IMG/VR virus record: IMGVR_UViG_3300028550_003611
Coordinates: 1 to 52,878 of that record
DNA length: 52,878 bases
DNA from: a virus
Lineage: Duplodnaviria > Caudoviricetes
Reading direction: 5' to 3' (one strand)
Positions 1 through 52,878 of this stretch are shown here, one piece after another; positions within the stretch are counted from its first letter, which is position 1; every line of letters begins with the position of its first letter. The position numbers and the translations under genes were made by a program. The notes beneath the pieces are model-generated. The model was not told the origin of the DNA. It searched no databases and worked only from the letters and a program-made list of their open reading frames with translations.

Positions 1-2
1 AA

Positions 3-3000
3 ACAATTGCATTTATGAAAAATCCAGTTGTTTTAGAAGCCGTTGCTGTAGCAAAAGAATCAATAAATCCTTCTTTACAAAAAGCTATAGTTGGGCCTTC
101 AAAAGGTCAAACTGTAACTGAGATGAAGTCTGAAGACTTAATAGCTTGGGCTAAAGGAGAGAAAGAAATGACTCCCGAAGAAAGAAAGTTGATGCAGGAT
201 AACTTAAGGTTTTTCCACATGAATTCTATTTCTTTAAAGAATTTGTATGACATGGTTACTCCTTTTAAAGTAGATAAGAAGAGTACAATGCATGCTAACA
301 TTGCAATTCTTGATAAATTAAATTTTTATTCTAGTTCTTATGGAACAGGTAGCCAAGAACGACTATGGGGAGGACCTTCTCTTTTAAATAAGTTTATTAC
401 TGGAGATGCGTATCCATCTACAAGAGAGTACTACAAGCATATTAGAAAGAATATTCAGGTAGCAGAGCAATTTGGTCTTATAGGTACACAGCCTGCAGTT
501 ACAGCTGCTAAACGACACATCTTAACTACTGTAGGTAAAGGATTCTTTAATGAGCAAGAGCATAGAGATATGAATTACTCAATTGCTCATTACATTGCTA
601 CAATGCCTGGGTCTCCTATCTTTAATGATGGAGTTGTTTTTGACAAAAATGGGAATGTAACAGAAAGTAATCCAGGTATTATGTCTGAGAGTACTGTGCG
701 TAGAGTTCACCTAGTCCCTGAAGGAAACATTGCTCAAAATCTTGCAACAATTAAAGAGTTGTCAGATTCAGGAAATGTAGCCATTTTAGATCTTATTGAT
801 CCGAAAGAAACTAATATTAATGGGAGAGTTGTGCATTCTGTAACGTTTAATGCTAAGCAATCTAAAGAAGCGTCGGAAAAAAATAGACTTTCTAGAGAGT
901 GGGAGCTTATGATATATGAGCCCGCACTTCTTTTCCCTTCAGCTTCTCCTGAACAATTAGCTATTGTAAAACGATTTGGTAGAGATCTTTTAACAAACGA
1001 GATTATTACTAACGAATTTCGTCCAGGTCCATCTTCTATGTTTGAGTTGATACCTAATAAAATGTTAGACGATTTAGGTATTTCAGAGCATCAATCTAAG
1101 ATTTTAAATAGCTTAGGGGATGCAACATCTCTTTCTGATTTTACAGATAATTTTAATAGTAGTTATGCACTTAGGACGTACGGAGGTAATACATTGTATC
1201 CTAAAGTAAATGGAGATCCTTCCCCAAGTATAATAAAGCAGACATTTCAAAAACATACAGCTATAATTATAGAAGACGCTGCTACTGGTGAAGCTGCAGT
1301 ATACCGTATATCTACAAAAAGAATGCCTGAAAAAGGTAAGACTTATGAGTGGGTAAAAGTTGTCCCTAAAGGATTTAAAGGATACAGTGAGTTAAATGTT
1401 AGAGATGACCGTGGAGCAGATCCATTAGGTAGATCTAAAGGGTTTCTTGCTTTGTCAGCTGTGCCTATAACTAATCCTGCAGAAAGTGATTGGACTCAAA
1501 AAGTAGACTATTCTGGACAACCTGATGGTGTAGTTGGTGTTGAAACTTCTGAAATTAAGAGTGAATGGAATGCTCCTGGACCTACGTTATCTGCTATAGC
1601 TAATAAGACAGATTCTACTCAACAACCTAGTGAGGTTAAAACATTTGATTCACTTGGTAGTGAGCTTGAGTTATTTGGAAATGAAATACAATATAAAGTT
1701 AATGGTTCATTATATGAAGACTATGATACAGCAGAAGAAGCAGCAGAAGCTTTCAAAGCTTTATCTAAACCAACACAACAAAGTAGTAAGAAGACCTTAA
1801 ATAAAGAAGAATTTGAAGAGGCGTCAAGAGCTGCAATGGAAGAGGAAACATTTTCTTCTTTACCTATTGCTGAACAAGTGGAAGCACAGCAAAAAATTGT
1901 TGACGCTATTCGAAGAGAGTTAGATAATGCTGAACAGGGTTTTGATGACTTTAGCAGCATGCTTGCTGAGCAGCTTACAGAATCTTATAATCAAGCTGTT
2001 GAGAAGCTTGCAAAGCTTTCTGCTGAACAAGCAAATAACGAAGGCAGATTATTTTCTAGAGATCTAGGAACAAGTGCTGCAATATCAGAAAGTGCATCTA
2101 ATTCTACACGTAAGGTAAATAAGTTACGTAGAGTGTTTGCAAACGCAGGCATTATGCTTAACATACAATTTAAGTCTTTACCTAAAGGCACAAAAGGTAT
2201 GGTGCAGGGTAAAGAAATACTTTTAGATCCATCTCAACTTACTGAGGATACTGTGTATCACGAGTTTGGGCATATTTTGGTTGACATGCTGCCTGCGGAT
2301 CAGAGGAAGGCGTATGTAGCTATGATAGTGAAAGCCGACCCTGTGTTAGCTGAGATGGTTAGAAAGATGTATCCGGAATTAACTGAAGAGCAGTTAGGAA
2401 CTGAGATACTTGTTACAGCTATTGGAATGGAGGGAGCAAAGTTAGAGAGACAAAATCCTTCACCTATCCAAAAGATAATCAATAAGATTCTTAGGGCACT
2501 TGGTAAGATATTTGGGGTTAGACCTAATGTAGCTGCTGAATTAGCTGAGAAGATGTTTGCTGGGGAGATCAGGGAGCTGTCACTGTCCGGAGTGTTTAAT
2601 ACTAAAGCTCAACAGTCTAGAGACTTGAATGAAGAAATATCAAACTTATCTAGAGATGCTTTAATTGTTCTTGAGTCAGATATAATGAGACTTGAGAGTA
2701 TGCCTGAATCGGATATGCGTAAAAAAGATGTACGCCGTTTGCGGGAGCTCAAGAAGTCTGCTTTAAGATTAAAAGAAAAGAAAGATACATTATCAGTAAT
2801 TTTAGAATTACATGAACATGCAATCGTTCGTATAGACAGAGCTACAAGAGTTTACAATGATGTTCGTGTCAAGATGGACAACTCAGAGAATCTTTCTAAA
2901 GATGAGAAGCTAGAGCTTTTAAATAATATAAATGAAATTAAAGAAGTATTAGATAGCTTGCATGGTAGTAACAACTCTATCCTTAAAAAGATGGAGAGTG

Positions 3001-6000
3001 TAATGAATACTATGTCTCTTAGCGAAGAAGTTGGGGGACCTATATCTGTGATGAGATCTTCTTTACGAGACAGCATCTTTGACTTAGACAGACTAGATCT
3101 TAGCTACAGAGATACTGTTATTCCTCTTATTGCGGAAACTCTTTTAACTTACACTAATGGATCAGTAAGTCCAAAGATTCAAGCTCTTATTGATCATGCT
3201 ATAGCTAATAAGGATATAACCGGTATAAACAGAAAAGATCCTAAGTTTAAAGAACTGCGAGCATCTAAAAAAAATGGTACGTTAACTCAAGAAGATTACA
3301 ATGAAGAACTTCTTAAGTTAAAAATTGAACAGCTAAAAAATAAAATGCCAGAGGTTCAGAACCTGATTGATGAGATGCGTAATGCACACATTGATAAAAG
3401 TGCATTTGCTATGTGGCTAGATCCAATGGTGTATTCTACTGAAGCAAATATTCAGTTATTTTCTCTTGCACTTAAAGATGCTATCTATCAAGGAAACGCA
3501 AAAACTATTGAAGATCTACACGAGGCTGAAGAATTCTACCAAAGATTTAAAACTTTTAAAGGAGGAGACTTTAATGTTAACGAATTTAATAAGGATCTTT
3601 TAGAAGTTTTAGATAGCAGAGATGGGTCTAAGAAAATACTGTCGTTAGTACAAGAGTACGACGTTAAGGACTTCTACTCTAAAAGATCTGCTATGGAGAA
3701 TCAGATTAAAGAAGAGACTGGATGGCCTAAAGATGACAAGGGAGGATTTGTTTACAAAGGAAGTCAAGAGTTTAAAGATTGGCAAAAAACAGTTACAGAA
3801 CTTGAAGACGGTACGAAGAGAATTCTTTACAATGACAAATGGAATCAATACCAAGCAAAGAGAGAGAAGTGGTCGTCTGAAAATACTGTACCTGTAAGAG
3901 GGGCTCAAGAAGCTATAGACAAAATTAATGCTCGTATAGATGAAGTAAACAAAGCTATTGCTCTTATAGGTGAATCTACTTTAGCATCTGATAAAGATAA
4001 ATTATATGCTTTGTATGATGAGTCATCATCATTGGCTGCAGAGAAATCATACTCTTATATATATAACCCTAATACTGGGGGGTACACATTTTCTGGCAGA
4101 CTTGTTAAACCAAATAAATCGTATAGAAATCCTAAGTGGACAGCAATACAAGATAGTCCAGAGCTTAAAGAGTACTATGAGTATGTAATTAACAAGTATC
4201 AAGAGAAGCAAAAGATTACAGGCACAAGAGGTTTAGCGGTTAATGGGTGGGATACGTATTCTTATCAGATGCCTTCAGTTCGTAAAAGCGATATTGAGCG
4301 AGCTCAAAAAAATGGATTAGGTAATACTATATCAGAGCAGGTAAAAAGCTTAGCTACTATAAGAGAAGGAGAAGATGTAGAATGGAGCATGAGACTTGAT
4401 TCTGCAGGAAAGCCTTCTAGAACAGTTCCTCTTTATTACATGAGCTCTATGGATGAGTCTGAAGTTTCTAGAGATGTGCTGTCAAGTGTTTTAACATTTG
4501 GGCATATGTCTCACATGTTTAAAGAAAAGTCTAAGATGTCAGGACTTGTATCTGGGATGCTTAATGCTCATGAAACAAGAGAGACTACTACTGTTAGTTC
4601 TTGGGGAGGATTTGCTAGAGATCAAGTTGCAGAAAAATTAGGGTTTGAAAATACAAAGTCTTCTAGAATAGATCCTAAAAGTAAAAATTTACGTCACCTA
4701 CAAGAATTTATAGATGCTAATTTTTACGGTATGCACAACAAACAAAGTTCCCAGGATATATTTGGGCAGACTGTAGATTTAAACAAAATAGCTGGATCCT
4801 TAACTACTTTAACAGCTCTGAATAGTTTAGCAGGTAATGCTTTGCAAGCAAGTAACCAGCTTATATTCGATAACATGAATACTCATGAAGAAGCTGTAGC
4901 AGGTCAATTCTTTAATAAGTCTGATCATGCATGGGCTGTAGGAACATATGCTTCTGAAGGAGCAGCTATAGGAGACCTTGGTAAATTTGTAGCTAAGTCT
5001 AAGCTTGGTCAAGCTATGTTAATGTTTGATGCTATGATTGATAATACAGAGTCTTTAGGTAAAGACGCAACTAGCAACAAATCTCGTAAACTTGCCAGCA
5101 CAAATACTTTATTTGCTTTACAACATGGTCCTGAGCATCAAACTGCAGGTGTAAGAATGCTTTCTATGATGCGTAATATGAAAGGTAAGTTGCAAGATAA
5201 AAATGGGAAGGTTCTTTTAAATGAAAAAGGTGAAGAAGCAGATCTGTGGGATATGCTCATCAAAAACAAAAAAGGGGTTTTAACTGTAGACCCTAGAGTA
5301 GCTAACTTTAGTACAAGTCAGTTCACTAATAAACTTCATGGTATATCTAAAAGAACTAACCAAATTAAAGGGGCATTTGATTCTCCTATGGCTAAGAGAT
5401 ACCCAGCATTAAAGTTAGCGTTGTTATTTAGGAATTACTTTATACCAGGTTGGAGAAAAAAATGGGGTCACGGTGACGGGTATCATGTTGATCATGAGCT
5501 AGGAGATGTTACAAGAGGTTCATATTTATCTTTCTTTGATATGGTTAAAAATTCTTGGACTACTAGAGCAAATCCTTTTGGTGTTTACAAATCTATGAGT
5601 TTAGTAGATCAACAAAATGTTAAAAGGACTATGTATGAAATGGGGATGTGGACCACAATGGGGTTCCTAGTTTCAGCTTTAACAGGGATGGCGGATGACG
5701 ATGATGATGCTACAGCATACGCAGCATCATTTGGTGCTTACCAAGCAAGAAGATTACAGCTTGAGTTAACGTCTTTTATTAATCCTGTAGAATTATTTAA
5801 GACTTTTGATTCCCCAACAGCTGCGTCTAATATTATAACAAAATACATAGGTTTATTTAAACATACTATTAGTTTTTCAGCACCAAGTGTGCTAGGCTTT
5901 GATGTAGATGATAAAGATTTAAACTACCAAAAAAGAACTGGTCCTAATGAAAAAGGAGACAGTAAGTTTTGGGCTAAGGCTGGTAGAATTGTTCCGTTAC

Positions 6001-6059
6001 TAGAAGGATGGAGATCTACTATGACTCCAGAGGAAAAAATAAAGTGGCTACTCAAGTAA
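3..6059 (+). CDS. Giant (>2000 aa) virion-cargo / virion-RNAP-region polyprotein with central zincin metallopeptidase motif; 5'-truncated
   Basis: Frame is open to the window edge upstream of the ATG at 15. HEFGH (HExxH) at ~2259-2273 with downstream E in 'LGTEILVTAIG'; long helical C-terminus. Size and position at the end of the + strand late block match crAss-like ejected proteins. No RNAP catalytic DxDxD motif seen in the window. Confidence 0.65.
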   Translation, partial: TIAFMKNPVVLEAVAVAKESINPSLQKAIVGPSKGQTVTEMKSEDLIAWAKGEKEMTPEERKLMQDNLRFFHMNSISLKNLYDMVTPFKVDKKSTMHANIAILDKLNFYSSSYGTGSQERLWGGPSLLNKFITGDAYPSTREYYKHIRKNIQVAEQFGLIGTQPAVTAAKRHILTTVGKGFFNEQEHRDMNYSIAHYIATMPGSPIFNDGVVFDKNGNVTESNPGIMSESTVRRVHLVPEGNIAQNLATIKELSDSGNVAILDLIDPKETNINGRVVHSVTFNAKQSKEASEKNRLSREWELMIYEPALLFPSASPEQLAIVKRFGRDLLTNEIITNEFRPGPSSMFELIPNKMLDDLGISEHQSKILNSLGDATSLSDFTDNFNSSYALRTYGGNTLYPKVNGDPSPSIIKQTFQKHTAIIIEDAATGEAAVYRISTKRMPEKGKTYEWVKVVPKGFKGYSELNVRDDRGADPLGRSKGFLALSAVPITNPAESDWTQKVDYSGQPDGVVGVETSEIKSEWNAPGPTLSAIANKTDSTQQPSEVKTFDSLGSELELFGNEIQYKVNGSLYEDYDTAEEAAEAFKALSKPTQQSSKKTLNKEEFEEASRAAMEEETFSSLPIAEQVEAQQKIVDAIRRELDNAEQGFDDFSSMLAEQLTESYNQAVEKLAKLSAEQANNEGRLFSRDLGTSAAISESASNSTRKVNKLRRVFANAGIMLNIQFKSLPKGTKGMVQGKEILLDPSQLTEDTVYHEFGHILVDMLPADQRKAYVAMIVKADPVLAEMVRKMYPELTEEQLGTEILVTAIGMEGAKLERQNPSPIQKIINKILRALGKIFGVRPNVAAELAEKMFAGEIRELSLSGVFNTKAQQSRDLNEEISNLSRDALIVLESDIMRLESMPESDMRKKDVRRLRELKKSALRLKEKKDTLSVILELHEHAIVRIDRATRVYNDVRVKMDNSENLSKDEKLELLNNINEIKEVLDSLHGSNNSILKKMESVMNTMSLSEEVGGPISVMRSSLRDSIFDLDRLDLSYRDTVIPLIAETLLTYTNGSVSPKIQALIDHAIANKDITGINRKDPKFKELRASKKNGTLTQEDYNEELLKLKIEQLKNKMPEVQNLIDEMRNAHIDKSAFAMWLDPMVYSTEANIQLFSLALKDAIYQGNAKTIEDLHEAEEFYQRFKTFKGGDFNVNEFNKDLLEVLDSRDGSKKILSLVQEYDVKDFYSKRSAMENQIKEETGWPKDDKGGFVYKGSQEFKDWQKTVTELEDGTKRILYNDKWNQYQAKREKWSSENTVPVRGAQEAIDKINARIDEVNKAIALIGESTLASDKDKLYALYDESSSLAAEKSYSYIYNPNTGGYTFSGRLVKPNKSYRNPKWTAIQDSPELKEYYEYVINKYQEKQKITGTRGLAVNGWDTYSYQMPSVRKSDIERAQKNGLGNTISEQVKSLATIREGEDVEWSMRLDSAGKPSRTVPLYYMSSMDESEVSRDVLSSVLTFGHMSHMFKEKSKMSGLVSGMLNAHETRETTTVSSWGGFARDQVAEKLGFENTKSSRIDPKSKNLRHLQEFIDANFYGMHNKQSSQDIFGQTVDLNKIAGSLTTLTALNSLAGNALQASNQLIFDNMNTHEEAVAGQFFNKSDHAWAVGTYASEGAAIGDLGKFVAKSKLGQAMLMFDAMIDNTESLGKDATSNKSRKLASTNTLFALQHGPEHQTAGVRMLSMMRNMKGKLQDKNGKVLLNEKGEEADLWDMLIKNKKGVLTVDPRVANFSTSQFTNKLHGISKRTNQIKGAFDSPMAKRYPALKLALLFRNYFIPGWRKKWGHGDGYHVDHELGDVTRGSYLSFFDMVKNSWTTRANPFGVYKSMSLVDQQNVKRTMYEMGMWTTMGFLVSALTGMADDDDDATAYAASFGAYQARRLQLELTSFINPVELFKTFDSPTAASNIITKYIGLFKHTISFSAPSVLGFDVDDKDLNYQKRTGPNEKGDSKFWAKAGRIVPLLEGWRSTMTPEEKIKWLLK

Positions 6060-6069
6060 GCAGCAGTAT

Positions 6070-6100
6070 AAAAAAAGGGGACGTTAGTCCCCTTTCTTTT
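6070..6100. terminator. Bidirectional intrinsic terminator between convergent gene blocks
   Basis: AAAGGGGAC-GTTA-GTCCCCTTT hairpin, A-run on the left and T-run on the right, between stops at 6059 (+) and 6100 (-). Confidence 0.9.
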
Positions 6101-6873
6101 TACAACGTTTTAAGAGCTGGTTTATAATATTCAGCATCGAAACCTTCTGTTTTTAAATCAGGTTTACTATGCAACTCAGTGCCTTCAGCTAATTCAACAC
6201 CAATCTTTTCCTCTAAAGAATGTTTTAAGTATTTGCTTTTAAACAGTATCTGACCTGTCTGGCCATCTGCTGCAAAATCATGAAAACTTAATATCTTTAA
6301 CTTCCACATATCGTCTATCTCAGAATATTTCCCATTTACAAAAGACTCGTATGAATCTTGTGCTTCTTTGGGGACATCAAAGATGAACATTACATGATTA
6401 GGATCTGGGTCAAATCTTTCTCTAAAGGTTCTAAATGAACACAATGCAGATTCAAATTTAAGAAACAACATATCTCCAGAGTATCTATAAAGAAGAGCTA
6501 TGCAATTTTTGTGTTCTTCTGTTTGTATAAATGCATTTACAAATAAAGAATCCCACATAAATAGTCTTCTATTTCCCCCAAGAAGTGGGAGAATAAAGAT
6601 ACTACTGTCTGTTAAAGCTGCTGTTATCAAATCATAGCATACAACTTTGTTATCAAATGTTCCTTCTACTATCTTATTTACTTTGTAAGGAGAACTAGGT
6701 GTAACCCTTACGGTTTCACCAATAGCAATTTCAAAAGGTCCTGCTTCTCCAGTACATTCAATAGAAACAATCTCATTGTTTTCTTGTGTAGGCTTGCATC
6801 CTAAAATGTCTCCTAACAATCGCACAGTTCTCCCATTCTGGGGTATCATTGTAGTTATAGGGACTTTTACCAT
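6100..6873 (-). CDS. Hypothetical protein (257 aa)
   Basis: Long ORF overlapping the upstream gene end; no motif recognised. Confidence 0.7.
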   Translation of the reverse strand: MVKVPITTMIPQNGRTVRLLGDILGCKPTQENNEIVSIECTGEAGPFEIAIGETVRVTPSSPYKVNKIVEGTFDNKVVCYDLITAALTDSSIFILPLLGGNRRLFMWDSLFVNAFIQTEEHKNCIALLYRYSGDMLFLKFESALCSFRTFRERFDPDPNHVMFIFDVPKEAQDSYESFVNGKYSEIDDMWKLKILSFHDFAADGQTGQILFKSKYLKHSLEEKIGVELAEGTELHSKPDLKTEGFDAEYYKPALKTL

Positions 6874-7655
6874 AGCTCAGTTTGATTAGGGTCTATTTCT
6901 TCTAGCTCTAAGGAATGTACTTCTAGCTTCGGGAGAGTTAATCCTGTAGCTTTCTTAATATCTTCCTTTGTACGCAACATGTACACTAGATTAAATGTTT
7001 CATAGAATTTATGAATTCCTTCAATCATACCAAACTTTTCGACATACTTTTTTACAGTAAAACTTTCGAAATCTTGAGTTCGACCTTTCAACCAATTGTC
7101 TGCTGTCTTTTCTCCAACACCTGGTAACCCAGGAATACCATCTACAGCATCCCCCATAAGAGTTTGCTTCCAAAGAAACCTATTGGCATCTTCATTAGAT
7201 GTGTGGAGGAATTCGGCAGTTCTATAATTGTAATGCATACCTACACATTGATGTAACACATCTTTATCAGGAGAACAAATAACTGTTTTTCTTTTCTCTA
7301 TGTGAGAATAGTAACTAACTAAGTCATCTGCTTCTAATTCAGAAATACTAATACAATGATATACTTGACGTAAATGCTGCTCAAGAGCATAAAAGATAAT
7401 AGGCTTAGGTCTCCCTTTTCTATTATTTTTATAACTCTCAGCAACAGCATATCTAAAACATCTTCCCTTAGTTAAAAATCCTGAGAATTTGTCTGTATTA
7501 CATTGTTCAAGGATATGATCTATACGTTTGTCAAGACTGTCAATAGCCTCTTCTAACGTAGGTTTACCCATTTCATAGTATATAAGAGAATCAGCATCTA
7601 TTAAACAGATGCTTTCATTTTTTGGAAATCTAGTTACATCAGACATCAATCGCAA
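6867..7655 (-). CDS. 5'-3' exonuclease / flap endonuclease (PolI-N, T7 gp6-like)
   Basis: Motifs LIDADSL, YKNNR, EADD, SPDKD and the H3TH GDAVDGIPGLPGVGEKTA. Confidence 0.9.
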   Translation of the reverse strand: MRLMSDVTRFPKNESICLIDADSLIYYEMGKPTLEEAIDSLDKRIDHILEQCNTDKFSGFLTKGRCFRYAVAESYKNNRKGRPKPIIFYALEQHLRQVYHCISISELEADDLVSYYSHIEKRKTVICSPDKDVLHQCVGMHYNYRTAEFLHTSNEDANRFLWKQTLMGDAVDGIPGLPGVGEKTADNWLKGRTQDFESFTVKKYVEKFGMIEGIHKFYETFNLVYMLRTKEDIKKATGLTLPKLEVHSLELEEIDPNQTELW

Positions 7656-8790
7656 TATATTCTGCGGCTGTGTGTGCTTCTTTATTCCAATTTGTGATTA
7701 ATTCTTCTCTCATTTCTTTCCATTCTTCATCAGTTTTTGCAGCATAGGTTGAACTATGATATATACTACCGTTTACTCCAGACAAACTAGAGTGTACGAA
7801 GTACTGCTTACATCTAATAGCTCCGTCTTGATCATCAGGAACAGCTCCGATGTGCATAGGGTCGATAAAGACATTGTGTATCTCACCACTGTACCAAGCG
7901 ATATACTTAAGACCACCAACGTGTAAACCTTTTACACAAGAAGCCTCATCGTTAGTATTTACTTGAGACCAAGAGTCAAGGTAATGACTACATCCGACAC
8001 GAATAAAGTGACCTAGTTCAGTACCATTAACACCTTCACAGTGAAATGCATCACCTCTATCTCCCATCATAGCTGGTTCAAAGAGTCTTTCTTCTACAGT
8101 ATCAGGTATTCCATCAGAATCAATCTCCCCTGTGTTAGGGTTAAACGTACGCTTGTAACGGTCTACTTGTTCACCTGTTTCTGTATCGTATGCATGCATA
8201 ACTTCTGAGGATACTTTGTAACCGTTAAGTAAACCTTCTTGCGTAATCTTCATCTGGTACATAGTTGCTCTACGTTCAGCAACTTCTTCAGATAACCCAT
8301 GCTCTTCCATAAGCTCTGTTTTTAACTTAGGGTGCACATACTTCATGTTAACGAAGTTAAAGAACCGATTAGAAAAATCAGTTCCTTTCTTCTCCATAAG
8401 AACAGGGTTACGCAACCAACGTGTCCACATCTTAATAAGAGGTGAATAATCTGCTCCTGCATCAATAGATTCATAAATTCTATCTACTAACGCTAAAGGC
8501 ATCGGAACTACAGAAACTTTATCTCCTTGTTTAAGGAAAAATTCTTTAGTTACAGGGTTAATATAGATAAGACCATTGGCCCCGTCTTCAATAACTTTAG
8601 TGTAGTCTACTTGCACTAGATCGTGGCAAGCAGATAAACAGTTATTGTACTCCTCTACAGTTTCCACGCTATTAGCTGTTTCAGCTAATGTTGTTAGTTT
8701 ACCGTAAAGATCAATGTCCATAGGTACAGAGAATGGTGTATCCCCATATGAACCGACGATGTTATCGTCTATAATACTTACATGTATCAT
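7639..8790 (-). CDS. rIIB: RIIB-like protein
   Basis: ITQEGLLNGYKV and SCVKGLHVGG motifs; lies directly downstream of an rIIA-like gene. Confidence 0.75.
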   Translation of the reverse strand: MIHVSIIDDNIVGSYGDTPFSVPMDIDLYGKLTTLAETANSVETVEEYNNCLSACHDLVQVDYTKVIEDGANGLIYINPVTKEFFLKQGDKVSVVPMPLALVDRIYESIDAGADYSPLIKMWTRWLRNPVLMEKKGTDFSNRFFNFVNMKYVHPKLKTELMEEHGLSEEVAERRATMYQMKITQEGLLNGYKVSSEVMHAYDTETGEQVDRYKRTFNPNTGEIDSDGIPDTVEERLFEPAMMGDRGDAFHCEGVNGTELGHFIRVGCSHYLDSWSQVNTNDEASCVKGLHVGGLKYIAWYSGEIHNVFIDPMHIGAVPDDQDGAIRCKQYFVHSSLSGVNGSIYHSSTYAAKTDEEWKEMREELITNWNKEAHTAAEYIAIDV

Positions 8791-8793
8791 TGG

Positions 8794-11553
8794 TTATGAA
8801 TTTATAATTGTGGGTAGCTCAATAGCCAGCTTCCCTTTGGCTTTTAAATAAATAGTTAATTCTCTTGTAAAATCTGAATTGTTTGATTGATAGAAGTTCA
8901 TATCACTTAAGAATATATCTACTTCATCCACAATCTCATCACGTATTGCTGCGTACTCTGCAACAGTTTCATCAAAGATTTCAGCTCCTGGTATATCTGC
9001 TAAGATAAACAATTCCGCTGATTTAGAGGCAATTAGGGCTTCAGAGTTATCATCATTCTGCACTGACGTACAGTATTCTTGAAACTTTTTTAACCTATTA
9101 GTTTGCTCTCTGAATTCAGTAAATACATCCTTAAGCTCTAAACTTCGAATGTACGTGTTTTCTCCTTTCTTGTATGCTTCTTCTAAAAATTGTGCTAGAT
9201 CTTCAAATCTAGGATCAACTTCTTTTAGTTTCCACACCCAATCAGGAGTCTTTCCTGCTATTCTGGAATTCATCCAATTTATTACTTCTTTACTCATAGT
9301 ATATTTACCTTCATTTGTTAGTTGTAGAAAGAAATCTTTTATTGGGTAACAATTAGGATTCTTCTGAACATACTTGATCTTATTCTCTGCAACTCTTAAT
9401 AGCTGAGGCGTAGTTATAAAAGACAAATCTTCTTGAAAACCTTTAGTTAGATTTGTTCCAGAATAATGTCTACCTAATATTGCAGGTACTTCATCGTAGT
9501 AATACACAGCATTGTCATTAGATCCTCGTGTATCCCCATAACCATCGTAACTACAATTTTGATATACTTCTCGTATTTTAGGAGCTTGGTTCCGCATAAT
9601 TTCTGCAGCTAACTTCATCCATAACTCATCTTCACGAGTACAATAGTAAGTCACACGATCACTAGTCATTACAGTCTTTAGCTTAGGCTCAACTTTATCC
9701 CACGTAAATGTAGAAACTGTTGCATCATCACTTTGACACCAACTACCGTTATTCCTAAGAGAGAAAGCAACTATACGCTTTTCAATCATACGTATTTCAG
9801 CAGCAGATAAACCTTCAGTAGCCTGTAACTCAGATACTTCTATCTCTCTATCTTTAAACTCTTCAAGCCATTCATCGTCTGGCTCTACAATTGAGTAGTC
9901 TTTAAATAGTTTTGAATCTTTAAGTAGCGGAGTTAACAAGTCTTGATTTGTCTGCATCTTAGCTAGCTGAAGCATATCTGTATCGTTAGACGCAGCTTTT
10001 AACGTAAGAGTATCTAGACTCTTAGGAGTAATAAGCGTAAAAGATCTTTTTCCATAATCAGATGAATTACCAATAATAAAATGATCTTTTAAGTTATTTC
10101 TACTGTCACCTTCTTCTCTAAAGTATACTTTATCAAAATCAATATCTGACCAGCTTTCTGTAGAATTAGTTTCAATAGACAGCTTACCTCCTTTAACAAG
10201 AGCAGTAACTTTACTAATATTAAAAGCTTTAAACAATCCTTTAGGTCCTGCATACTGTAAAGTAGTATCCGAGAACTTAGGTTTCATGTTATTAGTATCA
10301 ATGATCTTAGAAATCTGACGCAGTGCTGAATTATCTGCATTCATAGAATCAGTCAATACATCTCTGCATGCTTTAATCCATTCTAAGAAATCAGTACTTT
10401 GTAGTTGATCTTGCACTAAGTCAACAGCTTCTTCAGCAGCTTTAAGAATAAGGTCTTGAACAAACTTCTTAGTGTGCTCATTCCATATAACTTTCTCACG
10501 AGAAGGAGTAACTTCTACACCCTCCTGAAGAACTATCTCTTTACCTGTCTCGTCTTTTAAGACTTGACGCATAGGACACTTAAGACCTACAGAACCCCAC
10601 AGTTGTTCCATCTCTAGCTCTCTAAAGTCTACATACCCATAGTTAATGCCCGTGGTTGCACCAGGAGCTTTAACGATTACGATATGGGGCCTAGAATACA
10701 TATAGCTGTCTGCTACAAGCAGAGAGTTAGAGTTGTGTATAACTTCAGATAGGAAATTCCTAGGAGATTCATATCCATCTTCATTGATAACTTTAAGCTT
10801 AACGTTGCTTAAATACATAAGCTGCTCTTCAACAGCTTCTTCAAACCTGTTACGGTTATGCTTTTTTACACCAAATGATATTTCTGTGTAGTTAAGCTCG
10901 TCTGTATTATGATAGTGAACTTTAGTACCATCAGAGAATGTAATAAACGGATTAAATGCAGGCACATTAAACTTAGTAGTATACGGATAGCAGCTTAATT
11001 GAAACTTCTTGCCGTTATGCACAGTAGTAATGTTGTAGAAATCTACACCTGTAGATAAAGCTACCTTAGCACCTAAACCAAACGCACCGAAGTTCTCAGA
11101 AGTATTACGCTTAGTTGAGTAACCTAACTCTAGGATACCTTCTAAACGCTTACCTCCAATACCTACGCCGTAATCTTTAACAGTAAACGTATCACAAAAT
11201 CCTATTCCTTCGTTTTGTTTATACGTAATTTGAACATGACAGTTTTCTTTATCTAAAGATTCTTGATTATAATAACTGGAATCAAAATTAGAATCAGCAT
11301 ATGCTTCTCCTTTTCTTTCTATATAGTACTGATCTATTCTTTTCTCTCCTTTTAATATCTCTAATGCCATCTCCTTCTCCCGTTGTGAATCGCAGGCGTT
11401 AGTCACCAGCTCACGTACAGTTGAAGGTATGGGCGTAGAATATTGTGTAGACTGTAAGATGTCAAACACCATCTTCTCAGCACCTTTATTGATTTTCTTA
11501 GCAACACCTCCTGTGTTTGTAACGATGTCGTTATCAATAGTTTTTATACTCAT
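8794..11553 (-). CDS. rIIA: RIIA-like protein with N-terminal GHKL (HSP90-type) ATPase
   Basis: YSTPIPSTVRELVTNACDS, DYGVGI, STKRNTSENFGAFGLGAK and VTPSRE motifs. Confidence 0.85.
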   Translation of the reverse strand: MSIKTIDNDIVTNTGGVAKKINKGAEKMVFDILQSTQYSTPIPSTVRELVTNACDSQREKEMALEILKGEKRIDQYYIERKGEAYADSNFDSSYYNQESLDKENCHVQITYKQNEGIGFCDTFTVKDYGVGIGGKRLEGILELGYSTKRNTSENFGAFGLGAKVALSTGVDFYNITTVHNGKKFQLSCYPYTTKFNVPAFNPFITFSDGTKVHYHNTDELNYTEISFGVKKHNRNRFEEAVEEQLMYLSNVKLKVINEDGYESPRNFLSEVIHNSNSLLVADSYMYSRPHIVIVKAPGATTGINYGYVDFRELEMEQLWGSVGLKCPMRQVLKDETGKEIVLQEGVEVTPSREKVIWNEHTKKFVQDLILKAAEEAVDLVQDQLQSTDFLEWIKACRDVLTDSMNADNSALRQISKIIDTNNMKPKFSDTTLQYAGPKGLFKAFNISKVTALVKGGKLSIETNSTESWSDIDFDKVYFREEGDSRNNLKDHFIIGNSSDYGKRSFTLITPKSLDTLTLKAASNDTDMLQLAKMQTNQDLLTPLLKDSKLFKDYSIVEPDDEWLEEFKDREIEVSELQATEGLSAAEIRMIEKRIVAFSLRNNGSWCQSDDATVSTFTWDKVEPKLKTVMTSDRVTYYCTREDELWMKLAAEIMRNQAPKIREVYQNCSYDGYGDTRGSNDNAVYYYDEVPAILGRHYSGTNLTKGFQEDLSFITTPQLLRVAENKIKYVQKNPNCYPIKDFFLQLTNEGKYTMSKEVINWMNSRIAGKTPDWVWKLKEVDPRFEDLAQFLEEAYKKGENTYIRSLELKDVFTEFREQTNRLKKFQEYCTSVQNDDNSEALIASKSAELFILADIPGAEIFDETVAEYAAIRDEIVDEVDIFLSDMNFYQSNNSDFTRELTIYLKAKGKLAIELPTIINS

Positions 11554-11572
11554 GATTTAATTATTTAAAATG

Positions 11573-11601
11573 AAAAAACCCCAGCTATTAACTGGGGCTT
11601 T
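11573..11601 (-). terminator. Intrinsic terminator
   Basis: Minus strand CCCCAG-TTAATAG-CTGGGG followed by TTTTTT, just after the stop at 11623. Confidence 0.75.
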
Positions 11602-11622
11602 ACGATTAGTATTTAATATTAT

Positions 11623-12099
11623 TTATAAAACAGTAGCTGTTGGAGACATAAGCTCCAATATTTCTGCAACTGTAGTTATATTTTGTCCTTGATTTCTAGG
11701 AACAAATAACACAGGTGGGTCTTCTTGTTTCATCATTAGGTCTAAGAACATCTTCCACTTTAATGGAAAACGCTCGTTCGCATACCCTTTGCATTCTATA
11801 ATCCACTTACCGTGTGGATCTACAAAATCAGGAGTATACGTAATATCTCGAACTTTATGTTTAATCTTATCTTGATAACCTGTCTTACCGTTATCTTCAT
11901 ATCTACTTGCGGGATAATGAAACCCTTCTAATAGTACATACTTATGCTTTTCATAATCACAGGCAATGCCTGCATCTGTAAGCATACGATAACAATGAGC
12001 CTCTAGTTTAGAACGGAACTTGATCCCGTCCACTTCTGTCGGCTTCGACTTTATCTTTGAGCCCCTCTTGGCTCGTCCTTTCCACGTTCTTGATGACAT
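11623..12099 (-). CDS. PD-(D/E)XK endonuclease (DUF1064 / T7 endonuclease I-like; possible Holliday-junction resolvase)
   Basis: DGIKFRSKLE, YTPDF and IECKG motifs. Confidence 0.8.
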   Translation of the reverse strand: MSSRTWKGRAKRGSKIKSKPTEVDGIKFRSKLEAHCYRMLTDAGIACDYEKHKYVLLEGFHYPASRYEDNGKTGYQDKIKHKVRDITYTPDFVDPHGKWIIECKGYANERFPLKWKMFLDLMMKQEDPPVLFVPRNQGQNITTVAEILELMSPTATVL

Positions 12100-13069
12100 T
12101 CTGTGCTTCTTTTAAACTGTGATGTTTTACTAAGTCTGATATATCCTTTGACTTATACTTGTCAGGAATACATAGATTTAATAACCCAAACTTACGACAA
12201 ATTTTCTTAGCCATCGTTTGTCCAGGATTACTGGACTTGTGATAGTCATTGTCGTAAAGTACAGTTACTTTTTCGAAGCGCGTTTGAATTTCCTCAATGG
12301 TTTGGTTGCTTGGCATAAGCATTTCTGATTGTAAAGCAATGGATGCATAACCAAGCACTTCCAAGCACATGATATCCTTGAGGGAACTTGTGAGAAATAT
12401 TTCCCCACCAGTTGTAGGAAGTTGATTATAACCCTGTATGCAGCTACTACCCACGTTAGAACTCCATTTAAAATCCGCTTCAAGCGGACGGTAAATCTTA
12501 TAACCGCAGTCAAAACGATAACGATAGCTGACACTATTACACGAAAAACGTTCTTCATTTATCCAATAGTAATTAATAGGTAAAACGTCAAATTTACGAA
12601 GAATTTTTTTAGTAACACCAAATTGTTCCCAATATTGTTTATCTCTGTAATCCCAAGGTCTGGTTTTTACTGAGATATTAGCTGATTGTTTAGCTACAAA
12701 TACTGGTTCCGGCATTAGTTTTAACAAAGGTTCTTCACGTAATTTTCCTTCAGACATACCTACACCAAAGGCTAAGTCTATCTGCATAAGAGCCCCATAA
12801 AAATCTACATTGTATTTGTGTTGCACATACCCAATACAATCGAATACATGCTCATCATTTCCAAAGTCTTTATATATTAAAGTATCTTTAATAAAAGCAA
12901 TAGATACTGTAGGAGTTGAGTCTTTTCTCAAGTCACTCTTAAATTTCTTTCCTGCTTTTTCAAACGGGGAACAGAAATGTTTGAATACTTGATAAGGACT
13001 TATCTTACTAAATAAAACATCTTTATCTATAAAAATTCTTATTGAACTATCTTGTCTTGACTGTATCAT
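12008..13069 (-). CDS. DNA primase (Toprim), crAss-like
   Basis: KSDLRKDSTPT, YKDFG, YKIYRP, TSSLKD, YDND and SKDISD motifs. Start placed at ATG 13069 rather than the TTG at 13132, which lies inside a hairpin. Confidence 0.85.
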   Translation of the reverse strand: MIQSRQDSSIRIFIDKDVLFSKISPYQVFKHFCSPFEKAGKKFKSDLRKDSTPTVSIAFIKDTLIYKDFGNDEHVFDCIGYVQHKYNVDFYGALMQIDLAFGVGMSEGKLREEPLLKLMPEPVFVAKQSANISVKTRPWDYRDKQYWEQFGVTKKILRKFDVLPINYYWINEERFSCNSVSYRYRFDCGYKIYRPLEADFKWSSNVGSSCIQGYNQLPTTGGEIFLTSSLKDIMCLEVLGYASIALQSEMLMPSNQTIEEIQTRFEKVTVLYDNDYHKSSNPGQTMAKKICRKFGLLNLCIPDKYKSKDISDLVKHHSLKEAQNVIKNVERTSQEGLKDKVEADRSGRDQVPF

Positions 13070-13157
13070 GGTAAATAAAAGGAGGTGCGCTAGATGTCTT
13101 AGTAGGGGATTACAAAGTACTGTTATTCCCAAAACCCATACCTCCTATATTATTTAA

Positions 13158-13922
13158 TTACCAGTTGTCTTCTAGACTAAGAGGCTTAGGTGCACTCTCG
13201 TTAGAAACAACTACACTAGGAGAATACCTTTGAAGTTCTAAATCTTCATTGTATTCTGCTTTGAATTGACGATAGTCATCGTTTAATGCACGAGCAAACA
13301 TATCATTACGTTTAGGCTTAAGACGGCCAAAACATTTTGTATACACCTGCTGATACTTACCATCTTTAACACCTAGTAAACAACGTACTTTGTTGTCTTT
13401 AAGAGTTGCTACAAGCTGAGTAAGTTCTTCAACATCCCCTTTGAATATAGCATCTATAGTATCTAAACTACATTCGCCACCGTTAGGTATGTTAGCCCAT
13501 GCTTTGATGAATTCAATAAGAGTATCCTCGCCCTGATAAGTGCGTCTTACTCCTTTGTCTTTAAACCACTCATAGGTATCAGCTGGGTTTTCTGCACCCC
13601 AAGCTGTTTGACCTACAGAGTTGGACCATTGATACTTCCCAGTCTTAGATAGTTGTCTAGGCCCAGGTGTAACTAGGATCTCCATACGACAAGTAAAGTT
13701 ATGCTCTTCATTGCTTAGCCAGAAGGTTAACTTGTTGTACGTAGGACCGTCATCACTAAAACTTATGTCTTGGTAATTAGGTTCTGTTTTCATCTTTACT
13801 CCTATAGCGTTGAGTTCTCCCAATGTTGGGTTAACTGCTACTACACTCATCGCTCCTATACCTGTATAGAGCGGAATTCCTCCTGTAACTTCTACGTCGG
13901 AACTGTTACTTTGAATAGCCAT
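13158..13922 (-). CDS. Putative ssDNA-binding / replication protein
   Basis: Sits between the AAA ATPase and the primase; beta-rich and aromatic, with a flexible tail ending EDNW. Function inferred from context. Confidence 0.45.
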   Translation of the reverse strand: MAIQSNSSDVEVTGGIPLYTGIGAMSVVAVNPTLGELNAIGVKMKTEPNYQDISFSDDGPTYNKLTFWLSNEEHNFTCRMEILVTPGPRQLSKTGKYQWSNSVGQTAWGAENPADTYEWFKDKGVRRTYQGEDTLIEFIKAWANIPNGGECSLDTIDAIFKGDVEELTQLVATLKDNKVRCLLGVKDGKYQQVYTKCFGRLKPKRNDMFARALNDDYRQFKAEYNEDLELQRYSPSVVVSNESAPKPLSLEDNW

Positions 13923-14353
13923 TAGTCTTGAATTTCTGTGTTATATGAATTATTATCTCCTTTGTAATCTAACCCTTCTTCTACTCTTGTTTGGTTGTCC
14001 CATTCTCCTGAGCTTGGAAAGCTTTGAACATCTACAATTGCAGCAGTTTCAGTAGAAACTTGTTCGATAACATCTCCAATAGTTACTTGATTAGATTTTG
14101 TTACAGTATCGTCTACTAATGTAAATCTCATAACTTTAGATTTCTTAACTCGCATACCCTTTAATTTTGGGTGTTCGAATATCATTTTAATTTCGTCAGC
14201 TGTTAATCCGTATTTAGTTTTGATAGCTTTACGGTCTCTACCGTTATCTAAATCTTCTACAATTTGTGAAACTGTAATTTGTGTAGGAGGAGTCATTCTC
14301 TCTTCTGAGACAACATGGTTGTCTTCTTGGTTTACTCGTGTGTCTATTGACAT
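13922..14353 (-). CDS. Hypothetical protein (possible HTH-like N-terminus)
   Basis: ORF coupled to neighbours. Confidence 0.65.
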   Translation of the reverse strand: MSIDTRVNQEDNHVVSEERMTPPTQITVSQIVEDLDNGRDRKAIKTKYGLTADEIKMIFEHPKLKGMRVKKSKVMRFTLVDDTVTKSNQVTIGDVIEQVSTETAAIVDVQSFPSSGEWDNQTRVEEGLDYKGDNNSYNTEIQD

Positions 14354-14364
14354 GTTATTTTTAA

Positions 14365-15063
14365 TTAATCTATAAATATTTTACCCCAATCTAAATCCAT
14401 ATCCTGCCCTCTTAGATGCGCACATCTAGAACCTGCAGTTATATCTCCCTCAGAGTTAAAAGAGATACGCGTAGTGTCCCCGTCTCTATATATGTAACCA
14501 ATAGCGTCAGCATTAGCACATGTAATAGAACGAAGTTTACCAGTAAGATCTAAGTCCATACTTCTAACTTCCTTACCTTTCTTATCAATCATCTTGTCTT
14601 TAAGATGCCCGACTAGAATGACATGGTCAGCTAGTTTGTTTAACCGATCAAACCACTTTTTGTAAGCCAAACGAAGATATAAATAGCCGGCACCGTTCGG
14701 TAGAGAAAGAATAGATAAGCCTGTGTTCTTAGGGTCAAAGTTCTTGCCCATAGGTGTTTGTTTATACATTTCTTTGCCTTCTGCCTCACACCAGACTTCT
14801 AATTGAGTCACGGTGTCTACAGCTATATACTTGTAAGGTTTACCATCTGCGATTATTGCTTTCCCAATCTCAGCCAATTCCGCAAGTGAATTAGCTTTGA
14901 CTTTAAGAGCGTCAATCATATCTGATCCATCTTCTAGATCTATGATTAGACAATTCTCAAGCTGTGAGAGAACAGTGGTCTTCCCAATTTTAGGAGGACC
15001 ATATATTACTAAATTTTTAGGGCTCTTGCGAGCTGCTTTAATTTTCTTTTTAGGAAGTTCCAT
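14365..15063 (-). CDS. AAA ATPase (AAA_24 / Sak4-like recombination protein)
   Basis: Walker A GPPKIGKT, IIDLEDG, Walker B IAVDT, ILVGH. Confidence 0.85.
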   Translation of the reverse strand: MELPKKKIKAARKSPKNLVIYGPPKIGKTTVLSQLENCLIIDLEDGSDMIDALKVKANSLAELAEIGKAIIADGKPYKYIAVDTVTQLEVWCEAEGKEMYKQTPMGKNFDPKNTGLSILSLPNGAGYLYLRLAYKKWFDRLNKLADHVILVGHLKDKMIDKKGKEVRSMDLDLTGKLRSITCANADAIGYIYRDGDTTRISFNSEGDITAGSRCAHLRGQDMDLDWGKIFID

Positions 15064-15065
15064 TA

Positions 15066-15197
15066 TTATCTATTAGTTTTCATAATGTCAAAAGCATTAT
15101 AGTTTATACGTAAATATTCAAACCAATCTTTATATTTAGGTTTTGCAACAGCCTTTGCTTTTTTTACAGGCTTTTTAGGACTTTTTTTTCCTTTCAT
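15066..15197 (-). CDS. Small basic protein (43 aa; not in the ORF track)
   Basis: Manual translation MKGKKSPKKPVKKAKAVAKPKYKDWFEYLRINYNAFDIMKTNR; fills the gap and its stop lies 2 nt before the next ATG. Confidence 0.55.
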   Translation of the reverse strand: MKGKKSPKKPVKKAKAVAKPKYKDWFEYLRINYNAFDIMKTNR

Positions 15198-16146
15198 TAA
15201 TAGTAAATGTTGAGAGATCAGTTTCGAATGGTATCATCCCAAGTAAACCGTCTCGGTTTTTTTCTACATGTATTGCCATCAACCCTATTGGGTCTTCTCC
15301 GCAATACATATCTGTAATTCCGTATAAATCATACGGTCTTTGCAGCATCATCACAACGTGTGCGTCTTGACCTATACTGTCTCCCCCAAAGAGATCAGTT
15401 AGTAAAGGTTGATACTGTTGTTTAGCTCTGTACTCTTGCTCAATATTTCTATTAAGTTGAGATAAAAGTATAGTAATGCACGACATGCGTGCTTGCATCC
15501 ACATACAGGATTTAGATAATACATTGAGTCTTTGTAACTCTGTATCAGCTTTCCCAAGAACAAGTCTAGAGTGGTCAATAAGATTAATTACTGTGTGACT
15601 AGGGTATTTAGTAAACACACTTTCGTTAATCTTTTTAACTTCTTCCATGTCTTGAGGTATAGAGCAGAAATAGATAGGATATTCTTTATACTTCTTTACA
15701 CTTTCTACATAAGAATCAAACTTATCGTCAGATAATCTTTGTTCTACTGATAGAAGCTCGTGTGTTTGAAGCTTAGTATCCTTGCTACCTGCTCTTAGTA
15801 TCTGTTGCTCTCCAGGCATCTCGAAGCTCCAATAAATAACTATAATAGCTTTATTTTTATTAGAGTCTAAGACGTCGAAGATTAACTGATTACTAAACGC
15901 TGATTTACCTACACCAGGACGACCTGCAATAACATACATTTTACCAGGTTGTAAACCCCCCATCAAATTTTTGTTGAGAGATTTCCAAGCTGTAGGATAC
16001 ACCTTACGTTTCCCATTCATACCTGCTTTTACATCAGATATACTTTGGTCTACAGATGTAGATATATGTCTTAGCAGTTTAATCTTTGAAATCTCAAAGT
16101 CTGCGTGTGATCCTCCTTGTAACTTCTCCGGTGGTTTCTGTTCCAT
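15175..16146 (-). CDS. dnaB: DnaB-like replicative helicase (RecA-fold domain only)
   Basis: AGRPGVGKS, SFEM, LSQLNR, IGQDAH and KNRDG motifs. Confidence 0.9.
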   Translation of the reverse strand: MEQKPPEKLQGGSHADFEISKIKLLRHISTSVDQSISDVKAGMNGKRKVYPTAWKSLNKNLMGGLQPGKMYVIAGRPGVGKSAFSNQLIFDVLDSNKNKAIIVIYWSFEMPGEQQILRAGSKDTKLQTHELLSVEQRLSDDKFDSYVESVKKYKEYPIYFCSIPQDMEEVKKINESVFTKYPSHTVINLIDHSRLVLGKADTELQRLNVLSKSCMWMQARMSCITILLSQLNRNIEQEYRAKQQYQPLLTDLFGGDSIGQDAHVVMMLQRPYDLYGITDMYCGEDPIGLMAIHVEKNRDGLLGMIPFETDLSTFTINERKKKS

Positions 16147-16651
16147 CTATGTTTTCATAATTATCCCATTCATAACTGTTAACCCACGTTGGCAGCATTT
16201 TCATAAAGCCAAGAGAATCACCCTTCTTGCGAAAGGTTAACTCATTTTTAAGACATGTAACAATGCGATCATGCTTTGTTTTGTCTTTACCAATGATACT
16301 CTTATACTTTATTCTTGCTTTTTGATTAGCCTTAGCAGTAGAGTCTCTAGCCCTTAGAATCCTATCAGTTCCTTTACATGAAACTTTTATAGGGTAATAA
16401 GAGAGGAGCTCACTCCACATTTGATCGAAAGATGCTTGAAATAAATCCAAGAAATCTTGTCTAATAATGTGAAATTTGAGCCCCTCTCCTAACTTAACTA
16501 AGCCTTTGGTTTGCAAAGCTTTAGTATCTGGCTTTAACTTTAACTTTTCTAATACTGCATAATCACGGGAATACAATAAATACAAATATAAGAAATCATC
16601 CGCAGTTATCCCAATTTCTGTGAGAGTTTCTGTATTAATTTCTATTACCAT
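16094..16651 (-). CDS. Hypothetical protein, possible replication initiator / helicase partner
   Basis: Overlaps the dnaB start; FDQMW..YP and TWVN..W patterns recall phage initiator C-termini. Confidence 0.5.
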   Translation of the reverse strand: MVIEINTETLTEIGITADDFLYLYLLYSRDYAVLEKLKLKPDTKALQTKGLVKLGEGLKFHIIRQDFLDLFQASFDQMWSELLSYYPIKVSCKGTDRILRARDSTAKANQKARIKYKSIIGKDKTKHDRIVTCLKNELTFRKKGDSLGFMKMLPTWVNSYEWDNYENIDGTETTGEVTRRITRRL

Positions 16652-16656
16652 ATCAA

Positions 16657-17001
16657 TTATTTAAACACTACGGTTATTTCTGTACCTTTTATTGTTATAG
16701 TCATGTTTTCTGATCTTCTCATAACATCAAACATAGAGTCCTTAAAACTTGTTTTTGGGGATTCTGGGGGCCAATCATATGAAGGAGTTTTAGCAAGAAT
16801 AGGTTTATCTCTTCTAAGCTTTTGCATAGTTTGAAACTTACTCCTAATTCTAGCAGGAGTTATATTTTCTAGTGATTCATCAGAAAACATTTGCTTAAAA
16901 TCTTTAAAGATATCTTTAGCGGTATCAATTTGTAATAAAGTACTACGTCGGTACCTTTTGAGGATTATATCCTCCATTTTTTGTGTGTATTTAGCATGCA
17001 T
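16657..17001 (-). CDS. Hypothetical protein
   Basis: ORF coupled to the helicase stop. Confidence 0.6.
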   Translation of the reverse strand: MHAKYTQKMEDIILKRYRRSTLLQIDTAKDIFKDFKQMFSDESLENITPARIRSKFQTMQKLRRDKPILAKTPSYDWPPESPKTSFKDSMFDVMRRSENMTITIKGTEITVVFK

Positions 17002-18172
17002 TGTTAAAATGTGTTGTGAGATCTGTGTCTCGGTTTATATTATTTAATCCTTTAATAGCATTGTTAAGCCATTTTTCTTCTTGAGAGTCTTTTACATATA
17101 GGATATAGATCTTACCGATCTTATCCCCATCTTTTCTAATAAGTCTACCGATACGCTGTATCATAGATAAAGCCTTACTATCTAGCCCAGCTATAATCCC
17201 AACCTCTGCATTCTTTACATCAAATCCTTGGTTGAGAGCTTTAGTTGAACATAGTACATTGATATCCCCGTTTCTAAAAGCTTCTAACGTTTTTTCACGT
17301 TGTTTCTTAGTTTTTCTACTGTGATACACAGCCGAGTTATCAATACAATCACACATTAAGTCTGTAAAATCATTAGAGCCTGCAAAGGTTAGTATCTTGG
17401 AATTATGATAGTGATTAACTATTTCTACAGCTTTATCTATTTTATGCTCAGCATGTTGTACCACATGCTTTCTTTTACGAATAGCGTTATAAAACTGAGC
17501 AGCTGCACCTTTGTTTCCTGACATTTTACCTGATAGTATCATTTGAGCATTTTGAAATGCATTGAACCCACCAAGAATGTATTTCATTCTTACAAATAAA
17601 GTATTAGCAGCTTTATAATCTCCTTGTTCTTCTTCTGTAAGTGACACAGGTACACAGTATACTTCGTAAGGAGCTACTAATCCTTTATCTACACACACAT
17701 CTAAGGATATAGTATATACAGGTTTAGCTAAGTTTACAAGTACAGCTTTGTACTCATCTTCTTCTGGGAGAGTAGCTGTTAAGCATAGTATCCTTTCAAA
17801 AGAATTCTGAGTAAAGAACTTCCTATATATAGGGCTAAGACCTAAGTGAACCTCATCACATACTACAATACAATACTCCTCATCAAATAGTTTGTGAGCT
17901 GATTGATAGCATATGATTTGAATTCTATCTAGATATTCTGCGTATCCCCATTTAATAAATTCTTCTTCAAACTGATCTTGCAATTGATTTGTAGGTACAA
18001 GTACAAGAGCATCCAAAGTAGTATCTTTCTTAAGAGAATTAACAGCAGCCATAACACCCACCCTAGACTTCCCAAAACCAGTACCAGCAATAACGCTACC
18101 TTTATATCCGGCACTAGCCCAAGAGTTGAGGGCTTTACGCTGTTCCTCATCTTTTACTTTAATTATATCCAT
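16991..18172 (-). CDS. Superfamily 2 DEAD/DEAH-box helicase
   Basis: GTGFGKS, DEVH, LTAT, LNQGFD and QRIGR motifs. Confidence 0.9.
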   Translation of the reverse strand: MDIIKVKDEEQRKALNSWASAGYKGSVIAGTGFGKSRVGVMAAVNSLKKDTTLDALVLVPTNQLQDQFEEEFIKWGYAEYLDRIQIICYQSAHKLFDEEYCIVVCDEVHLGLSPIYRKFFTQNSFERILCLTATLPEEDEYKAVLVNLAKPVYTISLDVCVDKGLVAPYEVYCVPVSLTEEEQGDYKAANTLFVRMKYILGGFNAFQNAQMILSGKMSGNKGAAAQFYNAIRKRKHVVQHAEHKIDKAVEIVNHYHNSKILTFAGSNDFTDLMCDCIDNSAVYHSRKTKKQREKTLEAFRNGDINVLCSTKALNQGFDVKNAEVGIIAGLDSKALSMIQRIGRLIRKDGDKIGKIYILYVKDSQEEKWLNNAIKGLNNINRDTDLTTHFNNAC

Positions 18173-18186
18173 TGTTTCTTAAATTA

Positions 18187-18435
18187 TTATCTGTCATCAT
18201 CAGGATTATACCTGCCACCTCCTTCTTTTTCATATCTTATTAAAAGATTTTCTAATCGATATTGATCTTCAAGACGTGGTACAGTGCATTTAATATTAAT
18301 AATATTAATATTGTCAATTTCAGGAGGCTCATCGTGAGAACCTGAAAACCCAGGAGCATATTCATATTCTATTTCTAAAACAAAGCCTGCAAGGTTTTCT
18401 CCTTCTGTTTCTAATTCATACGTGTTTAAACTCAT
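18187..18435 (-). CDS. Hypothetical acidic protein
   Basis: ORF in operon. Confidence 0.6.
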   Translation of the reverse strand: MSLNTYELETEGENLAGFVLEIEYEYAPGFSGSHDEPPEIDNINIINIKCTVPRLEDQYRLENLLIRYEKEGGGRYNPDDDR

Positions 18436-18437
18436 AG

Positions 18438-18902
18438 TTAATAGGTTTTAGGTAATAATGCTGCCTGTATTTTAATATCGTTTGCTAACTCAGACATTTT
18501 AGATTGCAAAACATTAAACTCCGCTTCTAATTTTTGAAGCTCAACACATTGAGTGTCTATGGAATCATGTACAGTTGCTGCAGTGCTGTTAGCATACATA
18601 CCTGCTACAGCAGAATACATACGCCTATACTCTGCTTCATGCATATGAGTTGAATGTAATTTCTCGTAATGCATCATAGTCCCATGATCTTTGTTTAGTT
18701 CTTTTGCTACGGCATATAATGTAATTTTTGTGTGGTTTCGTAATAAATTGACAAGGATTTTCCTTGCATCTACTGTAGTTCGTCTACTACATTTCATTAT
18801 TAATCTGGCTTTTGAGACACCAGTTATTTCCTCTATCATGCGATACACAGATTCTACTGTTTCTTGCATATGAGGATTTAAGTCTTCTGTTGCTCTTCCC
18901 AT
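18438..18902 (-). CDS. DnaA domain IV-like HTH protein with C-terminal coiled coil
   Basis: RRTTVDARKILVNLLR...AVAKELNKDHGTMMH resembles the DnaA C-terminal signature (AR...IG..F.RDHTTV.H). Confidence 0.7.
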   Translation of the reverse strand: MGRATEDLNPHMQETVESVYRMIEEITGVSKARLIMKCSRRTTVDARKILVNLLRNHTKITLYAVAKELNKDHGTMMHYEKLHSTHMHEAEYRRMYSAVAGMYANSTAATVHDSIDTQCVELQKLEAEFNVLQSKMSELANDIKIQAALLPKTY

Positions 18903-18913
18903 GGTGGTTAATT

Positions 18914-19156
18914 TTAAATTATATCTTTTAATTCTTCCTCAATAGTATCGTCTATGACTTGTATAACTTTGTTTACTAGTATACTTACGTCATTAGCTAC
19001 CTCTACTGTTAATACTTTATCTAATTCCTTAGATATACCATTAATACTATGTCTCATTTTATGTTTAAACCGTGTTTCTCCTACGGTTTCATCTAATAAT
19101 TCTTGTAGTAATAATGCTGCGGCAAATATTTTTAATTCTAGATTATCTTGCTTCAT
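18914..19156 (-). CDS. Hypothetical protein
   Basis: ORF in operon. Confidence 0.6.
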   Translation of the reverse strand: MKQDNLELKIFAAALLLQELLDETVGETRFKHKMRHSINGISKELDKVLTVEVANDVSILVNKVIQVIDDTIEEELKDII

Positions 19157-19332
19157 AACTGTCCCATTGAATTAGATCTAAAACTTGCACATCCTGTTTT
19201 AGGAGTTTTTAAATCCATATACTCACCACATTCACATTGAACGTCGTGCCTTACTTTGTCTTCAATTACTTTGATAGTTACACCATTTTGAGGTTTTTCT
19301 GCCTTACACTTAGGGCATATAAAATCAATCAT
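19153..19332 (-). CDS. Small zinc-ribbon protein (59 aa; not in the ORF track)
   Basis: Manual translation MIDFICPKCK...VQCECGEYM...; ATGA overlap with the downstream gene. Confidence 0.65.
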   Translation of the reverse strand: MIDFICPKCKAEKPQNGVTIKVIEDKVRHDVQCECGEYMDLKTPKTGCASFRSNSMGQL

Positions 19333-19441
19333 CTTGTTCCCCAGTTATAAATTCACAGTGCTCCAGACAATCTGGGCATATACCCATTTCGGTATCGATG
19401 GTGGATGCTCCACAGCAGTCACTAAATATTTCTTCTTCCAT
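19325..19441 (-). CDS. Tiny Cys-rich protein (38 aa)
   Basis: MEEEIFSDCCGA...GICPDCLEHCEF; this ATG immediately follows the upstream stop. Confidence 0.65.
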   Translation of the reverse strand: MEEEIFSDCCGASTIDTEMGICPDCLEHCEFITGEQDD

Positions 19442-19442
19442 G

Positions 19443-19631
19443 TTAGTATATAGTTGTTGGGAACCATTTCTCATCAATTTGAGTTGATAGCCCGGTGTGA
19501 AAAGATTCAACAATCCATAGACCACGGCCTACTTTTTCTATTAACTCAACTTGCTCTGCAGCAAGTTCATTTGGGACATCCATATCGTCTGTTAACTCGA
19601 TGACATCACCTACTTCATATATTATCTTCAT
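19443..19631 (-). CDS. Hypothetical protein (SH3-like pattern)
   Basis: YEVGDVIEL start; ATGA overlap with the polA stop. Confidence 0.6.
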   Translation of the reverse strand: MKIIYEVGDVIELTDDMDVPNELAAEQVELIEKVGRGLWIVESFHTGLSTQIDEKWFPTTIY

Positions 19632-21517
19632 TTTTCCCAGGTTTTAGAAATGTTTGTGTCTGCTTTAAGCAAACCGTTAGGGATAACAACTTTAGCAGCT
19701 GTTTCCATTAATTCAGTCATTATTTTTTTCCATTTATCAGCGTATTCTTCCTCACAAATAGTATCTATCTGATCGTGTACAGTCATTATAATCTTAACAG
19801 GAAGATTATCTTTTTTAATCTTGTTATGAATATATATAAGTGCTAATTTTGTCATGTCAGCACTTGATCCTTGAATTGGGGTGTTTTTAGATGCTCTTTC
19901 AATTGACCCAAACTCTGCACCTTTATCAGAATACATTTTTGGATACCAATTGTCAAACCATCGTCGTCTTTTAAATGGTTTAAACGTACGTATATAACCG
20001 TTCTTAACCCCAAACTCCCCAAGTTTATCTAAAAATCCTTTGATAGATGGGAAAGCTTTAAAGTATTGTGTGATAAGAGCTTTAGCTTCTGTCATAGATA
20101 CCCCAATAGTTTCAGACAATTTCTTAGGGCCCATACCATAAGCAAGGCCAAAGTTAACTGTCTTTACATTTGTTCGTAATAACTTATGCTTAGGGCAATT
20201 ACATTTTTCTTTTGAAGACATGTATTTACAATCTTCTTCAGCAGAATTTGCCCATTTATCTCCATATACAAGGTCAGCACATACTGAATGAAGGTCTTGT
20301 CCTTGCTCTAATGCTTTTAACCACACTGGATCTTGACTACCGTAAGCAATAACATTAAGCTCTTGAGATGAATAATCTGATGATACAAATACCCATCCTT
20401 CAGGTGCTAAGAAACAGTTCCTGTATATATTATTCCCAGGTATCTGTTGCATATTAGGTTTACTAGAAGACACTCTCCCGGTGTCAAGTATTTGAGAGAA
20501 GTTAGTATGAATTTTATTGTCAGCCTTATTTAGATATTTAAAGAATTGTTCGCCATAAGCTGCTGATAATTTAGCTTGCTCTTTGTATTGAATATATCTT
20601 TTAATTATCTCATTCTTTTTGTGCTTAAGCAAGTTCTTACCGTTAACATCTTCAAGTTCTGGTATCATGTTCTGAAATAGTCGTAGTACTTGACTTGGGG
20701 AATTCCAGTTTATATATGTATTCTTAACATTGTTTGAAAACAAATCTCCTTGAATAGGGAGATTATATTTCTGCAATTGAGGGTGACTTACAACAGCATT
20801 ATCTAATACCTGAATACTTTCAAAAGTTTTCTTAGTATTTATATCAGATAATCCTAACCATCTTTTTTGGTCTAACAGAATACCTTCGTATTCTATTTCA
20901 GAGAATACTATTACTGCTTTGTTTTCCAAATCTGTAACAGCTTCAAGATTTAAGTTTTTAATCTCAACTAATTGCTTTTCTCGTATGCTGATTAAATACA
21001 AGACATCCATTGCCCCGTATTCAATTTGCGAATAAGTAAAAGGTCTCCCTTGTAAATTAAGAAATGAGTTGCGTTCTTCCTTGCTAAGTGTTATATCAAG
21101 ACGTCGAGATAATGTGTTAGCTAGAGATACACTCATTGATGCTTTCCCGCATGTAATTAGCTTTTCTTGTAGCATAGTATCACACACGTTAACTAAATCA
21201 GCCCCAACCCATCTCTTGATGAACTTGTAATCGAACTTAGCGTTATGCAATACCTTAACGATGTTAGGGTTCTCAATAACACCGCGTAGATCACTGATGC
21301 TAACCTCTCTTGTGTCAATAACAAACTGTGTGTCTTGATCCCCAATCTGGAACATAGTCATTCTATCGTTTAGGAAATCAAATCCCTCGGTCTCTGTATC
21401 AATAGCCAATACTGTCTTACTGTTGCAATAGTTTATGCAGGTCTGCAGCGAACAATTATGATAGTGATTAGACGTTTGAATAGATTTGTTACCGATGAAT
21501 TTGATATTTGGTTTCAT
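19628..21517 (-). CDS. polA: Family A DNA polymerase with 3'-5' exonuclease
   Basis: Exo DTETEG, HNAKFD, YGAMD; TGRVSS..PNMQQIP; motif A DYSSQEL; motif B KTVNFGLAYG; NTPIQG; motif C VHDQ. Confidence 0.95.
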   Translation of the reverse strand: MKPNIKFIGNKSIQTSNHYHNCSLQTCINYCNSKTVLAIDTETEGFDFLNDRMTMFQIGDQDTQFVIDTREVSISDLRGVIENPNIVKVLHNAKFDYKFIKRWVGADLVNVCDTMLQEKLITCGKASMSVSLANTLSRRLDITLSKEERNSFLNLQGRPFTYSQIEYGAMDVLYLISIREKQLVEIKNLNLEAVTDLENKAVIVFSEIEYEGILLDQKRWLGLSDINTKKTFESIQVLDNAVVSHPQLQKYNLPIQGDLFSNNVKNTYINWNSPSQVLRLFQNMIPELEDVNGKNLLKHKKNEIIKRYIQYKEQAKLSAAYGEQFFKYLNKADNKIHTNFSQILDTGRVSSSKPNMQQIPGNNIYRNCFLAPEGWVFVSSDYSSQELNVIAYGSQDPVWLKALEQGQDLHSVCADLVYGDKWANSAEEDCKYMSSKEKCNCPKHKLLRTNVKTVNFGLAYGMGPKKLSETIGVSMTEAKALITQYFKAFPSIKGFLDKLGEFGVKNGYIRTFKPFKRRRWFDNWYPKMYSDKGAEFGSIERASKNTPIQGSSADMTKLALIYIHNKIKKDNLPVKIIMTVHDQIDTICEEEYADKWKKIMTELMETAAKVVIPNGLLKADTNISKTWEK

Positions 21518-21699
21518 GTGCTTGAATTTAAATGTTTCATCATAATAATTAATGATGCCTCTGCTTGTTGCAGTGTTAAGGTTCTACCTCTAAAGTTTAT
21601 TTCTGTTTCTCCTTTGTGCTTAGCCTTGTTAATTGCAGCCTTAAAGCTATAGTATTCTTGGTCTTCTATGAGACCAAATAAGTATTTCATTTTCCCCAT
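21514..21699 (-). CDS. Hypothetical protein
   Basis: Short ORF overlapping the polA start. Confidence 0.6.
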   Translation of the reverse strand: MGKMKYLFGLIEDQEYYSFKAAINKAKHKGETEINFRGRTLTLQQAEASLIIMMKHLNSST

Positions 21700-21743
21700 T
21701 AGTTCTACGTTTGAATAAAGTGTGTTTGAATGTATGCCATAAT

Positions 21744-21797
21744 AAAAAAGGGGGAACAGAAAGAGAGAATGCGTTACTCTCTGACTGTTCCTTTCCC
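21744..21797 (-). terminator. Intrinsic terminator (long bulged stem)
   Basis: Minus strand GGAACAG-TCA-GAGAG...CTCTC-TTT-CTGTTCC followed by CCCTTTTTT, just after the stop at 21825. Confidence 0.75.
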
Positions 21798-21824
21798 TTC
21801 CTTATTTTGCATCGTTAACCAATT

Positions 21825-22424
21825 TTACGATGCAAGGCCTGTATTAGCTACGTTAACCTTTGGGTTAGCTGGCGATGATTGTGTCCCAACTGATTTGTTT
21901 GGGTCTACAAAGCTATGCTCAACTAAACCTGCCGATGTCAACTTAGTGTGACGATAGACAGGCATTAGTGCCCCATTGATTGGGTTAACAGCTGTTACGA
22001 TTTCCCCTGTTTTAGGGTTAACCTTTGGAGTCTGACTTGTAGAATAAGGATTCTTTGTGAAGTTTTCTGTGACTTCGACTCCTGTGTCTACTATAGTTCC
22101 GTCTTCCATAGTATAGAGAATGTCAGCAAAATGCTGTGGAGCACCTGGTGCAGTGCAATCCCCTATTGTACTCCCAAGTAACTCTGCAATTCTGTCTGCA
22201 TTGTAAGAGCGAATAGCCGTTACATTGGTTGTATTACCATAGCCTTGTGAGCCTTGCTCAATGCTAATGAGTACGTCTTCAACAGAATTGTTTGAAGTAG
22301 GTTTCTCTACTTGCTGCTGAAATTGTACGCTACACTGATTCTTATCGCTGTTTTGGTTGAACCACCACTTGCGAATAACTACTTTGCCTGTTTCGAGGCT
22401 TGTTTGATAGGAAGTATTTCCCAT
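21825..22424 (-). CDS. Hypothetical early protein (199 aa)
   Basis: Long ORF with AT-rich leader and its own terminator. Confidence 0.7.
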   Translation of the reverse strand: MGNTSYQTSLETGKVVIRKWWFNQNSDKNQCSVQFQQQVEKPTSNNSVEDVLISIEQGSQGYGNTTNVTAIRSYNADRIAELLGSTIGDCTAPGAPQHFADILYTMEDGTIVDTGVEVTENFTKNPYSTSQTPKVNPKTGEIVTAVNPINGALMPVYRHTKLTSAGLVEHSFVDPNKSVGTQSSPANPKVNVANTGLAS

Positions 22425-22571
22425 GATTGAAAATAAATTAAATGTTGGATATGTTGAAGAGGCCCATATCCTTAGCCTTGTATTGCGATTATGATAGTGA
22501 TGACATCGGGAGAGAGATGCTCATCTTGCATCTTTTAAGATAACTCTCCGTTTGTCCATCACTATATAGAT

Positions 22572-22733
22572 TTAGTGGTAAGCTGCACAATTAGCTGTGT
22601 CAGGGTTACCGTATACGTTAGTTGCCTTAGTTGATGAACAACCAAATAGACAAAATATTGCAAGGCTAATGCCTAATATAAACATCGTGATTGATGCAAA
22701 CTTAAACCGAGGTGAGTCTGTATTTTGTATCAC
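22572..22733 (-). CDS. Small predicted lipoprotein (53 aa; not in the ORF track)
   Basis: GTG start overlaps the upstream TGA; ...FILGISLAIFCLFGC-SSTKATNVYGNPDTANCAAYH has a hydrophobic stretch plus lipobox-like LFGC. Confidence 0.55.
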   Translation of the reverse strand: MIQNTDSPRFKFASITMFILGISLAIFCLFGCSSTKATNVYGNPDTANCAAYH

Positions 22734-22927
22734 GATAGTTTAGATTGAGTGTCAAGTGTTTCTACAATTAGCTCAAGTTTAGATTCTTCTTGATGTAGCG
22801 CATTTACTTCTTTGCGTATTTGAGTAATTCTGTTTAGTGCAGCATCTCGTAAATCTTTTTGATTATCTATATGCTGCTTGTAATCCTGTTGGATTGCTGT
22901 TAATTGAATGTTTGCTTCTTGATACAT
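22730..22927 (-). CDS. Small coiled-coil protein
   Basis: Heptad-like Q/L/E pattern. Confidence 0.6.
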   Translation of the reverse strand: MYQEANIQLTAIQQDYKQHIDNQKDLRDAALNRITQIRKEVNALHQEESKLELIVETLDTQSKLS

Positions 22928-23035
22928 TTTGTTTGGCTTTAAAGAATTAGTTATTGTAACAGCTAAGGATTCTATCCTTTTCTTCGCTGTAGTATAGTTC
23001 GTAAGTATAATCGTCAGTTTCGTCTTCCATAATGA

Positions 23036-23419
23036 TTAGAATTGTCCGTAGTCCATATTGTCAAGAGCATTTGCTTGAAATGCTTTAGTGATATTGCAAT
23101 TAGTTTTAGTTAGAATAGGGTCAGAGTGAATTGTTTCTTCAGCCTCTTCAAATCTTAGTCTCTTTTGTTCTTCCACTAAATCTTCGTGGTCTTGTTGTGA
23201 CCAGCCTTTCTCAGGTTGTTTCTCGCTCATGCTTGTTAAGAATTGGTCTAACTCGTTAGCTATGTCAGATGCTGTAAGAGATTTTCTTGGGAATTCTTGT
23301 TTAATTGTTTCCTCGAGGTCAGCTATGTAAAGCCCTAGTCTTGCAACTGTTTCGGTTAGCTCTGCATTTTGTAGTTTTAGTTCTGTTATTAGAACGTTGT
23401 CGGATTTAGAATGGTCCAT
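23036..23419 (-). CDS. Hypothetical acidic coiled-coil early protein
   Basis: ORF with AT-rich leader. Confidence 0.6.
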   Translation of the reverse strand: MDHSKSDNVLITELKLQNAELTETVARLGLYIADLEETIKQEFPRKSLTASDIANELDQFLTSMSEKQPEKGWSQQDHEDLVEEQKRLRFEEAEETIHSDPILTKTNCNITKAFQANALDNMDYGQF

Positions 23420-23454
23420 AATGTTATAGAGTTTAATATAGTGAGAATGCCATA

Positions 23455-23640
23455 GCCTGAATTAGGGAGGAATGTATGCTTGAATAGATTGGTACGCATG
23501 CATACACGTTTGCCTTATCCTAAGCCTATTGCCATGACGATGTATCGCTATGGTCTTTGATTGAGGCCTGAATAGATTGATTGATTGCCTGAATAGAATG
23601 CCTAACTGCCATTCGAATATGATAGTGATTAGCCTGAGTG
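23455..23640. repeat. Cluster of short direct repeats GC(C/T)TGAATAGA(T/A)TG
   Basis: Copies at 23478-23491, 23566-23579 and 23587-23600; partial GCCTGA copies at 23455 and 23632. Confidence 0.7.
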
Positions 23641-23678
23641 TTTGTTTGCCTGTCTGTGATTGACTTGTTAACGATTGC

Positions 23679-23705
23679 AAAAAAGGGCCAGCGTAATGCT
23701 GACCC
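23679..23705 (-). terminator. Intrinsic terminator
   Basis: Minus strand GGGTCAGC-ATTAC-GCTGGCCC-TTTTTT, just after the stop at 23712. Confidence 0.85.
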
Positions 23706-23711
23706 AGTTTC

Positions 23712-24095
23712 TTATTTCGGTCCGTGATAATATTCTTCATCACTCATCTGTCCCTCATCCCATTGACACCAACGATCATGCTCTTCAGCTTTTAGCTTAG
23801 CATAATAGTTGGCTTCTCCAAAATAAGCGTTGAACATTTCAACAACATCTGGAGACAGAAGACAACAGTTCTCGACATCAAAGTTATCATCGAGTCTATG
23901 CACTACCGATGCAAAGGTCTCGATAGTTGCCTCAAGGTCTGCCTTCACCTCTCCCTCGTACTCCTCACGTGCAGACTGCTCTTCATTGTAAGAGATTTTT
24001 TCTTTAAGAAGAGCGATATACTTATCACTAACCTCCTTAAGCATTGCCTTCACTTCCGAGAGTTCTTTCTCGAGTGAGTATGTGCGATAGCTCAT
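23712..24095 (-). CDS. Hypothetical acidic early protein
   Basis: ATGA-coupled ORF followed by a terminator. Confidence 0.7.
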   Translation of the reverse strand: MSYRTYSLEKELSEVKAMLKEVSDKYIALLKEKISYNEEQSAREEYEGEVKADLEATIETFASVVHRLDDNFDVENCCLLSPDVVEMFNAYFGEANYYAKLKAEEHDRWCQWDEGQMSDEEYYHGPK

Positions 24096-24292
24096 AATGA
24101 TAGTGAGTTAAACTCTCTAAGTAGTCTACCAGCACGAGTGTGTGACCCTCCTGTAGAGAACTTATGATTAGGAGCAAGCTTAGTGAGAAAGTCAAGAAAC
24201 TTACCTATCGTAATGAACCTGTAGTTACGAGCGACAGTTAAGAAGTCGTCACTAAACAGTTCAGCGTGTGTGAGGATGTGCTTGCGTCTCAT
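24092..24292 (-). CDS. Hypothetical protein
   Basis: ATGA overlaps at both ends. Confidence 0.6.
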   Translation of the reverse strand: MRRKHILTHAELFSDDFLTVARNYRFITIGKFLDFLTKLAPNHKFSTGGSHTRAGRLLREFNSLSL

Positions 24293-24510
24293 ACGTCGTG
24301 CTTTAGCATATGTTCCTCAGCCCCTTGCTCTAAATCTTCCCAGATTCGACGTTCAAGCTGATGCACTTTATCACGAAGCATATCGTTCTCAGTTCTAAGC
24401 TGTATGTATCCCTTGATGTAATCAACAAGGAAGATAGACATCACAAGCAGACCCACAACAACCGAAGTTGCTATGAGTACTGCGAGAGATGTGTGCAGTA
24501 AAGCACTCAT
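24289..24510 (-). CDS. Small membrane-anchored protein
   Basis: N-terminal hydrophobic helix followed by a coiled coil; TAATG coupling to the upstream gene. Confidence 0.65.
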   Translation of the reverse strand: MSALLHTSLAVLIATSVVVGLLVMSIFLVDYIKGYIQLRTENDMLRDKVHQLERRIWEDLEQGAEEHMLKHDV

Positions 24511-24902
24511 TAGAACGTCTGATTTACAGCGATACCTACACGCTGTCTACACGCTATAAGCGAGAAGTCAGGGTACTCAGCTGTTACACGACCTACGATG
24601 AGGTCATACGGAGGCATCACAGCGTCAGCTTGACCTGCCTCGACCCACTTATGTGCGAGAGGCACAGAGATGGTGAGCTCCTTGCCGTTGTGTATCACAG
24701 CCTGATTAGTCTGAGCCCACAAGACACGGATGTAGTCACCCTTGCCTACTGACCTAGTAGGTACATACTGAATAGTCCAAGCATTAGGACACACTCCAGA
24801 ATTAGGCTCGAAGGGTAAGCCTTGAGATAAACACGCTTGCTTTCGCATCTCAGCGAGTTTGACGGCCATAGGCTGACCGATGCCATTAGAAGAATTTTCC
24901 AT
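24510..24902 (-). CDS. Hypothetical protein, probably the first gene of the early arm
   Basis: ATG at 24902 (MENSSNG) preferred over the GTG at 25025; start uncertain. Confidence 0.55.
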   Translation of the reverse strand: MENSSNGIGQPMAVKLAEMRKQACLSQGLPFEPNSGVCPNAWTIQYVPTRSVGKGDYIRVLWAQTNQAVIHNGKELTISVPLAHKWVEAGQADAVMPPYDLIVGRVTAEYPDFSLIACRQRVGIAVNQTF

Positions 24903-25052
24903 AGTGATGGGAAATTTTGCTGTACGTACTAGATTAGCTTCAGTACAGCTGGTTTTTGGCCGTGGGGGTATCCCAAAGCTCGAGTGCTCGGTGGGGTCAT
25001 TGATTGAATTGGGTAACACTCTCACAAACCAAGAAAATTTTTCTAATTTTTT

Positions 25053-27338
25053 TTATGACGGCTTAATAGACATTACCGTCTGCCCTTTAGGAATTTTATT
25101 TTTTTCCTTTTCTAAAGCTTTTTCCTCTGATAATTTTTTATTGTGTGCTATTATATCATTACGATTATCCTTATATCTTTGTATTTGCTTTTTAGTCATC
25201 CCCTTTAAACCTAAAGACGATCTTAACTTTCTTACTGCAGGTCTCCCATACGGAAATTTCTTGACACCTTTCTGAGCTTTACGCCTAACACCTCCTCTTC
25301 GTAAATTATACTTACTAGAATTTTTTCTCCCCCCTAGTTTAAATTCTGGACCCCCAGAAGTAGGATCATTGTTTTCTTCACCTAAAACTGTGATTGCTGT
25401 TCCTGCAGCAGCACCTGTTATAACAGGAGAATACTTTAGAAGATTCATAAGAGAAATAGCTTTTTCTGTTTCTGAGCCCCCTTTAAGAATTTTAAATAAG
25501 TCTTCCCCTCCTTTAGCTTTCATAGCTTCTTTTAAAACTTCAATTCCATCGACTCCAGCTTCTGAGAGTTCTGAAAAATCCCCAATAGCAATTTTTGATT
25601 CATCCAAATGCGACATCCCTGAAAATCGTTTATATCCATTTATCTCGGTTGAAAGAAACTTTCTTACTTCTTGAGTTCGTGCTGTAATTTCTTCTGCAGT
25701 AGCATAATATTTATTCAGACTCTCATCAGGTTGATAATATCTATTACCTTTAGTAACAGGAGAATATGCATCATCTACAAAAAGAGAGAGTTTATCTTTA
25801 ACAACTTTACCTGCATCAGTCTTTAAAAAGTGAAAAGTATTTTTATGATTTAATTCATGAATTCCTGTTGATGTAATACCCTCTTTGTTATACGTTTCCA
25901 ACCAATGAGTCTTGTCTCCTTTATTTTTTCCCCAAAGATTTTGCACAAAGGTTTTAGTTTTACCTTTAGACAGAGGATAAGCAAGTTCATTTACAAAAGC
26001 TTTATCTTTAATAGCTCCCCAAGATGAATGATCTGGCAGATATACTCCCCCAGACTCTGATATATGTGAAGATTTGTGTGCATTATGCCCTTTCTCAAGC
26101 GTACTTTTAGCTCCTTTATCAAAAACTTTACCTATATCATTTCCTTCTGCCATTGATTTTTCTGCAGCAAAGGCATCTCTTACAGCATCATCCCCATACT
26201 TTGCTATTAAATCTTTCATAGGATCCATACTGTTTTTAGGATTCCATAAAGGATCACTCATTATTTCAATTTGCTTCTTATTTATTGTAGGATATAACTC
26301 CTCAAAATGTTTTCGTATTTTAGGATCTTTATAAAATCCTTGACTAAATTCATCTGCTTCTTTTAGTGCAGAATTAAATTCTTTTTTAAACGGTGATTCT
26401 AAAATCTGTCTGCCCTTTATTCTTGCTGAAGACATATTCTTTAAATGATTTTTAACTGGGGCAGATACACTTTTAAGTCCTCCTTTAATTGTTTCTTTAA
26501 CTGCTGATTGTCCTGGAATTACTATTCCTGGTAGTGCTCCTAGAGTATTAAATCCAGCTTCTAAATATTCTCCTCTACCTAAATTTCCTGCAACCCTACT
26601 CCCATAATCTACCCATGCAGCTGGGTTAACAACATCAAGAGCCATATCTTGAGGAGTTTTCCCAATACCTCCCCTTGCGTCATACTCCGCTGGAGTTAAA
26701 CTTAATCCTTCTGTTGCAGGATGACTAAGTGCTTTCCAAGATTTAATTGGGGAACCAGCCATTTCTAAAAATCCTACTTCTTTTGTTTCATCTTTATCCG
26801 GGGCTTGAGAAATTGTACCTTGATCATGAATTTTATCGTACAATTCTGTTTTTTTATCAATTTCTTTTTTAGTTTTTACAACTTGTGCAAAATTCGCTCC
26901 TCCATCCGTTGCATCTAATAAACTAGAAACACTAGGAACATTTACTTTAGTATTGTCTGATTTAGTAGTAGTGCCTGTTACTAAATTTTGACCTATTGGG
27001 GAACCATATTTGTCTAACCCATTCTGAGCTCTTATTCTAGAGTTCTTTTTCTTTGCGTATTCAGGACTTAACAGTATCCCTTGCTCAGCTTTCTTTCTAC
27101 TCCAAAACCTAAATGGTTTTCTCTTGCTCCCTTTTTTACGACTTTTTTCTTTTCTACTTTTATTAGTACTAGAGTTCTCACTTGTTGTACTCCCATCTGG
27201 TTGATGACTTACATCTTTATTGTCATTATTACCATACGTTCCGTTTGTATGATTAATCTTATTTAACTCCGTACGGTTACTTATTGCCTTTTTAGAAGAT
27301 TGAAAATCTAAATATTCTTGTCTGTAGTCTCTCCCCAT
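25053..27338 (-). CDS. Mosaic 761-aa protein: degenerate HNH-like N-terminus, zincin metallopeptidase motif, basic tail
   Basis: RDYRQEY...NKDVSH...ENSSTN; GIHELNH (25845-25859) followed by YY...EEITAR. Confidence 0.6.
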   Translation of the reverse strand: MGRDYRQEYLDFQSSKKAISNRTELNKINHTNGTYGNNDNKDVSHQPDGSTTSENSSTNKSRKEKSRKKGSKRKPFRFWSRKKAEQGILLSPEYAKKKNSRIRAQNGLDKYGSPIGQNLVTGTTTKSDNTKVNVPSVSSLLDATDGGANFAQVVKTKKEIDKKTELYDKIHDQGTISQAPDKDETKEVGFLEMAGSPIKSWKALSHPATEGLSLTPAEYDARGGIGKTPQDMALDVVNPAAWVDYGSRVAGNLGRGEYLEAGFNTLGALPGIVIPGQSAVKETIKGGLKSVSAPVKNHLKNMSSARIKGRQILESPFKKEFNSALKEADEFSQGFYKDPKIRKHFEELYPTINKKQIEIMSDPLWNPKNSMDPMKDLIAKYGDDAVRDAFAAEKSMAEGNDIGKVFDKGAKSTLEKGHNAHKSSHISESGGVYLPDHSSWGAIKDKAFVNELAYPLSKGKTKTFVQNLWGKNKGDKTHWLETYNKEGITSTGIHELNHKNTFHFLKTDAGKVVKDKLSLFVDDAYSPVTKGNRYYQPDESLNKYYATAEEITARTQEVRKFLSTEINGYKRFSGMSHLDESKIAIGDFSELSEAGVDGIEVLKEAMKAKGGEDLFKILKGGSETEKAISLMNLLKYSPVITGAAAGTAITVLGEENNDPTSGGPEFKLGGRKNSSKYNLRRGGVRRKAQKGVKKFPYGRPAVRKLRSSLGLKGMTKKQIQRYKDNRNDIIAHNKKLSEEKALEKEKNKIPKGQTVMSIKPS

Positions 27339-27339
27339 A

Positions 27340-28563
27340 TTAATATAGTACAGTTATTGTTCCGTTAAATTGAAACACACTTGCGTTCATAGAACTGTGT
27401 GCTGTTATAGTATAGACGTAAGTTCCTGTAGCAACGTCAGCATCCCACTCATCTATTGACGATGTACTTATCCATACAAGCCCACCCCATCTATTGTAGA
27501 TGCGAGTCTCCCATTGATCCCAACAAGCTCCGTCTGAAACAACCATCCAAGTATCATTCCATCCATCCCCATTAGGGGTTACAACATTTGGGGCAAAGAT
27601 TGAAGTCTCGTCACAAGGAAATGCTTCTGCACATTGTTCCCCCGTTTCACAATCTATATAAATAGATTCATATACAAAATCAGTTATAGTGTATGTATTA
27701 TAAACGTAGAGATACTCATATACAACCGTCTCTACATACATCGTGTCAGTTAAATAAATATATTCAAGCTCAACAAGAGTGTCTGTTTCTATCAACACAA
27801 TAGTATCGTATAGATACTCAATTATGTCTACATACTCAATTACTTGTACAGTGTCTGGGGGTAATTGAACATACTCTATCAATGTGTCCACTTCTGTAAT
27901 GTATAGAGTGTCTGTTGTTATCCACTCAACATCTATATAAATCGTATCAATAACATCTACATACACAGTATCACACGAAGGTGGGGCACAATATATAGCA
28001 GTGTTATTAGACAGGTCTACGTCAGGATAGTTCTGAGTTTGGTTAAACCCTGGATTCAACGCCCAACCTCCTTCAGCTATAAAAGCTGTGCGAGATAAAT
28101 TAATTTGCCACACAACTAACTCAGTACATAAAGTATCATTAGCTAATAGTTCTGCCCAACAATCGTTTGTACTTGCCCCTGTATCATAAACATTAGCACC
28201 CCAAGTATCACCATCGCTAAGAATCTGATTACCGTAAAGAGTAAAAACTTTAAACGTCCAACCTGGATGATTAACACCTGTTAGACAATCCATCCAATTA
28301 TAATCTAACCCTTCTACATGCAGCCCTAAAACAATATGAGATACTGTTGTGTTGTTAGTTACGTGTGGGCTAGAACTATTATCGCAAGTAGTTCCTACAC
28401 TAGTAAACTCGTTGCACCCACAGTTCTCACTGTTGATAGCCTCAACCACAATGTCACCCGTGGTAGCATCCCAACTATTAATAGCTACATCACATTGTGC
28501 GTTTACAGTTGTAGTAATAAAAATACTACATAAAATAAACAATACAAATTTTAATTGTTTCAT
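27340..28563 (-). CDS. Secreted protein with gliding-motility / T9SS type-B C-terminal sorting domain (CHU_C-like)
   Basis: Signal peptide ...TTVNA|Q; DT(V/I/L)Y-type acidic repeats; C-terminal IFAPNVVTPNGDGWNDTW...IYNRWG...W...GTYVY...GTITVLY. Confidence 0.85.
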   Translation of the reverse strand: MKQLKFVLFILCSIFITTTVNAQCDVAINSWDATTGDIVVEAINSENCGCNEFTSVGTTCDNSSSPHVTNNTTVSHIVLGLHVEGLDYNWMDCLTGVNHPGWTFKVFTLYGNQILSDGDTWGANVYDTGASTNDCWAELLANDTLCTELVVWQINLSRTAFIAEGGWALNPGFNQTQNYPDVDLSNNTAIYCAPPSCDTVYVDVIDTIYIDVEWITTDTLYITEVDTLIEYVQLPPDTVQVIEYVDIIEYLYDTIVLIETDTLVELEYIYLTDTMYVETVVYEYLYVYNTYTITDFVYESIYIDCETGEQCAEAFPCDETSIFAPNVVTPNGDGWNDTWMVVSDGACWDQWETRIYNRWGGLVWISTSSIDEWDADVATGTYVYTITAHSSMNASVFQFNGTITVLY

Positions 28564-29039
28564 GATTCTATAGTTGAAAAATCAATATATTTAATAGTAA
28601 CATCTTGCCCTTTTTCTAAAACAGCAGCAATTCGTGGGTATACATTAAAGTAAGCTTCAGTGCTGTTACCTATAAACCCATTAGTTTTAATACTGTTATT
28701 TACTTGCGAGTTGCCCAATAATAAACATCCCGCAGTGTCTTCATCAGTATTGCCACAATGTATAAGGATATACTTAAAATTAGGGACATCAAGTACATGA
28801 AGCATACCAAGATGTATATCAGCAAACCTCTTGGAATACTTAGTATGATGTCCTCCAACAATCCTAAGACCAAGACAGTACTCTCCTTCAGGTATACAAG
28901 TTTCTCCCCACACTTTTTCAGTGCGGCTTTCATCTTCGAGAGTATAGCATAAAAATTCACGTTTTCCATTGTTTATTTCAAATAACATTCCGTTAGTTGA
29001 GTCCGTTCCGTAGTTAAATCTTAATACTTCTAATTGCAT
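28560..29039 (-). CDS. DUF5675-family protein (L,D-transpeptidase-like; candidate endolysin)
   Basis: CYTLED, CIPEGEY and ILIHCGNTDEDTAGCLLLG (His...Cys) motifs. Confidence 0.8.
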   Translation of the reverse strand: MQLEVLRFNYGTDSTNGMLFEINNGKREFLCYTLEDESRTEKVWGETCIPEGEYCLGLRIVGGHHTKYSKRFADIHLGMLHVLDVPNFKYILIHCGNTDEDTAGCLLLGNSQVNNSIKTNGFIGNSTEAYFNVYPRIAAVLEKGQDVTIKYIDFSTIES

Positions 29040-29389
29040 GATCCGTAATTTGATAAAAAAGTTAATAAGTCGTTTACATCTACATCCCCATCTTCATTAA
29101 AGTCTCCAGCGCAAACTGGTTGAACACAGGAAGGATAGTTAGGGTGCTCTGTAAGCAAAGGATATACAAACCCATCCCCGTTTAAAACAAAAGCAGTTCC
29201 TATGTCTGCACAGTAAATTATAGTATATCCTCCCGCAGGTAATCCAAAGTAATGAGCTTCCCCATCGCAGTCTTGATACTGGAAATTTGTCCATTTTTCT
29301 GCCCCTACAGAAGTAAAGACATGCTGATTGCATTGGGCAATAGCAGTTAAGCTAAATATTAAAAATATTAAAGTAATTATATATTTCAT
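29030..29389 (-). CDS. Small secreted protein with C-terminal dockerin/EF-hand-like motif
   Basis: Signal peptide ...TAIA|Q; CAGDFNEDGDVDVNDLLTFLSNYG. Confidence 0.75.
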   Translation of the reverse strand: MKYIITLIFLIFSLTAIAQCNQHVFTSVGAEKWTNFQYQDCDGEAHYFGLPAGGYTIIYCADIGTAFVLNGDGFVYPLLTEHPNYPSCVQPVCAGDFNEDGDVDVNDLLTFLSNYGSCN

Positions 29390-29412
29390 TGTTTTTTGTT
29401 AAGTCTATGCAG

Positions 29413-29420
29413 TAAATATA
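29413..29420 (-). promoter_or_regulatory. Possible Bacteroidota-type -7 element variant for the minus-strand cassette
   Basis: TATATTTA (one mismatch to TAnnTTTG) about 24 nt upstream of the ATG at 29389. Confidence 0.4.
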
Positions 29421-29433
29421 CAACTTTTTAAGT

Positions 29434-29441
29434 TATCTTTG
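29434..29441 (+). promoter_or_regulatory. Bacteroidota sigma-A -7 element
   Basis: TATCTTTG matches TAnnTTTG; not followed by an ORF. Confidence 0.6.
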
Positions 29442-29444
29442 CGC

Positions 29445-29695
29445 CGAAACCGCTTCCTAGTGACCGGCCTCAGGTAATCAAAAAGAGGCCTAGACATCGG
29501 GTTACAGTAACTGTCAACATAGTCAGCGAACGTCGTCCCCGGTAGTTTCAAAATAAATGTTAATATAAAACTCAGGTGGGAACCAGGCTATAAGGTGTCG
29601 CCCCCACACAGGCTAAAAACGGTGAGTGGAAATTTAACACTAGACAAAAAAATTCGAAAAATCGAAGGGGCCTAATTGTATTTGGGCGACAAATT
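29445..29695 (+). ncRNA. Candidate structured non-coding RNA (~250 nt)
   Basis: ORF-free, GC-richer than its flanks, several complementary segments, directly downstream of a -7 promoter element. Confidence 0.45.
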
Positions 29696-29706
29696 TAAAA
29701 ATATTT

Positions 29707-29748
29707 TGTAACATAGCTTGTTACATAAGAGAAAGTTTTATATATTTG
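29707..29748 (+). promoter_or_regulatory. Late-operon promoter with overlapping palindromic operator
   Basis: TATATTTG at 29741-29748; TTG at 29718-29720; TGTAACA-N5-TGTTACA at 29707-29725. Confidence 0.65.
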
Positions 29749-29764
29749 TTGCAAACCAAACATT

Positions 29765-30052
29765 ATGCCAACAACAATAAACTTTCAGCCCACTAGAGAT
29801 TGGGTTGTGCTCCCAGTAAAGAATACTGAAAAAACAGAATCTGGAATTATTCTCCCAGAAAGTGTTCAAAAAACAATTAAAACTAACATTCTAACTGTAG
29901 TTGCTACAGGCCCTACTTGCGTAGACATCAAAGTTGGTCAAACAGTTATGGTCCATCCTACAACAGAAGGATTGATTATTGAGGTTGATGGAACCAGCTA
30001 TGTTATGGTCAATGAATTCATGATTTGTGGTATAATGCCAGAAAAAAAGTGA
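29765..30052 (+). CDS. groES: Co-chaperonin GroES
   Basis: PTRDWV, KTESGIILP mobile loop, VVATGP, IKVGQTV; 95 aa. Confidence 0.9.
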   Translation: MPTTINFQPTRDWVVLPVKNTEKTESGIILPESVQKTIKTNILTVVATGPTCVDIKVGQTVMVHPTTEGLIIEVDGTSYVMVNEFMICGIMPEKK

Positions 30053-30294
30053 AAGGAACTGTAACTATATCAATAAAAGATTACGACTCCCTTAGAGGGG
30101 CAGAAAGCTCTTCACTAAAAAAAGATGAGAGACTGATTAGAGCTGCAAAAGAGCTCGAAGTCTTTCTCTCATTTCTTGTTACAAGAGAAAATATTGCTGA
30201 ATATCTAGATGAATTTAACAGGCAATCTAAAGGAACAAAAATTAATCTTATTGAAGGCAGAGCTAAAATAATATTCGAAAATGAGGAAAATTAA
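30049..30294 (+). CDS. Hypothetical protein
   Basis: GTG start overlapping the groES stop. Confidence 0.6.
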   Translation: MKGTVTISIKDYDSLRGAESSSLKKDERLIRAAKELEVFLSFLVTRENIAEYLDEFNRQSKGTKINLIEGRAKIIFENEEN

Positions 30295-30595
30295 TATTAA
30301 AACAGACAGTACTCTTAAATACTTTCAAGTGTTTAATGGGATTTTAGAACTTACAGATAAAGAACTTAAAATTCTTTCTGAATTTGTAGATTTAAGCATT
30401 ACAATTAACTTATGTTCTGCTGAAAACAAAAAATTAGTGTCTAAAAAGTTAAATATAAAAGATCCTAATACTCTTAACAATTACGTTAAAAGACTTAAAG
30501 ATAAAGGCGCAATTAAAAAAACTAAAGATGGGTATGCTTTAGCTGGACTGTTAAAAAAAGAAGAATATGTTGTATTAGCAATACACAATGTCTAA
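30281..30595 (+). CDS. Winged-HTH-like DNA-binding protein
   Basis: LTDKELKIL...NTLNNYVKRLKDKGAI pattern. Confidence 0.6.
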   Translation: MRKINIKTDSTLKYFQVFNGILELTDKELKILSEFVDLSITINLCSAENKKLVSKKLNIKDPNTLNNYVKRLKDKGAIKKTKDGYALAGLLKKEEYVVLAIHNV

Positions 30596-30728
30596 AATTA
30601 CATTAATAGAGGACCATTTTATAATGGATCCCTGGTCTTTGTTAGTATTATACTCACATAAAGGAGAAGCAATACAAATAGTAATTTATCATACAAAAAC
30701 TGAAGATGGAGAAGTTATCAATTTATAA
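30588..30728 (+). CDS. Small hypothetical protein (46 aa; not in the ORF track)
   Basis: Manual translation MSKITLIEDHF...GEVINL bridges the gap between neighbours. Confidence 0.45.
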   Translation: MSKITLIEDHFIMDPWSLLVLYSHKGEAIQIVIYHTKTEDGEVINL

Positions 30729-30966
30729 AATGGTTAAATCTTTTGCAAAAGAGGTAAAAGAATTTGCTAAAGAAGGAGCCCCGCATGTAAGTGCAACAGA
30801 ATATAAAGAACGTTTAGATGCTTGCAAAGGATGTCCTAATTTTAAAATAGATATTGAACGATGCGGGCTGTGCGGTTGTTTAGTAGAACACAAAGCTAAA
30901 TGGGGCACTACTGATTGCCCAGATGATCCATCAAGATGGAAACCAATTATTAAAAAAGAGATTTAA
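30706..30966 (+). CDS. Cys-rich metal-binding protein (DUF6171-like)
   Basis: RLDACKGCP...CGLCGC...CP...W. Confidence 0.65.
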   Translation: MEKLSIYKMVKSFAKEVKEFAKEGAPHVSATEYKERLDACKGCPNFKIDIERCGLCGCLVEHKAKWGTTDCPDDPSRWKPIIKKEI

Positions 30967-30967
30967 G

Positions 30968-31186
30968 ATGGATAAACGAATAATTATTCAAAAATTAGCA
31001 ACTAAATACTCTTTATCGTTTAAAAAAGTAGAAGATATTGTGTATTACCAGTTTAAATACGTTTCTAAAGTATTTAAAGACAAAAAATTTGAATCTGTTA
31101 GACTGCCTTACTTAGGTAAATTTCATGTTGTACCTGGTAGATTAGAATATTTACAAAAAAATGAAAGATCTAATAACAGTAAGTAA
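30968..31186 (+). CDS. HU/IHF-like DNA-binding protein
   Basis: IIQKLA...VRLPYLGKFHV; lies upstream of the terminase as in crAss-like phages. Confidence 0.7.
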   Translation: MDKRIIIQKLATKYSLSFKKVEDIVYYQFKYVSKVFKDKKFESVRLPYLGKFHVVPGRLEYLQKNERSNNSK

Positions 31187-31655
31187 AAACGTAGTTATAC
31201 CTTCTGCGTATGCTTTAGCTATTCCAGAGTTTGAGTCTCTCTCTACCCCAGAGTTAGGAGCCGTATATTTTTATGCAGATCATGACTCTCCTTATGCAGT
31301 ATATGACAAAGGAGAAAGATTAAAAAAAATAGAAAAAGACTTAAAAATTAAATACACCCCAAAATTACGTAAAGCAATAGATAAATACAATAATTTGTGT
31401 GAAACGTCTGCTATTAAGCTGTTAAAAGCTGCAAGAACGTCTATTCAGAAATTAGAAAAATATTTTGAAACTATTAATTTAGATATATTAGATGATAACG
31501 GTAAACCTATCTATTCCGCAAAAGATCTTATTGCTAATCTATCTAATATGGGTAAAGTTGTTAATGGGCTAGAAGAACTAGAAGAATTAGTAAAAAGACA
31601 ACAACAAAAACAAACAAATAGGGGAGGAGTAGTAACTAATAAGTACTCTCAATGA
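31161..31655 (+). CDS. Protein upstream of TerL (candidate small terminase)
   Basis: Position and ATGA overlap with TerL; function inferred. Confidence 0.5.
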   Translation: MKDLITVSKNVVIPSAYALAIPEFESLSTPELGAVYFYADHDSPYAVYDKGERLKKIEKDLKIKYTPKLRKAIDKYNNLCETSAIKLLKAARTSIQKLEKYFETINLDILDDNGKPIYSAKDLIANLSNMGKVVNGLEELEELVKRQQQKQTNRGGVVTNKYSQ

Positions 31656-33607
31656 AATTTGTTGATTCTACACAGTACTCTCCGGCTGCAAACCATTACA
31701 TAAAGACAGGGTATTACACAGATATACATCCAGGCACTAAAGAATACTTTGATCATTGGGATCAGGAAGCTAACAGATGTTTATATGGCTATTTAGGAAT
31801 GTCTGGCTATCATTATTTTTATTTAAACTATTGCCCTATTGACAGGGCTGTAGACGAGATACTACCAGACGGAACAGTGCAGGCTAGAAGAGATAGAACA
31901 TTTCCTGCATTTTATGACGGAGATTTTAAATATTACAACTGTATAGATCGAGCGCGTAAGGAAAACAAACACATGGTTGTATTAAAAGCTCGTAGAAAAG
32001 GTTTTTCGTACAAAGCAGCAGCAATGTTAGCACGAAATTACTTCCATGTTAGGAATAGTAAGAACTATGTTTTTGCCGCAAGTAAAGAGTATTTGATTGG
32101 GGACGGGTTATTATCGAAAGCTTGGGAGTTCTTAAGCTTTATTGATGACAATACTGCGTGGACACAGCCCAGGCTACGAGATAGAGAGATGTCTAAGATG
32201 TCTGGATATAAGAAAAATGTTAACGGGGCAGACGTTGAACTTGGTATGAAGTCCCAAATAATGGGTGTATCTCTTAAAGATAGTCCAGATAAAGTTCGTG
32301 GTAAAGCTGGAGAGCTTATATTCTTTGAGGAAGCAGGATCTTTTGGGGGACTTTTAAAAGCGTGGGAAGTAGCTATGCCTACCATGAGGCAAGGTAGCAA
32401 AACTCTTGGGACTATGGTTGCTTTTGGGACAGGGGGTACTGAGGGATCAGACTTTGATGGAATGGAAGAACTTTTTTATCACCCAGACTCATATGATTGT
32501 TTGTCTTTTGAAAACGTATGGGATTCAGGGTCAATGGGAACAACCTGTGGGTACTTTGTCCCTATTCAAGAAAACTTAGATGGGTTTATAGATGATAATG
32601 GTAACTCTATTGAAGGAGAAGCTAAGATATTTATAGATAAACAACGAGAGAAGAAAAAAGGAGCTAACGATCCAAAAGCTTTAGATCAATATGTAGCAGA
32701 GCATCCGTTTTCTCCGCAAGAAGCAACACTTCAGGTTACAGCTAATCTATTTGACATTAACTCCCTTAAAGAACAATACAATAAGATTCGAGCGCATGGC
32801 TTAGAGTCTGAAGGAACTTCTGGGGAAGTGTACTATGACAAAGATAGCAAGATTGTATTTCGTCCGGGCGGAAAATCTGTGCCAGTATATAAATTCCCTC
32901 ACAGAAAAGGAGACAAAACAGAAGGTGCTATAGTTGTATACGAGCATCCTTATAAAACTGAAGGAGGAGAAGTGCCGCATAATTTGTATATTGTCTGCCA
33001 TGATCCGTATGCTCAGGAAAAGTCTACAACAAATGAATCTCTTGGAGCGGCTTATGTGATTAAACGAGTAAATAATCTTTCTAAACCTGATGACATAATT
33101 GTAGCTAGTTATGTAGGAAGACCAAATACACAAGATGAGTACAACAAAAATTTATTTATGCTGGCTGAACTCTACAATGCCAAAATTGGATTCGAGAACG
33201 ACCGTGGAGAGCTTATTGCTTACGCAAAAAGATTTAGGAAGTTATATAAGTTACAAGAAGAGTTTGAAATGTTGGATAAGAGAGAACTCAGATCCAAAAA
33301 TGTAAGACGTCAATATGGTATGCATATGACTGAGCAAAGAAAACGACAAGGAGAGCTTTATATTAGAGATTGGTTGCTTACCCCAAGAAGTGCATCAGAA
33401 GATGGAACCGTTAAATTAAATTTGCATACAATTTATGACCCAGCATTGTTATTAGAGTTAATTAAATTTAATCAAAAGGGTAACTTTGACCGAGTTATGG
33501 CGTTTATGGTAGGTATGTATCATACGCGAGAGTTATATAATAGAGAAGTAGTTGAAATTTTAGATGATCGCTCTGGGGATACCTGGTTCGACAGTATTTA
33601 TAAGTAA
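31652..33607 (+). CDS. terL: Terminase large subunit
   Basis: HYFYLNY, LKARRKGFSY (Walker A), FEEAG (Walker B), nuclease HDPY and GNFDRV. Confidence 0.95.
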   Translation: MKFVDSTQYSPAANHYIKTGYYTDIHPGTKEYFDHWDQEANRCLYGYLGMSGYHYFYLNYCPIDRAVDEILPDGTVQARRDRTFPAFYDGDFKYYNCIDRARKENKHMVVLKARRKGFSYKAAAMLARNYFHVRNSKNYVFAASKEYLIGDGLLSKAWEFLSFIDDNTAWTQPRLRDREMSKMSGYKKNVNGADVELGMKSQIMGVSLKDSPDKVRGKAGELIFFEEAGSFGGLLKAWEVAMPTMRQGSKTLGTMVAFGTGGTEGSDFDGMEELFYHPDSYDCLSFENVWDSGSMGTTCGYFVPIQENLDGFIDDNGNSIEGEAKIFIDKQREKKKGANDPKALDQYVAEHPFSPQEATLQVTANLFDINSLKEQYNKIRAHGLESEGTSGEVYYDKDSKIVFRPGGKSVPVYKFPHRKGDKTEGAIVVYEHPYKTEGGEVPHNLYIVCHDPYAQEKSTTNESLGAAYVIKRVNNLSKPDDIIVASYVGRPNTQDEYNKNLFMLAELYNAKIGFENDRGELIAYAKRFRKLYKLQEEFEMLDKRELRSKNVRRQYGMHMTEQRKRQGELYIRDWLLTPRSASEDGTVKLNLHTIYDPALLLELIKFNQKGNFDRVMAFMVGMYHTRELYNREVVEILDDRSGDTWFDSIYK

Positions 33608-33617
33608 TTTTACAAAA

Positions 33618-35846
33618 ATGTATGGACAGGCGAATATTCCAAGACAACGGTTACCGAAGTCAAAGAAAACTAAAAAGTGGCAGGAAGAGTGTGTAGAAGC
33701 ATTTATAGACTTATCTAAGTTTGGGATATCTGATCGCAGATCTTATCTTAAGTCTTTATATGATTATTATAACGGTGTAATTGATGAGCAGGACTATAAA
33801 TATGTGCTTAAACCTTATGGTAAAACAAGACAAAACTTTCCTTCTAAATTACGCAACTACCCAATTATTAAACCTGTTATAGATTTATTACTTGGGGAAA
33901 AATCTAAACGTCCTCTTAACTATACTGTCACAGTTAAAAATGCTGATTCTGTATCTATTAAAGAGGAGGAAAAAAACAAAAAACTAGTAGAAATGGCTAG
34001 TAGAATGTTTATGGAGCAGCAACAACAACAACAAGCTCCTCAACAGCCTGGAGCGGCTCCGCCTCCACAAGAGAATCCAATTCCTGCTCAAATTATGTCT
34101 CAATTTGAGGCTTCATATGTAGATCGAAGAGCTACAAGTGGGCAAGCTGCTTTAAACTACATGTTGCAGAATGAAGAAATTTATGATAAATTCCAAAAAG
34201 GATTTTTTCATTATTTAGTTTCTGGTGAAGTGTACTCACACAAAGGAGTTAGACGCAATGAAGTTTTTTACAGCATAGTTAATCCTCTAGATGTAGACTA
34301 CGATAAAGATCCAGATTTAGAATTTGTAGAAGATGGCGACTGGGCAATGGTAAGAAGATATGCGCATGCTTCTACTCTTATTGATACGTTTGGGAATGTT
34401 TTAACTGATGAGCAAGTTTTAGAGTTAGAAAACCCTAGGCATTTATCTGCAGACTCATATTTATTATACAGATCTGAAGCAACTGGGACAGACCCTAACA
34501 TGTTTAGAAATAGACTTATAGAATCTGTAACTGTCTATTGGAAAAGCAGAAAAAGAATTGGATTCCTATCTTATCCTGATCCCGCTACTGGAATGATGGA
34601 GGAAATGGAAGTTGACGAAACATATAAACTTCCAGGAGAATTAAAAGCTGCGGGAGCAAAAATAAAATATGAATGGGTAAATGAAGTATGGGAAGGAACA
34701 AGATTAGATGGGAGGTTTTATGTAAATATGAACCCTATATTAAATCAAAGATCTTCTTTAGATAATCCATCTTTATGCAAGCTCCCAATAAACGGAAGAA
34801 AGTATTCTGATATTAATGCTGAAAACATTTCACTAGTATCTTTAGGTATTCCTCTTCAACTTAATTACAACATTTTTAAGTACCGCATGGAGTTAGCTAT
34901 TGCTAGATCTAAAGATATTATTGCACAGTTTGATATTAACATGATTCCTAAAAAGTGGGACATGGATAAGTTCATGTATTTTGTAGAAGGAACTGGAATT
35001 GCTTGGGTAGATTACAACAAAGAAGGTATACAACTTTCGCCTCAACATCAATCAGTTCTTGATATGTCTATTAAAACTATAGACCAATACTTAGGGTTAC
35101 TAGAATCTATTGTACAAGAGTGGGAAAAAATCTCAGGGGTCAACAGACAACGTCAAGGAGGTATAGGCCCATATGAAGGTAAAGCGTCTTCTCAACAAGC
35201 TATTGTGCAGTCTTCTCACATTACTGAAGACATGTTTAGAAAATTTGCTAGATTTGAGCAAAGAGAGCTGCAAGGTCTTTTGGATTACTCTAAAGAAGCA
35301 TGGGTAGATGGTAAAAAAGGCATGTATGTTATGCCAGATAATACTATGGCTATGCTAGATTTAGAATCACTTACTCATATGGAAAGTGAGTATGGTATTT
35401 TTGTTTCAGACTCTGGAAGAGACCAAGATAAACTTGAACAAGCTAAAGCACTAGCTCAATCTATGGTTCAAAACGGAGTACCTGCTTCTGCGGTACTTGA
35501 TTTGTTTGATACTGAAAACTTTGCAGGAATTAAAAAGAAGATTGAGGCAGCAGAAAAAACACAAAAAGAACTTGAGGCTAAGCAGGCAGAAGCGCAACAA
35601 CAGGCTCAACAAGCAGAATTACAGCAAAAACAAATGGCTGCACAACAGGAGGGTCTAGAAAAAGATAAAGATCGTCAAGTTATAATAGAAAAAGCTCTTA
35701 TTGAGGCTGAGTCTAGAGACCAAACTAATAAGTTAAATCTAGACATGGAAAAAATGATGAAAGATTTTGAGCTTAAAGAACAAGAATTAAGATTAAAAGA
35801 AGAAGCATTATATAGAGAAGGAGATATGGAACCTAACGGAAAATGA
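33618..35846 (+). CDS. Portal protein
   Basis: Follows TerL; NYPIIKPVIDLLLGE, SGVNRQRQG, C-terminal coiled coil; start set at MYGQ. Confidence 0.9.
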   Translation: MYGQANIPRQRLPKSKKTKKWQEECVEAFIDLSKFGISDRRSYLKSLYDYYNGVIDEQDYKYVLKPYGKTRQNFPSKLRNYPIIKPVIDLLLGEKSKRPLNYTVTVKNADSVSIKEEEKNKKLVEMASRMFMEQQQQQQAPQQPGAAPPPQENPIPAQIMSQFEASYVDRRATSGQAALNYMLQNEEIYDKFQKGFFHYLVSGEVYSHKGVRRNEVFYSIVNPLDVDYDKDPDLEFVEDGDWAMVRRYAHASTLIDTFGNVLTDEQVLELENPRHLSADSYLLYRSEATGTDPNMFRNRLIESVTVYWKSRKRIGFLSYPDPATGMMEEMEVDETYKLPGELKAAGAKIKYEWVNEVWEGTRLDGRFYVNMNPILNQRSSLDNPSLCKLPINGRKYSDINAENISLVSLGIPLQLNYNIFKYRMELAIARSKDIIAQFDINMIPKKWDMDKFMYFVEGTGIAWVDYNKEGIQLSPQHQSVLDMSIKTIDQYLGLLESIVQEWEKISGVNRQRQGGIGPYEGKASSQQAIVQSSHITEDMFRKFARFEQRELQGLLDYSKEAWVDGKKGMYVMPDNTMAMLDLESLTHMESEYGIFVSDSGRDQDKLEQAKALAQSMVQNGVPASAVLDLFDTENFAGIKKKIEAAEKTQKELEAKQAEAQQQAQQAELQQKQMAAQQEGLEKDKDRQVIIEKALIEAESRDQTNKLNLDMEKMMKDFELKEQELRLKEEALYREGDMEPNGK

Positions 35847-36274
35847 CAAATAAAGAACGCAGAGATATAGTTAATAAAGCTCAAGAAGAAGGGTACCAAG
35901 GAAGTTATGTTGACTTATTTAAAAATCCTCCTATGGGAAGTATTAATCCAGAACTTTCTCAAGACATTAAAATAGCTAGAACTCCAGGAGAACAGGAACA
36001 AGGATTACGTCCTGCACATGCTCAAGGAAGAACTGAGACATCTATGGCTTTTCCAAATGTTGCTCCTGGCTCTAATTTTAACACTGTTGGCATGAAAAGC
36101 AACATAGATTTTAAAGAATTTGACAAATCTGGCGATTTAATTAAATCTTACGAAAATGTTCCTCCAGGCCTTTCAACTAGTTTTACTACTGGTACTGAGC
36201 CTTCTACAGTTCTTGAAACTCCTTCAAAATTACGATATGGCGGGCTTAAATATGGATCCGTAAAACGTAAGTGA
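35843..36274 (+). CDS. Hypothetical (possible virion-associated) protein
   Basis: ATGA overlap with portal; FNTVGM..IDF and terminal LRYGG. Confidence 0.6.
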   Translation: MTNKERRDIVNKAQEEGYQGSYVDLFKNPPMGSINPELSQDIKIARTPGEQEQGLRPAHAQGRTETSMAFPNVAPGSNFNTVGMKSNIDFKEFDKSGDLIKSYENVPPGLSTSFTTGTEPSTVLETPSKLRYGGLKYGSVKRK

Positions 36275-36344
36275 TATATAGTAATGAAAACTATAGAAAA
36301 AAATTTTACATTTAAACAAACCTAAACACTAAATATTTTTGTAC

Positions 36345-37409
36345 ATGGCAAACCCAGACGATAAGTTAGATTTAGACTCAATTACTTTTGACGATGTCAT
36401 TGGTGAAGGAGTAAGTCTACAAGAAGAACCAAATCCTCAAGATGCGCTTCCTGAAGAAAATGAACTAGATGATGACTCTCTTTTACAAGAAGAAGAAAAT
36501 AATCATCAAGAGCAAGAACAAGAAGAAGAAGAGTATGATGATGAAGAAGAAGCTTCTTTAGAAAACATAGCTTCAGAAATTTCTAATAATTTAGGAATAG
36601 ATAGAGAGCATGAATATGACGACACTGTTGATGGATTAACAGAGTATGTTAAAGATGTTTCGCAAGAGATTGCAGAATCTCAAGTTGAAGGACTTTTTGA
36701 ACAATACCCAGAAGTTCAAAAACATCTTGATTTTTTATTAGCAGGGGGAGACTCAGGCAAGTTCTTTGAATCAAATAATCCAGCAATGGATTATAATAAT
36801 TTTGAGTTATCTGAAAGAGATGCTCCAACTCAAAAAGCATTGTTAGCTCAATATTTTCAAGCTAAAGGACATGAAAATGACTTTATTCAAGAAATGATTG
36901 AAGATTATGAAGATTCTGGAAAACTTTTTGGTAAAGCTCAGGTTGCTAAAACTGCTCTTGCACAAAACCAAGCTTACGAAAGAGATCAACTTTTAGAAAA
37001 TCAACAACAAGCTTATCAGCAACAACAAGAAAACGACGATCAGTTTTGGGACGGAGTTGCAGATGTTATAGAAGGAGGAAACGAATTTCATGGAGTTAAA
37101 ATACCAGATTCTGAAAAGAACGGATTTTTTGACTACATATCATCCCCGCAAGGAGATGAAGGTATCACGCAACGTGATCAAGACTACAATAATGCTCCTA
37201 TGGAGACAAAACTAGCTATAGATTATTTACTATATAGTGGTTTTGATCTTGAAGGAATAATTGATACAAAGGCTCGTACTACAAGTGCTAAAAATTTACG
37301 TGGACGAATTGCTCGAAATGAAGAGCAAGTTAGAAACGCAAAAGGAGCACAAAGAGGACAGTCAAAAACATTTGATCCAAACGAATTGGACATAAACTCG
37401 CTTTTTTAA
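36345..37409 (+). CDS. Acidic capsid assembly / scaffold-like protein
   Basis: Very acidic N-terminus, helical; directly upstream of the MCP. Confidence 0.7.
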   Translation: MANPDDKLDLDSITFDDVIGEGVSLQEEPNPQDALPEENELDDDSLLQEEENNHQEQEQEEEEYDDEEEASLENIASEISNNLGIDREHEYDDTVDGLTEYVKDVSQEIAESQVEGLFEQYPEVQKHLDFLLAGGDSGKFFESNNPAMDYNNFELSERDAPTQKALLAQYFQAKGHENDFIQEMIEDYEDSGKLFGKAQVAKTALAQNQAYERDQLLENQQQAYQQQQENDDQFWDGVADVIEGGNEFHGVKIPDSEKNGFFDYISSPQGDEGITQRDQDYNNAPMETKLAIDYLLYSGFDLEGIIDTKARTTSAKNLRGRIARNEEQVRNAKGAQRGQSKTFDPNELDINSLF

Positions 37410-37444
37410 AACAAGCATTTAACTTTTAATATAAATAAACAATC

Positions 37445-38896
37445 ATGGCATTGACGCAAGTACTAAAAACGTACTACAACGATTCGCAGATGACCGACAC
37501 TAATTCGTTGGTTAATGCGCTAATGGAGAAGCCAGAAGAGCTTTCTCCCATTATCACGCACCTAGCCGGGCGTGAAGAAAAAAAATTCCCTCTCTCATTT
37601 TTGACAGAAGGAGTCGGTAATACTAAATCTATTGATAGATTTGAATATGAATATCGTGTAAAAACACACGAGATTAACGTTCGCCCAGTAATAGCTAACA
37701 CTGGTGGAACTACAGCAGTAGGTACAGGAGGAGCTCCTTTTACTATTACTTTCCCAGACCGTTGGTTTGTATTCCCATACACTCTTGTTTCTGAGAGCGG
37801 AGTACTTGCTCGTATTATGGAAGAGCCTAAGCAAGTTTCTGGTGGATACCAATACACAATGAAGCTTGTATCTCCGGATGCTACAGCTCTTTCTAATGCT
37901 GGAGATTTAGCTCCAGGTGCAATGTGGGGTCAACTATACGCTAACGTAGGAATTGACTTCTCTCGTGGAAATGCTTCTAACTGGAGTGCTCCAGGTAAGG
38001 TTCGTTCTAAAATTGGTACAATTCGTAAGTCTTATCAGTTCTCTGGTAATGCTCGTGATTATGTTGCTGAGTTTAGCTTGCCGCTAAAAGCAGGTTCTAC
38101 TACTAAGTTGTGGATGGATTACGAAGAGTACCGTCACATGCTTAAGTTTAAGGAAGAGTGTGAAACTTATTACTGGTATGGACAGAAGACTCATGATGAT
38201 AAGGGTAACACCTTAATGGTTGATGAGAATGGACAGCCAGTTGTTTCTGGTCCTGGTCTTCTTGAGCAGATCATTAATAAAGATACATACTCTACTTTGA
38301 CACAGTCGAAAATTGAGAATGTTATCGGTGATTTATTCTACGGTATGACGGATGCTACAGACAAGCAGGTTACTCTCTACACTGGTGTAGGTGGAGCTCG
38401 TGAGTTTGATAAAGCTATGCGTAATTACTATGCTGGAGGAACAACTAAGTCTCCAGGTAATACATACTTGCAGACTTCAGAGCCTAAGTTTATTACAGGT
38501 TCTGGACGTAACTTAGGAATTTCTGGTTACTTTACTTCGTACGATCACATTGATGGTCATACAGTAAATGTAGTTAAAGTTCCTATGTTTGATCACGGCG
38601 CTGTAGCTCAAGCTTCTAAGAGACATCCTGAATCAGGACTTCCAATGGAGTCTTACCGCATGGTGTTTGTAGATCAGTCTTCTTATGATGGAGAGAATAA
38701 TCTTCAAATGATTAATAAGAAAGGTCGTGAAATGTTGCGTTGGGCAGTAGCCGGTTCAGTAGTTCCTAAAGGGTTCTCTTCAACTGACTCTCGCGCATCT
38801 GATATAGACGGTGCTTCTGTGCACATGTTGAAAACAGCTGGTATCCTGCTTCGCAGATTCGATACTTCGCTTGATTTAACTTGCACTGCATCGTAA
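37445..38896 (+). CDS. Major capsid protein (crAss-like)
   Basis: 483 aa; FPLSFLTEG, GPGLLEQI, TGVGGAREF; strongly biased codon usage; followed by a terminator. Confidence 0.9.
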   Translation: MALTQVLKTYYNDSQMTDTNSLVNALMEKPEELSPIITHLAGREEKKFPLSFLTEGVGNTKSIDRFEYEYRVKTHEINVRPVIANTGGTTAVGTGGAPFTITFPDRWFVFPYTLVSESGVLARIMEEPKQVSGGYQYTMKLVSPDATALSNAGDLAPGAMWGQLYANVGIDFSRGNASNWSAPGKVRSKIGTIRKSYQFSGNARDYVAEFSLPLKAGSTTKLWMDYEEYRHMLKFKEECETYYWYGQKTHDDKGNTLMVDENGQPVVSGPGLLEQIINKDTYSTLTQSKIENVIGDLFYGMTDATDKQVTLYTGVGGAREFDKAMRNYYAGGTTKSPGNTYLQTSEPKFITGSGRNLGISGYFTSYDHIDGHTVNVVKVPMFDHGAVAQASKRHPESGLPMESYRMVFVDQSSYDGENNLQMINKKGREMLRWAVAGSVVPKGFSSTDSRASDIDGASVHMLKTAGILLRRFDTSLDLTCTAS

Positions 38897-38910
38897 TTTG
38901 TGTTTGGTTT

Positions 38911-38960
38911 GCAAAGGAGGGGAAGACAATAGTGTATTCCCCTCTATTGCAATTTTTTTA
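38911..38960 (+). terminator. Intrinsic terminator after the MCP
   Basis: GCAA..GAGGGGA...TCCCCTC..TTGC followed by a T-run. Confidence 0.8.
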
Positions 38961-39024
38961 TAAGTTATTCTTCTTTATAAAAGAACAACTTAGTTATTCT
39001 TTCAAAACTTAAAAGAACATTATA

Positions 39025-39828
39025 ATGAGAAAAATTTTTATTCGTCGTAAGGAGGCGCAAGGTTACCTCCCAAAAGAGATCCGTATAGGAGCTCGAATTT
39101 ATTTAGGATCTATTTACGTAGGTCGCCAACCATTAAAAGGGGTTGAAGGTGAAGAAGCTAAACAGCTGCTTCCAGATATTATTGGTCTACCACATACTCA
39201 TGCAGATTTTCCTGCTAAAGAAAAAGAGTTTTGGGCAGGCCTAAGAATTAAAGTTCCATTCGAAGGAAAAGAACTTGATATTACTACAGATGAGGATGGA
39301 GTTCCATCAAATCCGCAAGATTATGTTACTTATAAATGGTGTCAAAAACATTCTCAAGTTGCAGAATCAGTAGAATTAATGAATTCTCAAGCTGGTAAAA
39401 AGTTTTATATTTTTGATCCACAAAAAGATGTTTTAAAAAGACATAATAAAATACAAGTTTCTAAAGAAGCAGATCTAGAATTTTTAAAAGCTAGTAAAGA
39501 ACCATCTAGATTAAAACGACTTTTACGAGTTCTTACTTCTGGAAATCCAGATACATTAACTAGTGTTCAGATTGAAAATGATTTATATGAGTTTAAAGGA
39601 AAAAGTCCTGCAAAATTTCTTAAAGCTGCTAAAGATAAAGACTTAGATCTTAAAGATGAAATTGCAGAAATGATTCAAAACGAGGTTCTTCGTAAAATTG
39701 GAAATCAGCATATTCATGAAGATGAAACATTAGGAGAAAATTTAACTGATACCTTAATATATTTTAAAAATAAAAAGAACTCAGGAGCAGTAAATGTTAT
39801 GAGGGCTAAATTAAAAGAAGTGAAGTGA
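39025..39828 (+). CDS. Conserved crAss-like capsid-module protein
   Basis: Synteny directly after the MCP; no specific motif. Confidence 0.6.
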   Translation: MRKIFIRRKEAQGYLPKEIRIGARIYLGSIYVGRQPLKGVEGEEAKQLLPDIIGLPHTHADFPAKEKEFWAGLRIKVPFEGKELDITTDEDGVPSNPQDYVTYKWCQKHSQVAESVELMNSQAGKKFYIFDPQKDVLKRHNKIQVSKEADLEFLKASKEPSRLKRLLRVLTSGNPDTLTSVQIENDLYEFKGKSPAKFLKAAKDKDLDLKDEIAEMIQNEVLRKIGNQHIHEDETLGENLTDTLIYFKNKKNSGAVNVMRAKLKEVK

Positions 39829-41051
39829 CCGTACAAGAGATGCATATAGCTGTAAACTTGGGAGTGCAAAAAATTGCATCTTTCCAGGCTGATAATTTAT
39901 TACCTCAGGAAATTGATTATGAGCTTAATACAGCTGTGCGTCGTTTTATTTCTCAGCGTTACAACGCTCAAGGAAACAAGTATCAGCGAGGGTTCGAACA
40001 ATCTCAAAAAAGATTGGACGACCTTCGCCATCTTGTTGAAGATGCGGTTATTAACACTGGGAGTTATATGGGGATAGGATATACTTCTTCAATGAATGGG
40101 AATATAGATATTTATCGTTTTAAATTTCCTACAGATTACATGTTTCTTATCAATGTACTTACAGATTGTGTAACTACTTGTAGAAAGAAACCAATATATT
40201 ATGAAGAAAGATTTATTTACAAAGATTATCTACAAATTAATATTAGTCCTCCTGTAGAAGGATATTTAATTAAAGATATTTCTATTGCAAATGAAGAAGG
40301 TAGTTCAGAGTCTATTATTTCAGGACTTGACGGTCTTTCTTATGATTATTTAATAGGTGATTATTACAGCGGAGGAATTAATCCTAGTCTTTCTAGCAAC
40401 GACAGTTTAACTGATAGATACTTTGAAACAGTTTCAGCTGATTCTCCTCCTGCAGATGGGAATGAAATATATTTAGAAAAACAATATGTTGAAAGTAGAG
40501 AAAACGGGTTTTATACATTTGGTAACCTTGATGGTCAAGAAGGAGTAAATGGAGCATATGCAATAGTAACTTGGGTAAGTGATTCAGATAATTCTGAAAT
40601 TTTTGCACAAGTTATAAATACTCCACCACTTACTTCGTATATTACCAACAGAGTATTTCCTGCTATTGATGTAAATAATTTACCAGACGAAATTCTTTTA
40701 GAAGATTTAAAAGATTTTTCTAATCTTAGAACTAATTGTAAATTTGTTCAACAAGATGATATTTATAAAATATTAGACGATCCTTTTAATACAACCAAAC
40801 CTTCACGAATTTTATATACAATTCAAGAAACTTTTTTAGATCTATATGCTACGGGACAATTTATTCCTAATGTAGCTCAAATTAAGTATATTCGTAGACC
40901 TGCTGCAATCTCTAAGGGAGAAGGCGTAGGATGCGAGCTGCCAGAGCACACTCATCATGAGATTGTGGAAATGACAGTCAAAAGCATTTTGGAAGGCGTT
41001 GAGTCTCCAAGATATCAAACGCAATCTGGGGAGGTCCTGGAAAGCGAATAA
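39825..41051 (+). CDS. Tail ring / head-tail connector protein (crAss-like)
   Basis: EIDYELN..., GFEQSQKRLDDLRHLV, DDPFN, YIRRP, CELPEHTHHEIVEMTV. Confidence 0.7.
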   Translation: MTVQEMHIAVNLGVQKIASFQADNLLPQEIDYELNTAVRRFISQRYNAQGNKYQRGFEQSQKRLDDLRHLVEDAVINTGSYMGIGYTSSMNGNIDIYRFKFPTDYMFLINVLTDCVTTCRKKPIYYEERFIYKDYLQINISPPVEGYLIKDISIANEEGSSESIISGLDGLSYDYLIGDYYSGGINPSLSSNDSLTDRYFETVSADSPPADGNEIYLEKQYVESRENGFYTFGNLDGQEGVNGAYAIVTWVSDSDNSEIFAQVINTPPLTSYITNRVFPAIDVNNLPDEILLEDLKDFSNLRTNCKFVQQDDIYKILDDPFNTTKPSRILYTIQETFLDLYATGQFIPNVAQIKYIRRPAAISKGEGVGCELPEHTHHEIVEMTVKSILEGVESPRYQTQSGEVLESE

Positions 41052-41081
41052 TTTTTTTTAACGTTTCTAATATAAAATAAC

Positions 41082-42152
41082 ATGAAACAAGTTTTTATAA
41101 GTAATGCAACTGCTCTTTTAGCAACAGGTGCAGATTACAATGCAGGTGTTCGTACAGTAGGAGGTGTTTCTCATGCTACTGATACCGGCGATGTAGGTAT
41201 ATATAATCCAAGTGCGGGTAAATTTTTAGATGGTGCTAGTGGTCATACATTAGTTAATCTTAGCTCTTCTCCTGCTGCATGGTCTGCAAATACAGATTTT
41301 CAAATTGTGTCTGCTCAGACTTCGGGAAATCCTTTTTCTTCCCCAATTATTAACAAGAATGATGTAACTCGAATTCGAGTTGAAAAAGCTGTTGCTCCTG
41401 TAAAGCATGCAATTGTTTTTCAAGATGCTCAGTCACTAACTATACTACAAGGTGATTCAGTAGTTCTTAAGTTAAATGTACGTCTTCCAGGAGATGTAGC
41501 TTTTTACGAAGCTCAAATTAATCCTTCTGCAGGTGTTACAGGAACAGCAATTAACGCTGCATTCGATAGCCCTCAACGAGTATATTCTACTGAAGTTATT
41601 TCTAGTGCTGCCTATGTTGCAGATTCTGGTGACACTTCGGTTTTGCTTACTCAACTTTTTAACGCTGTTGTAGCTAATGGAACTTTAAGTAAGTTAGTTA
41701 CTGCTACTAATTCTTCAGATGCTTTAACTCTTACAGCTAACATGTATGGTATGATCATAGATGCTACTATTGTTGTTGAAGGAGTAAGTTCAAAAACTAC
41801 TGTAACAGAAACTGCTATGGTAATGGGTTGTGGTAGTTTCTTTGAAGTTGTTTCTGAAGAGAAAAAAGCTCAATATTCTCAAGGTTTCTTTAATCGTATG
41901 TATTTTCCAACAGGTGGGGAAACATTTGCATCTAAAGCTACTGGTGGAGGATCTGCAAGTGAAACAACTACTTACGATAGAATTACTATTGAGTACAATT
42001 CAAGTACCAATGATATGCCTGGATTTAACGGTCAAGGCGTAGGTAACCAAGCTGTTATTTACATACCAGCTGTAGCTACTACTACTGATGCGGCTACGTA
42101 TGAAGCTGCATTTGGGTTTACTATTGAAACTGATATAGACGTTTCATTCTAG
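41082..42152 (+). CDS. Structural protein (auxiliary capsid-like)
   Basis: Ala/Thr/Ser-rich and beta-type; GCGS...E...GFFNRMYFP...YD; followed by a terminator. Confidence 0.55.
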   Translation: MKQVFISNATALLATGADYNAGVRTVGGVSHATDTGDVGIYNPSAGKFLDGASGHTLVNLSSSPAAWSANTDFQIVSAQTSGNPFSSPIINKNDVTRIRVEKAVAPVKHAIVFQDAQSLTILQGDSVVLKLNVRLPGDVAFYEAQINPSAGVTGTAINAAFDSPQRVYSTEVISSAAYVADSGDTSVLLTQLFNAVVANGTLSKLVTATNSSDALTLTANMYGMIIDATIVVEGVSSKTTVTETAMVMGCGSFFEVVSEEKKAQYSQGFFNRMYFPTGGETFASKATGGGSASETTTYDRITIEYNSSTNDMPGFNGQGVGNQAVIYIPAVATTTDAATYEAAFGFTIETDIDVSF

Positions 42153-42168
42153 AAATTTTCTTAATATG

Positions 42169-42210
42169 ATAATGGGGGAGTACATTCCGTACTCCCTACA
42201 TTATTTTTTT
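42169..42210 (+). terminator. Intrinsic terminator
   Basis: TAATG..GGGAGTAC-ATTCC-GTACTCCC..CATTA followed by a T-run. Confidence 0.85.
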
Positions 42211-42226
42211 TAAATTATAATTACTC

Positions 42227-42688
42227 ATGGGATTAAAAAATTTACAGGGAGATACTAGATTAAAAGTAACAGCTTCAAACCTAGCACCAAACTCACGTTA
42301 CACTATAGAGGTAACAAATTTAACTAAAGGAAATACAGCTATAATTAAGAAGCCTAGTCGTGGCGGAAAGTTAACAACTGTTTTGTCTGCAGATACTCGT
42401 GGGGTAAGTAAAGTAATTATTAAAAACAGCAAAGGGGCTGTAATAAAATCCTATGTAACTGTAGGTACAGCAGAAATAGAATGTTGTATAGCTAAACTAG
42501 TAACGGACTCAATTAATTGCACATGCAAGTGTGATAAGTGCATAGAAGATTTACAACGTGCACAAACAATACGTTTATTACTACAAGCTGCTCAATACGA
42601 AGCATCGTTAGGATTAGAGATTACTACTCAAGAAAAATATACTAAAGCTAAACAGCTGTGCACAGAAGTGTGCGCATGTGGATGTTAA
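42227..42688 (+). CDS. Cys-rich structural protein (tail ring-like)
   Basis: ECCIAK, CTCKCDKC and terminal CTEVCACGC. Confidence 0.55.
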   Translation: MGLKNLQGDTRLKVTASNLAPNSRYTIEVTNLTKGNTAIIKKPSRGGKLTTVLSADTRGVSKVIIKNSKGAVIKSYVTVGTAEIECCIAKLVTDSINCTCKCDKCIEDLQRAQTIRLLLQAAQYEASLGLEITTQEKYTKAKQLCTEVCACGC

Positions 42689-42689
42689 C

Positions 42690-45600
42690 ATGGGACAAAG
42701 TTTAGACACTACACGCACAAGAGTTGCGTATGTAATACAAGAATTGGTAAGTGAGTCTACTGTAGCAGGTATACAAGAAACTTTATCAGATAATACCCAC
42801 ACAGTTGTAGCTGTATACGCTCCTTCTCAATCTTTTCCTGCATCTTTAGGCACAAGATATGATCCACTTTTGTCAGCGCACGTAAGCAACGTTACAACAA
42901 AAAATACTACTGACAATACTACACAGTATAATGGCAATGTTGAGGATATGCAAATCTCTACTGAATACCGTGATGTAGCGTCTGGAAACACTATAGAAAA
43001 TAGAAAAATTTCTATTTTTATTCCTCTCTCTTTTTTTAACGCAAACAACTCTTCAAGTCCTTTGCTACAGGGAGTGCAAGTGGCGCTTAAATTTGCTACT
43101 AGAACTTATAATGTTCATTTAATTATTAAACCTTTATTAAATGCAAGTGGATCTACAATTGAAGGTAGAATTAAACTTGATCAAACTATTTTATTTAAAA
43201 ATTATAATACTTTAAATGTACCTGTTATATGTTTAAAGGGAGATGAAACTGCTATAGCTGCTTATAACTCAGTTAAACAAGGAGAATTTTCAGCAAGTAC
43301 TTCTTCAGTTAAACTTTTACAAAAAACGGTTAATACTCAAGGAGAAGAAGAACATTTAGTAACTAAAAATATTCCATACGCGTTTCCTCATTGGTTCTCT
43401 ACTTTTGATTCTTCTGATATTATAGCAAGTGTAGGTGGACAAAATTATTTATCTGCTGGAACATTTGGAGGCACTAATTTATATGTGTCCCCAATATCTT
43501 GGATTTTTCCATGGGAAAACCCTAGCTATCATCCTAATAGCGGTATTTTTGGAACTACTAATATTAACAATTCTTCTATTGAAGCTGGTGCAGAAAATTT
43601 AATTCAATTAGATGAATTTTTTAAGATGCATGAAACTGGGTCTGAAAATTGTTGGGGGGAAAAATATGGAACTTTTAGTTCTTATACTCCAAACTCTACA
43701 AATGCAGATCTTTTACACTACCCTGCAATCTGGGGGCCAAGTCTAATCGGACTTATAGGATTTGATAATTATAATACACTTCCTTCAAACCCTATCTCAG
43801 TTTTTAATCTGTTTACAGATGGTGATTCTCAGTTTGTTATTCCGATTTTACAAACTTTGTATGTAGACGAAATAAACAGTATTTTAATAGATAGACCCAA
43901 TAATATGTTTGGGGAAATTTTAAATAATCTTGAAACTTCTCAAATTATTCAATTTGCAAGTAAAATAACAAACTCTGGATTTATTGGTGCATACACAAAT
44001 GGGAATGAAAGTGCATTAAAAGGAAATGTTCCTTTACTTAATAGAGCACATTCTTTCTTTATGCCAAGAGCGGGATATAACTCTTACCAGTCCGGGGGAT
44101 ACATAACTACATGTAGATTTTTTATAGGCACTGACATTAGCGTTGCTAATCTTAAAAGTCTTTCAAAAAGCAGTAAATTTTTAGAGTTTGCAATTAACTC
44201 TGCTAATTTTCCAGAATTGCACCCTGGAAACTATATTCAACAAGAACCTGTTGCTAGCAACGATAACTTTGGTAGAAGCATGGAGTGTAGCAGACTTGCT
44301 ACAAAATTGTTTTATAATATTCAAACTCCTTTAGAATTAGAATCTAGTAATTCATCAAATATTAGTAATATATATGGAGCGTACAACACAAGATACACAG
44401 GAGAAACTGCTAATACTGCCTTAAACACAGATGTATTAGATGCTTTCCAAGCAAAAGCATTTTCAAATTTATCTACAACTTTTAATGACGCTTTAGGAAG
44501 CAACATGCCAGCAGGTTATGGGGCTTTACCTACTAAGTCTATATCTTTTCAAGATGTAGTTGTTTTACACAATGTTGTAGGTTTTGGAAATGACTCTACA
44601 GTTACCCCGAATAGCACTTATGCTAACAATAGTAGCTATACTTTTCCTACAAATTCTTTTAACTTATTTCCTATACATAGTACTAATGAAGGAACATTTG
44701 TAGATGATGATCCTTCTAGCACTTTTAGAGGAGAAATATTCTCAGAACGTAATAGTCATTTAGTAAATATTTCCCCGTTTGGGACTCAATTATTTACAGG
44801 AAACAGCATATTTCTTCCTTTTTACTACGGCGCTAATGACGATTACGCAGATTTAATTACGCAGACAGGTAGAACAAATGTATTTACTAACAATGGTTAT
44901 TTTGATCAAGGAGGATATAAAAGAGCTCTTTTAGCGAATCCTAATCTCGAAGGTGAGGATCCTTGGAGCGGAACTAGTAACGGAGCTTTCTCAGGCACTG
45001 TTAGTGGATCAACATTTAAAATTAAACATGTTAGTGTAACAGTTTCTGATGTTGAAAATGGATTTTATAATACTCTAAATGCTGCAGGGCTAAAAGTTAA
45101 TTTTACGTTAGATTACACAAACACTAGCAGCTCAGGTAGTACTCAACTTTTAAATTGTAAAAATGATGCTGGAGGATATACAGCTTCTAATTTAACAGAA
45201 GTTTTACAAATATTTGATTCTATAAAATATAAGCCTGGAAGGCTCTCTGATGGGTCAGCTGACTGGGCTTATGAAATTGATATTCTAGATTCTTCAGATG
45301 TAGAAAGTGCTACTATAACAGAGCTAACTTCAGCAAACAGTTCATATACTAGTCTTCATTATAGACTTAATATAGTTTTCTTAAATGATATACTTGATCT
45401 AAATGAAAGCGGGGGTTCGGCTCCCCATACAAATATTATTCCTGATTTAGAATTAAAGTTGCCTCCACAAAATGCTAATCAAGGAGACGAATGGGGAACT
45501 AGACGATATGAAGGGTTTTATGGCTCGCAAGGATACAATAATGTTCCTACAGATATAAACCAATTCTCACGATTTGTTACTTCAGAAATTACATTTAAAC

Positions 45601-48600
45601 CTACAAGTAATGCAACCGGTCTTTTTGTATTTCCTCTTTTAACATACGGATCTATAAAAACTACAATTCCTGCCATTATTGAAGGGTGCACAAATTCAGC
45701 AGCTCTTAATTATAATCCAGCAGCTACTTATGATAACGGTACTTGTCAATTTTGCGATTCATATATTAATGACTCTTTACCTTCAACTATAGCTCAAGGG
45801 GGTCAAGTTTATACAAGTACAGGAATCGATGAATTTAATATTAAATTGCTTTATCCTCAACCATATAATGCAGGTTGGGGAACAGATATTAATGAAGATT
45901 GGTTTCAAGCTTTAAAAAATACTGGAACTATATATTCATCTAGACCTGCTCTTGTAGGAAATGCAGCATCAGCTTATGGGTCTCAAGATGGGTTTGATAT
46001 TGATAGCTGGAAACTTAAATTAAAATTTTTATCTTTTACAGATTCTCAAATAGCAGCTCTTATAGCTGCAAATGCGTTTACAATAAAAATTTACCCGGCA
46101 TCAGAAGAAGCTTTAGCAGCAATTCCTTTTGGGGATCTTTCAAACTCAAGTCAGAGTATAATATCTACAGATGCATTACTTAGTTCTGGGCAGCTGTACA
46201 CAAGCTCAACTTCTCACATAGATACAACTAATCTTACAACTGAGCCTTCTTCTGAAATAACTTGCAATGTTCCCCATACTACAAGTGGTCTTGTATCAGG
46301 GGCTGCATATATAATAGAAGCAAAAATAGATTACACTACTGCTTGTAATTACTCAGGGTTTAATACTACTGTATTTGTATATGGGTTTACTTGGGTAACA
46401 TATTGTGCATGTAGTGATTTTGATAATTTATATCATCTTACTCCGCACGAATGGAGTAACTCTAATCTTTTTCCAGGAATTTGGGAGAATTCAGGTAATG
46501 CTACCCCTACTCAAGTAACAAGTAACATAGGATGTTCTACATCTAATCCTACATTAGTGGGATCTGGAGACACTGGATTTATTTGTTATACAAACGATTC
46601 TCAAACTGATTCTTGTGATGATTACTGGGAGTGGTGTATGACAAACGCTTCTACAAATTGTGTACCTACAACAAACATTAATGAGCTGATAAATATTGAT
46701 GGTAATTTATTTTACCCTAGTGAAAGCGTTATTTCTCTTCATGTTTCTGGTGTATGGAACCCTGCATTTAATGCATACTATTATCCAGATGATATTCAAT
46801 ACGTTGTTAATCTTTTAGATAGCACTGGGTCTGTATTGCAATCATTAACTCAAGATGATGCAATATTAGCTACTAATGTAACCGGGGCCTTTCTTACGTT
46901 TACTACTGATTATGTTGGGGCATTCTCTCTTCAAATTATAGGGCAAAATGAGATAAATCCAGCAACTGAGGAGTACTATGAAAATATTGGTCTTAGTTGC
47001 ACACTTGAATCCGCAACGTATAACATTGTAAATGATGCATGTGAAGTTATTATTGGGTGTACAGACCCTGAAGCAAGTGTAGAAACTTATGATCCTAATG
47101 CAACTTTTACTAATAACGACTTATGTGAGTATGAACCAGAGTGCGAAGCAATTGTTATTCCTGACATTAATTTAACAATATCTCAAGTACCTGCAACTGT
47201 TACTTGCGTATCGGTAACAGAAATAATAAACGGGGTAGAGACTACTTGGGAATATCCTCAAGTGCAAAGCGATGGTTCAATAACTGTAACAGCTGTTCCA
47301 GTAAATGCAGATCTTTTTGGATCTGAAGTAATTTCTATAGGAATAGTTTCTGCAAATTTATTAGAAAATGCAGGATACTCTACGTCAGAACTTCTATCAT
47401 TCTTAATTGCAGGATTTGATACAGATGGGGGAATAGTAGACGAAACTTTAGGTTTATTTTGGTCTCCTGGTACTTTATTACCAGCAGCTGCTTCTGGAAT
47501 AACTATTGAAAATTTACCCCCAGGAGTTTATTATATAGTAGCTACAGGAAATATAGAACAACAACTTGAGTTTCTTGAAACTTCAGAATGTTTATTTCAA
47601 AGTCCTGTTATAATAGATAGTCTTCAGCAAATAACTGTACAAAGTGGGGTAATGCCTGATTGCGAAGAACCTTGTATTATACTTCCTTGTGAGGACTGGG
47701 TTTTAGGATGTACAGATGTAAATGCAGAAAATTATAACCCGCTTGCTACTCTTGAAGATGGAACTTGTGAATACGACCTTGATGAGTGTCAACAAAATCC
47801 AGATGATGAAGCTTGTATAGATTGTTTTACAGGAGAAGATTTAGGGCAACCACTTCTTAGAGGGGCATCAGAACAAAAGAATTTAGATGATATATGTGAC
47901 CCCCCAAATACTGGAGAAGGTTGCACTGATCCTTTGTCTTGCAATTATCAGCCAGATCTACCTTTAAGTCTAAGCAATAATCAATTATGTGATTATTGTT
48001 CATGTAATGAAGATCCGTTTGATCAAGATTGTTTTCCTGATTCAGGAGATTGCGATCCATCTTCTGACCCAGAATGTCAACCTATAGACGAATGCCCAGA
48101 TCCATCTAATCCGCTTTGTACTCCTGACCCGCCAACTTCTGCATGTGTTAATCCAGGAGATTGCCCACCACCACCACCACCGTGCGTATTTTTAGGAAAT
48201 TGCATAGAAGACCCAACAGTTGATGATGAAGAAGATGATGTAATTATAGATGTAGTAGATCCGGTCACAGTAACTTGTCAACTTGATTTAGGTACTGATG
48301 ATACAGGTCCAGACAGTTTTGCAGAGGTGCAGATGAATGCTTTTGCATGTATGTCTGATCAAGGGAAAAGATTGTTATGGAAACTTCGCAGTGGGATAGA
48401 GTATGATAAAACAGACTTGCTTAAGATGTCTCTTATTTCATATTTATTTATGGGAGGTACAGAAAAAACTGATCTTCCATGTTTATGGAACTGCAATGAC
48501 TTTGGGGAAACAGAAAAAAGAAGAGAAAGAGATTGTGTTGCTATATGGAAAAGTGGGGGAGGACGTTTTTGGATTAGAACAGAATTTTATATTAAAGGCA

Positions 48601-48986
48601 CAACAGTTGCTTATTTATACACTATTCGAGGAAAGGTTAAAAGAGGGTATTTTAAAGCAACTAAAGATATTGTATCTAATGGAACATCCCCAAGAACTCC
48701 AGGATCTGGATGGGGAAGATGCACAGATATTAGAGTGCGGACAAAAACTTCAAATGGTATTTCAGACGGTACTGAGGACTATTTAAAAATTATGTGGGAG
48801 TACATGACTAGATTCTGTACAAACTGCAGTATTGCAGATTCAAATGAAATTGGGTATCCAATTACTATTCCTGAAGAGGAAGAAGAAGGAGCTGATGACA
48901 CTTCACAATCTGGACTCCCAATTAAAACTATAACTAATAATCCTACTGGCATTTTAGGTGCTGATGGAGAAGAAATAACATTCTAA
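42690..48986 (+). CDS. Giant (~2100 aa) tail fibre / adhesin-like protein with GCT(D/N) Cys repeats
   Basis: Four GCT(D/N) repeats at ~45684, 47055, 47706 and 47919; Pro/Cys/Asp-rich linker. Start may be 42678 or 42690. Confidence 0.65.
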   Translation: MGQSLDTTRTRVAYVIQELVSESTVAGIQETLSDNTHTVVAVYAPSQSFPASLGTRYDPLLSAHVSNVTTKNTTDNTTQYNGNVEDMQISTEYRDVASGNTIENRKISIFIPLSFFNANNSSSPLLQGVQVALKFATRTYNVHLIIKPLLNASGSTIEGRIKLDQTILFKNYNTLNVPVICLKGDETAIAAYNSVKQGEFSASTSSVKLLQKTVNTQGEEEHLVTKNIPYAFPHWFSTFDSSDIIASVGGQNYLSAGTFGGTNLYVSPISWIFPWENPSYHPNSGIFGTTNINNSSIEAGAENLIQLDEFFKMHETGSENCWGEKYGTFSSYTPNSTNADLLHYPAIWGPSLIGLIGFDNYNTLPSNPISVFNLFTDGDSQFVIPILQTLYVDEINSILIDRPNNMFGEILNNLETSQIIQFASKITNSGFIGAYTNGNESALKGNVPLLNRAHSFFMPRAGYNSYQSGGYITTCRFFIGTDISVANLKSLSKSSKFLEFAINSANFPELHPGNYIQQEPVASNDNFGRSMECSRLATKLFYNIQTPLELESSNSSNISNIYGAYNTRYTGETANTALNTDVLDAFQAKAFSNLSTTFNDALGSNMPAGYGALPTKSISFQDVVVLHNVVGFGNDSTVTPNSTYANNSSYTFPTNSFNLFPIHSTNEGTFVDDDPSSTFRGEIFSERNSHLVNISPFGTQLFTGNSIFLPFYYGANDDYADLITQTGRTNVFTNNGYFDQGGYKRALLANPNLEGEDPWSGTSNGAFSGTVSGSTFKIKHVSVTVSDVENGFYNTLNAAGLKVNFTLDYTNTSSSGSTQLLNCKNDAGGYTASNLTEVLQIFDSIKYKPGRLSDGSADWAYEIDILDSSDVESATITELTSANSSYTSLHYRLNIVFLNDILDLNESGGSAPHTNIIPDLELKLPPQNANQGDEWGTRRYEGFYGSQGYNNVPTDINQFSRFVTSEITFKPTSNATGLFVFPLLTYGSIKTTIPAIIEGCTNSAALNYNPAATYDNGTCQFCDSYINDSLPSTIAQGGQVYTSTGIDEFNIKLLYPQPYNAGWGTDINEDWFQALKNTGTIYSSRPALVGNAASAYGSQDGFDIDSWKLKLKFLSFTDSQIAALIAANAFTIKIYPASEEALAAIPFGDLSNSSQSIISTDALLSSGQLYTSSTSHIDTTNLTTEPSSEITCNVPHTTSGLVSGAAYIIEAKIDYTTACNYSGFNTTVFVYGFTWVTYCACSDFDNLYHLTPHEWSNSNLFPGIWENSGNATPTQVTSNIGCSTSNPTLVGSGDTGFICYTNDSQTDSCDDYWEWCMTNASTNCVPTTNINELINIDGNLFYPSESVISLHVSGVWNPAFNAYYYPDDIQYVVNLLDSTGSVLQSLTQDDAILATNVTGAFLTFTTDYVGAFSLQIIGQNEINPATEEYYENIGLSCTLESATYNIVNDACEVIIGCTDPEASVETYDPNATFTNNDLCEYEPECEAIVIPDINLTISQVPATVTCVSVTEIINGVETTWEYPQVQSDGSITVTAVPVNADLFGSEVISIGIVSANLLENAGYSTSELLSFLIAGFDTDGGIVDETLGLFWSPGTLLPAAASGITIENLPPGVYYIVATGNIEQQLEFLETSECLFQSPVIIDSLQQITVQSGVMPDCEEPCIILPCEDWVLGCTDVNAENYNPLATLEDGTCEYDLDECQQNPDDEACIDCFTGEDLGQPLLRGASEQKNLDDICDPPNTGEGCTDPLSCNYQPDLPLSLSNNQLCDYCSCNEDPFDQDCFPDSGDCDPSSDPECQPIDECPDPSNPLCTPDPPTSACVNPGDCPPPPPPCVFLGNCIEDPTVDDEEDDVIIDVVDPVTVTCQLDLGTDDTGPDSFAEVQMNAFACMSDQGKRLLWKLRSGIEYDKTDLLKMSLISYLFMGGTEKTDLPCLWNCNDFGETEKRRERDCVAIWKSGGGRFWIRTEFYIKGTTVAYLYTIRGKVKRGYFKATKDIVSNGTSPRTPGSGWGRCTDIRVRTKTSNGISDGTEDYLKIMWEYMTRFCTNCSIADSNEIGYPITIPEEEEEGADDTSQSGLPIKTITNNPTGILGADGEEITF

Positions 48987-50569
48987 TGGCAAAAACAGTT
49001 TCCAATTTAAGAACTAGTACTGCTTCTGGCAATACTTCAAATAAGTATCTGTTTGTTACAGATATAACTAGCAAAGACTCTACTAAGATTGCTTTAGATA
49101 ATGTATTTCCATCATTACAAAGTGGTATAGCTTCAGGAACAGTAACTGCAGGAACAGCAGCTGGTACTCCTTTAGACCTTTTTGTGGGTGGGGGTTCAGG
49201 GTCTGCTCAATCTAATACAAGTAAATCTGTGCTTATTTTTAAAGGTTTAGGTGTGCAAGATTCTGAAAGTAACACAGCTATTACTATTCGTAATGAAACA
49301 TTAAATGCAGATGCAAATAAGCAAAACTTAATAGTTAAGCTTGATCAAACAAAAATTAAATTAGATAAAGCACTTAATACTACTGCTAAGTTTTTAAGTG
49401 AAGCTGGGGCTACAAATCCTATTACTTTATCAAATGCGGCTCACGTAGGAGAAACAGTCTTAAGAGTGCGTAATGGAAGTACAGGATTAGGAACAGTACC
49501 TGTAGGATCTTTACTTGTAGGTAATACTACTAGTGCTATGACTACTGTAGCAATGGCTACAAAAGGTCATCTTCTTGTAGGGGCAGCAAGTGCGGCTCCA
49601 ACATCATTAGCCGCAGGAACTAACGGATACTTTTTAAAAGCAGATTCTTCAGCAACATCAGGATTAGCTTGGGGACAAGTAACTATTAATAGCGCTACTC
49701 TTGGCAGCACTCTTGATTTAGCTAACAATAACATTGATATAGGTACTGGAATTATCTCAGGAGATGGATCTGGAACTAAAGGTCTTAGACTTAGCAACAC
49801 TTCACATGAAGTATTTGTAGGTACTATGGCTAACGCTAGATTTGACTCAGCTTTAAATGTAGATGCTGGAATTACTTTAGGATCTGTAAATGGGACAACT
49901 GCTCAGTCTATAGTTATGGCAAACCATACTACTGGTCATTCTACGCCTCTTTTAAGTATTTTAGGAGCTACTACAACTTCTTCAGGGCAAACTGGGGGAG
50001 CAGTAAATATTAAGGCAGGAAATGGTGATGGTAGTGGTAATGGGGGAGACTTAAAATTATACGGAGGATTAGATGGTGGTTCAGGTACAGATGGAACAAT
50101 TGGTCTTTATACTGCAGGAGCTTTAATGTTGTCAGTAGGCGCAACAGGTAATACAACTTTAACTGGGGGTCTTATACAAAGAGGAAACGCAGGTATAATT
50201 CGTCATCAAAATACTCCTGCTGTAACTGCAGATGATACTGCTGCTGTAACTGCTGCTAATATACTTACAGGAATTGTAACGTGTACCCCAACTACAGATA
50301 GATCAAAAGCAACAGATACTGCTACTAATCTTATTAGTGGGTTAGGTCTTACTACAGATGATGATTCTTTTGATTTTGCAGTTATTATTTTATCAGCAAA
50401 TTCAAGTGCATTAGATGTAACTTTAACTGCAGGAACTGGTGTAACCTTAGTTGGAAACATGCACATATCAGCACCAGACGTTGCTGATGCCTCTATTGCA
50501 AGTGGTTCCGCACAATTCAGAATTAGAAGAGTTAGTTCATCAGCTGTTAGTTTATACAGAATGTCGTAA
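48986..50569 (+). CDS. Tail fibre / spike-like protein
   Basis: Gly/Ala/Thr-rich; GSLLVG, KGHLLVG, GTNGYFLKADS and GGAVNIKAGNG repeats. Confidence 0.7.
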   Translation: MAKTVSNLRTSTASGNTSNKYLFVTDITSKDSTKIALDNVFPSLQSGIASGTVTAGTAAGTPLDLFVGGGSGSAQSNTSKSVLIFKGLGVQDSESNTAITIRNETLNADANKQNLIVKLDQTKIKLDKALNTTAKFLSEAGATNPITLSNAAHVGETVLRVRNGSTGLGTVPVGSLLVGNTTSAMTTVAMATKGHLLVGAASAAPTSLAAGTNGYFLKADSSATSGLAWGQVTINSATLGSTLDLANNNIDIGTGIISGDGSGTKGLRLSNTSHEVFVGTMANARFDSALNVDAGITLGSVNGTTAQSIVMANHTTGHSTPLLSILGATTTSSGQTGGAVNIKAGNGDGSGNGGDLKLYGGLDGGSGTDGTIGLYTAGALMLSVGATGNTTLTGGLIQRGNAGIIRHQNTPAVTADDTAAVTAANILTGIVTCTPTTDRSKATDTATNLISGLGLTTDDDSFDFAVIILSANSSALDVTLTAGTGVTLVGNMHISAPDVADASIASGSAQFRIRRVSSSAVSLYRMS

Positions 50570-50621
50570 CTTTAAAATTAATATATATAAATACAAACCT
50601 TAATACATAAAATTTTTTAAA

Positions 50622-51029
50622 ATGTCTACAAAAGTTAATCTTACAAACCGCGAGTATCTCCAACTTTATAAAGGATTGGATTCTGTAAAAGAAATTAAAG
50701 GTGCTCGTTTTGCTGTTTTAGTTGGTCGTAATATAAAAGAGTTAAAAACTGTTTTAGAACCTATTGAATTAGCTGCAGCCCCAACTGTTGAGTTTCAACA
50801 ATTGTCTGTACAAATGCAAGAATTAATTACTAACGAAGATCAAAAAGCTATAGAAACTCTTGAAGAAGAGAGTAAAGAGTTAATTGATGATCGTAAAAAA
50901 CAACTTGAGGGAATAGAAGAAATTCTTAATGAAACAAACGAAGTGCATGTACATATGCTTCGTGAAGATCAGTTACCTGAAGGTATTACAGGAGAACAGG
51001 TTTCTAACATACTTCAAATTCTAACTTAA
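50622..51029 (+). CDS. Helical protein, possible fibre assembly chaperone
   Basis: Follows a fibre gene; acidic and helical. Confidence 0.5.
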   Translation: MSTKVNLTNREYLQLYKGLDSVKEIKGARFAVLVGRNIKELKTVLEPIELAAAPTVEFQQLSVQMQELITNEDQKAIETLEEESKELIDDRKKQLEGIEEILNETNEVHVHMLREDQLPEGITGEQVSNILQILT

Positions 51030-51454
51030 TGGGTACAATAAATACACGGCTATCAATCCGTTCTAGCAATATTTTTAGGGGCAGTGTCTCGCAACGTCAT
51101 GATAGGACGTTTAGTGTAGAAACTCGAGTAGATCAAGGAACTCGAGTAATTAAACAAAATTCTTCTGGGTCTCCTCACGAATTAGCTTCTGGTGCAGAAT
51201 ATTACGATAGTGCGGAATCAGGGGCTACAGCTAACCAAGTTTACATTTTTATACGAAATGTATCTACAGCTGCTGCAAAAACTATTACTATTCAGTTTAA
51301 CAAAAACGGAACTCGAGATGATGTTATTTTATTAAACAATGGAGAGTACACAATGTTTCCTTGGAAATGTGATGCTGCTACTGATAAATTAGAAATTTTT
51401 TCTAACGACTCTGCGGGAGTAAAAGTAGAATATCTTATTTCTCCTATGCTGTAA
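51029..51454 (+). CDS. Hypothetical beta-rich structural protein
   Basis: YIFIRN, LNNGEYTMFPW and VEY patterns. Confidence 0.55.
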   Translation: MGTINTRLSIRSSNIFRGSVSQRHDRTFSVETRVDQGTRVIKQNSSGSPHELASGAEYYDSAESGATANQVYIFIRNVSTAAAKTITIQFNKNGTRDDVILLNNGEYTMFPWKCDAATDKLEIFSNDSAGVKVEYLISPML

Positions 51455-51456
51455 AT

Positions 51457-51894
51457 ATGGCTGATAAGAAAAAAATAAAAAATACAAAACTAGGGTCTTG
51501 GCTTGCTAATAAAGCGCCGGGCATCTTGAATATTGTAGGTGATCTTCTCCCAGAAAAAGGAGCTTTAGGTGTAGTTAAAAACCTTTTAGACAATGAACCC
51601 GACATAGATCCTGCAGAAGCACAACGTGTTATAGATGCTGAAGTTCGTTTTCAAGAAAACGTAACAGAACGATGGAAGGCTGACATGGGCAGCGACGTTA
51701 AGCTAGCAAAGCTAATACGACCACTAACTCTTATTGCCTTAATGGTAATGTTTATGCTGACAATGACAGCCGATTCTATAGATTCGTGGCCTTTTAACGT
51801 AAAAGACTCTTATGTGTCTTTATTAGAGATACTTATGTTAACAGCTTTTGGTGCATATTTTGCAGGTAGAACTATTGAAAAAGCAAAAAAATGA
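51457..51894 (+). CDS. Holin (GTA 3TM-holin-like)
   Basis: ERWKADMGSD..LAKLIRP, two clear hydrophobic helices, FGAYFAGRTIEK. Confidence 0.75.
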   Translation: MADKKKIKNTKLGSWLANKAPGILNIVGDLLPEKGALGVVKNLLDNEPDIDPAEAQRVIDAEVRFQENVTERWKADMGSDVKLAKLIRPLTLIALMVMFMLTMTADSIDSWPFNVKDSYVSLLEILMLTAFGAYFAGRTIEKAKK

Positions 51895-52878
51895 TACGTA
51901 AAACTTTATTAGCTTTATTGTTAATTTTTGGCTCTCTAACTTATGGGCTAAGTCAAGGAGTAATTAAAGACTTCTTTAAGTATAGCACTTTATACACTTC
52001 TTTTAGCCAGTCCAATTCTATGGTCCAGGAAGACACCTATGCCGTAATGGATGGGTTGCTTACCGTGGTGCCTATGGAGTACGAGCCTAACTACACCTTT
52101 TCCTTTGGTTTAAGAAAGTTAGCGAGATTTAAGTACGAAATTAAAGCAACGAATTTTTACGATGGATCAGAGGTGTCTATGTCAGAGGAGGCAAACATAG
52201 GTAACGTAAGCGGTTTTGAGTACGTATTTGAGCACTCGAAGGTAAGGCTTACGGGTCAGGAGTCAAGAGATCAGCGTTACTTCCTTAGACACCTATCTAA
52301 ATGGGTAGTAGCAGAGTTAGATTTTTTAGAAAACGGACGAGCAGATATAAAGTATTTAGAGACTGCTATTAAACTACGTGTTCAAGTAGGTAATAAATTT
52401 AACTTTACTGCAGGTATAGCAGGACGAAGGCACCCCGCCTACACTGTAGCTCCTATTGAGGATTGGATAGAAGAAAATGATGGGGCGTGGTGGCAACTAG
52501 CTTATGACTATGATTATGTAGACAACTGGGTATACGTAGACTCTAACAATGATGGGGAATACACTACAGGAGAATGGAGTGACTGGGAATGGTACGGACC
52601 AGAAGGCAACTTAGTTGCAGAAACTGACTCAGAATTTAGACGATATCAATATGGATCTATAGTAAACACTTACAATAGAGATATACGTAGTCAACTTCCT
52701 AATCAATATCAACTTTCTGCAGCAATAGGGGCAGACTTTTACCACTATTCAGAAGATTTTTGGGTACACTCGTGGGTAAATGTAATGCCATATCATAAAG
52801 AATTAGGAGATGAAGAGTACTCTTATGCAAGAGTAGCAGGAAATACATGGATAGATTATAACGCAGGAATTGTTTTTG
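51891..52878 (+). CDS. Signal-peptide-bearing outer-membrane beta-barrel-like protein; 3'-truncated (not in the ORF track)
   Basis: Manual translation MIRKTLLALLLIFGSLTYGLS|QGVIKDFFKYSTLY...; amphipathic aromatic strands (YTFSFGLRK, FNFTAGIAGR, LSAAIGADFYHY, IDYNAGIVF); open to the window end. Confidence 0.65.
   Translation, partial: MIRKTLLALLLIFGSLTYGLSQGVIKDFFKYSTLYTSFSQSNSMVQEDTYAVMDGLLTVVPMEYEPNYTFSFGLRKLARFKYEIKATNFYDGSEVSMSEEANIGNVSGFEYVFEHSKVRLTGQESRDQRYFLRHLSKWVVAELDFLENGRADIKYLETAIKLRVQVGNKFNFTAGIAGRRHPAYTVAPIEDWIEENDGAWWQLAYDYDYVDNWVYVDSNNDGEYTTGEWSDWEWYGPEGNLVAETDSEFRRYQYGSIVNTYNRDIRSQLPNQYQLSAAIGADFYHYSEDFWVHSWVNVMPYHKELGDEEYSYARVAGNTWIDYNAGIVF

Follow-up and report, generated by a model that had tools for sequence, protein, structure and literature searches.

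A strand-polarised ten-base word in the early region of a marine crAss-like phage: putative core of an early promoter or polymerase loading site

Why should one ten-base word recur in a single orientation through the early genes of a phage, even within protein-coding sequence? The window analysed here is the whole of a 52,878-nt record, classed as linear in IMG/VR, with a CheckV completeness of 62%, so that about 38% of the genome lies outside it. An earlier note on this DNA had placed TCACTATCAT at 2322, 10909, 17405, 21458, 22491, 23619 and 24097, always in the same direction, and all seven are exact minus-strand copies (Table 1). The plus strand, proposed there as a check, contains none, and copies with one mismatch are absent from both strands of the window. 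TCACTATCAT is the most frequent 10-mer in the record; from dinucleotide shuffles 0.17 exact copies would be expected, and none of 100 reached seven. The codon-preserving shuffle suggested in the same note gave a comparable outcome, as 300 synonymous-codon shuffles within genes left a mean of 2.46 copies (including the two fixed intergenic ones) and a maximum of 5, versus the 7 seen. Codon usage and amino-acid sequence do not account for the motif count.

Four of the copies (10909, 17405, 21458 and 22491) extend to TCACTATCATAAT, as had been reported. Only ten columns are invariant across the seven copies, while the best copies have 16–17 bases in common, with preferred flanks of (T)AA before the word and A(A/T)T after it; the flanks of copy 7 fit this consensus least well. 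The 25–53 kb part of the window contains no copy, and the gaps between copies grow away from ~25 kb (478, 1128, 1033, 4053, 6496 and 8587 bases), both in agreement with the earlier description; the early region likewise has none in its first 0.9 kb. The heptamer TCACTAT, previously taken for a partial copy, does precede the ORFs starting at 24902 and 23419, but it is not kept in the relative L210 and, being found 10 times versus 11.0 expected, is not enriched. The reverse complement of the word codes D-D-S-D, which is frequent in acidic repeats, and most of the 64 loci returned by a pair scan are coding repeats of this kind.

Table 1. Positions of the motif copies and associated features in the window.
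Feature	Position	Strand	Remarks
Early (replicative) module	6100..25025	-	Carries 6 of 7 copies, in the direction of its genes
Giant ORF, incomplete	3..6059	+	Converges on early module
Copy 1	24097..24106	-	Last codons of ORF 24092-24292, read S-L-S
Intrinsic terminator	23685..23705	-	8-pair stem and T run; ends the unit before copy 2
Non-coding stretch	23420..23711	-	Terminator, copy 2, three to four CTATTCAGGC-type direct repeats
Copy 2	23619..23628	-	Intergenic; ~200 non-coding bases after it; kept in L210
Copy 3	22491..22500	-	Intergenic; 66 bases ahead of ATG at 22424
Leader, copy 3 to ATG	22425..22490	-	Hairpin GGATATG...CATATCC
Copy 4	21458..21467	-	Within PolA near codons 18-20, NHYHNC
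DnaA domain IV-like helix-turn-helix protein	18438..18902	-	PF08299, E 5.8e-9, 38.4 bits
Copy 5	17405..17414	-	Within SF2 helicase, NHYHNS, residue 254, variable loop
ParB/DUF433-like protein	13922-14353		Second example of a candidate operator-binding protein
Copy 6	10909..10918	-	Within RIIA, VHYHNT, residue 212
Copy 7	2322..2331	-	Antisense within convergent plus-strand giant ORF 3-6059

The early module encodes PolA, an SF2 helicase, a DnaB-like helicase, a primase, an AAA_24 ATPase, and a resolvase, as well as a flap nuclease, RIIA/RIIB, and small ORFans. Copy 1 lies one base ahead of the ATG of ORF 23712-24095, and copy 2 lies 47–57 bases downstream of the strongest intrinsic terminator on the minus strand, in a non-coding stretch that is partly kept in L210. 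Copy 3 is kept in the relative L209 and has decayed to TCACTATTAC in L210, and the leader that follows it is almost invariant in both. Copy 4 is 50 bases after the PolA start codon, in a variable N-terminal stretch, and is kept in L209 and L210, while copy 5 is kept in L213. At the RIIA site of copy 6, relatives have V(H/Y)Y(E/V)(P/D)T; a strong terminator upstream of RIIA (11601-11575) is followed by no motif copy before the start codon. Copy 7 has the same polarity as the others. The regions around the sites are unstructured: single-strand DNA folds of the seven sites contain no common hairpin, and six fold no better than shuffles (z-scores +0.6 to -0.85), the exception being 23619 (-2.8), where the stem is downstream of the word. 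No Rfam family matched in 21–30 kb.

The HYHN readings in RIIA, the helicase, and PolA, which had suggested a constraint on the DNA rather than on the proteins, were confirmed, and comparison with relatives supports that suggestion. In five orthologous comparisons all 50 motif bases are identical, versus a 17.2% mismatch in the 300-base flanks (P about 8e-5); on this evidence the motif is kept at the DNA level. HYH occupies variable protein segments: it occurs in 4 of 18 aligned PolA sequences (the window and homologues at 90%, 82% and 79% identity), in one of the relatives' helicase segments listed, and in none of the 22 RIIA segments listed. In the relative L214 (PolA 66%), the word is found elsewhere in the same helicase gene and is again read NHYH. 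The word has been written into tolerant protein loops, at positions that turn over between lineages. Among nearer relatives, 76 of 80 loci lack an exact copy, and one locus contains four NCACTATCAT copies.

A second clade of crAss-like phages, also marine and distantly related, has the same word in the same layout. From this clade, the complete crAss-like genome G007 (70.8 kb) encodes a TerL, a portal, and an MCP that are 27%, 25.5% and 24% identical to those of the window. All seven copies in G007 are on a single strand, and the first two fall within the divergent intergenic region that heads the early module. With four more near-complete genomes (7:0, 0:4, 4:0 and 4:0), the total is 26 copies at a strand ratio of 26:0. 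In 27 loci of this clade (DnaB 65–100%), the early-gene strand carries all 52 copies, and 21 of the loci have at least one. Intergenic sites make up 24 of the 45 unique ones; an ATG follows the word by 0–1 base at 18 of the 45 (background 4.7%), and a hairpin with a T tail ends 0–20 bases upstream at 4 (background 0.7%). The 18 sites with an abutting ATG fall into about six orthologous groups, and many of these ATGs open only 8–24 codons. In this clade the ten conserved bases are joined by positions -2/-1 (R, T).

Some second-clade copies lie outside the early genes and retain their polarity. The G007 copies at 5340 and 16392 are antisense within late genes, and the copies of G011 at 20576 and 26035 lie 8–13 kb past its cluster of five, the latter inside a minus-strand late gene homologous to window ORF 51891-52877. 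At a clade-wide antisense site, 10 of 10 bases are invariant in nine sequences, as are 3 of 3 third-codon positions inside the word and 9 of 40 outside it. The window and G007 share the DnaA domain IV-like protein (28% identity) and few other early proteins, and for the window's giant virion protein the matches (33–35%) are to its own family, not to G007 or G011. Shine-Dalgarno sequences are scarce in both (2 of 40 genes in the window, 0 of 52 in G007), and a DUF5675 protein common to both clades is 65% identical, which hints that their hosts may be similar.

Fragments of the motif are avoided elsewhere in the genome. In 500 codon shuffles with the motif sites held fixed, 3.55 one-mismatch copies were expected and 0 found (P 0.022), and neither the 46 two-mismatch copies (67 expected) nor the 12 seven-base sub-words (32 expected) were matched by a count as low in any of the 500. 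Under a Markov-4 model, 22.5 sub-words are expected (P 0.012). For the same sub-words in 80 relatives (1.12 Mb), observed/expected is 1.0–1.07 under Markov-4 and up to 1.08 under Markov-3. G007 contains 13 sub-words versus 34.3 expected and, on the opposite strand, 2 versus 13.5, the avoidance there being at least as strong.

The earlier note offered three interpretations, namely promoter or loading sites for the virion-delivered RNA polymerase, stations for transcription-coupled DNA entry, and sites for a phage DNA-binding protein. Of the three, the promoter or loading reading has the strongest support because of the confinement to the early module, the polarity, the terminator, the start codon, and the conserved leader, and it gains further support from the second clade, where the word heads the early module, follows terminators, and abuts ATGs. 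The placement of the motif is promoter-like in two clades. We give about even chances that TCACTATCAT forms the core of a promoter of the early class or of a site where polymerase loads; the virion RNA polymerase named in the same proposal would be its putative reader. DNA-entry stations would fit the copies that keep their polarity although they are antisense in convergent late genes.

Phage polymerases offer several precedents. T7-group promoters have ~23 conserved bases spanning the start site. As in that group, a short, near-invariant, strand-specific word is repeated here through one transcription class, also inside upstream genes, in one direction and abutting a start site that is putative in this case; its first seven bases may resemble the T7-group promoter core. 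Unlike that group, the conserved stretch is 10–16 bases rather than about 23, the late genes have no copy, and a search for a T7-like polymerase (Pfam PF00940), run without a positive control, gave no match at E<=1 in the 62%-complete window or in G001 and none in five near-complete second-clade genomes. In N4, transcription by the virion RNA polymerase also aids DNA entry, and the early promoters of that enzyme are hairpins at three clustered sites. The sites described here are likewise near the first-entering end and would serve a virion-delivered polymerase and early genes, but there are seven over 22 kb.

A closer precedent is phi14:2, in which the whole replicative module is an early class transcribed by the rifampicin-resistant virion RNA polymerase gp66, and for which the authors found no motif shared by the sequences upstream of gp66-dependent 5' ends (10.1101/2020.03.07.982082). 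The window resembles it in having the replicative module on one strand and the modules for gene expression and for the capsid on the other, and in the long non-coding stretches near the head of the early module, which are known to be transcribed in phi14:2 (10.1101/2020.03.07.982082). The C-terminal third of the giant ORF also resembles phi14:2 g065, annotated as an RNA polymerase associated protein, and the relative of this ORF in G005 is a 4084-residue frame. Neither DFDxD nor D[FYWLIVM]DxD was found in window ORFs of more than 1000 residues, among which the giant ORF is cut by the end of the 62%-complete record. The two differ in the common word: no such motif was found upstream of the early 5' ends in phi14:2, and a single copy is present in the first 50 kb of that genome. 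Thermus phage P23-45 has a two-barrel virion RNA polymerase fused to the tape measure, with A+T-rich promoters, and a strongly conserved short motif upstream of mapped pre-early starts that is found only in relatives with that polymerase (10.1101/2022.12.01.518664). A short conserved motif is common to both cases, and pairing with a two-barrel virion polymerase would be the counterpart here; the two systems are unrelated in phage group, motif, and host, and the starts are mapped there while the present sites are known from sequence. A sigma-70-type scan of 6–25.5 kb for two-block host primary-sigma promoters, using a consensus other than the Bacteroidota type, gave 72 hits versus 67.4 in shuffles and none at the seven copies.

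Several observations do not sit comfortably with a promoter. Four of the seven copies are deep inside ORFs (PolA, mid-helicase, RIIA, and the antisense copy at 2322), and a promoter so placed cannot serve the gene that holds it. One 10-mer is common to clades that are ~25% identical in capsid genes and share no specific virion-protein module, and such patchiness is not easily explained by a co-evolving phage polymerase; a host factor or mobile reader would fit. Given the intragenic copies, the motif-less phi14:2, and the lack of a common virion-protein module, a polar signal for machinery other than RNA polymerase is possible, if unlikely. Chi, Ter, and T5 nick sites are polar words read by non-transcription machinery, and the word could be a Ter-like one-way fork barrier, a T5-like strand-specific nick site, or a Chi-like signal restraining a host exonuclease that comes in at the early end; it would be read either by a factor that the hosts of both clades share or by a phage protein outside this record. 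Like those sites, the word has strict polarity along the genome axis, matches exactly at all seven window sites, and is independent of local gene direction (window 2322; G007 5340 and 16392; G011 26035). Copies thin out with distance from one end, DNA-level constraint acts on the clade-wide antisense site, and the clades have the word in common but no specific early protein, with the hints of similar hosts noted above. Unlike the window word, Chi, Ter, and T5 nick sites are not known to be tied to terminators or start codons, and a polar signal predicts neither those associations, nor the restriction of most copies to the early module, nor the avoidance of partial copies on both strands. Chi words are short and G-rich, unlike this ten-base A+T-rich word, and among the early ORFs searched there is no nickase-type domain, only a DUF1064/resolvase-like nuclease. 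G010, a 5.8-Mb MAG holding a phage-like contig, contains 12 copies, about chance level.

The both-strand avoidance would suit a duplex-binding protein, and the word could comprise operator sites through which a phage protein regulates or organises the early region, which we consider quite improbable. The 18438-18902 protein, named earlier as a possible reader, does clear the Pfam cut-off for a domain that reads 9–10 base asymmetric sites, and it is one of the proteins common to the window and G007. It is a weak candidate because the 62 of 86 relatives' loci in which it was found are nearly all without the motif; moreover, its D-H-(S/A/G)-T recognition stretch is kept in 16 of 16 aligned sequences, whether or not the lineage bears the motif. 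The word does not match the DnaA box, which is neither enriched nor clustered (15 found with at most one mismatch, 16.05 expected), and simple binding gives no reason for ratios of 7:0 and 52:0. An element acting in early transcripts as UCACUAUCAU, such as a processing site, small-RNA target, or translation-start signal, would agree with the six sense copies, with sites in leaders as well as coding sequence, with unstructured surroundings in the window, and with the abutting ATGs. We nevertheless hold it to be very improbable, as 0–1 base is too short a distance for a ribosome-binding element, early sense RNA is unexpected at conserved antisense copies in late genes unless through read-through, the opposite strand is avoided at least as strongly, and the Rfam search over 21–30 kb was negative. 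Finally, the HYH frame common to three genic copies and the D-D-S-D repeats in most pair-scan loci could point to chance, composition, or protein-level convergence. This explanation is next to impossible: it is contradicted by the shuffle expectation, the codon shuffles, the 50 identical bases with their conserved synonymous positions, and the strand ratio of the second clade, and three copies lie outside coding sequence or are read in a different frame.

We therefore return to the early promoter or loading site as the preferred reading. In the early replicative module the word would occupy the non-template strand, with RNA synthesis beginning at it or immediately downstream and proceeding the way the early genes point. 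We infer both this start and the identity of the reader, which would be a phage-directed RNA polymerase. By analogy with phi14:2, and considering the g065 homologue, the favoured candidate would be the virion-delivered crAss-type enzyme.

The ten-base word TCACTATCAT occurs seven times in the window (at 2322, 10909, 17405, 21458, 22491, 23619, and 24097), always on the minus strand and never on the plus strand, which confirms both the positions and the strict polarity reported in the earlier note. Dinucleotide shuffles predict only 0.17 exact copies, and the word is the commonest 10-mer of the window; the best copies share a stretch of 16–17 bases (TAATCACTATCATAATT at 17405 and 21458). As had been claimed, it is read as HYHN in RIIA, the SF2 helicase, and PolA. 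In a codon-preserving check of 300 synonymous shuffles a mean of 2.46 copies remained, two of these being the fixed intergenic ones. Partial TCACTAT copies had also been noted ahead of two ORFs, but these are not conserved in the close relative L210, and the 7-mer is not enriched. Two further words are polar (GATATACTT, 8:0, and TTTACAAA, 12:0); both are spread through coding sequence without a common context and were rejected as signals of the same kind.

The window derives from a marine crAss-like phage, with a terminase, portal, and major head protein that match crAss-type PHROGs, the last being 29% identical to that of crAss002 and related gut phages. The record is classed as linear with a completeness rating of 62%, so 38% of the genome is missing. 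Its module layout is that of phi14:2, a crAss-like phage with a virion RNA polymerase (gp66). The replicative module encodes PolA, SF2 and DnaB-like helicases, a primase, an AAA_24 ATPase, a resolvase-like nuclease, a flap nuclease, RIIA/RIIB, a DnaA domain IV-like protein, and small ORFans, while the C-terminal third of the giant ORF resembles phi14:2 g065, annotated as an RNA polymerase associated protein. Shine-Dalgarno sites precede 2 of 40 genes and one gene contains a type IX secretion sorting domain, both of which point to a Bacteroidota host. No tRNA genes were found in the window, and neither an Rfam search of 21-30 kb nor blastn of 7.7 kb against 50,697 phage records returned a match. 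The last ORF (51891-52877) is open at the record end, and the first (3-6059) continues its frame; since relatives of the last ORF form a separate gene of 352–370 residues and the counterpart of the first in G005 is a 4084-residue frame, the record is probably not a closed circle.

Coordinates of the modules and of motif copies with a distinctive setting in the window
Feature	Position	Strand	Setting
Replicative module	6100-25025	minus	gene content in the text
Capsid genes	from 29765	plus	
Giant ORF, truncated	3-6059	plus	converges on the replicative module
Copy 24097	24097	minus	one base ahead of the ATG of ORF 23712-24095
Copy 23619	23619	minus	after the strongest minus-strand terminator (23705-23685)
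Copy 22491	22491	minus	at the head of a 66-base leader, nearly invariant in the close relatives L209 and L210
Copy 2322	2322	minus	polarity kept; antisense inside the convergent giant gene

The four copies other than 22491, 23619, and 24097 lie inside ORFs, and no hairpin common to the motif sites of the window was found. Copy 23619 is followed by ~200 non-coding bases with CTATTCAGGC-type repeats. The non-coding stretch after this copy (23440-23660, minus strand) holds three to four CAATCTATTCAGGC-type direct repeats, with more in L210, which could be origin iterons or belong to a non-coding RNA of the sort that is abundant early in phi14:2. The head of the early region consists of ~150 non-coding bases (24903-25052, minus strand) that are 88% identical to L210 and hold a CTGTAC...GTACAG hairpin; as they include no motif copies, something other than the motif must start the first early unit. 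Directly upstream of copy 22491 is an unannotated 36-codon ORF (22574-22684, minus strand) with a lipoprotein-type signal (a cysteine after LFG). Two contigs of run X2 abut at 22494/22495, inside this copy; contigs of three other runs span the sites, and the break is taken as chance.

Selection acts on the motif at the level of DNA. Six close relatives (PolA identity 59–91%) were obtained from a metagenome scan, and in them orthologous copies are kept at 21458 (L209 and L210), 22491 (L209), 23619 (L210), and 17405 (L213). Of the orthologous motif bases compared, 50/50 are identical, against a flank mismatch of 17.2% (P ~8e-5; the comparisons are not fully independent), and the HYH residues fall in variable stretches of protein. 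Copy 22491 has decayed to TCACTATTAC in L210. In L214 (PolA 66%), the word occurs ~470 bases away in the same helicase gene, where it is read as NHYH and the window has DEEY; this displacement indicates that motif position turns over.

The genome avoids near-copies. In codon shuffles that left the seven sites intact, one-mismatch copies of TCACTATCAT number zero against 3.55 expected (P 0.022), two-mismatch copies 46 against 67, and seven-base sub-words 12 against 32, the latter two values being as low in 0 of 500 shuffles. Under a Markov-4 model 22.5 sub-words are expected (P 0.012). Across 80 relatives (1.12 Mb), the observed/expected ratio for sub-words is 1.0–1.07 under Markov-4 and up to 1.08 under Markov-3.

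A scan of IMG/VR for two copies 240–270 bases apart returned 64 loci, mostly tandem or domain repeats within coding sequence, but also G007, a complete 70.8-kb genome whose seven copies all lie on a single strand. G007 is crAss-like but only distantly related to the window (TerL 27%, portal 25.5%, and MCP 24% identical); neither PolA nor the giant ORF of the window has a match in it, and it has Shine-Dalgarno sites at 0 of 52 genes. Its motif architecture is the same as that of the window: copies 1–2 occupy the divergent intergenic region heading the early module, three more are distributed along the module, and two (5340 and 16392) lie beyond it, antisense in late genes. Avoidance of sub-words is even stronger than in the window (13 found, 34.3 expected). 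The first copy is followed by a small lipobox ORF that resembles the one just upstream of copy 22491 in the window.

The clade of G007 (27 loci, DnaB 65–100%) contains 52 copies, all of them on the strand of the early genes, and four more near-complete genomes show counts of 7:0, 0:4, 4:0, and 4:0. Over 45 unique sites, of which 24 are intergenic, R and T at -2 and -1 are added to the consensus. An ATG follows the word by 0–1 base at 18 of the 45, against a background of 4.7%, although these 18 reduce to about six sets of orthologs and the ORFs are often short. A hairpin with a T tail ends 0–20 bases upstream of four of the 45 (background 0.7%). One antisense late-gene site is invariant in nine sequences, with third-codon positions fixed at 3/3 inside it and 9/40 outside.

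In the window's own family the word is rare. Of 80 IMG/VR loci (PolA 55–62%), 76 contain no exact copy and four contain one; phi14:2 has one copy in its first 50 kb. One locus, L131, carries four NCACTATCAT copies in the 3.4 kb upstream of PolA, all on the strand of the early genes. Other lineages have their own repeated words abutting early ATGs (L205/L207, at 13-3985 of L205, and L194, at 4556-5864): TGGATAATATATAT-ATG, with five occurrences and an ATG after 5/5, and AAGACTAAG-ATG, with five occurrences and an ATG after 4/5. These may be lineage-specific counterparts of the motif. A survey of 9-mers in the 80 relatives was too noisy to reveal such analogues, as in 61 loci some 9-mer occurs in at least four copies to 0. 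In the motif-less loci L139, L140, L142, and L174, homologues of gene 21825-22424 have tRNA genes upstream and are also preceded by a G+C-rich hairpin with a T-rich tail. Many family contigs (L132, L136, L137, L141, L144, L171, L178, L179, L191, and others) end 1.2–3.6 kb upstream of PolA, including three near-complete linear ones of 83–88 kb, which suggests a physical genome end or a hard-to-assemble region near window 23.4-25 kb. PolA relatives at 76% identity are found on contigs of ~84 kb.

A 16-mer scan of IMG/VR gave mostly single chance matches and led to G001 (IMGVR_UViG_3300030117_004523, 45.9 kb), an unrelated phage with nine exact copies of the 10-mer on one strand (record positions 10517-21549; loci L082, L125, and L126). 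In this phage the local genes lie on the strand opposite the word, whose complement ATGATAGTGA is sense and encodes (T/K)DDS(D/E) close to or at the C-terminal ends of consecutive early proteins, 13–31 bases ahead of the next start codon and just before that gene's ribosome site. Shine-Dalgarno sites precede 20 of 38 genes, so the host uses them, and sub-words are not avoided in G001 (28 found, 30 expected). The antisense setting, coding tails, Shine-Dalgarno use, and unavoided sub-words tell against the same phenomenon, and the motif in G001 is probably a different signal. Among the papers listed in a literal text search for the 10-mer, none concerns phages.

Confinement to the early module, taken together with polarity, promoter-like placement (after terminators, at the module head, and abutting start codons), exact conservation despite turnover of position, and genome-wide avoidance of near-copies, argues for a promoter of a specific polymerase. 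The phi14:2 study (10.1101/2020.03.07.982082) assigns the whole replicative module to an early class transcribed by virion RNA polymerase gp66, and by analogy the polymerase available when infection begins would be a virion enzyme here as well. The absence of any such motif from phi14:2 weakens the promoter reading, as do the intragenic location of four of the seven copies, the position of RIIA behind a terminator with no copies between, and the occurrence of the word in two clades that show no specific relationship in their virion proteins, but not in most of the closer relatives. We give an even chance to the motif being an early-class promoter or loading site, and less than that to any particular identity of its reader. 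This patchy occurrence, together with the conserved antisense copies, leaves room for two alternatives: a host-encoded reader, or a polar signal that is followed along the axis of the genome and would serve DNA entry, fork direction, or exonuclease control. In a further reading, which we consider rather unlikely, the word is more than a gene promoter: a polar track running from the first-entering end along the axis of the genome, maintained even where it is antisense to late genes. It would be read by an ejected virion polymerase that reels in DNA or by a host factor. Such a host factor would be shared by the hosts of both crAss-like clades, whose capsid genes are only ~25% identical; in that case one host's unrelated phages would have acquired the same ten-base signal by convergence or exchange.

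Phage-encoded candidates for the reader were also considered. The DnaA domain IV-like protein is found in 62 of 86 relatives' loci searched, with its recognition stretch conserved in 16/16 aligned; being so widespread and conserved, it is a poor explanation for a lineage-specific word. A search for a T7-like polymerase, run without a positive control, gave no match in the window or in five near-complete genomes of the G007 clade. The 761-residue ORF 25053-27338 was rejected as a polymerase, with no Pfam or PDB sequence match; of its six relatives four share only part of it (14–36% of the query), three of these being N-terminal-type matches (41–81% identity), a pattern that suggests a modular tail-fibre-like protein. 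For the early ORFan 24510-24902 (130 residues), two true relatives were found among 1.84 billion representatives, the protein atlas gave no usable match, and the AlphaFold model has a mean pLDDT of 45.5.

The tail-fibre-like ORF belongs to a block of late-looking genes (25053-29389, minus strand) that shares the early module's strand and lies upstream of it; the block also encodes the type IX sorting-domain protein and a DUF5675 protein. The latter is 65% identical between the window and G007, far above the ~25% of the capsid genes. A relative of the type IX secretion-tagged protein (69% identical) is encoded by L281 (WLWP01000006.1, 61.6 kb), which has no motif array of the window's kind; it lies in a MAG labelled Pseudomonadales and probably comes from a crAss-like phage, binned with the bacterial genome.

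A sharply defined, conserved, and strictly polar ten-base word marks the early module in two marine crAss-like clades, and provides a practical marker of that module and its orientation in uncultured genomes. Its patchy spread over distant clades raises the question of whether the reader is the phage's or the host's, and the word allows a direct test of whether initiation by the virion enzyme, or by infected-cell extract, takes place there.

What the first reader, a model, noticed from the sequence alone, without database searches (positions are those of the whole stretch)
27340..28563. Phage-encoded cargo for the host type IX secretion system
Seen: a Sec signal ending A|Q, a Cys-containing N-terminal domain, a ~120-aa acidic DT(V/I/L)Y-repeat stalk, and an intact-looking type-B CTD (PNVVTPNGDGWND...IYNRWG...GTYVY) at ~27343-27600. 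Established: type-B CTDs route SprB-like adhesins through the T9SS with a PorP/SprF-family partner, and some flavobacterial phages depend on gliding/T9SS surface proteins for infection. Inference: the phage either displays its own mini-adhesin on the infected cell or jams SprF/T9SS to remove the receptor and alter gliding. I do not know of an experimentally described phage T9SS substrate.
Basis: partly seen in the sequence, partly recalled or inferred. Interest (0 to 1): 0.82.

Follow-up and report, generated by a model that had tools for sequence, protein, structure and literature searches.

The report
Phage-encoded type IX secretion surface protein
A marine crAss-like phage, and many other ocean phages, carry a conserved gene for an exported protein with the tag that Bacteroidota use to put adhesins on their surface, so the phage probably remodels the surface of the cell it infects.

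Summary
ORF 27340-28563 (-) encodes 407 aa: a Sec leader cleaved before Gln, a Cys-rich beta-sandwich head, a 125-aa acidic DTxY stalk and a C-terminal CHU_C domain. CHU_C scores 56.5 bits against a cut-off of 27. TIGR04131 scores 32.5, just under its cut-off of 35; four of five relatives tested reach it.

The window is a marine crAss-like phage fragment, not host DNA. The gene belongs to a large family: 426 database relatives and 76 viral-contig loci. Head, stalk and tail are under strong purifying selection, and head and tail have recombined repeatedly. The head family is small and almost always coupled to CHU_C.

In 39 of 76 loci the gene directly adjoins a gene for a 119-aa exported protein ending in one dockerin-like repeat; these two are the only convincing ORFs with export leaders in the window. 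Four 94-100% complete related phages showed no PorP/SprF shuttle gene (control not validated). A conserved head argues for display, not mere jamming.

Phage T9SS cargo was noted in print in 2019 and 2020, by computation only. The function is untested, and the complex prediction never ran.

The parts
27340..28563 (-). Whole gene, 407 aa plus stop: predicted phage-encoded type B T9SS cargo
   Evidence: ORF. CHU_C 56.5 bits. 426 relatives. 76 viral loci.
28498..28563 (-). Sec signal peptide, residues 1-22, with predicted SPase I cleavage VNA|Q that exposes Gln (the Bacteroidota Q-rule)
   Evidence: Hydropathy and charge. Q and C at mature positions 1-2 are invariant in 30 of 30 aligned heads. Leader present in 114 of 120 relatives. 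dN/dS 0.78, typical of a leader.
27979..28497 (-). Cys-rich head domain, residues 23-195: a beta-sandwich with long loops
   Evidence: AlphaFold2 model with pLDDT 74.6 and pTM 0.75. Best solved-structure match is only Z 6.4, FN3/Ig-like. The family has 72 clusters among 1.84 billion representatives. dN/dS 0.083.
27604..27978 (-). Acidic DTxY-repeat stalk, residues 196-320
   Evidence: 29 D+E and 0 K+R. Length ranges from 81 to 265 aa among 30 relatives. pLDDT below 30. dN/dS 0.13. One short DNA tandem repeat at 27928-27973.
27343..27603 (-). Type B T9SS C-terminal sorting domain (CHU_C / TIGR04131-like), residues 321-407
   Evidence: pLDDT 85-90. Weak fold likeness to solved T9SS tails: 8glk_D TMt 0.73, rmsd 2.6, E 0.048. 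dN/dS 0.071.
29030..29389 (-). Partner gene: 119-aa exported protein with a leader ending IA|Q, a roughly 74-aa Cys-rich globule and one C-terminal dockerin-like Ca-loop/helix repeat (nt 29033-29113)
   Evidence: ORF. Directly adjoins the cargo gene in 39 of 76 viral loci. Alignment of 26 sequences with 6 invariant Cys. Profile hit to a solved dockerin, 2y3n_B, E 1.4e-4. dN/dS 0.066 for the globule and 0.22 for the repeat.
28560..29039 (-). DUF5675 / phrog_1501 gene lying between the two cassette genes in this lineage only. It is probably not part of the mechanism.
   Evidence: Pfam 92.6 bits. PHROG. It lies about 3 kb upstream, outside the pair, in most other lineages.

Best explanation
The gene encodes a phage-made surface protein that uses the host's own export route. 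Shown by sequence: a Sec leader cleaved before Gln, a conserved beta-sandwich head, an acidic stalk of variable length, and a type B T9SS sorting domain at the extreme C-terminus, all in a phage of a Bacteroidota host.

Inferred from established T9SS biology: in the infected cell the protein crosses the inner membrane by Sec, and its N-terminal Gln is probably cyclised. The tail is recognised at the SprA translocon and handed to a host PorP/SprF-type shuttle. No such shuttle gene was detected in these phages. The protein is then held on the cell surface by that shuttle, with the head at the end of the stalk.

Which shuttle is used, and hence whether the protein rides the gliding track or sits still, would be set by the tail. 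These phages have exchanged that tail repeatedly.

The head, probably together with the neighbouring 119-aa exported dockerin-tailed protein, is the working part. My best guess, which is inference only, is that it changes what the infected cell binds or exposes, through adhesion or through masking of the phage's own receptor. I think simple blocking of secretion is less likely.
For: Cargo features.

Phage identity and host phylum:
- Terminase, portal, capsid, holin and replication genes are present.
- The capsid protein matches 139 phage records, 84 of them over at least 80% of its length. The best-ranked matches, at 28-29% identity, are crAss-like phages of Bacteroides and of gut metagenomes; 29 of the 139 records are Flavobacterium phages.
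- The window is an IMG/VR virus record.

Real and conserved:
- 426 relatives at E<=0.001, and the best 120 all carry PF13585.
- 76 viral loci.
- dN/dS is 0.083, 0.13 and 0.071 for head, stalk and tail.
- A leader is present in 114 of 120 relatives.

The head travels with the tail: 20 of 22 long head-family proteins carry CHU_C.

Tail swapping:
- L016 has a head 87% identical to the window's but a tail only 40% identical. L041 has a head 33% identical but a tail 82% identical.
- Tail class needs 6 changes on the head tree, against a minimum of 2.
- Head class needs 4 changes on the tail tree, against a minimum of 2.

No phage shuttle detected:
- No PorP_SprF match in the window, nor among the 28 window ORFs scanned with Pfam.
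- 0 of 5 related records match, four of them 94-100% complete. Each of the five has exactly one CHU_C gene.

Partner. The only convincing window ORFs with export leaders are these two.

Established biology:
- Type B tails need cognate PorP/SprF shuttles, orphan substrates share an orphan shuttle, and the tail sets the destination (PMC12618676; abstract and sections 7, 10 and 12 read).
- Type B proteins are anchored by PorP-like proteins (PMC9143113; abstract).
- Q-rule (PMC5837995 and PMC10653852; search listing with abstract openings).
Against: Nothing here shows export, surface exposure or any phenotype.
- TIGR04131 is just under its cut-off for this copy: 32.5 against 35.
- The host is inferred only to phylum level, and no host genome or shuttle was identified.
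- The PorP_SprF searches had no positive control that rang, so the negative is weak.
- The head fold gives no functional clue: best Z 6.4, below the usual background.
- 14 loci with room on both sides have the cargo gene without the small partner, so the partner is not obligatory.
- Distances of the partner correlate weakly and about equally with head and tail, rho 0.27 and 0.34, so no specific co-evolution is seen.
- The timing of expression is unknown.
Confidence: 0.7

Rival explanations
1. Two-part display (scaffold and passenger). The type B protein is an anchor and scaffold. Its head, or possibly its stalk, binds the dockerin-like tail of the neighbouring exported protein, so the phage assembles a split adhesin or enzyme carrier on the cell surface. 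This refines the best explanation and does not exclude it.
For: - The small gene directly adjoins or overlaps the cargo gene in 39 of 76 loci, across phage lineages whose terminases are only about 21% identical.
- The small protein ends in a dockerin-like repeat: a profile hit to a solved dockerin at E 1.4e-4.
- In L039/L040 and L064 the same slot holds a secreted M43 peptidase that carries dockerin-like repeats.
- In L065/L066/L068 an M43 peptidase is fused to head, stalk and tail in one chain. That is a gene-fusion link between passenger and anchor.
Against: - The complex prediction could not be run.
- The 119-aa protein has no sorting tail of its own, and co-export of a bound partner through T9SS is not established, as far as I recall.
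- No cohesin appeared among the 50 fold matches listed.
- There is no specific co-variation.
- 14 loci lack the partner.
Confidence: 0.3
2. Jamming or displacement. The phage tail competes for a host PorP/SprF shuttle or for the translocon. This removes a host type B adhesin, possibly the phage receptor, from the surface and gives superinfection exclusion or arrest of gliding.
For: - Type B tails pair specifically with shuttles, and some shuttles are shared (PMC12618676, sections 7 and 12).
- No shuttle gene was detected in the phages.
- Tail modules are exchanged between phages as if matched to hosts.
- Resistance of Flavobacterium to phages through gliding/T9SS gene mutations is in print (PMC9804748; search listing only).
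Against: A jammer needs only a tail. Here the head and stalk are as constrained as the tail, and the head family is conserved down to 40% identity with invariant Cys and motifs. No measurement of any kind is available.
Confidence: 0.2
3. Lysis accessory. The two exported proteins help to breach the outer membrane or wall at the end of infection.
For: - In L009 and L042 the gene just upstream of the pair is an endolysin: phrog_3000/33083, and phrog_894 with Peptidase_M15_3.
- In the window a DUF5675 gene lies between the pair.
Against: - Neither protein has the architecture that I recall for spanins (a membrane anchor or a lipobox), and neither matched an enzyme family.
- The holin of the window lies 22 kb away, at 51457-51894.
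- Module junctions next to lysis genes are, from recall, usual sites for accessory genes.
- Lysis would not need a T9SS tail.
Confidence: 0.05
4. Virion decoration or fibre protein with Ig-like domains, or host DNA carried or mis-assembled into a phage contig.
For: - Both folded domains are beta-sandwiches, as in many phage decoration proteins.
- JGI names relatives 'gliding motility-associated-like protein'.
Against: - A conserved cleavable leader sends the protein out of the cytoplasm, where virions assemble.
- The same gene order recurs in L028 and L029 from other samples.
- Contigs from other studies bridge the junctions at 28560 and 29030.
- The region is held by 20 DNA runs of 8 studies.
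- A head-domain scan of 185,579 species genomes found one locus, on a 61.6-kb contig that is collinear with viral contigs L007/L008.
Confidence: 0.03

Closest known systems
Orphan type B T9SS substrates of Flavobacterium johnsoniae (Fjoh_1123, Fjoh_1720, Fjoh_4934) served by the orphan shuttle Fjoh_1677 (PMC12618676)
   Same: A Sec leader plus a type B tail, with no shuttle gene next to the substrate gene. These are putative adhesins, and the tail decides both the shuttle and the destination.
   Different: This one is encoded by a phage, so the shuttle must come from another genome. It is small (407 aa). Its head domain is found almost only on viral contigs. It is paired with a small exported dockerin-tailed protein.
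SprB-SprF of F. johnsoniae and PG1035-PorP-PorE of Porphyromonas gingivalis (PMC9143113)
   Same: A type B tail bound by a PorP-like outer-membrane barrel for anchorage at the surface.
   Different: From recall, SprB is a giant repetitive adhesin with its shuttle gene adjacent. The phage protein has one head and a low-complexity acidic stalk, and no adjacent shuttle or PorE gene.
T9SS sorting-domain genes already noted in phage genomes: 'Cryophage' (PMC7468147) and gut crAss-like cluster 2 (PMC6949934)
   Same: Phage-borne genes with T9SS tails. In the gut crAss-like phages they lie upstream of the head module, as here. Both reports are computational only.
   Different: The Cryophage genes have type A tails on enzymes (an endoglucanase, a GH39 and a PA14 protein) and are hypervariable. 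The present family has a type B tail, a conserved head of unknown function, a partner gene, and a wide marine distribution.
Cohesin-dockerin assemblies of cellulosomes (solved dockerin 2y3n_B)
   Same: The partner ends in a Ca-loop/helix repeat of dockerin type. In some loci the partner slot holds an enzyme with such repeats.
   Different: There is only one repeat instead of two. No cohesin fold was recognised in the head, and binding has not been tested.
Phage accessory genes that alter the host envelope, such as T5 Llp and lambda Lom/Bor (recalled, not checked here)
   Same: A phage-encoded exported protein placed in the host envelope during infection, lying at a module junction.
   Different: The route (T9SS with a type B tail) and the architecture differ. 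There is no sequence relation.

Membership tests
T9SS type B cargo (CHU_C PF13585 / TIGR04131) | The sorting domain at the extreme C-terminus reaches the curated score | tested here: met
   Pfam CHU_C scores 56.5 against 27, over residues 324-392 of 407. TIGR04131 scores 32.5 against 35, so it is narrowly missed by this copy, but it is reached by relatives L016, L046, L064 and L065.
T9SS type B cargo (CHU_C PF13585 / TIGR04131) | N-terminal Sec signal peptide | tested here: met
   Leader features. Present in 114 of 120 relatives. Q at +1 in 30 of 30 aligned heads. No dedicated predictor was available.
T9SS type B cargo (CHU_C PF13585 / TIGR04131) | The producing cell has a T9SS (Bacteroidota and allies) | tested here: inconclusive
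   The host is inferred from the crAss-like capsid and the Q-rule leader. No host genome was identified.
T9SS type B cargo (CHU_C PF13585 / TIGR04131) | Cognate PorP/SprF-type shuttle | tested here: inconclusive
   None found in the window or in 5 related records, but the search's control rang nowhere. A host shuttle could not be sought.
T9SS type B cargo (CHU_C PF13585 / TIGR04131) | The five conserved motifs A-E of type B tails | not testable with these tools
   The motifs are shown only in Fig. 5A of PMC12618676, which is not held as text. The invariant columns of the phage tails are listed.
T9SS type B cargo (CHU_C PF13585 / TIGR04131) | T9SS-dependent secretion and surface anchorage | not testable with these tools
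   This needs expression in wild type against T9SS and shuttle mutants.
SprB-like gliding adhesin | Very large repetitive adhesin with an adjacent sprF-type gene | tested here: not met
   407 aa with a single head. No PorP_SprF gene was found. It shares only the class of tail.
Dockerin module (for the 119-aa partner) | Duplicated Ca-binding loop-helix repeat that reaches the family score | tested here: inconclusive
   One repeat only. The family profile hits dockerin 2y3n_B at E 1.4e-4. Pfam Dockerin_1 was not reported at E<=0.1.
crAss-like phages (Crassvirales), for the window as a whole | crAss-type major capsid, portal and terminase | tested here: met
   The capsid matches 139 records, and the best-ranked, at 28-29% identity over 97-99% of its length, are crAss-like phages. 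PHROG terminase, portal and capsid hits lie between 1e-88 and 1e-125. CrAss_Ring_3_4 scores 25.1 against 27.

The most novel reading that the evidence does not exclude
The pair is a phage-built, two-piece surface organelle. The type B protein is a portable anchor whose tail is swapped to fit the shuttle of each host. Its head takes up a dockerin-tailed passenger, either the 119-aa protein or, in other phages, an M43 protease. That passenger would reach the surface by riding on the anchor through the T9SS. If so, ocean phages routinely re-dress infected Bacteroidota with their own adhesin or enzyme, and T9SS can carry a tail-less partner.
Probability: 0.2. Interest if true: 0.8.

Novelty: new variant of a known kind. 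Interest (0 to 1): 0.6.

Why it matters
Type B T9SS substrates are the adhesins that Bacteroidota move on or stick with. How a tail chooses its shuttle is an open question in that field (PMC12618676). This phage family offers natural experiments: near-identical heads joined to four different tail clades, and substrates that must use a shuttle encoded by another genome.

For phage biology, it would be a widespread case in marine and crAss-like phages of a virus placing its own protein on the outside of the infected cell. Possible consequences include superinfection exclusion, attachment to particles and the fate of infected cells. The gene, its partner and the tail variants are small enough to test directly in Flavobacterium johnsoniae.

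Tried and rejected
The queue was full or the machine gave no usable answer. There is therefore no verdict on binding.
- RNA evidence: no RNA holder was listed for 24000-33000, so timing and expression are unknown.
- Promoter and terminator scans were at chance level: 22 promoter-like sites against 24.5 expected, and 2 matches to the recalled Bacteroidota consensus against 2.0 expected.
- Fold of the head: Foldseek against PDB found nothing at E<=0.001. VIA-align gave a best Z of 6.4, FN3/Ig-like, within background. The ESM Atlas gave no usable named hit.
- The whole-protein model found nothing at E<=0.001.
- PDB sequence searches with the tail and with DUF5675 found nothing meaningful. My reading of DUF5675 as a wall enzyme is untested and is not used.
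- A Mantel test of partner against head or tail was weak and did not discriminate.
- Deposited phage genomes: the full protein hit only 1 of 50,697 records, through the tail alone. The partner hit none. DNA of 25000-30000 hit none.
- Rfam found nothing in the window.
- Earlier scan notes: nothing by place or by sequence.
- Cluster look-up gave no organism names.
- Host identification below phylum was not possible with the tools at hand.
Full report
WHAT IS THERE. The ORF at 27340-28563 on the minus strand encodes 407 residues.
- It starts with a 22-residue leader: two Lys, a hydrophobic core with an 11-residue hydropathy maximum of 3.2 against 1.49 elsewhere, and VNA|Q.
- A Cys-rich head of about 173 residues follows.
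- Then comes a 125-residue stretch with 29 acidic residues, no basic residues and eight DT-type motifs.
- The last 87 residues score 56.5 bits on Pfam CHU_C, against a cut-off of 27, and 57.8 bits in a six-frame search.
- NCBIfam's type B model TIGR04131 gives 32.5 bits, just under its cut-off of 35. Relatives L016, L046, L064 and L065 reach 35.0-41.3, and L061 reaches 27.1.
- No type A model was reported at E<=0.1.
- AlphaFold2 folds the tail confidently (pLDDT 85-90), the head moderately and the stalk not at all.

IT IS A PHAGE OF BACTEROIDOTA.
- PHROG profiles name a terminase, portal, major head protein, holin, DNA polymerase, helicases, primase and rIIA/rIIB in the window.
- The capsid protein matches 139 deposited phage records, 84 of them over at least 80% of its length. 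The best-ranked matches, at 28-29% identity, are crAss-like phages of Bacteroides and of gut metagenomes. 29 of the 139 records are Flavobacterium phages.
- A crAss tail-ring family scores just under its cut-off.
- The record is an IMG/VR virus contig estimated to be 62% complete.
- Gln directly after the leader fits the Bacteroidota Q-rule (PMC5837995 and PMC10653852; search listing with abstract openings). The same rule has been used as a mark of host adaptation in Porphyromonas phages (PMC10367356; passage).

NOT AN ARTEFACT.
- The same order of small gene, DUF5675, cargo gene and next gene recurs in viral contigs L028 and L029.
- The 9-kb region is held by 20 DNA runs from 8 studies; 10 runs hold at least half of its words.
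- Contigs of two other studies bridge the junctions at 28560 and 29030 with at most 2 differences (X2 record 11, X3 records 21 and 22).
- A scan of one genome for each of 185,579 species with head-domain patterns found a single locus. It lies on a 61.6-kb contig of a metagenome bin that is collinear with viral contigs L007/L008.

A LARGE PHAGE FAMILY.
- The protein has 426 relatives at E<=0.001 among 2465 candidates. The best 120 are 59-99% identical over 95-100% of the query's length, and all carry PF13585.
- 76 loci were found on viral contigs. They lie in at least two kinds of phage:
  - the crAss-like lineage of the window (L026, L028, L029, L044);
  - phages of 58-68 kb, four of them 94-100% complete and one with terminal repeats. 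Where their terminase falls within the locus, it is only about 21% identical to the window's.
- The family also occurs on contigs that CheckV rates as 4-34% of much larger genomes.
- Among 50,697 deposited phage genomes only one matched, and only through the tail.
- A profile of the head alone found 72 clusters among 1.84 billion representatives. 20 of the 22 longer members scanned end in CHU_C.
- In BFVD the head model matches a 406-aa protein of 'Virus NIOZ-UU157' that is automatically named gliding motility-associated C-terminal domain-containing protein (E 1e-12, 36% identity). A search for that virus name found no paper discussing the gene.

CONSTRAINT AND MODULARITY.
- Among 14 sequences, dN/dS is 0.083 for the head, 0.13 for the stalk and 0.071 for the tail, but 0.78 for the leader. 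dS is 1.3-1.5, close to saturation, so these ratios are rough.
- Stalk length ranges from 81 to 265 residues.
- Head and tail have separate histories. L016 and P0113 have heads 86-87% identical to the window's but tails only 40% identical. L041 has a head 33% identical but a tail 82% identical.
- On a head tree, tail class needs 6 changes where 2 is the minimum.
- On a tail tree, which resolves four well-supported clades, head class needs 4 changes where 2 is the minimum, and well-supported branches force at least 3.

A PARTNER GENE.
- The 119-aa ORF at 29030-29389 also has a leader ending before Gln-Cys.
- Over the 76 loci, both genes were called in 44:
  - In 39 they directly adjoin or overlap: the small gene is upstream in 32 and downstream in 7.
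  - One more (L042) counted as apart only because my ORF caller over-extended the cargo ORF.
  - In 2 (L028, L029), as in the window, DUF5675 lies between them.
  - In 2 (L007, L008) a PARCEL-repeat surface-protein gene lies between them.
- Of the other 32 loci, 20 had the cargo gene only (14 of them with more than 450 nt on both sides), 5 had the small gene only at a contig end, and 7 had neither ORF called.
- The small protein is 61-88% identical in 23 of 25 aligned relatives and has six invariant Cys.
- Its dN/dS is 0.066 for the globule and 0.22 for the last 27 residues.
- A profile of the family hits a solved dockerin at E 1.4e-4 through that last segment.
- Its Atlas cluster has 706 members, and all members with a taxon record are viral.
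- In L039/L040 and L064 the same slot holds a secreted M43 peptidase that matches the small-protein profile in its dockerin-like repeats; the L039/L040 peptidase also matches at the leader. Both show only sub-threshold hints of a T9SS tail.
- In L065/L066/L068 an M43 peptidase, head, stalk and type B tail form one chain of about 950 aa.
- In the window, only the cargo and the small protein are convincing ORFs with an export leader. Two other hits lie on frames that overlap the primase and helicase genes.

NO SHUTTLE FOUND.
- No PorP_SprF match was found in the window, nor among the 28 window ORFs scanned with Pfam.
- None was found in five related records, four of them nearly complete. Each of the five has exactly one CHU_C gene.
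- The control of that search rang in no genome, so its sensitivity is unproven.

HOW IT MOST LIKELY WORKS. Established knowledge is as follows.
- Type B tails are taken from the SprA translocon by cognate PorP/SprF-type shuttles.
- Three orphan substrates of F. johnsoniae share one orphan shuttle, and some crosstalk exists.
- The tail decides whether a substrate rides the gliding machinery or is held still (PMC12618676; abstract and sections 7, 10 and 12).
- Type B proteins stay on the surface bound to PorP-like barrels (PMC9143113; abstract).
From this I infer that the phage protein is exported by Sec, passed through the host T9SS, and held on the surface by a host shuttle, with its head on the stalk. 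The repeated exchange of tails is what one would expect if each phage must fit the shuttles of its host. The head and stalk are as constrained as the tail, and a second exported protein is kept beside the gene. I therefore favour display of a working head, with or without the partner, over mere occupation of the secretion route. What the head binds is unknown. Adhesion or masking of the phage's own receptor are guesses.

RIVALS.
- A scaffold-and-passenger reading is a refinement that I could not test (0.3).
- Jamming or displacement of a host adhesin remains possible and is not exclusive (0.2).
- A role in lysis is suggested only by the neighbouring endolysins in L009 and L042 and is unlikely (0.05).
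- A virion protein or host DNA is contradicted by the conserved leader and by the distribution (0.03).

WHAT IS IN PRINT.
- Phage genes with T9SS tails were noted in gut crAss-like contigs, upstream of the head module (PMC6949934; passages).
[quoted passage not shown] Those genes have type A tails on enzymes (PMC7468147; passages).
- Searches for 'type B sorting domain' with 'phage' gave 0 papers.
- 'Gliding motility-associated C-terminal domain' with 'phage' gave 2 papers, neither about phage genes to judge from their titles and abstract openings.
- 'crAss-like' with 'type IX secretion' gave 1 paper, and 'sorting domain', 'T9SS' and 'viral contigs' gave the same paper.
- A broader search on T9SS, phage and gliding motility, and a reading of the Tenacibaculum phage paper, added nothing.
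- None reports an experiment. The library lacks most subscription journals, and supplements were not consulted.
I used it as a lead only.

LIMITS. There is no experiment, no expression data, no host below phylum level and no complex prediction. The head fold carries no functional information.

Noticed in passing
window 29420-29680: An ORF-free, GC-rich stretch of about 250 nt lies in the divergent intergenic region between the 119-aa gene and the GroES-like gene. It is 74-79% identical over about 380 nt to the same position in L026, L028, L029 and L044, with long invariant runs. RNAalifold on 5 sequences predicts 74 pairs, 7 of them with compensatory changes. There is no Rfam family. It may be a structured RNA or a regulatory region of marine crAss-like phages. 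The strand is unknown.
   Followed up: partly
L007:3461-5950, L008 (same coordinates), L078:6658-7947: In one phage lineage a PARCEL-repeat surface-protein gene sits between the small gene and the cargo gene. TIGR02167 scores 140.7 bits on the L078 copy.
   Followed up: partly
L039:4695-6011, L040 (same coordinates), L064:3674-5680: Secreted M43 metallopeptidases occupy the partner slot next to the type B cargo gene. Peptidase_M43 scores 47-49 bits. They carry dockerin-like repeats and show only sub-threshold T9SS tail hits.
   Followed up: partly
L065:1035-3887, L066:89-2971, L068:2070-4976: Proteins of 950-970 aa fuse an M43 peptidase with the head domain, a DTxY stalk and CHU_C. They lie on contigs rated as 10-14% of much larger viral genomes. 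The flanks of L065 showed no phage hallmark gene, so a cellular origin is not excluded.
   Followed up: partly
window 28560-29039 (-): A DUF5675 / phrog_1501 gene (92.6 bits) lies inside the cassette in this lineage, but about 3 kb upstream of it in most others. In L009 and L042 an endolysin gene sits directly upstream of the pair.
   Followed up: partly
window 15-6059 (+) and 42678-48986 (+): Two giant ORFs of 2014 and 2102 aa have no PHROG or Pfam match. From recall, proteins of this size are usual in crAss-like phages. They were not examined.
   Followed up: no
window 7639-11553 (-): rIIA- and rIIB-like genes (PHROG E 4e-24 and 3e-8) occur in a crAss-like phage.
   Followed up: no
L047:1660-1931: Three tRNA genes lie directly upstream of the cargo gene in another phage lineage. 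The window itself has no tRNA gene.
   Followed up: no

Follow-up and report, generated by a model that had tools for sequence, protein, structure and literature searches.

A predicted two-domain, pseudoknotted RNA ahead of the late genes of a marine crAss-like phage

Positions 29446-29681 (+ strand) of a 52,878-nt phage sequence, which is the whole stretch of DNA analysed here and is called the window below, are predicted from comparison with relatives to encode a compactly folded, pseudoknotted two-domain RNA that is a member of a new family. The preliminary description of this DNA had proposed a promoter-driven, ORF-free, structured novel phage RNA at the head of the packaging or late operon, and covariation across 74 sequences, a fixed promoter box, the lack of any Rfam match and the gene context all bear that out. 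Our best guess for its role, held with about as much belief as doubt, is that of a cis-acting leader, either riboswitch-like or antiterminator-like, that gates late and lysis gene expression, a function that we infer.

The phage and the site of the RNA

The proteins encoded in the window show it to be part of a marine crAss-like (Crassvirales) phage genome, 62% of which it covers by the record's completeness estimate. It encodes a crAss capsid protein (PF23898 Crass_capsid, 4.4e-80, 37445-38893), a crAss ring protein, a large terminase of 651 aa (PHROG terminase, 3.5e-125) and a P22-like portal. The terminase is 39-42% identical to its 15 listed matches, which all come from uncultured crAss-like (cr*) phages or faecal phage records. 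The replication module, including DNA polymerase A and helicases, is read leftward, and a late module that comprises GroES, terminase, portal, capsid and ring protein is read rightward from the RNA; the phage also encodes a 5'-3' exonuclease. Translation table 11 leaves the window's ORFs open. No Pfam match was obtained for two giant ORFs (15-6056, 2014 aa, and 42678-48983, 2102 aa), and our guess is that they encode putative virion RNA polymerase or cargo proteins.

The RNA lies in an intergenic gap between divergent genes and is arranged with its neighbours as follows.

28560-29039, - strand: DUF5675 gene, candidate lysin (Pfam PF18925, E 1.9e-26)
ends at 29389, - strand: ORF of 119 aa with a signal-peptide-like start, left border of the gap
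29390-29764: intergenic gap of 375 nt
29434-29441, + strand: putative -7 box TATCTTTG of the RNA promoter, TAnnTTTG type
29446-29645, + strand: predicted RNA core of about 200 nt, followed by a conserved tail to about 29681, about 235 nt in all
29646-29681, + strand: 3' tail, with an A-rich spacer, a hairpin (29653-29666), a G-run (29667-29670, AAGGGG) and TTGTAT (29676-29681)
29741-29748, + strand: putative -7 box TATATTTG of the groES promoter, separate from the RNA promoter
29765-30052, + strand: groES-like (Cpn10) ORF (Pfam PF00166, E 1.1e-10), first ORF of the rightward late module

The gap (29390-29764) holds no ORF longer than 48 aa, and the + strand of 29200-30100 showed no terminator-like site. 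The RNA interrupts no ORF; it is intergenic and begins at the predicted promoter. An ORF-free stretch of about 250 nt between two promoter elements, GC-richer than its flanks, had been described before, and both points hold, the two elements being TATCTTTG and TATATTTG and the GC fraction being 0.52 at 29450-29549 vs 0.21-0.30 on the flanks. Taken alone, the window sequence folds no better than its shuffles (z-score -0.64 on the + strand and -1.28 on the - strand). These single-sequence statistics lie within chance; the support for the RNA comes wholly from its relatives.

As to the gene that follows groES, its start is most likely a GTG that overlaps the groES stop codon (GTGA, 30049-30052) and not the listed TTG at 30025; homologues of its protein in relatives start at the equivalent point (MNGTVTISL...).

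Relatives, fold and covariation

A protein search with GroES identified 46 related loci from viral contigs. In a blastn search with the 375-nt gap, query positions 39-292, i.e. from the promoter box onward, were matched in 23 of the 46 loci, while two more loci matched only 28 nt beside groES. A further 57 viral and 83 metagenome contigs came from two pattern scans based on invariant blocks. An nhmmer profile detected 160 copies in 189 loci, 138 of them full length, and these 138 together with the window represent 73 distinct sequences from uncultured viral and metagenome contigs; the family also has divergent clades with scores of only 83-120 bits. When a covariance model was derived from a 15-sequence alignment, it matched 74 of 87 sources, once each, and its single match in the window covers 29441-29667 with 224 bits. 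The RNA is single-copy in the window and in all three whole records searched, one of which is 100% complete, and the idea of several copies per genome was dropped on finding one copy in each.

No match to the window region or to a typical member was found by blastn among 50,697 phage records, and the covariance model, used with strict filters, found none in a sample of 151 Flavobacteriaceae genomes. An exact-pattern scan of one genome for each of 185,579 prokaryote species returned three matches, which we take to be chance because none fits the nhmmer profile; the one that was read directly (L107) is unrelated sequence. As far as these searches reach, the family appears to be confined to uncultured viruses. 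A literature search found no description of the RNA, and none in the accessible part of 10.64898/2026.10.21.760802; supplementary files of papers might list candidate motifs.

Across the whole window, none of the 4227 models of Rfam 15, among them group I introns, riboswitches, 6S, Y RNA, tmRNA, RNase P, pRNA and GOLLD/ROOL/HEARO, reached its gathering score. With the threshold relaxed to E 10, there were four chance-level matches in 29000-30100, none of them relevant, and two other members, L047 and L135, gave no match at all; the only Rfam match that overlaps the tail is RnaG, with 17 bits vs a gathering score of 153 bits. The novelty suggested in the preliminary description therefore passed its Rfam check, with no family match for the window or for L047 and L135. 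Descent from a group I intron, or kinship with another known ribozyme or RNA family, had been raised there from the impression that short strings recall group I core elements, and this impression is all that speaks for it. The resemblance is unsupported, given the lack of an Rfam match in the window, L047 and L135; ARAGORN reported no tRNA or tmRNA, no ORF is interrupted, and the ten-helix architecture set out below departs from the P3-P9 order in which the group I intron core is laid out. A group I intron was accordingly rejected, and we consider any such remnant or relative extremely improbable.

The covariance-model alignment of 74 sequences yields ten predicted helices in two domains, eight of which include at least one compensatory pair.

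29446-29549, + strand: domain 1, four-way junction of P1-P5
29446-50/29545-49, + strand: P1, domain 1
29451-53/29460-62, + strand: P2, domain 1
29466-71/29485-90, + strand: P3, domain 1
29496-501/29538-43, + strand: P4, domain 1
29510-15/29522-27, + strand: P5, domain 1
29532-29534, + strand: 5' arm of the pseudoknot (GUC), 3' of P5, pairing with 29643-29645
29557-29640, + strand: domain 2, internal loop and three-way junction of P7, P8-P9 and P10, closed by P6
29557-63/29634-40, + strand: P6, 6 of 7 pairs compensatory
29571-73/29624-26, + strand: P7, 3 of 3 pairs compensatory
29576-80/29603-07, + strand: P8, stacked on P9, invariant in 74 of 74 sequences
29586-88/29600-02, + strand: P9, 1 of 3 pairs compensatory
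29612-14/29621-23, + strand: P10, a tentative helix
29643-29645, + strand: 3' arm of the pseudoknot (GAC), just after domain 2

In the 74-sequence alignment standard pairs make up 98.4% of 3441 cells, and P1-P5 are 92.7-100% paired with 1-5 compensatory pairs each. Compensatory changes occur in 26 of the 47 pairs vs a mean of 14.3 after shuffling, and none of 500 shuffles reached as many. When the 3' partners were slid by 1-3 columns as a control, at most 9 compensatory pairs and at most 50% pairing were left. Covariation was counted on the alignment fitted to the covariance model; an independent MAFFT alignment led to the same helices, and for 15 sequences RNAalifold predicted 48 pairs, of which 18 had compensatory changes. 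Since P8 is invariant, covariation cannot test it.

A mutual-information scan outside the nested structure revealed a pseudoknot of 3 bp that joins domains 1 and 2. Its first pair is G-C in all 74 sequences, its second is U-A in 70 and A-U in 4, and its third is U-A in 38 and C-G in 36, so that 222 of 222 cells are paired and two of the pairs covary, compared to 7.7-54% pairing in slid controls. According to the tree this covariation reflects at least 2 changes, i.e. few independent events. P1 joins the 5' end of the RNA to its middle and not to its 3' end. The overall pattern of conservation, in which covarying stems lie beside long invariant junctions and loops, is as in a riboswitch or ribozyme.

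The helices are also asymmetric between the strands, with 371 G-U or U-G cells in the 74-sequence alignment vs 18 A-C or C-A cells. This excess indicates that the transcript is the + strand and makes a DNA-level explanation untenable. If the region were a packaging site, a terminal repeat or a protein-binding array, or a chance structure devoid of function, a single-sequence fold no better than shuffles would be in order, but neither compensatory changes nor one-strand G-U pairs would be expected of a DNA site, and the region is more conserved than the flanking gene: the RNA core exceeds the adjoining groES in 13 of 14 loci (mean identity 0.75 vs 0.66). Such readings are already largely refuted, and we leave them hardly any weight. 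The doubt that the preliminary description itself had raised, that covariation might be absent or the region be a DNA-level element, is answered by the strong covariation and the strand-specific G-U pairs.

The window shares with its nearest relative, L002, a variant in which the P9 loop is 7 nt shorter and the tail carries an additional small hairpin. Between the window and L002, compensated changes have occurred in P1, P2 and P3, which argues that the variant with the short P9 loop is itself under selection.

Seven complementary pairs had been listed before the relatives were compared, and three of them belong to the fold, namely GAAAC/GTTTC (P1), GGCCTC/GAGGCC (P3) and GTGGG/CCCAC (P8); the last had been regarded as a competing pair and is instead a helix of the native fold. 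The other four are wrong or unconserved. GTGACC/GGTTAC, CTAGTG/CACTAG and TGTCGCCC/GGGCGACA clash with P2, P4, P6 and P9, which covariation supports, and TTCGA/TCGAA lies inside the insertion common only to the window and L002. The 3' arm of the 8-bp pair TGTCGCCC/GGGCGACA (29596-29603/29684-29691) is located in unconserved spacer and is absent from L002. Formation of this pairing would disrupt P8 and P9; the complement occurs in this contig only and would be either a chance pairing or a lineage-specific alternative.

Promoter, tail and gene context

The RNA is preceded by a box of the type TAnnTTTG, which we take to be the Bacteroidota-type promoter -7 consensus. Among the 72 distinct members with at least 60 nt of upstream sequence, the exact motif is present in 55 and TAnnTT[TC]G in 70. 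The box ends about 5-8 nt before P1, though the sequence farther upstream falls into several unrelated contexts, and the motif is not enriched in the window (75 matches vs 67 expected). That a promoter box at fixed spacing drives the RNA, which would begin just downstream of it, is directly supported by these alignments. The groES box is likewise conserved just ahead of groES in all three settings, whether it comes after the RNA or after the stop codon of the amidase gene, or the relative lacks the RNA altogether.

Two further boxes were seen on the - strand. A near-consensus TATATTTA at 29412-29419 lies back to back with the RNA promoter, is kept in relatives of the window type, where it reads GTAAATATAC on the + strand, and probably drives transcription of the leftward 119-aa gene. 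From the second, TAAATTTG at 29690-29697, an antisense transcript would run through the RNA; relatives do not share this box, and its occurrence may be due to chance.

The tail, AAGGGG(G)...UURUAU, is present in all 74 aligned members whatever gene comes next; the hairpin at 29653-29666 is lineage-specific. The tail is nearly invariant, and neither mutual information nor covariation, computed between tail and body, revealed a convincing pairing partner for it; the pairing of its G-run with the C-run of P4 in some single-sequence folds constitutes no evidence. A role of the tail as a Shine-Dalgarno site was rejected, as the distance from the G-run to the start codon varies between about 13 and 38 nt; a clear, properly spaced motif of this kind was found upstream of none of the 47 window genes.

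The gene next to the RNA lies on the same strand in all 73 distinct members. It encodes an Amidase_2 lysin in 56 (PHROG 'lysis/amidase', 8.5e-51) and a DUF5675 candidate lysin, unrelated to Amidase_2, in 3, which places a lysin gene of either family directly after the RNA in 59 of the 73. In these 59 members the start codon is located about 13-38 nt past the G-run, with no terminator between. The amidase stop codon abuts the groES promoter, also without a terminator, which makes read-through into the late operon likely. Nine members, the window included, have groES next, after a spacer of 77-88 nt; no ORF directly follows the RNA in them, and about 50-60 nt of spacer lead to a complete conserved groES promoter. 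Five divergent members have the RNA at the head of other, partly structural operons, including a virion structural protein.

Several spacers of the groES type (L073 3826-3870, and those of L066, L099, L171, L111 and L108) include a 9-bp all-A/U hairpin followed by a U-rich run. It overlaps the -33 region of the groES promoter and shows one compensated change in L108. The hairpin might weakly terminate the RNA, or else arise as a side effect of the groES promoter; we did not adopt it as a terminator of the RNA, because of this overlap and because amidase-type members are without it.

The main rival to a cis-acting leader takes its evidence from the same genes. A free-standing, trans-acting RNA might be a ribozyme, a component of an RNP, or a decoy or sponge directed at a host factor or a defence system. 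Its own promoter would drive it, termination or processing would free it from a longer transcript, and the downstream gene would be a neighbour and not a target. Such an RNA would explain why the element stays intact in the 9 of 73 members, among them the window, in which no ORF comes directly after it, why the conserved tail is a fixed part of it whatever gene comes next, and why the same lysins are found in relatives that lack it; the promoter and the compact, pseudoknotted two-domain fold with invariant loops also suit it. It is harder to reconcile with the missing terminator before the next start codon in the 59 lysin-type members and with an element that is always co-oriented with the downstream operon and at its head. 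No trans-acting Rfam family is similar to it, and Pfam scans of the window ORFs revealed no TROVE/Ro-type or other RNA-binding partner. On balance we regard a trans-acting RNA as possible, though rather unlikely.

A block of genes beside the RNA (27340-29389, - strand) encodes, in leftward orientation, a 407-aa protein, the DUF5675 candidate lysin and the 119-aa protein. Because relatives have a lysin directly after the RNA and on its strand, this block looks inverted or relocated in the window. The 407-aa protein has a CHU_C sorting domain of type IX secretion and a long, acidic, repetitive middle rich in T, Y and V. In its accessible part, bioRxiv 10.64898/2026.04.11.717860 proposes DUF5675 as a C82-peptidase-like lysin domain.

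A fuller lysis cassette is found between the RNA, or its empty site, and groES in some relatives (L030 1-3270; L007 1035-2954). The lysin precedes two or three small ORFs there; their products, of 85-176 aa, start with a hydrophobic or lipoprotein-like stretch and are possible holin or spanin candidates. L030 has, in addition, a 498-aa ORF between the RNA and the amidase.

That the RNA sits at the start of the rightward late module (lysis, chaperonin, packaging, capsid) is directly supported by this gene order. The switch from leftward replication genes to rightward late genes coincides with the RNA or lies within about 0.7 kb of it in the window and in most of those relatives whose upstream sequence is long enough. 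An 89-kb relative that is 100% complete has its one copy of the RNA about 640 nt rightward of this switch, and amidase, GroES and terminase come after it. About 10 distinct members have 4-5 kb of co-directional sequence upstream, with + strand ORFs of about 740-900 and 340-347 aa, and therefore the RNA is not tied to the strand switch.

This location bears on another explanation, a primer RNA at a replication origin, whose folded transcript would form a hybrid with the template through its G-rich tail and prime leading-strand synthesis by the family A polymerase. ColE1 RNA II primes leading-strand synthesis in this manner, through a persistent hybrid with its template. Besides proximity to the strand switch in the window and most relatives, the conserved G-run of the tail, the DNA polymerase A and 5'-3' exonuclease encoded by the phage, and a minimum of the cumulative GC skew at this site within the profiled region (27000-32000) would agree with it, the skew being confounded by gene orientation. 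The roughly 10 members with no switch nearby, and the coding sequence that comes right after the tail in 59 of 73, argue against it, and we consider it improbable.

The leader reading and known systems

A cis-acting leader is favoured because the RNA stands ahead of two unrelated lysin families, with no terminator before the next gene, in fixed orientation and with riboswitch-like conservation. The preliminary description had suggested a ribozyme, packaging-associated or decoy RNA; the gene context would favour a leader of the late and lysis transcription unit instead. The RNA would form the 5' leader of the late and lysis transcript and act in cis; a small ligand, a protein of the phage or the host, or RNA polymerase itself could determine its folded state. 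Depending on that fold, the downstream genes would be expressed or not, as with a riboswitch or an antitermination RNA of the put/EAR type. Such a leader would help to time the expression of the lysin and of the late genes. In the window, the usual next gene, the lysin, would have been lost or moved, and the leader would now run into the groES region. According to the accessible part of PMC10136315, the late genes of Crassvirales form one unit that is read by the host RNA polymerase.

An aptamer-like fold in a 5' leader, as a riboswitch would require, is found in the ten helices and the pseudoknot, which are promoter-proximal and have a lysin next in 59 of 73 members. The position at the head of the late module, in single copy and co-oriented, would suit an RNA of the put/EAR type that acts in cis. 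The members without an ORF directly behind the RNA (9 of 73), in which it is intact, indicate that the RNA does not need the lysin ORF. Conversely, 13 GroES-bearing relatives have no covariance-model match, and in at least five of them a lysin lies directly upstream of groES, so the RNA is not required for lysin expression. Covariation supports no alternative pairing that might serve as an expression platform. Given the members that keep the RNA without an ORF and the relatives that lack it, a free-standing trans-acting RNA fits about as well, and so would an antitermination element that serves the whole operon and not the lysin.

A more ambitious version of the leader reading, which we put forward tentatively and think doubtful, takes the RNA for a sensor of a new class, posted at the start of the late module. 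It would be a riboswitch for the state of the infection or of the host, or else an RNA that makes the host polymerase resistant to termination, and it would set the timing of lysin and virion production. The crAss-like phages are among the most abundant phages of Bacteroidota, and how their late and lysis genes are switched on with the host polymerase is poorly understood; a highly conserved, pseudoknotted, single-copy RNA that stands right where the late module begins offers a concrete candidate for this switch, open to testing. Should it bind a ligand, it would represent a new riboswitch class linked to lysis timing, whereas an effect on RNA polymerase would make it the first antitermination RNA to be known from phages of Bacteroidota. 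Whatever its role, a well-supported new family, with its 74-sequence alignment and covariance model, joins the short list of complex phage RNAs.

Among phage RNAs with a known part in the virion, the prohead pRNA of phi29 is a two-domain RNA with its own promoter near the packaging genes. The RNA described here is similar in these respects, being phage-encoded, of two domains and of similar size, with its own predicted promoter near packaging genes. Unlike pRNA, it has no Rfam match and no conserved self-complementary loop pair. A pRNA of the phi29 type was rejected, the phage having a classical large terminase and a P22-like portal and not a motor of the phi29 type.

GOLLD, ROOL and HEARO are reportedly large, ornate, phage-associated RNAs of 400-800 nt whose function is said to be unknown. 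As with these, we are dealing with a phage-borne, conserved, multi-helix RNA that is known only from comparative genomics of metagenomes. It differs from them in its length of about 235 nt, in lying away from tRNA genes and at a fixed place before the late genes, and in matching none of their models.

The put RNAs of HK022 and the EAR element associated with the Bacillus eps operon are cis-acting RNAs for processive antitermination. Like them, the new RNA is transcribed first and heads an operon, here of more than 20 kb, that is read by the host RNA polymerase; it is single-copy and independent of the identity of the next gene, and EAR is pseudoknotted as well. Compared with put, which consists of two hairpins, it is much larger and more ornate, and there is no homology.

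Riboswitches of the ydaO/c-di-AMP class are found upstream of cell-wall hydrolase genes. With riboswitches and orphan candidates the RNA shares its promoter-proximal position, the pseudoknot, and invariant junctions beside covarying stems, and it too stands directly ahead of functionally related genes from unrelated families (Amidase_2 and DUF5675). Unlike riboswitches, it matches no Rfam 15 riboswitch model and has no supported expression platform, is kept in nine members with no ORF behind it, and is limited to phages (0 of 151 Flavobacteriaceae genomes).

Y RNAs were considered because of PMC10136315, in the part accessible to us; a Pfam search revealed no TROVE domain in the 48 ORFs scanned from the window, which is 62% of the genome. 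A terminal stem made of the 5' and 3' ends, as in Y RNA, is not found here either, P1 joining the 5' end to the middle.

In gut crAss-like phages, the accessible part of PMC10136315 describes lysis genes that are held back by stop-codon recoding, a control of timing at translation. If the RNA is a leader that gates the lysin, it would serve the same end, a delay of lysin and late proteins; the mechanism there resides in the genetic code and here would reside in RNA structure. Should the sensor reading be true, the RNA would be the RNA-structure counterpart of stop-codon recoding in the gut crAss-like phages.
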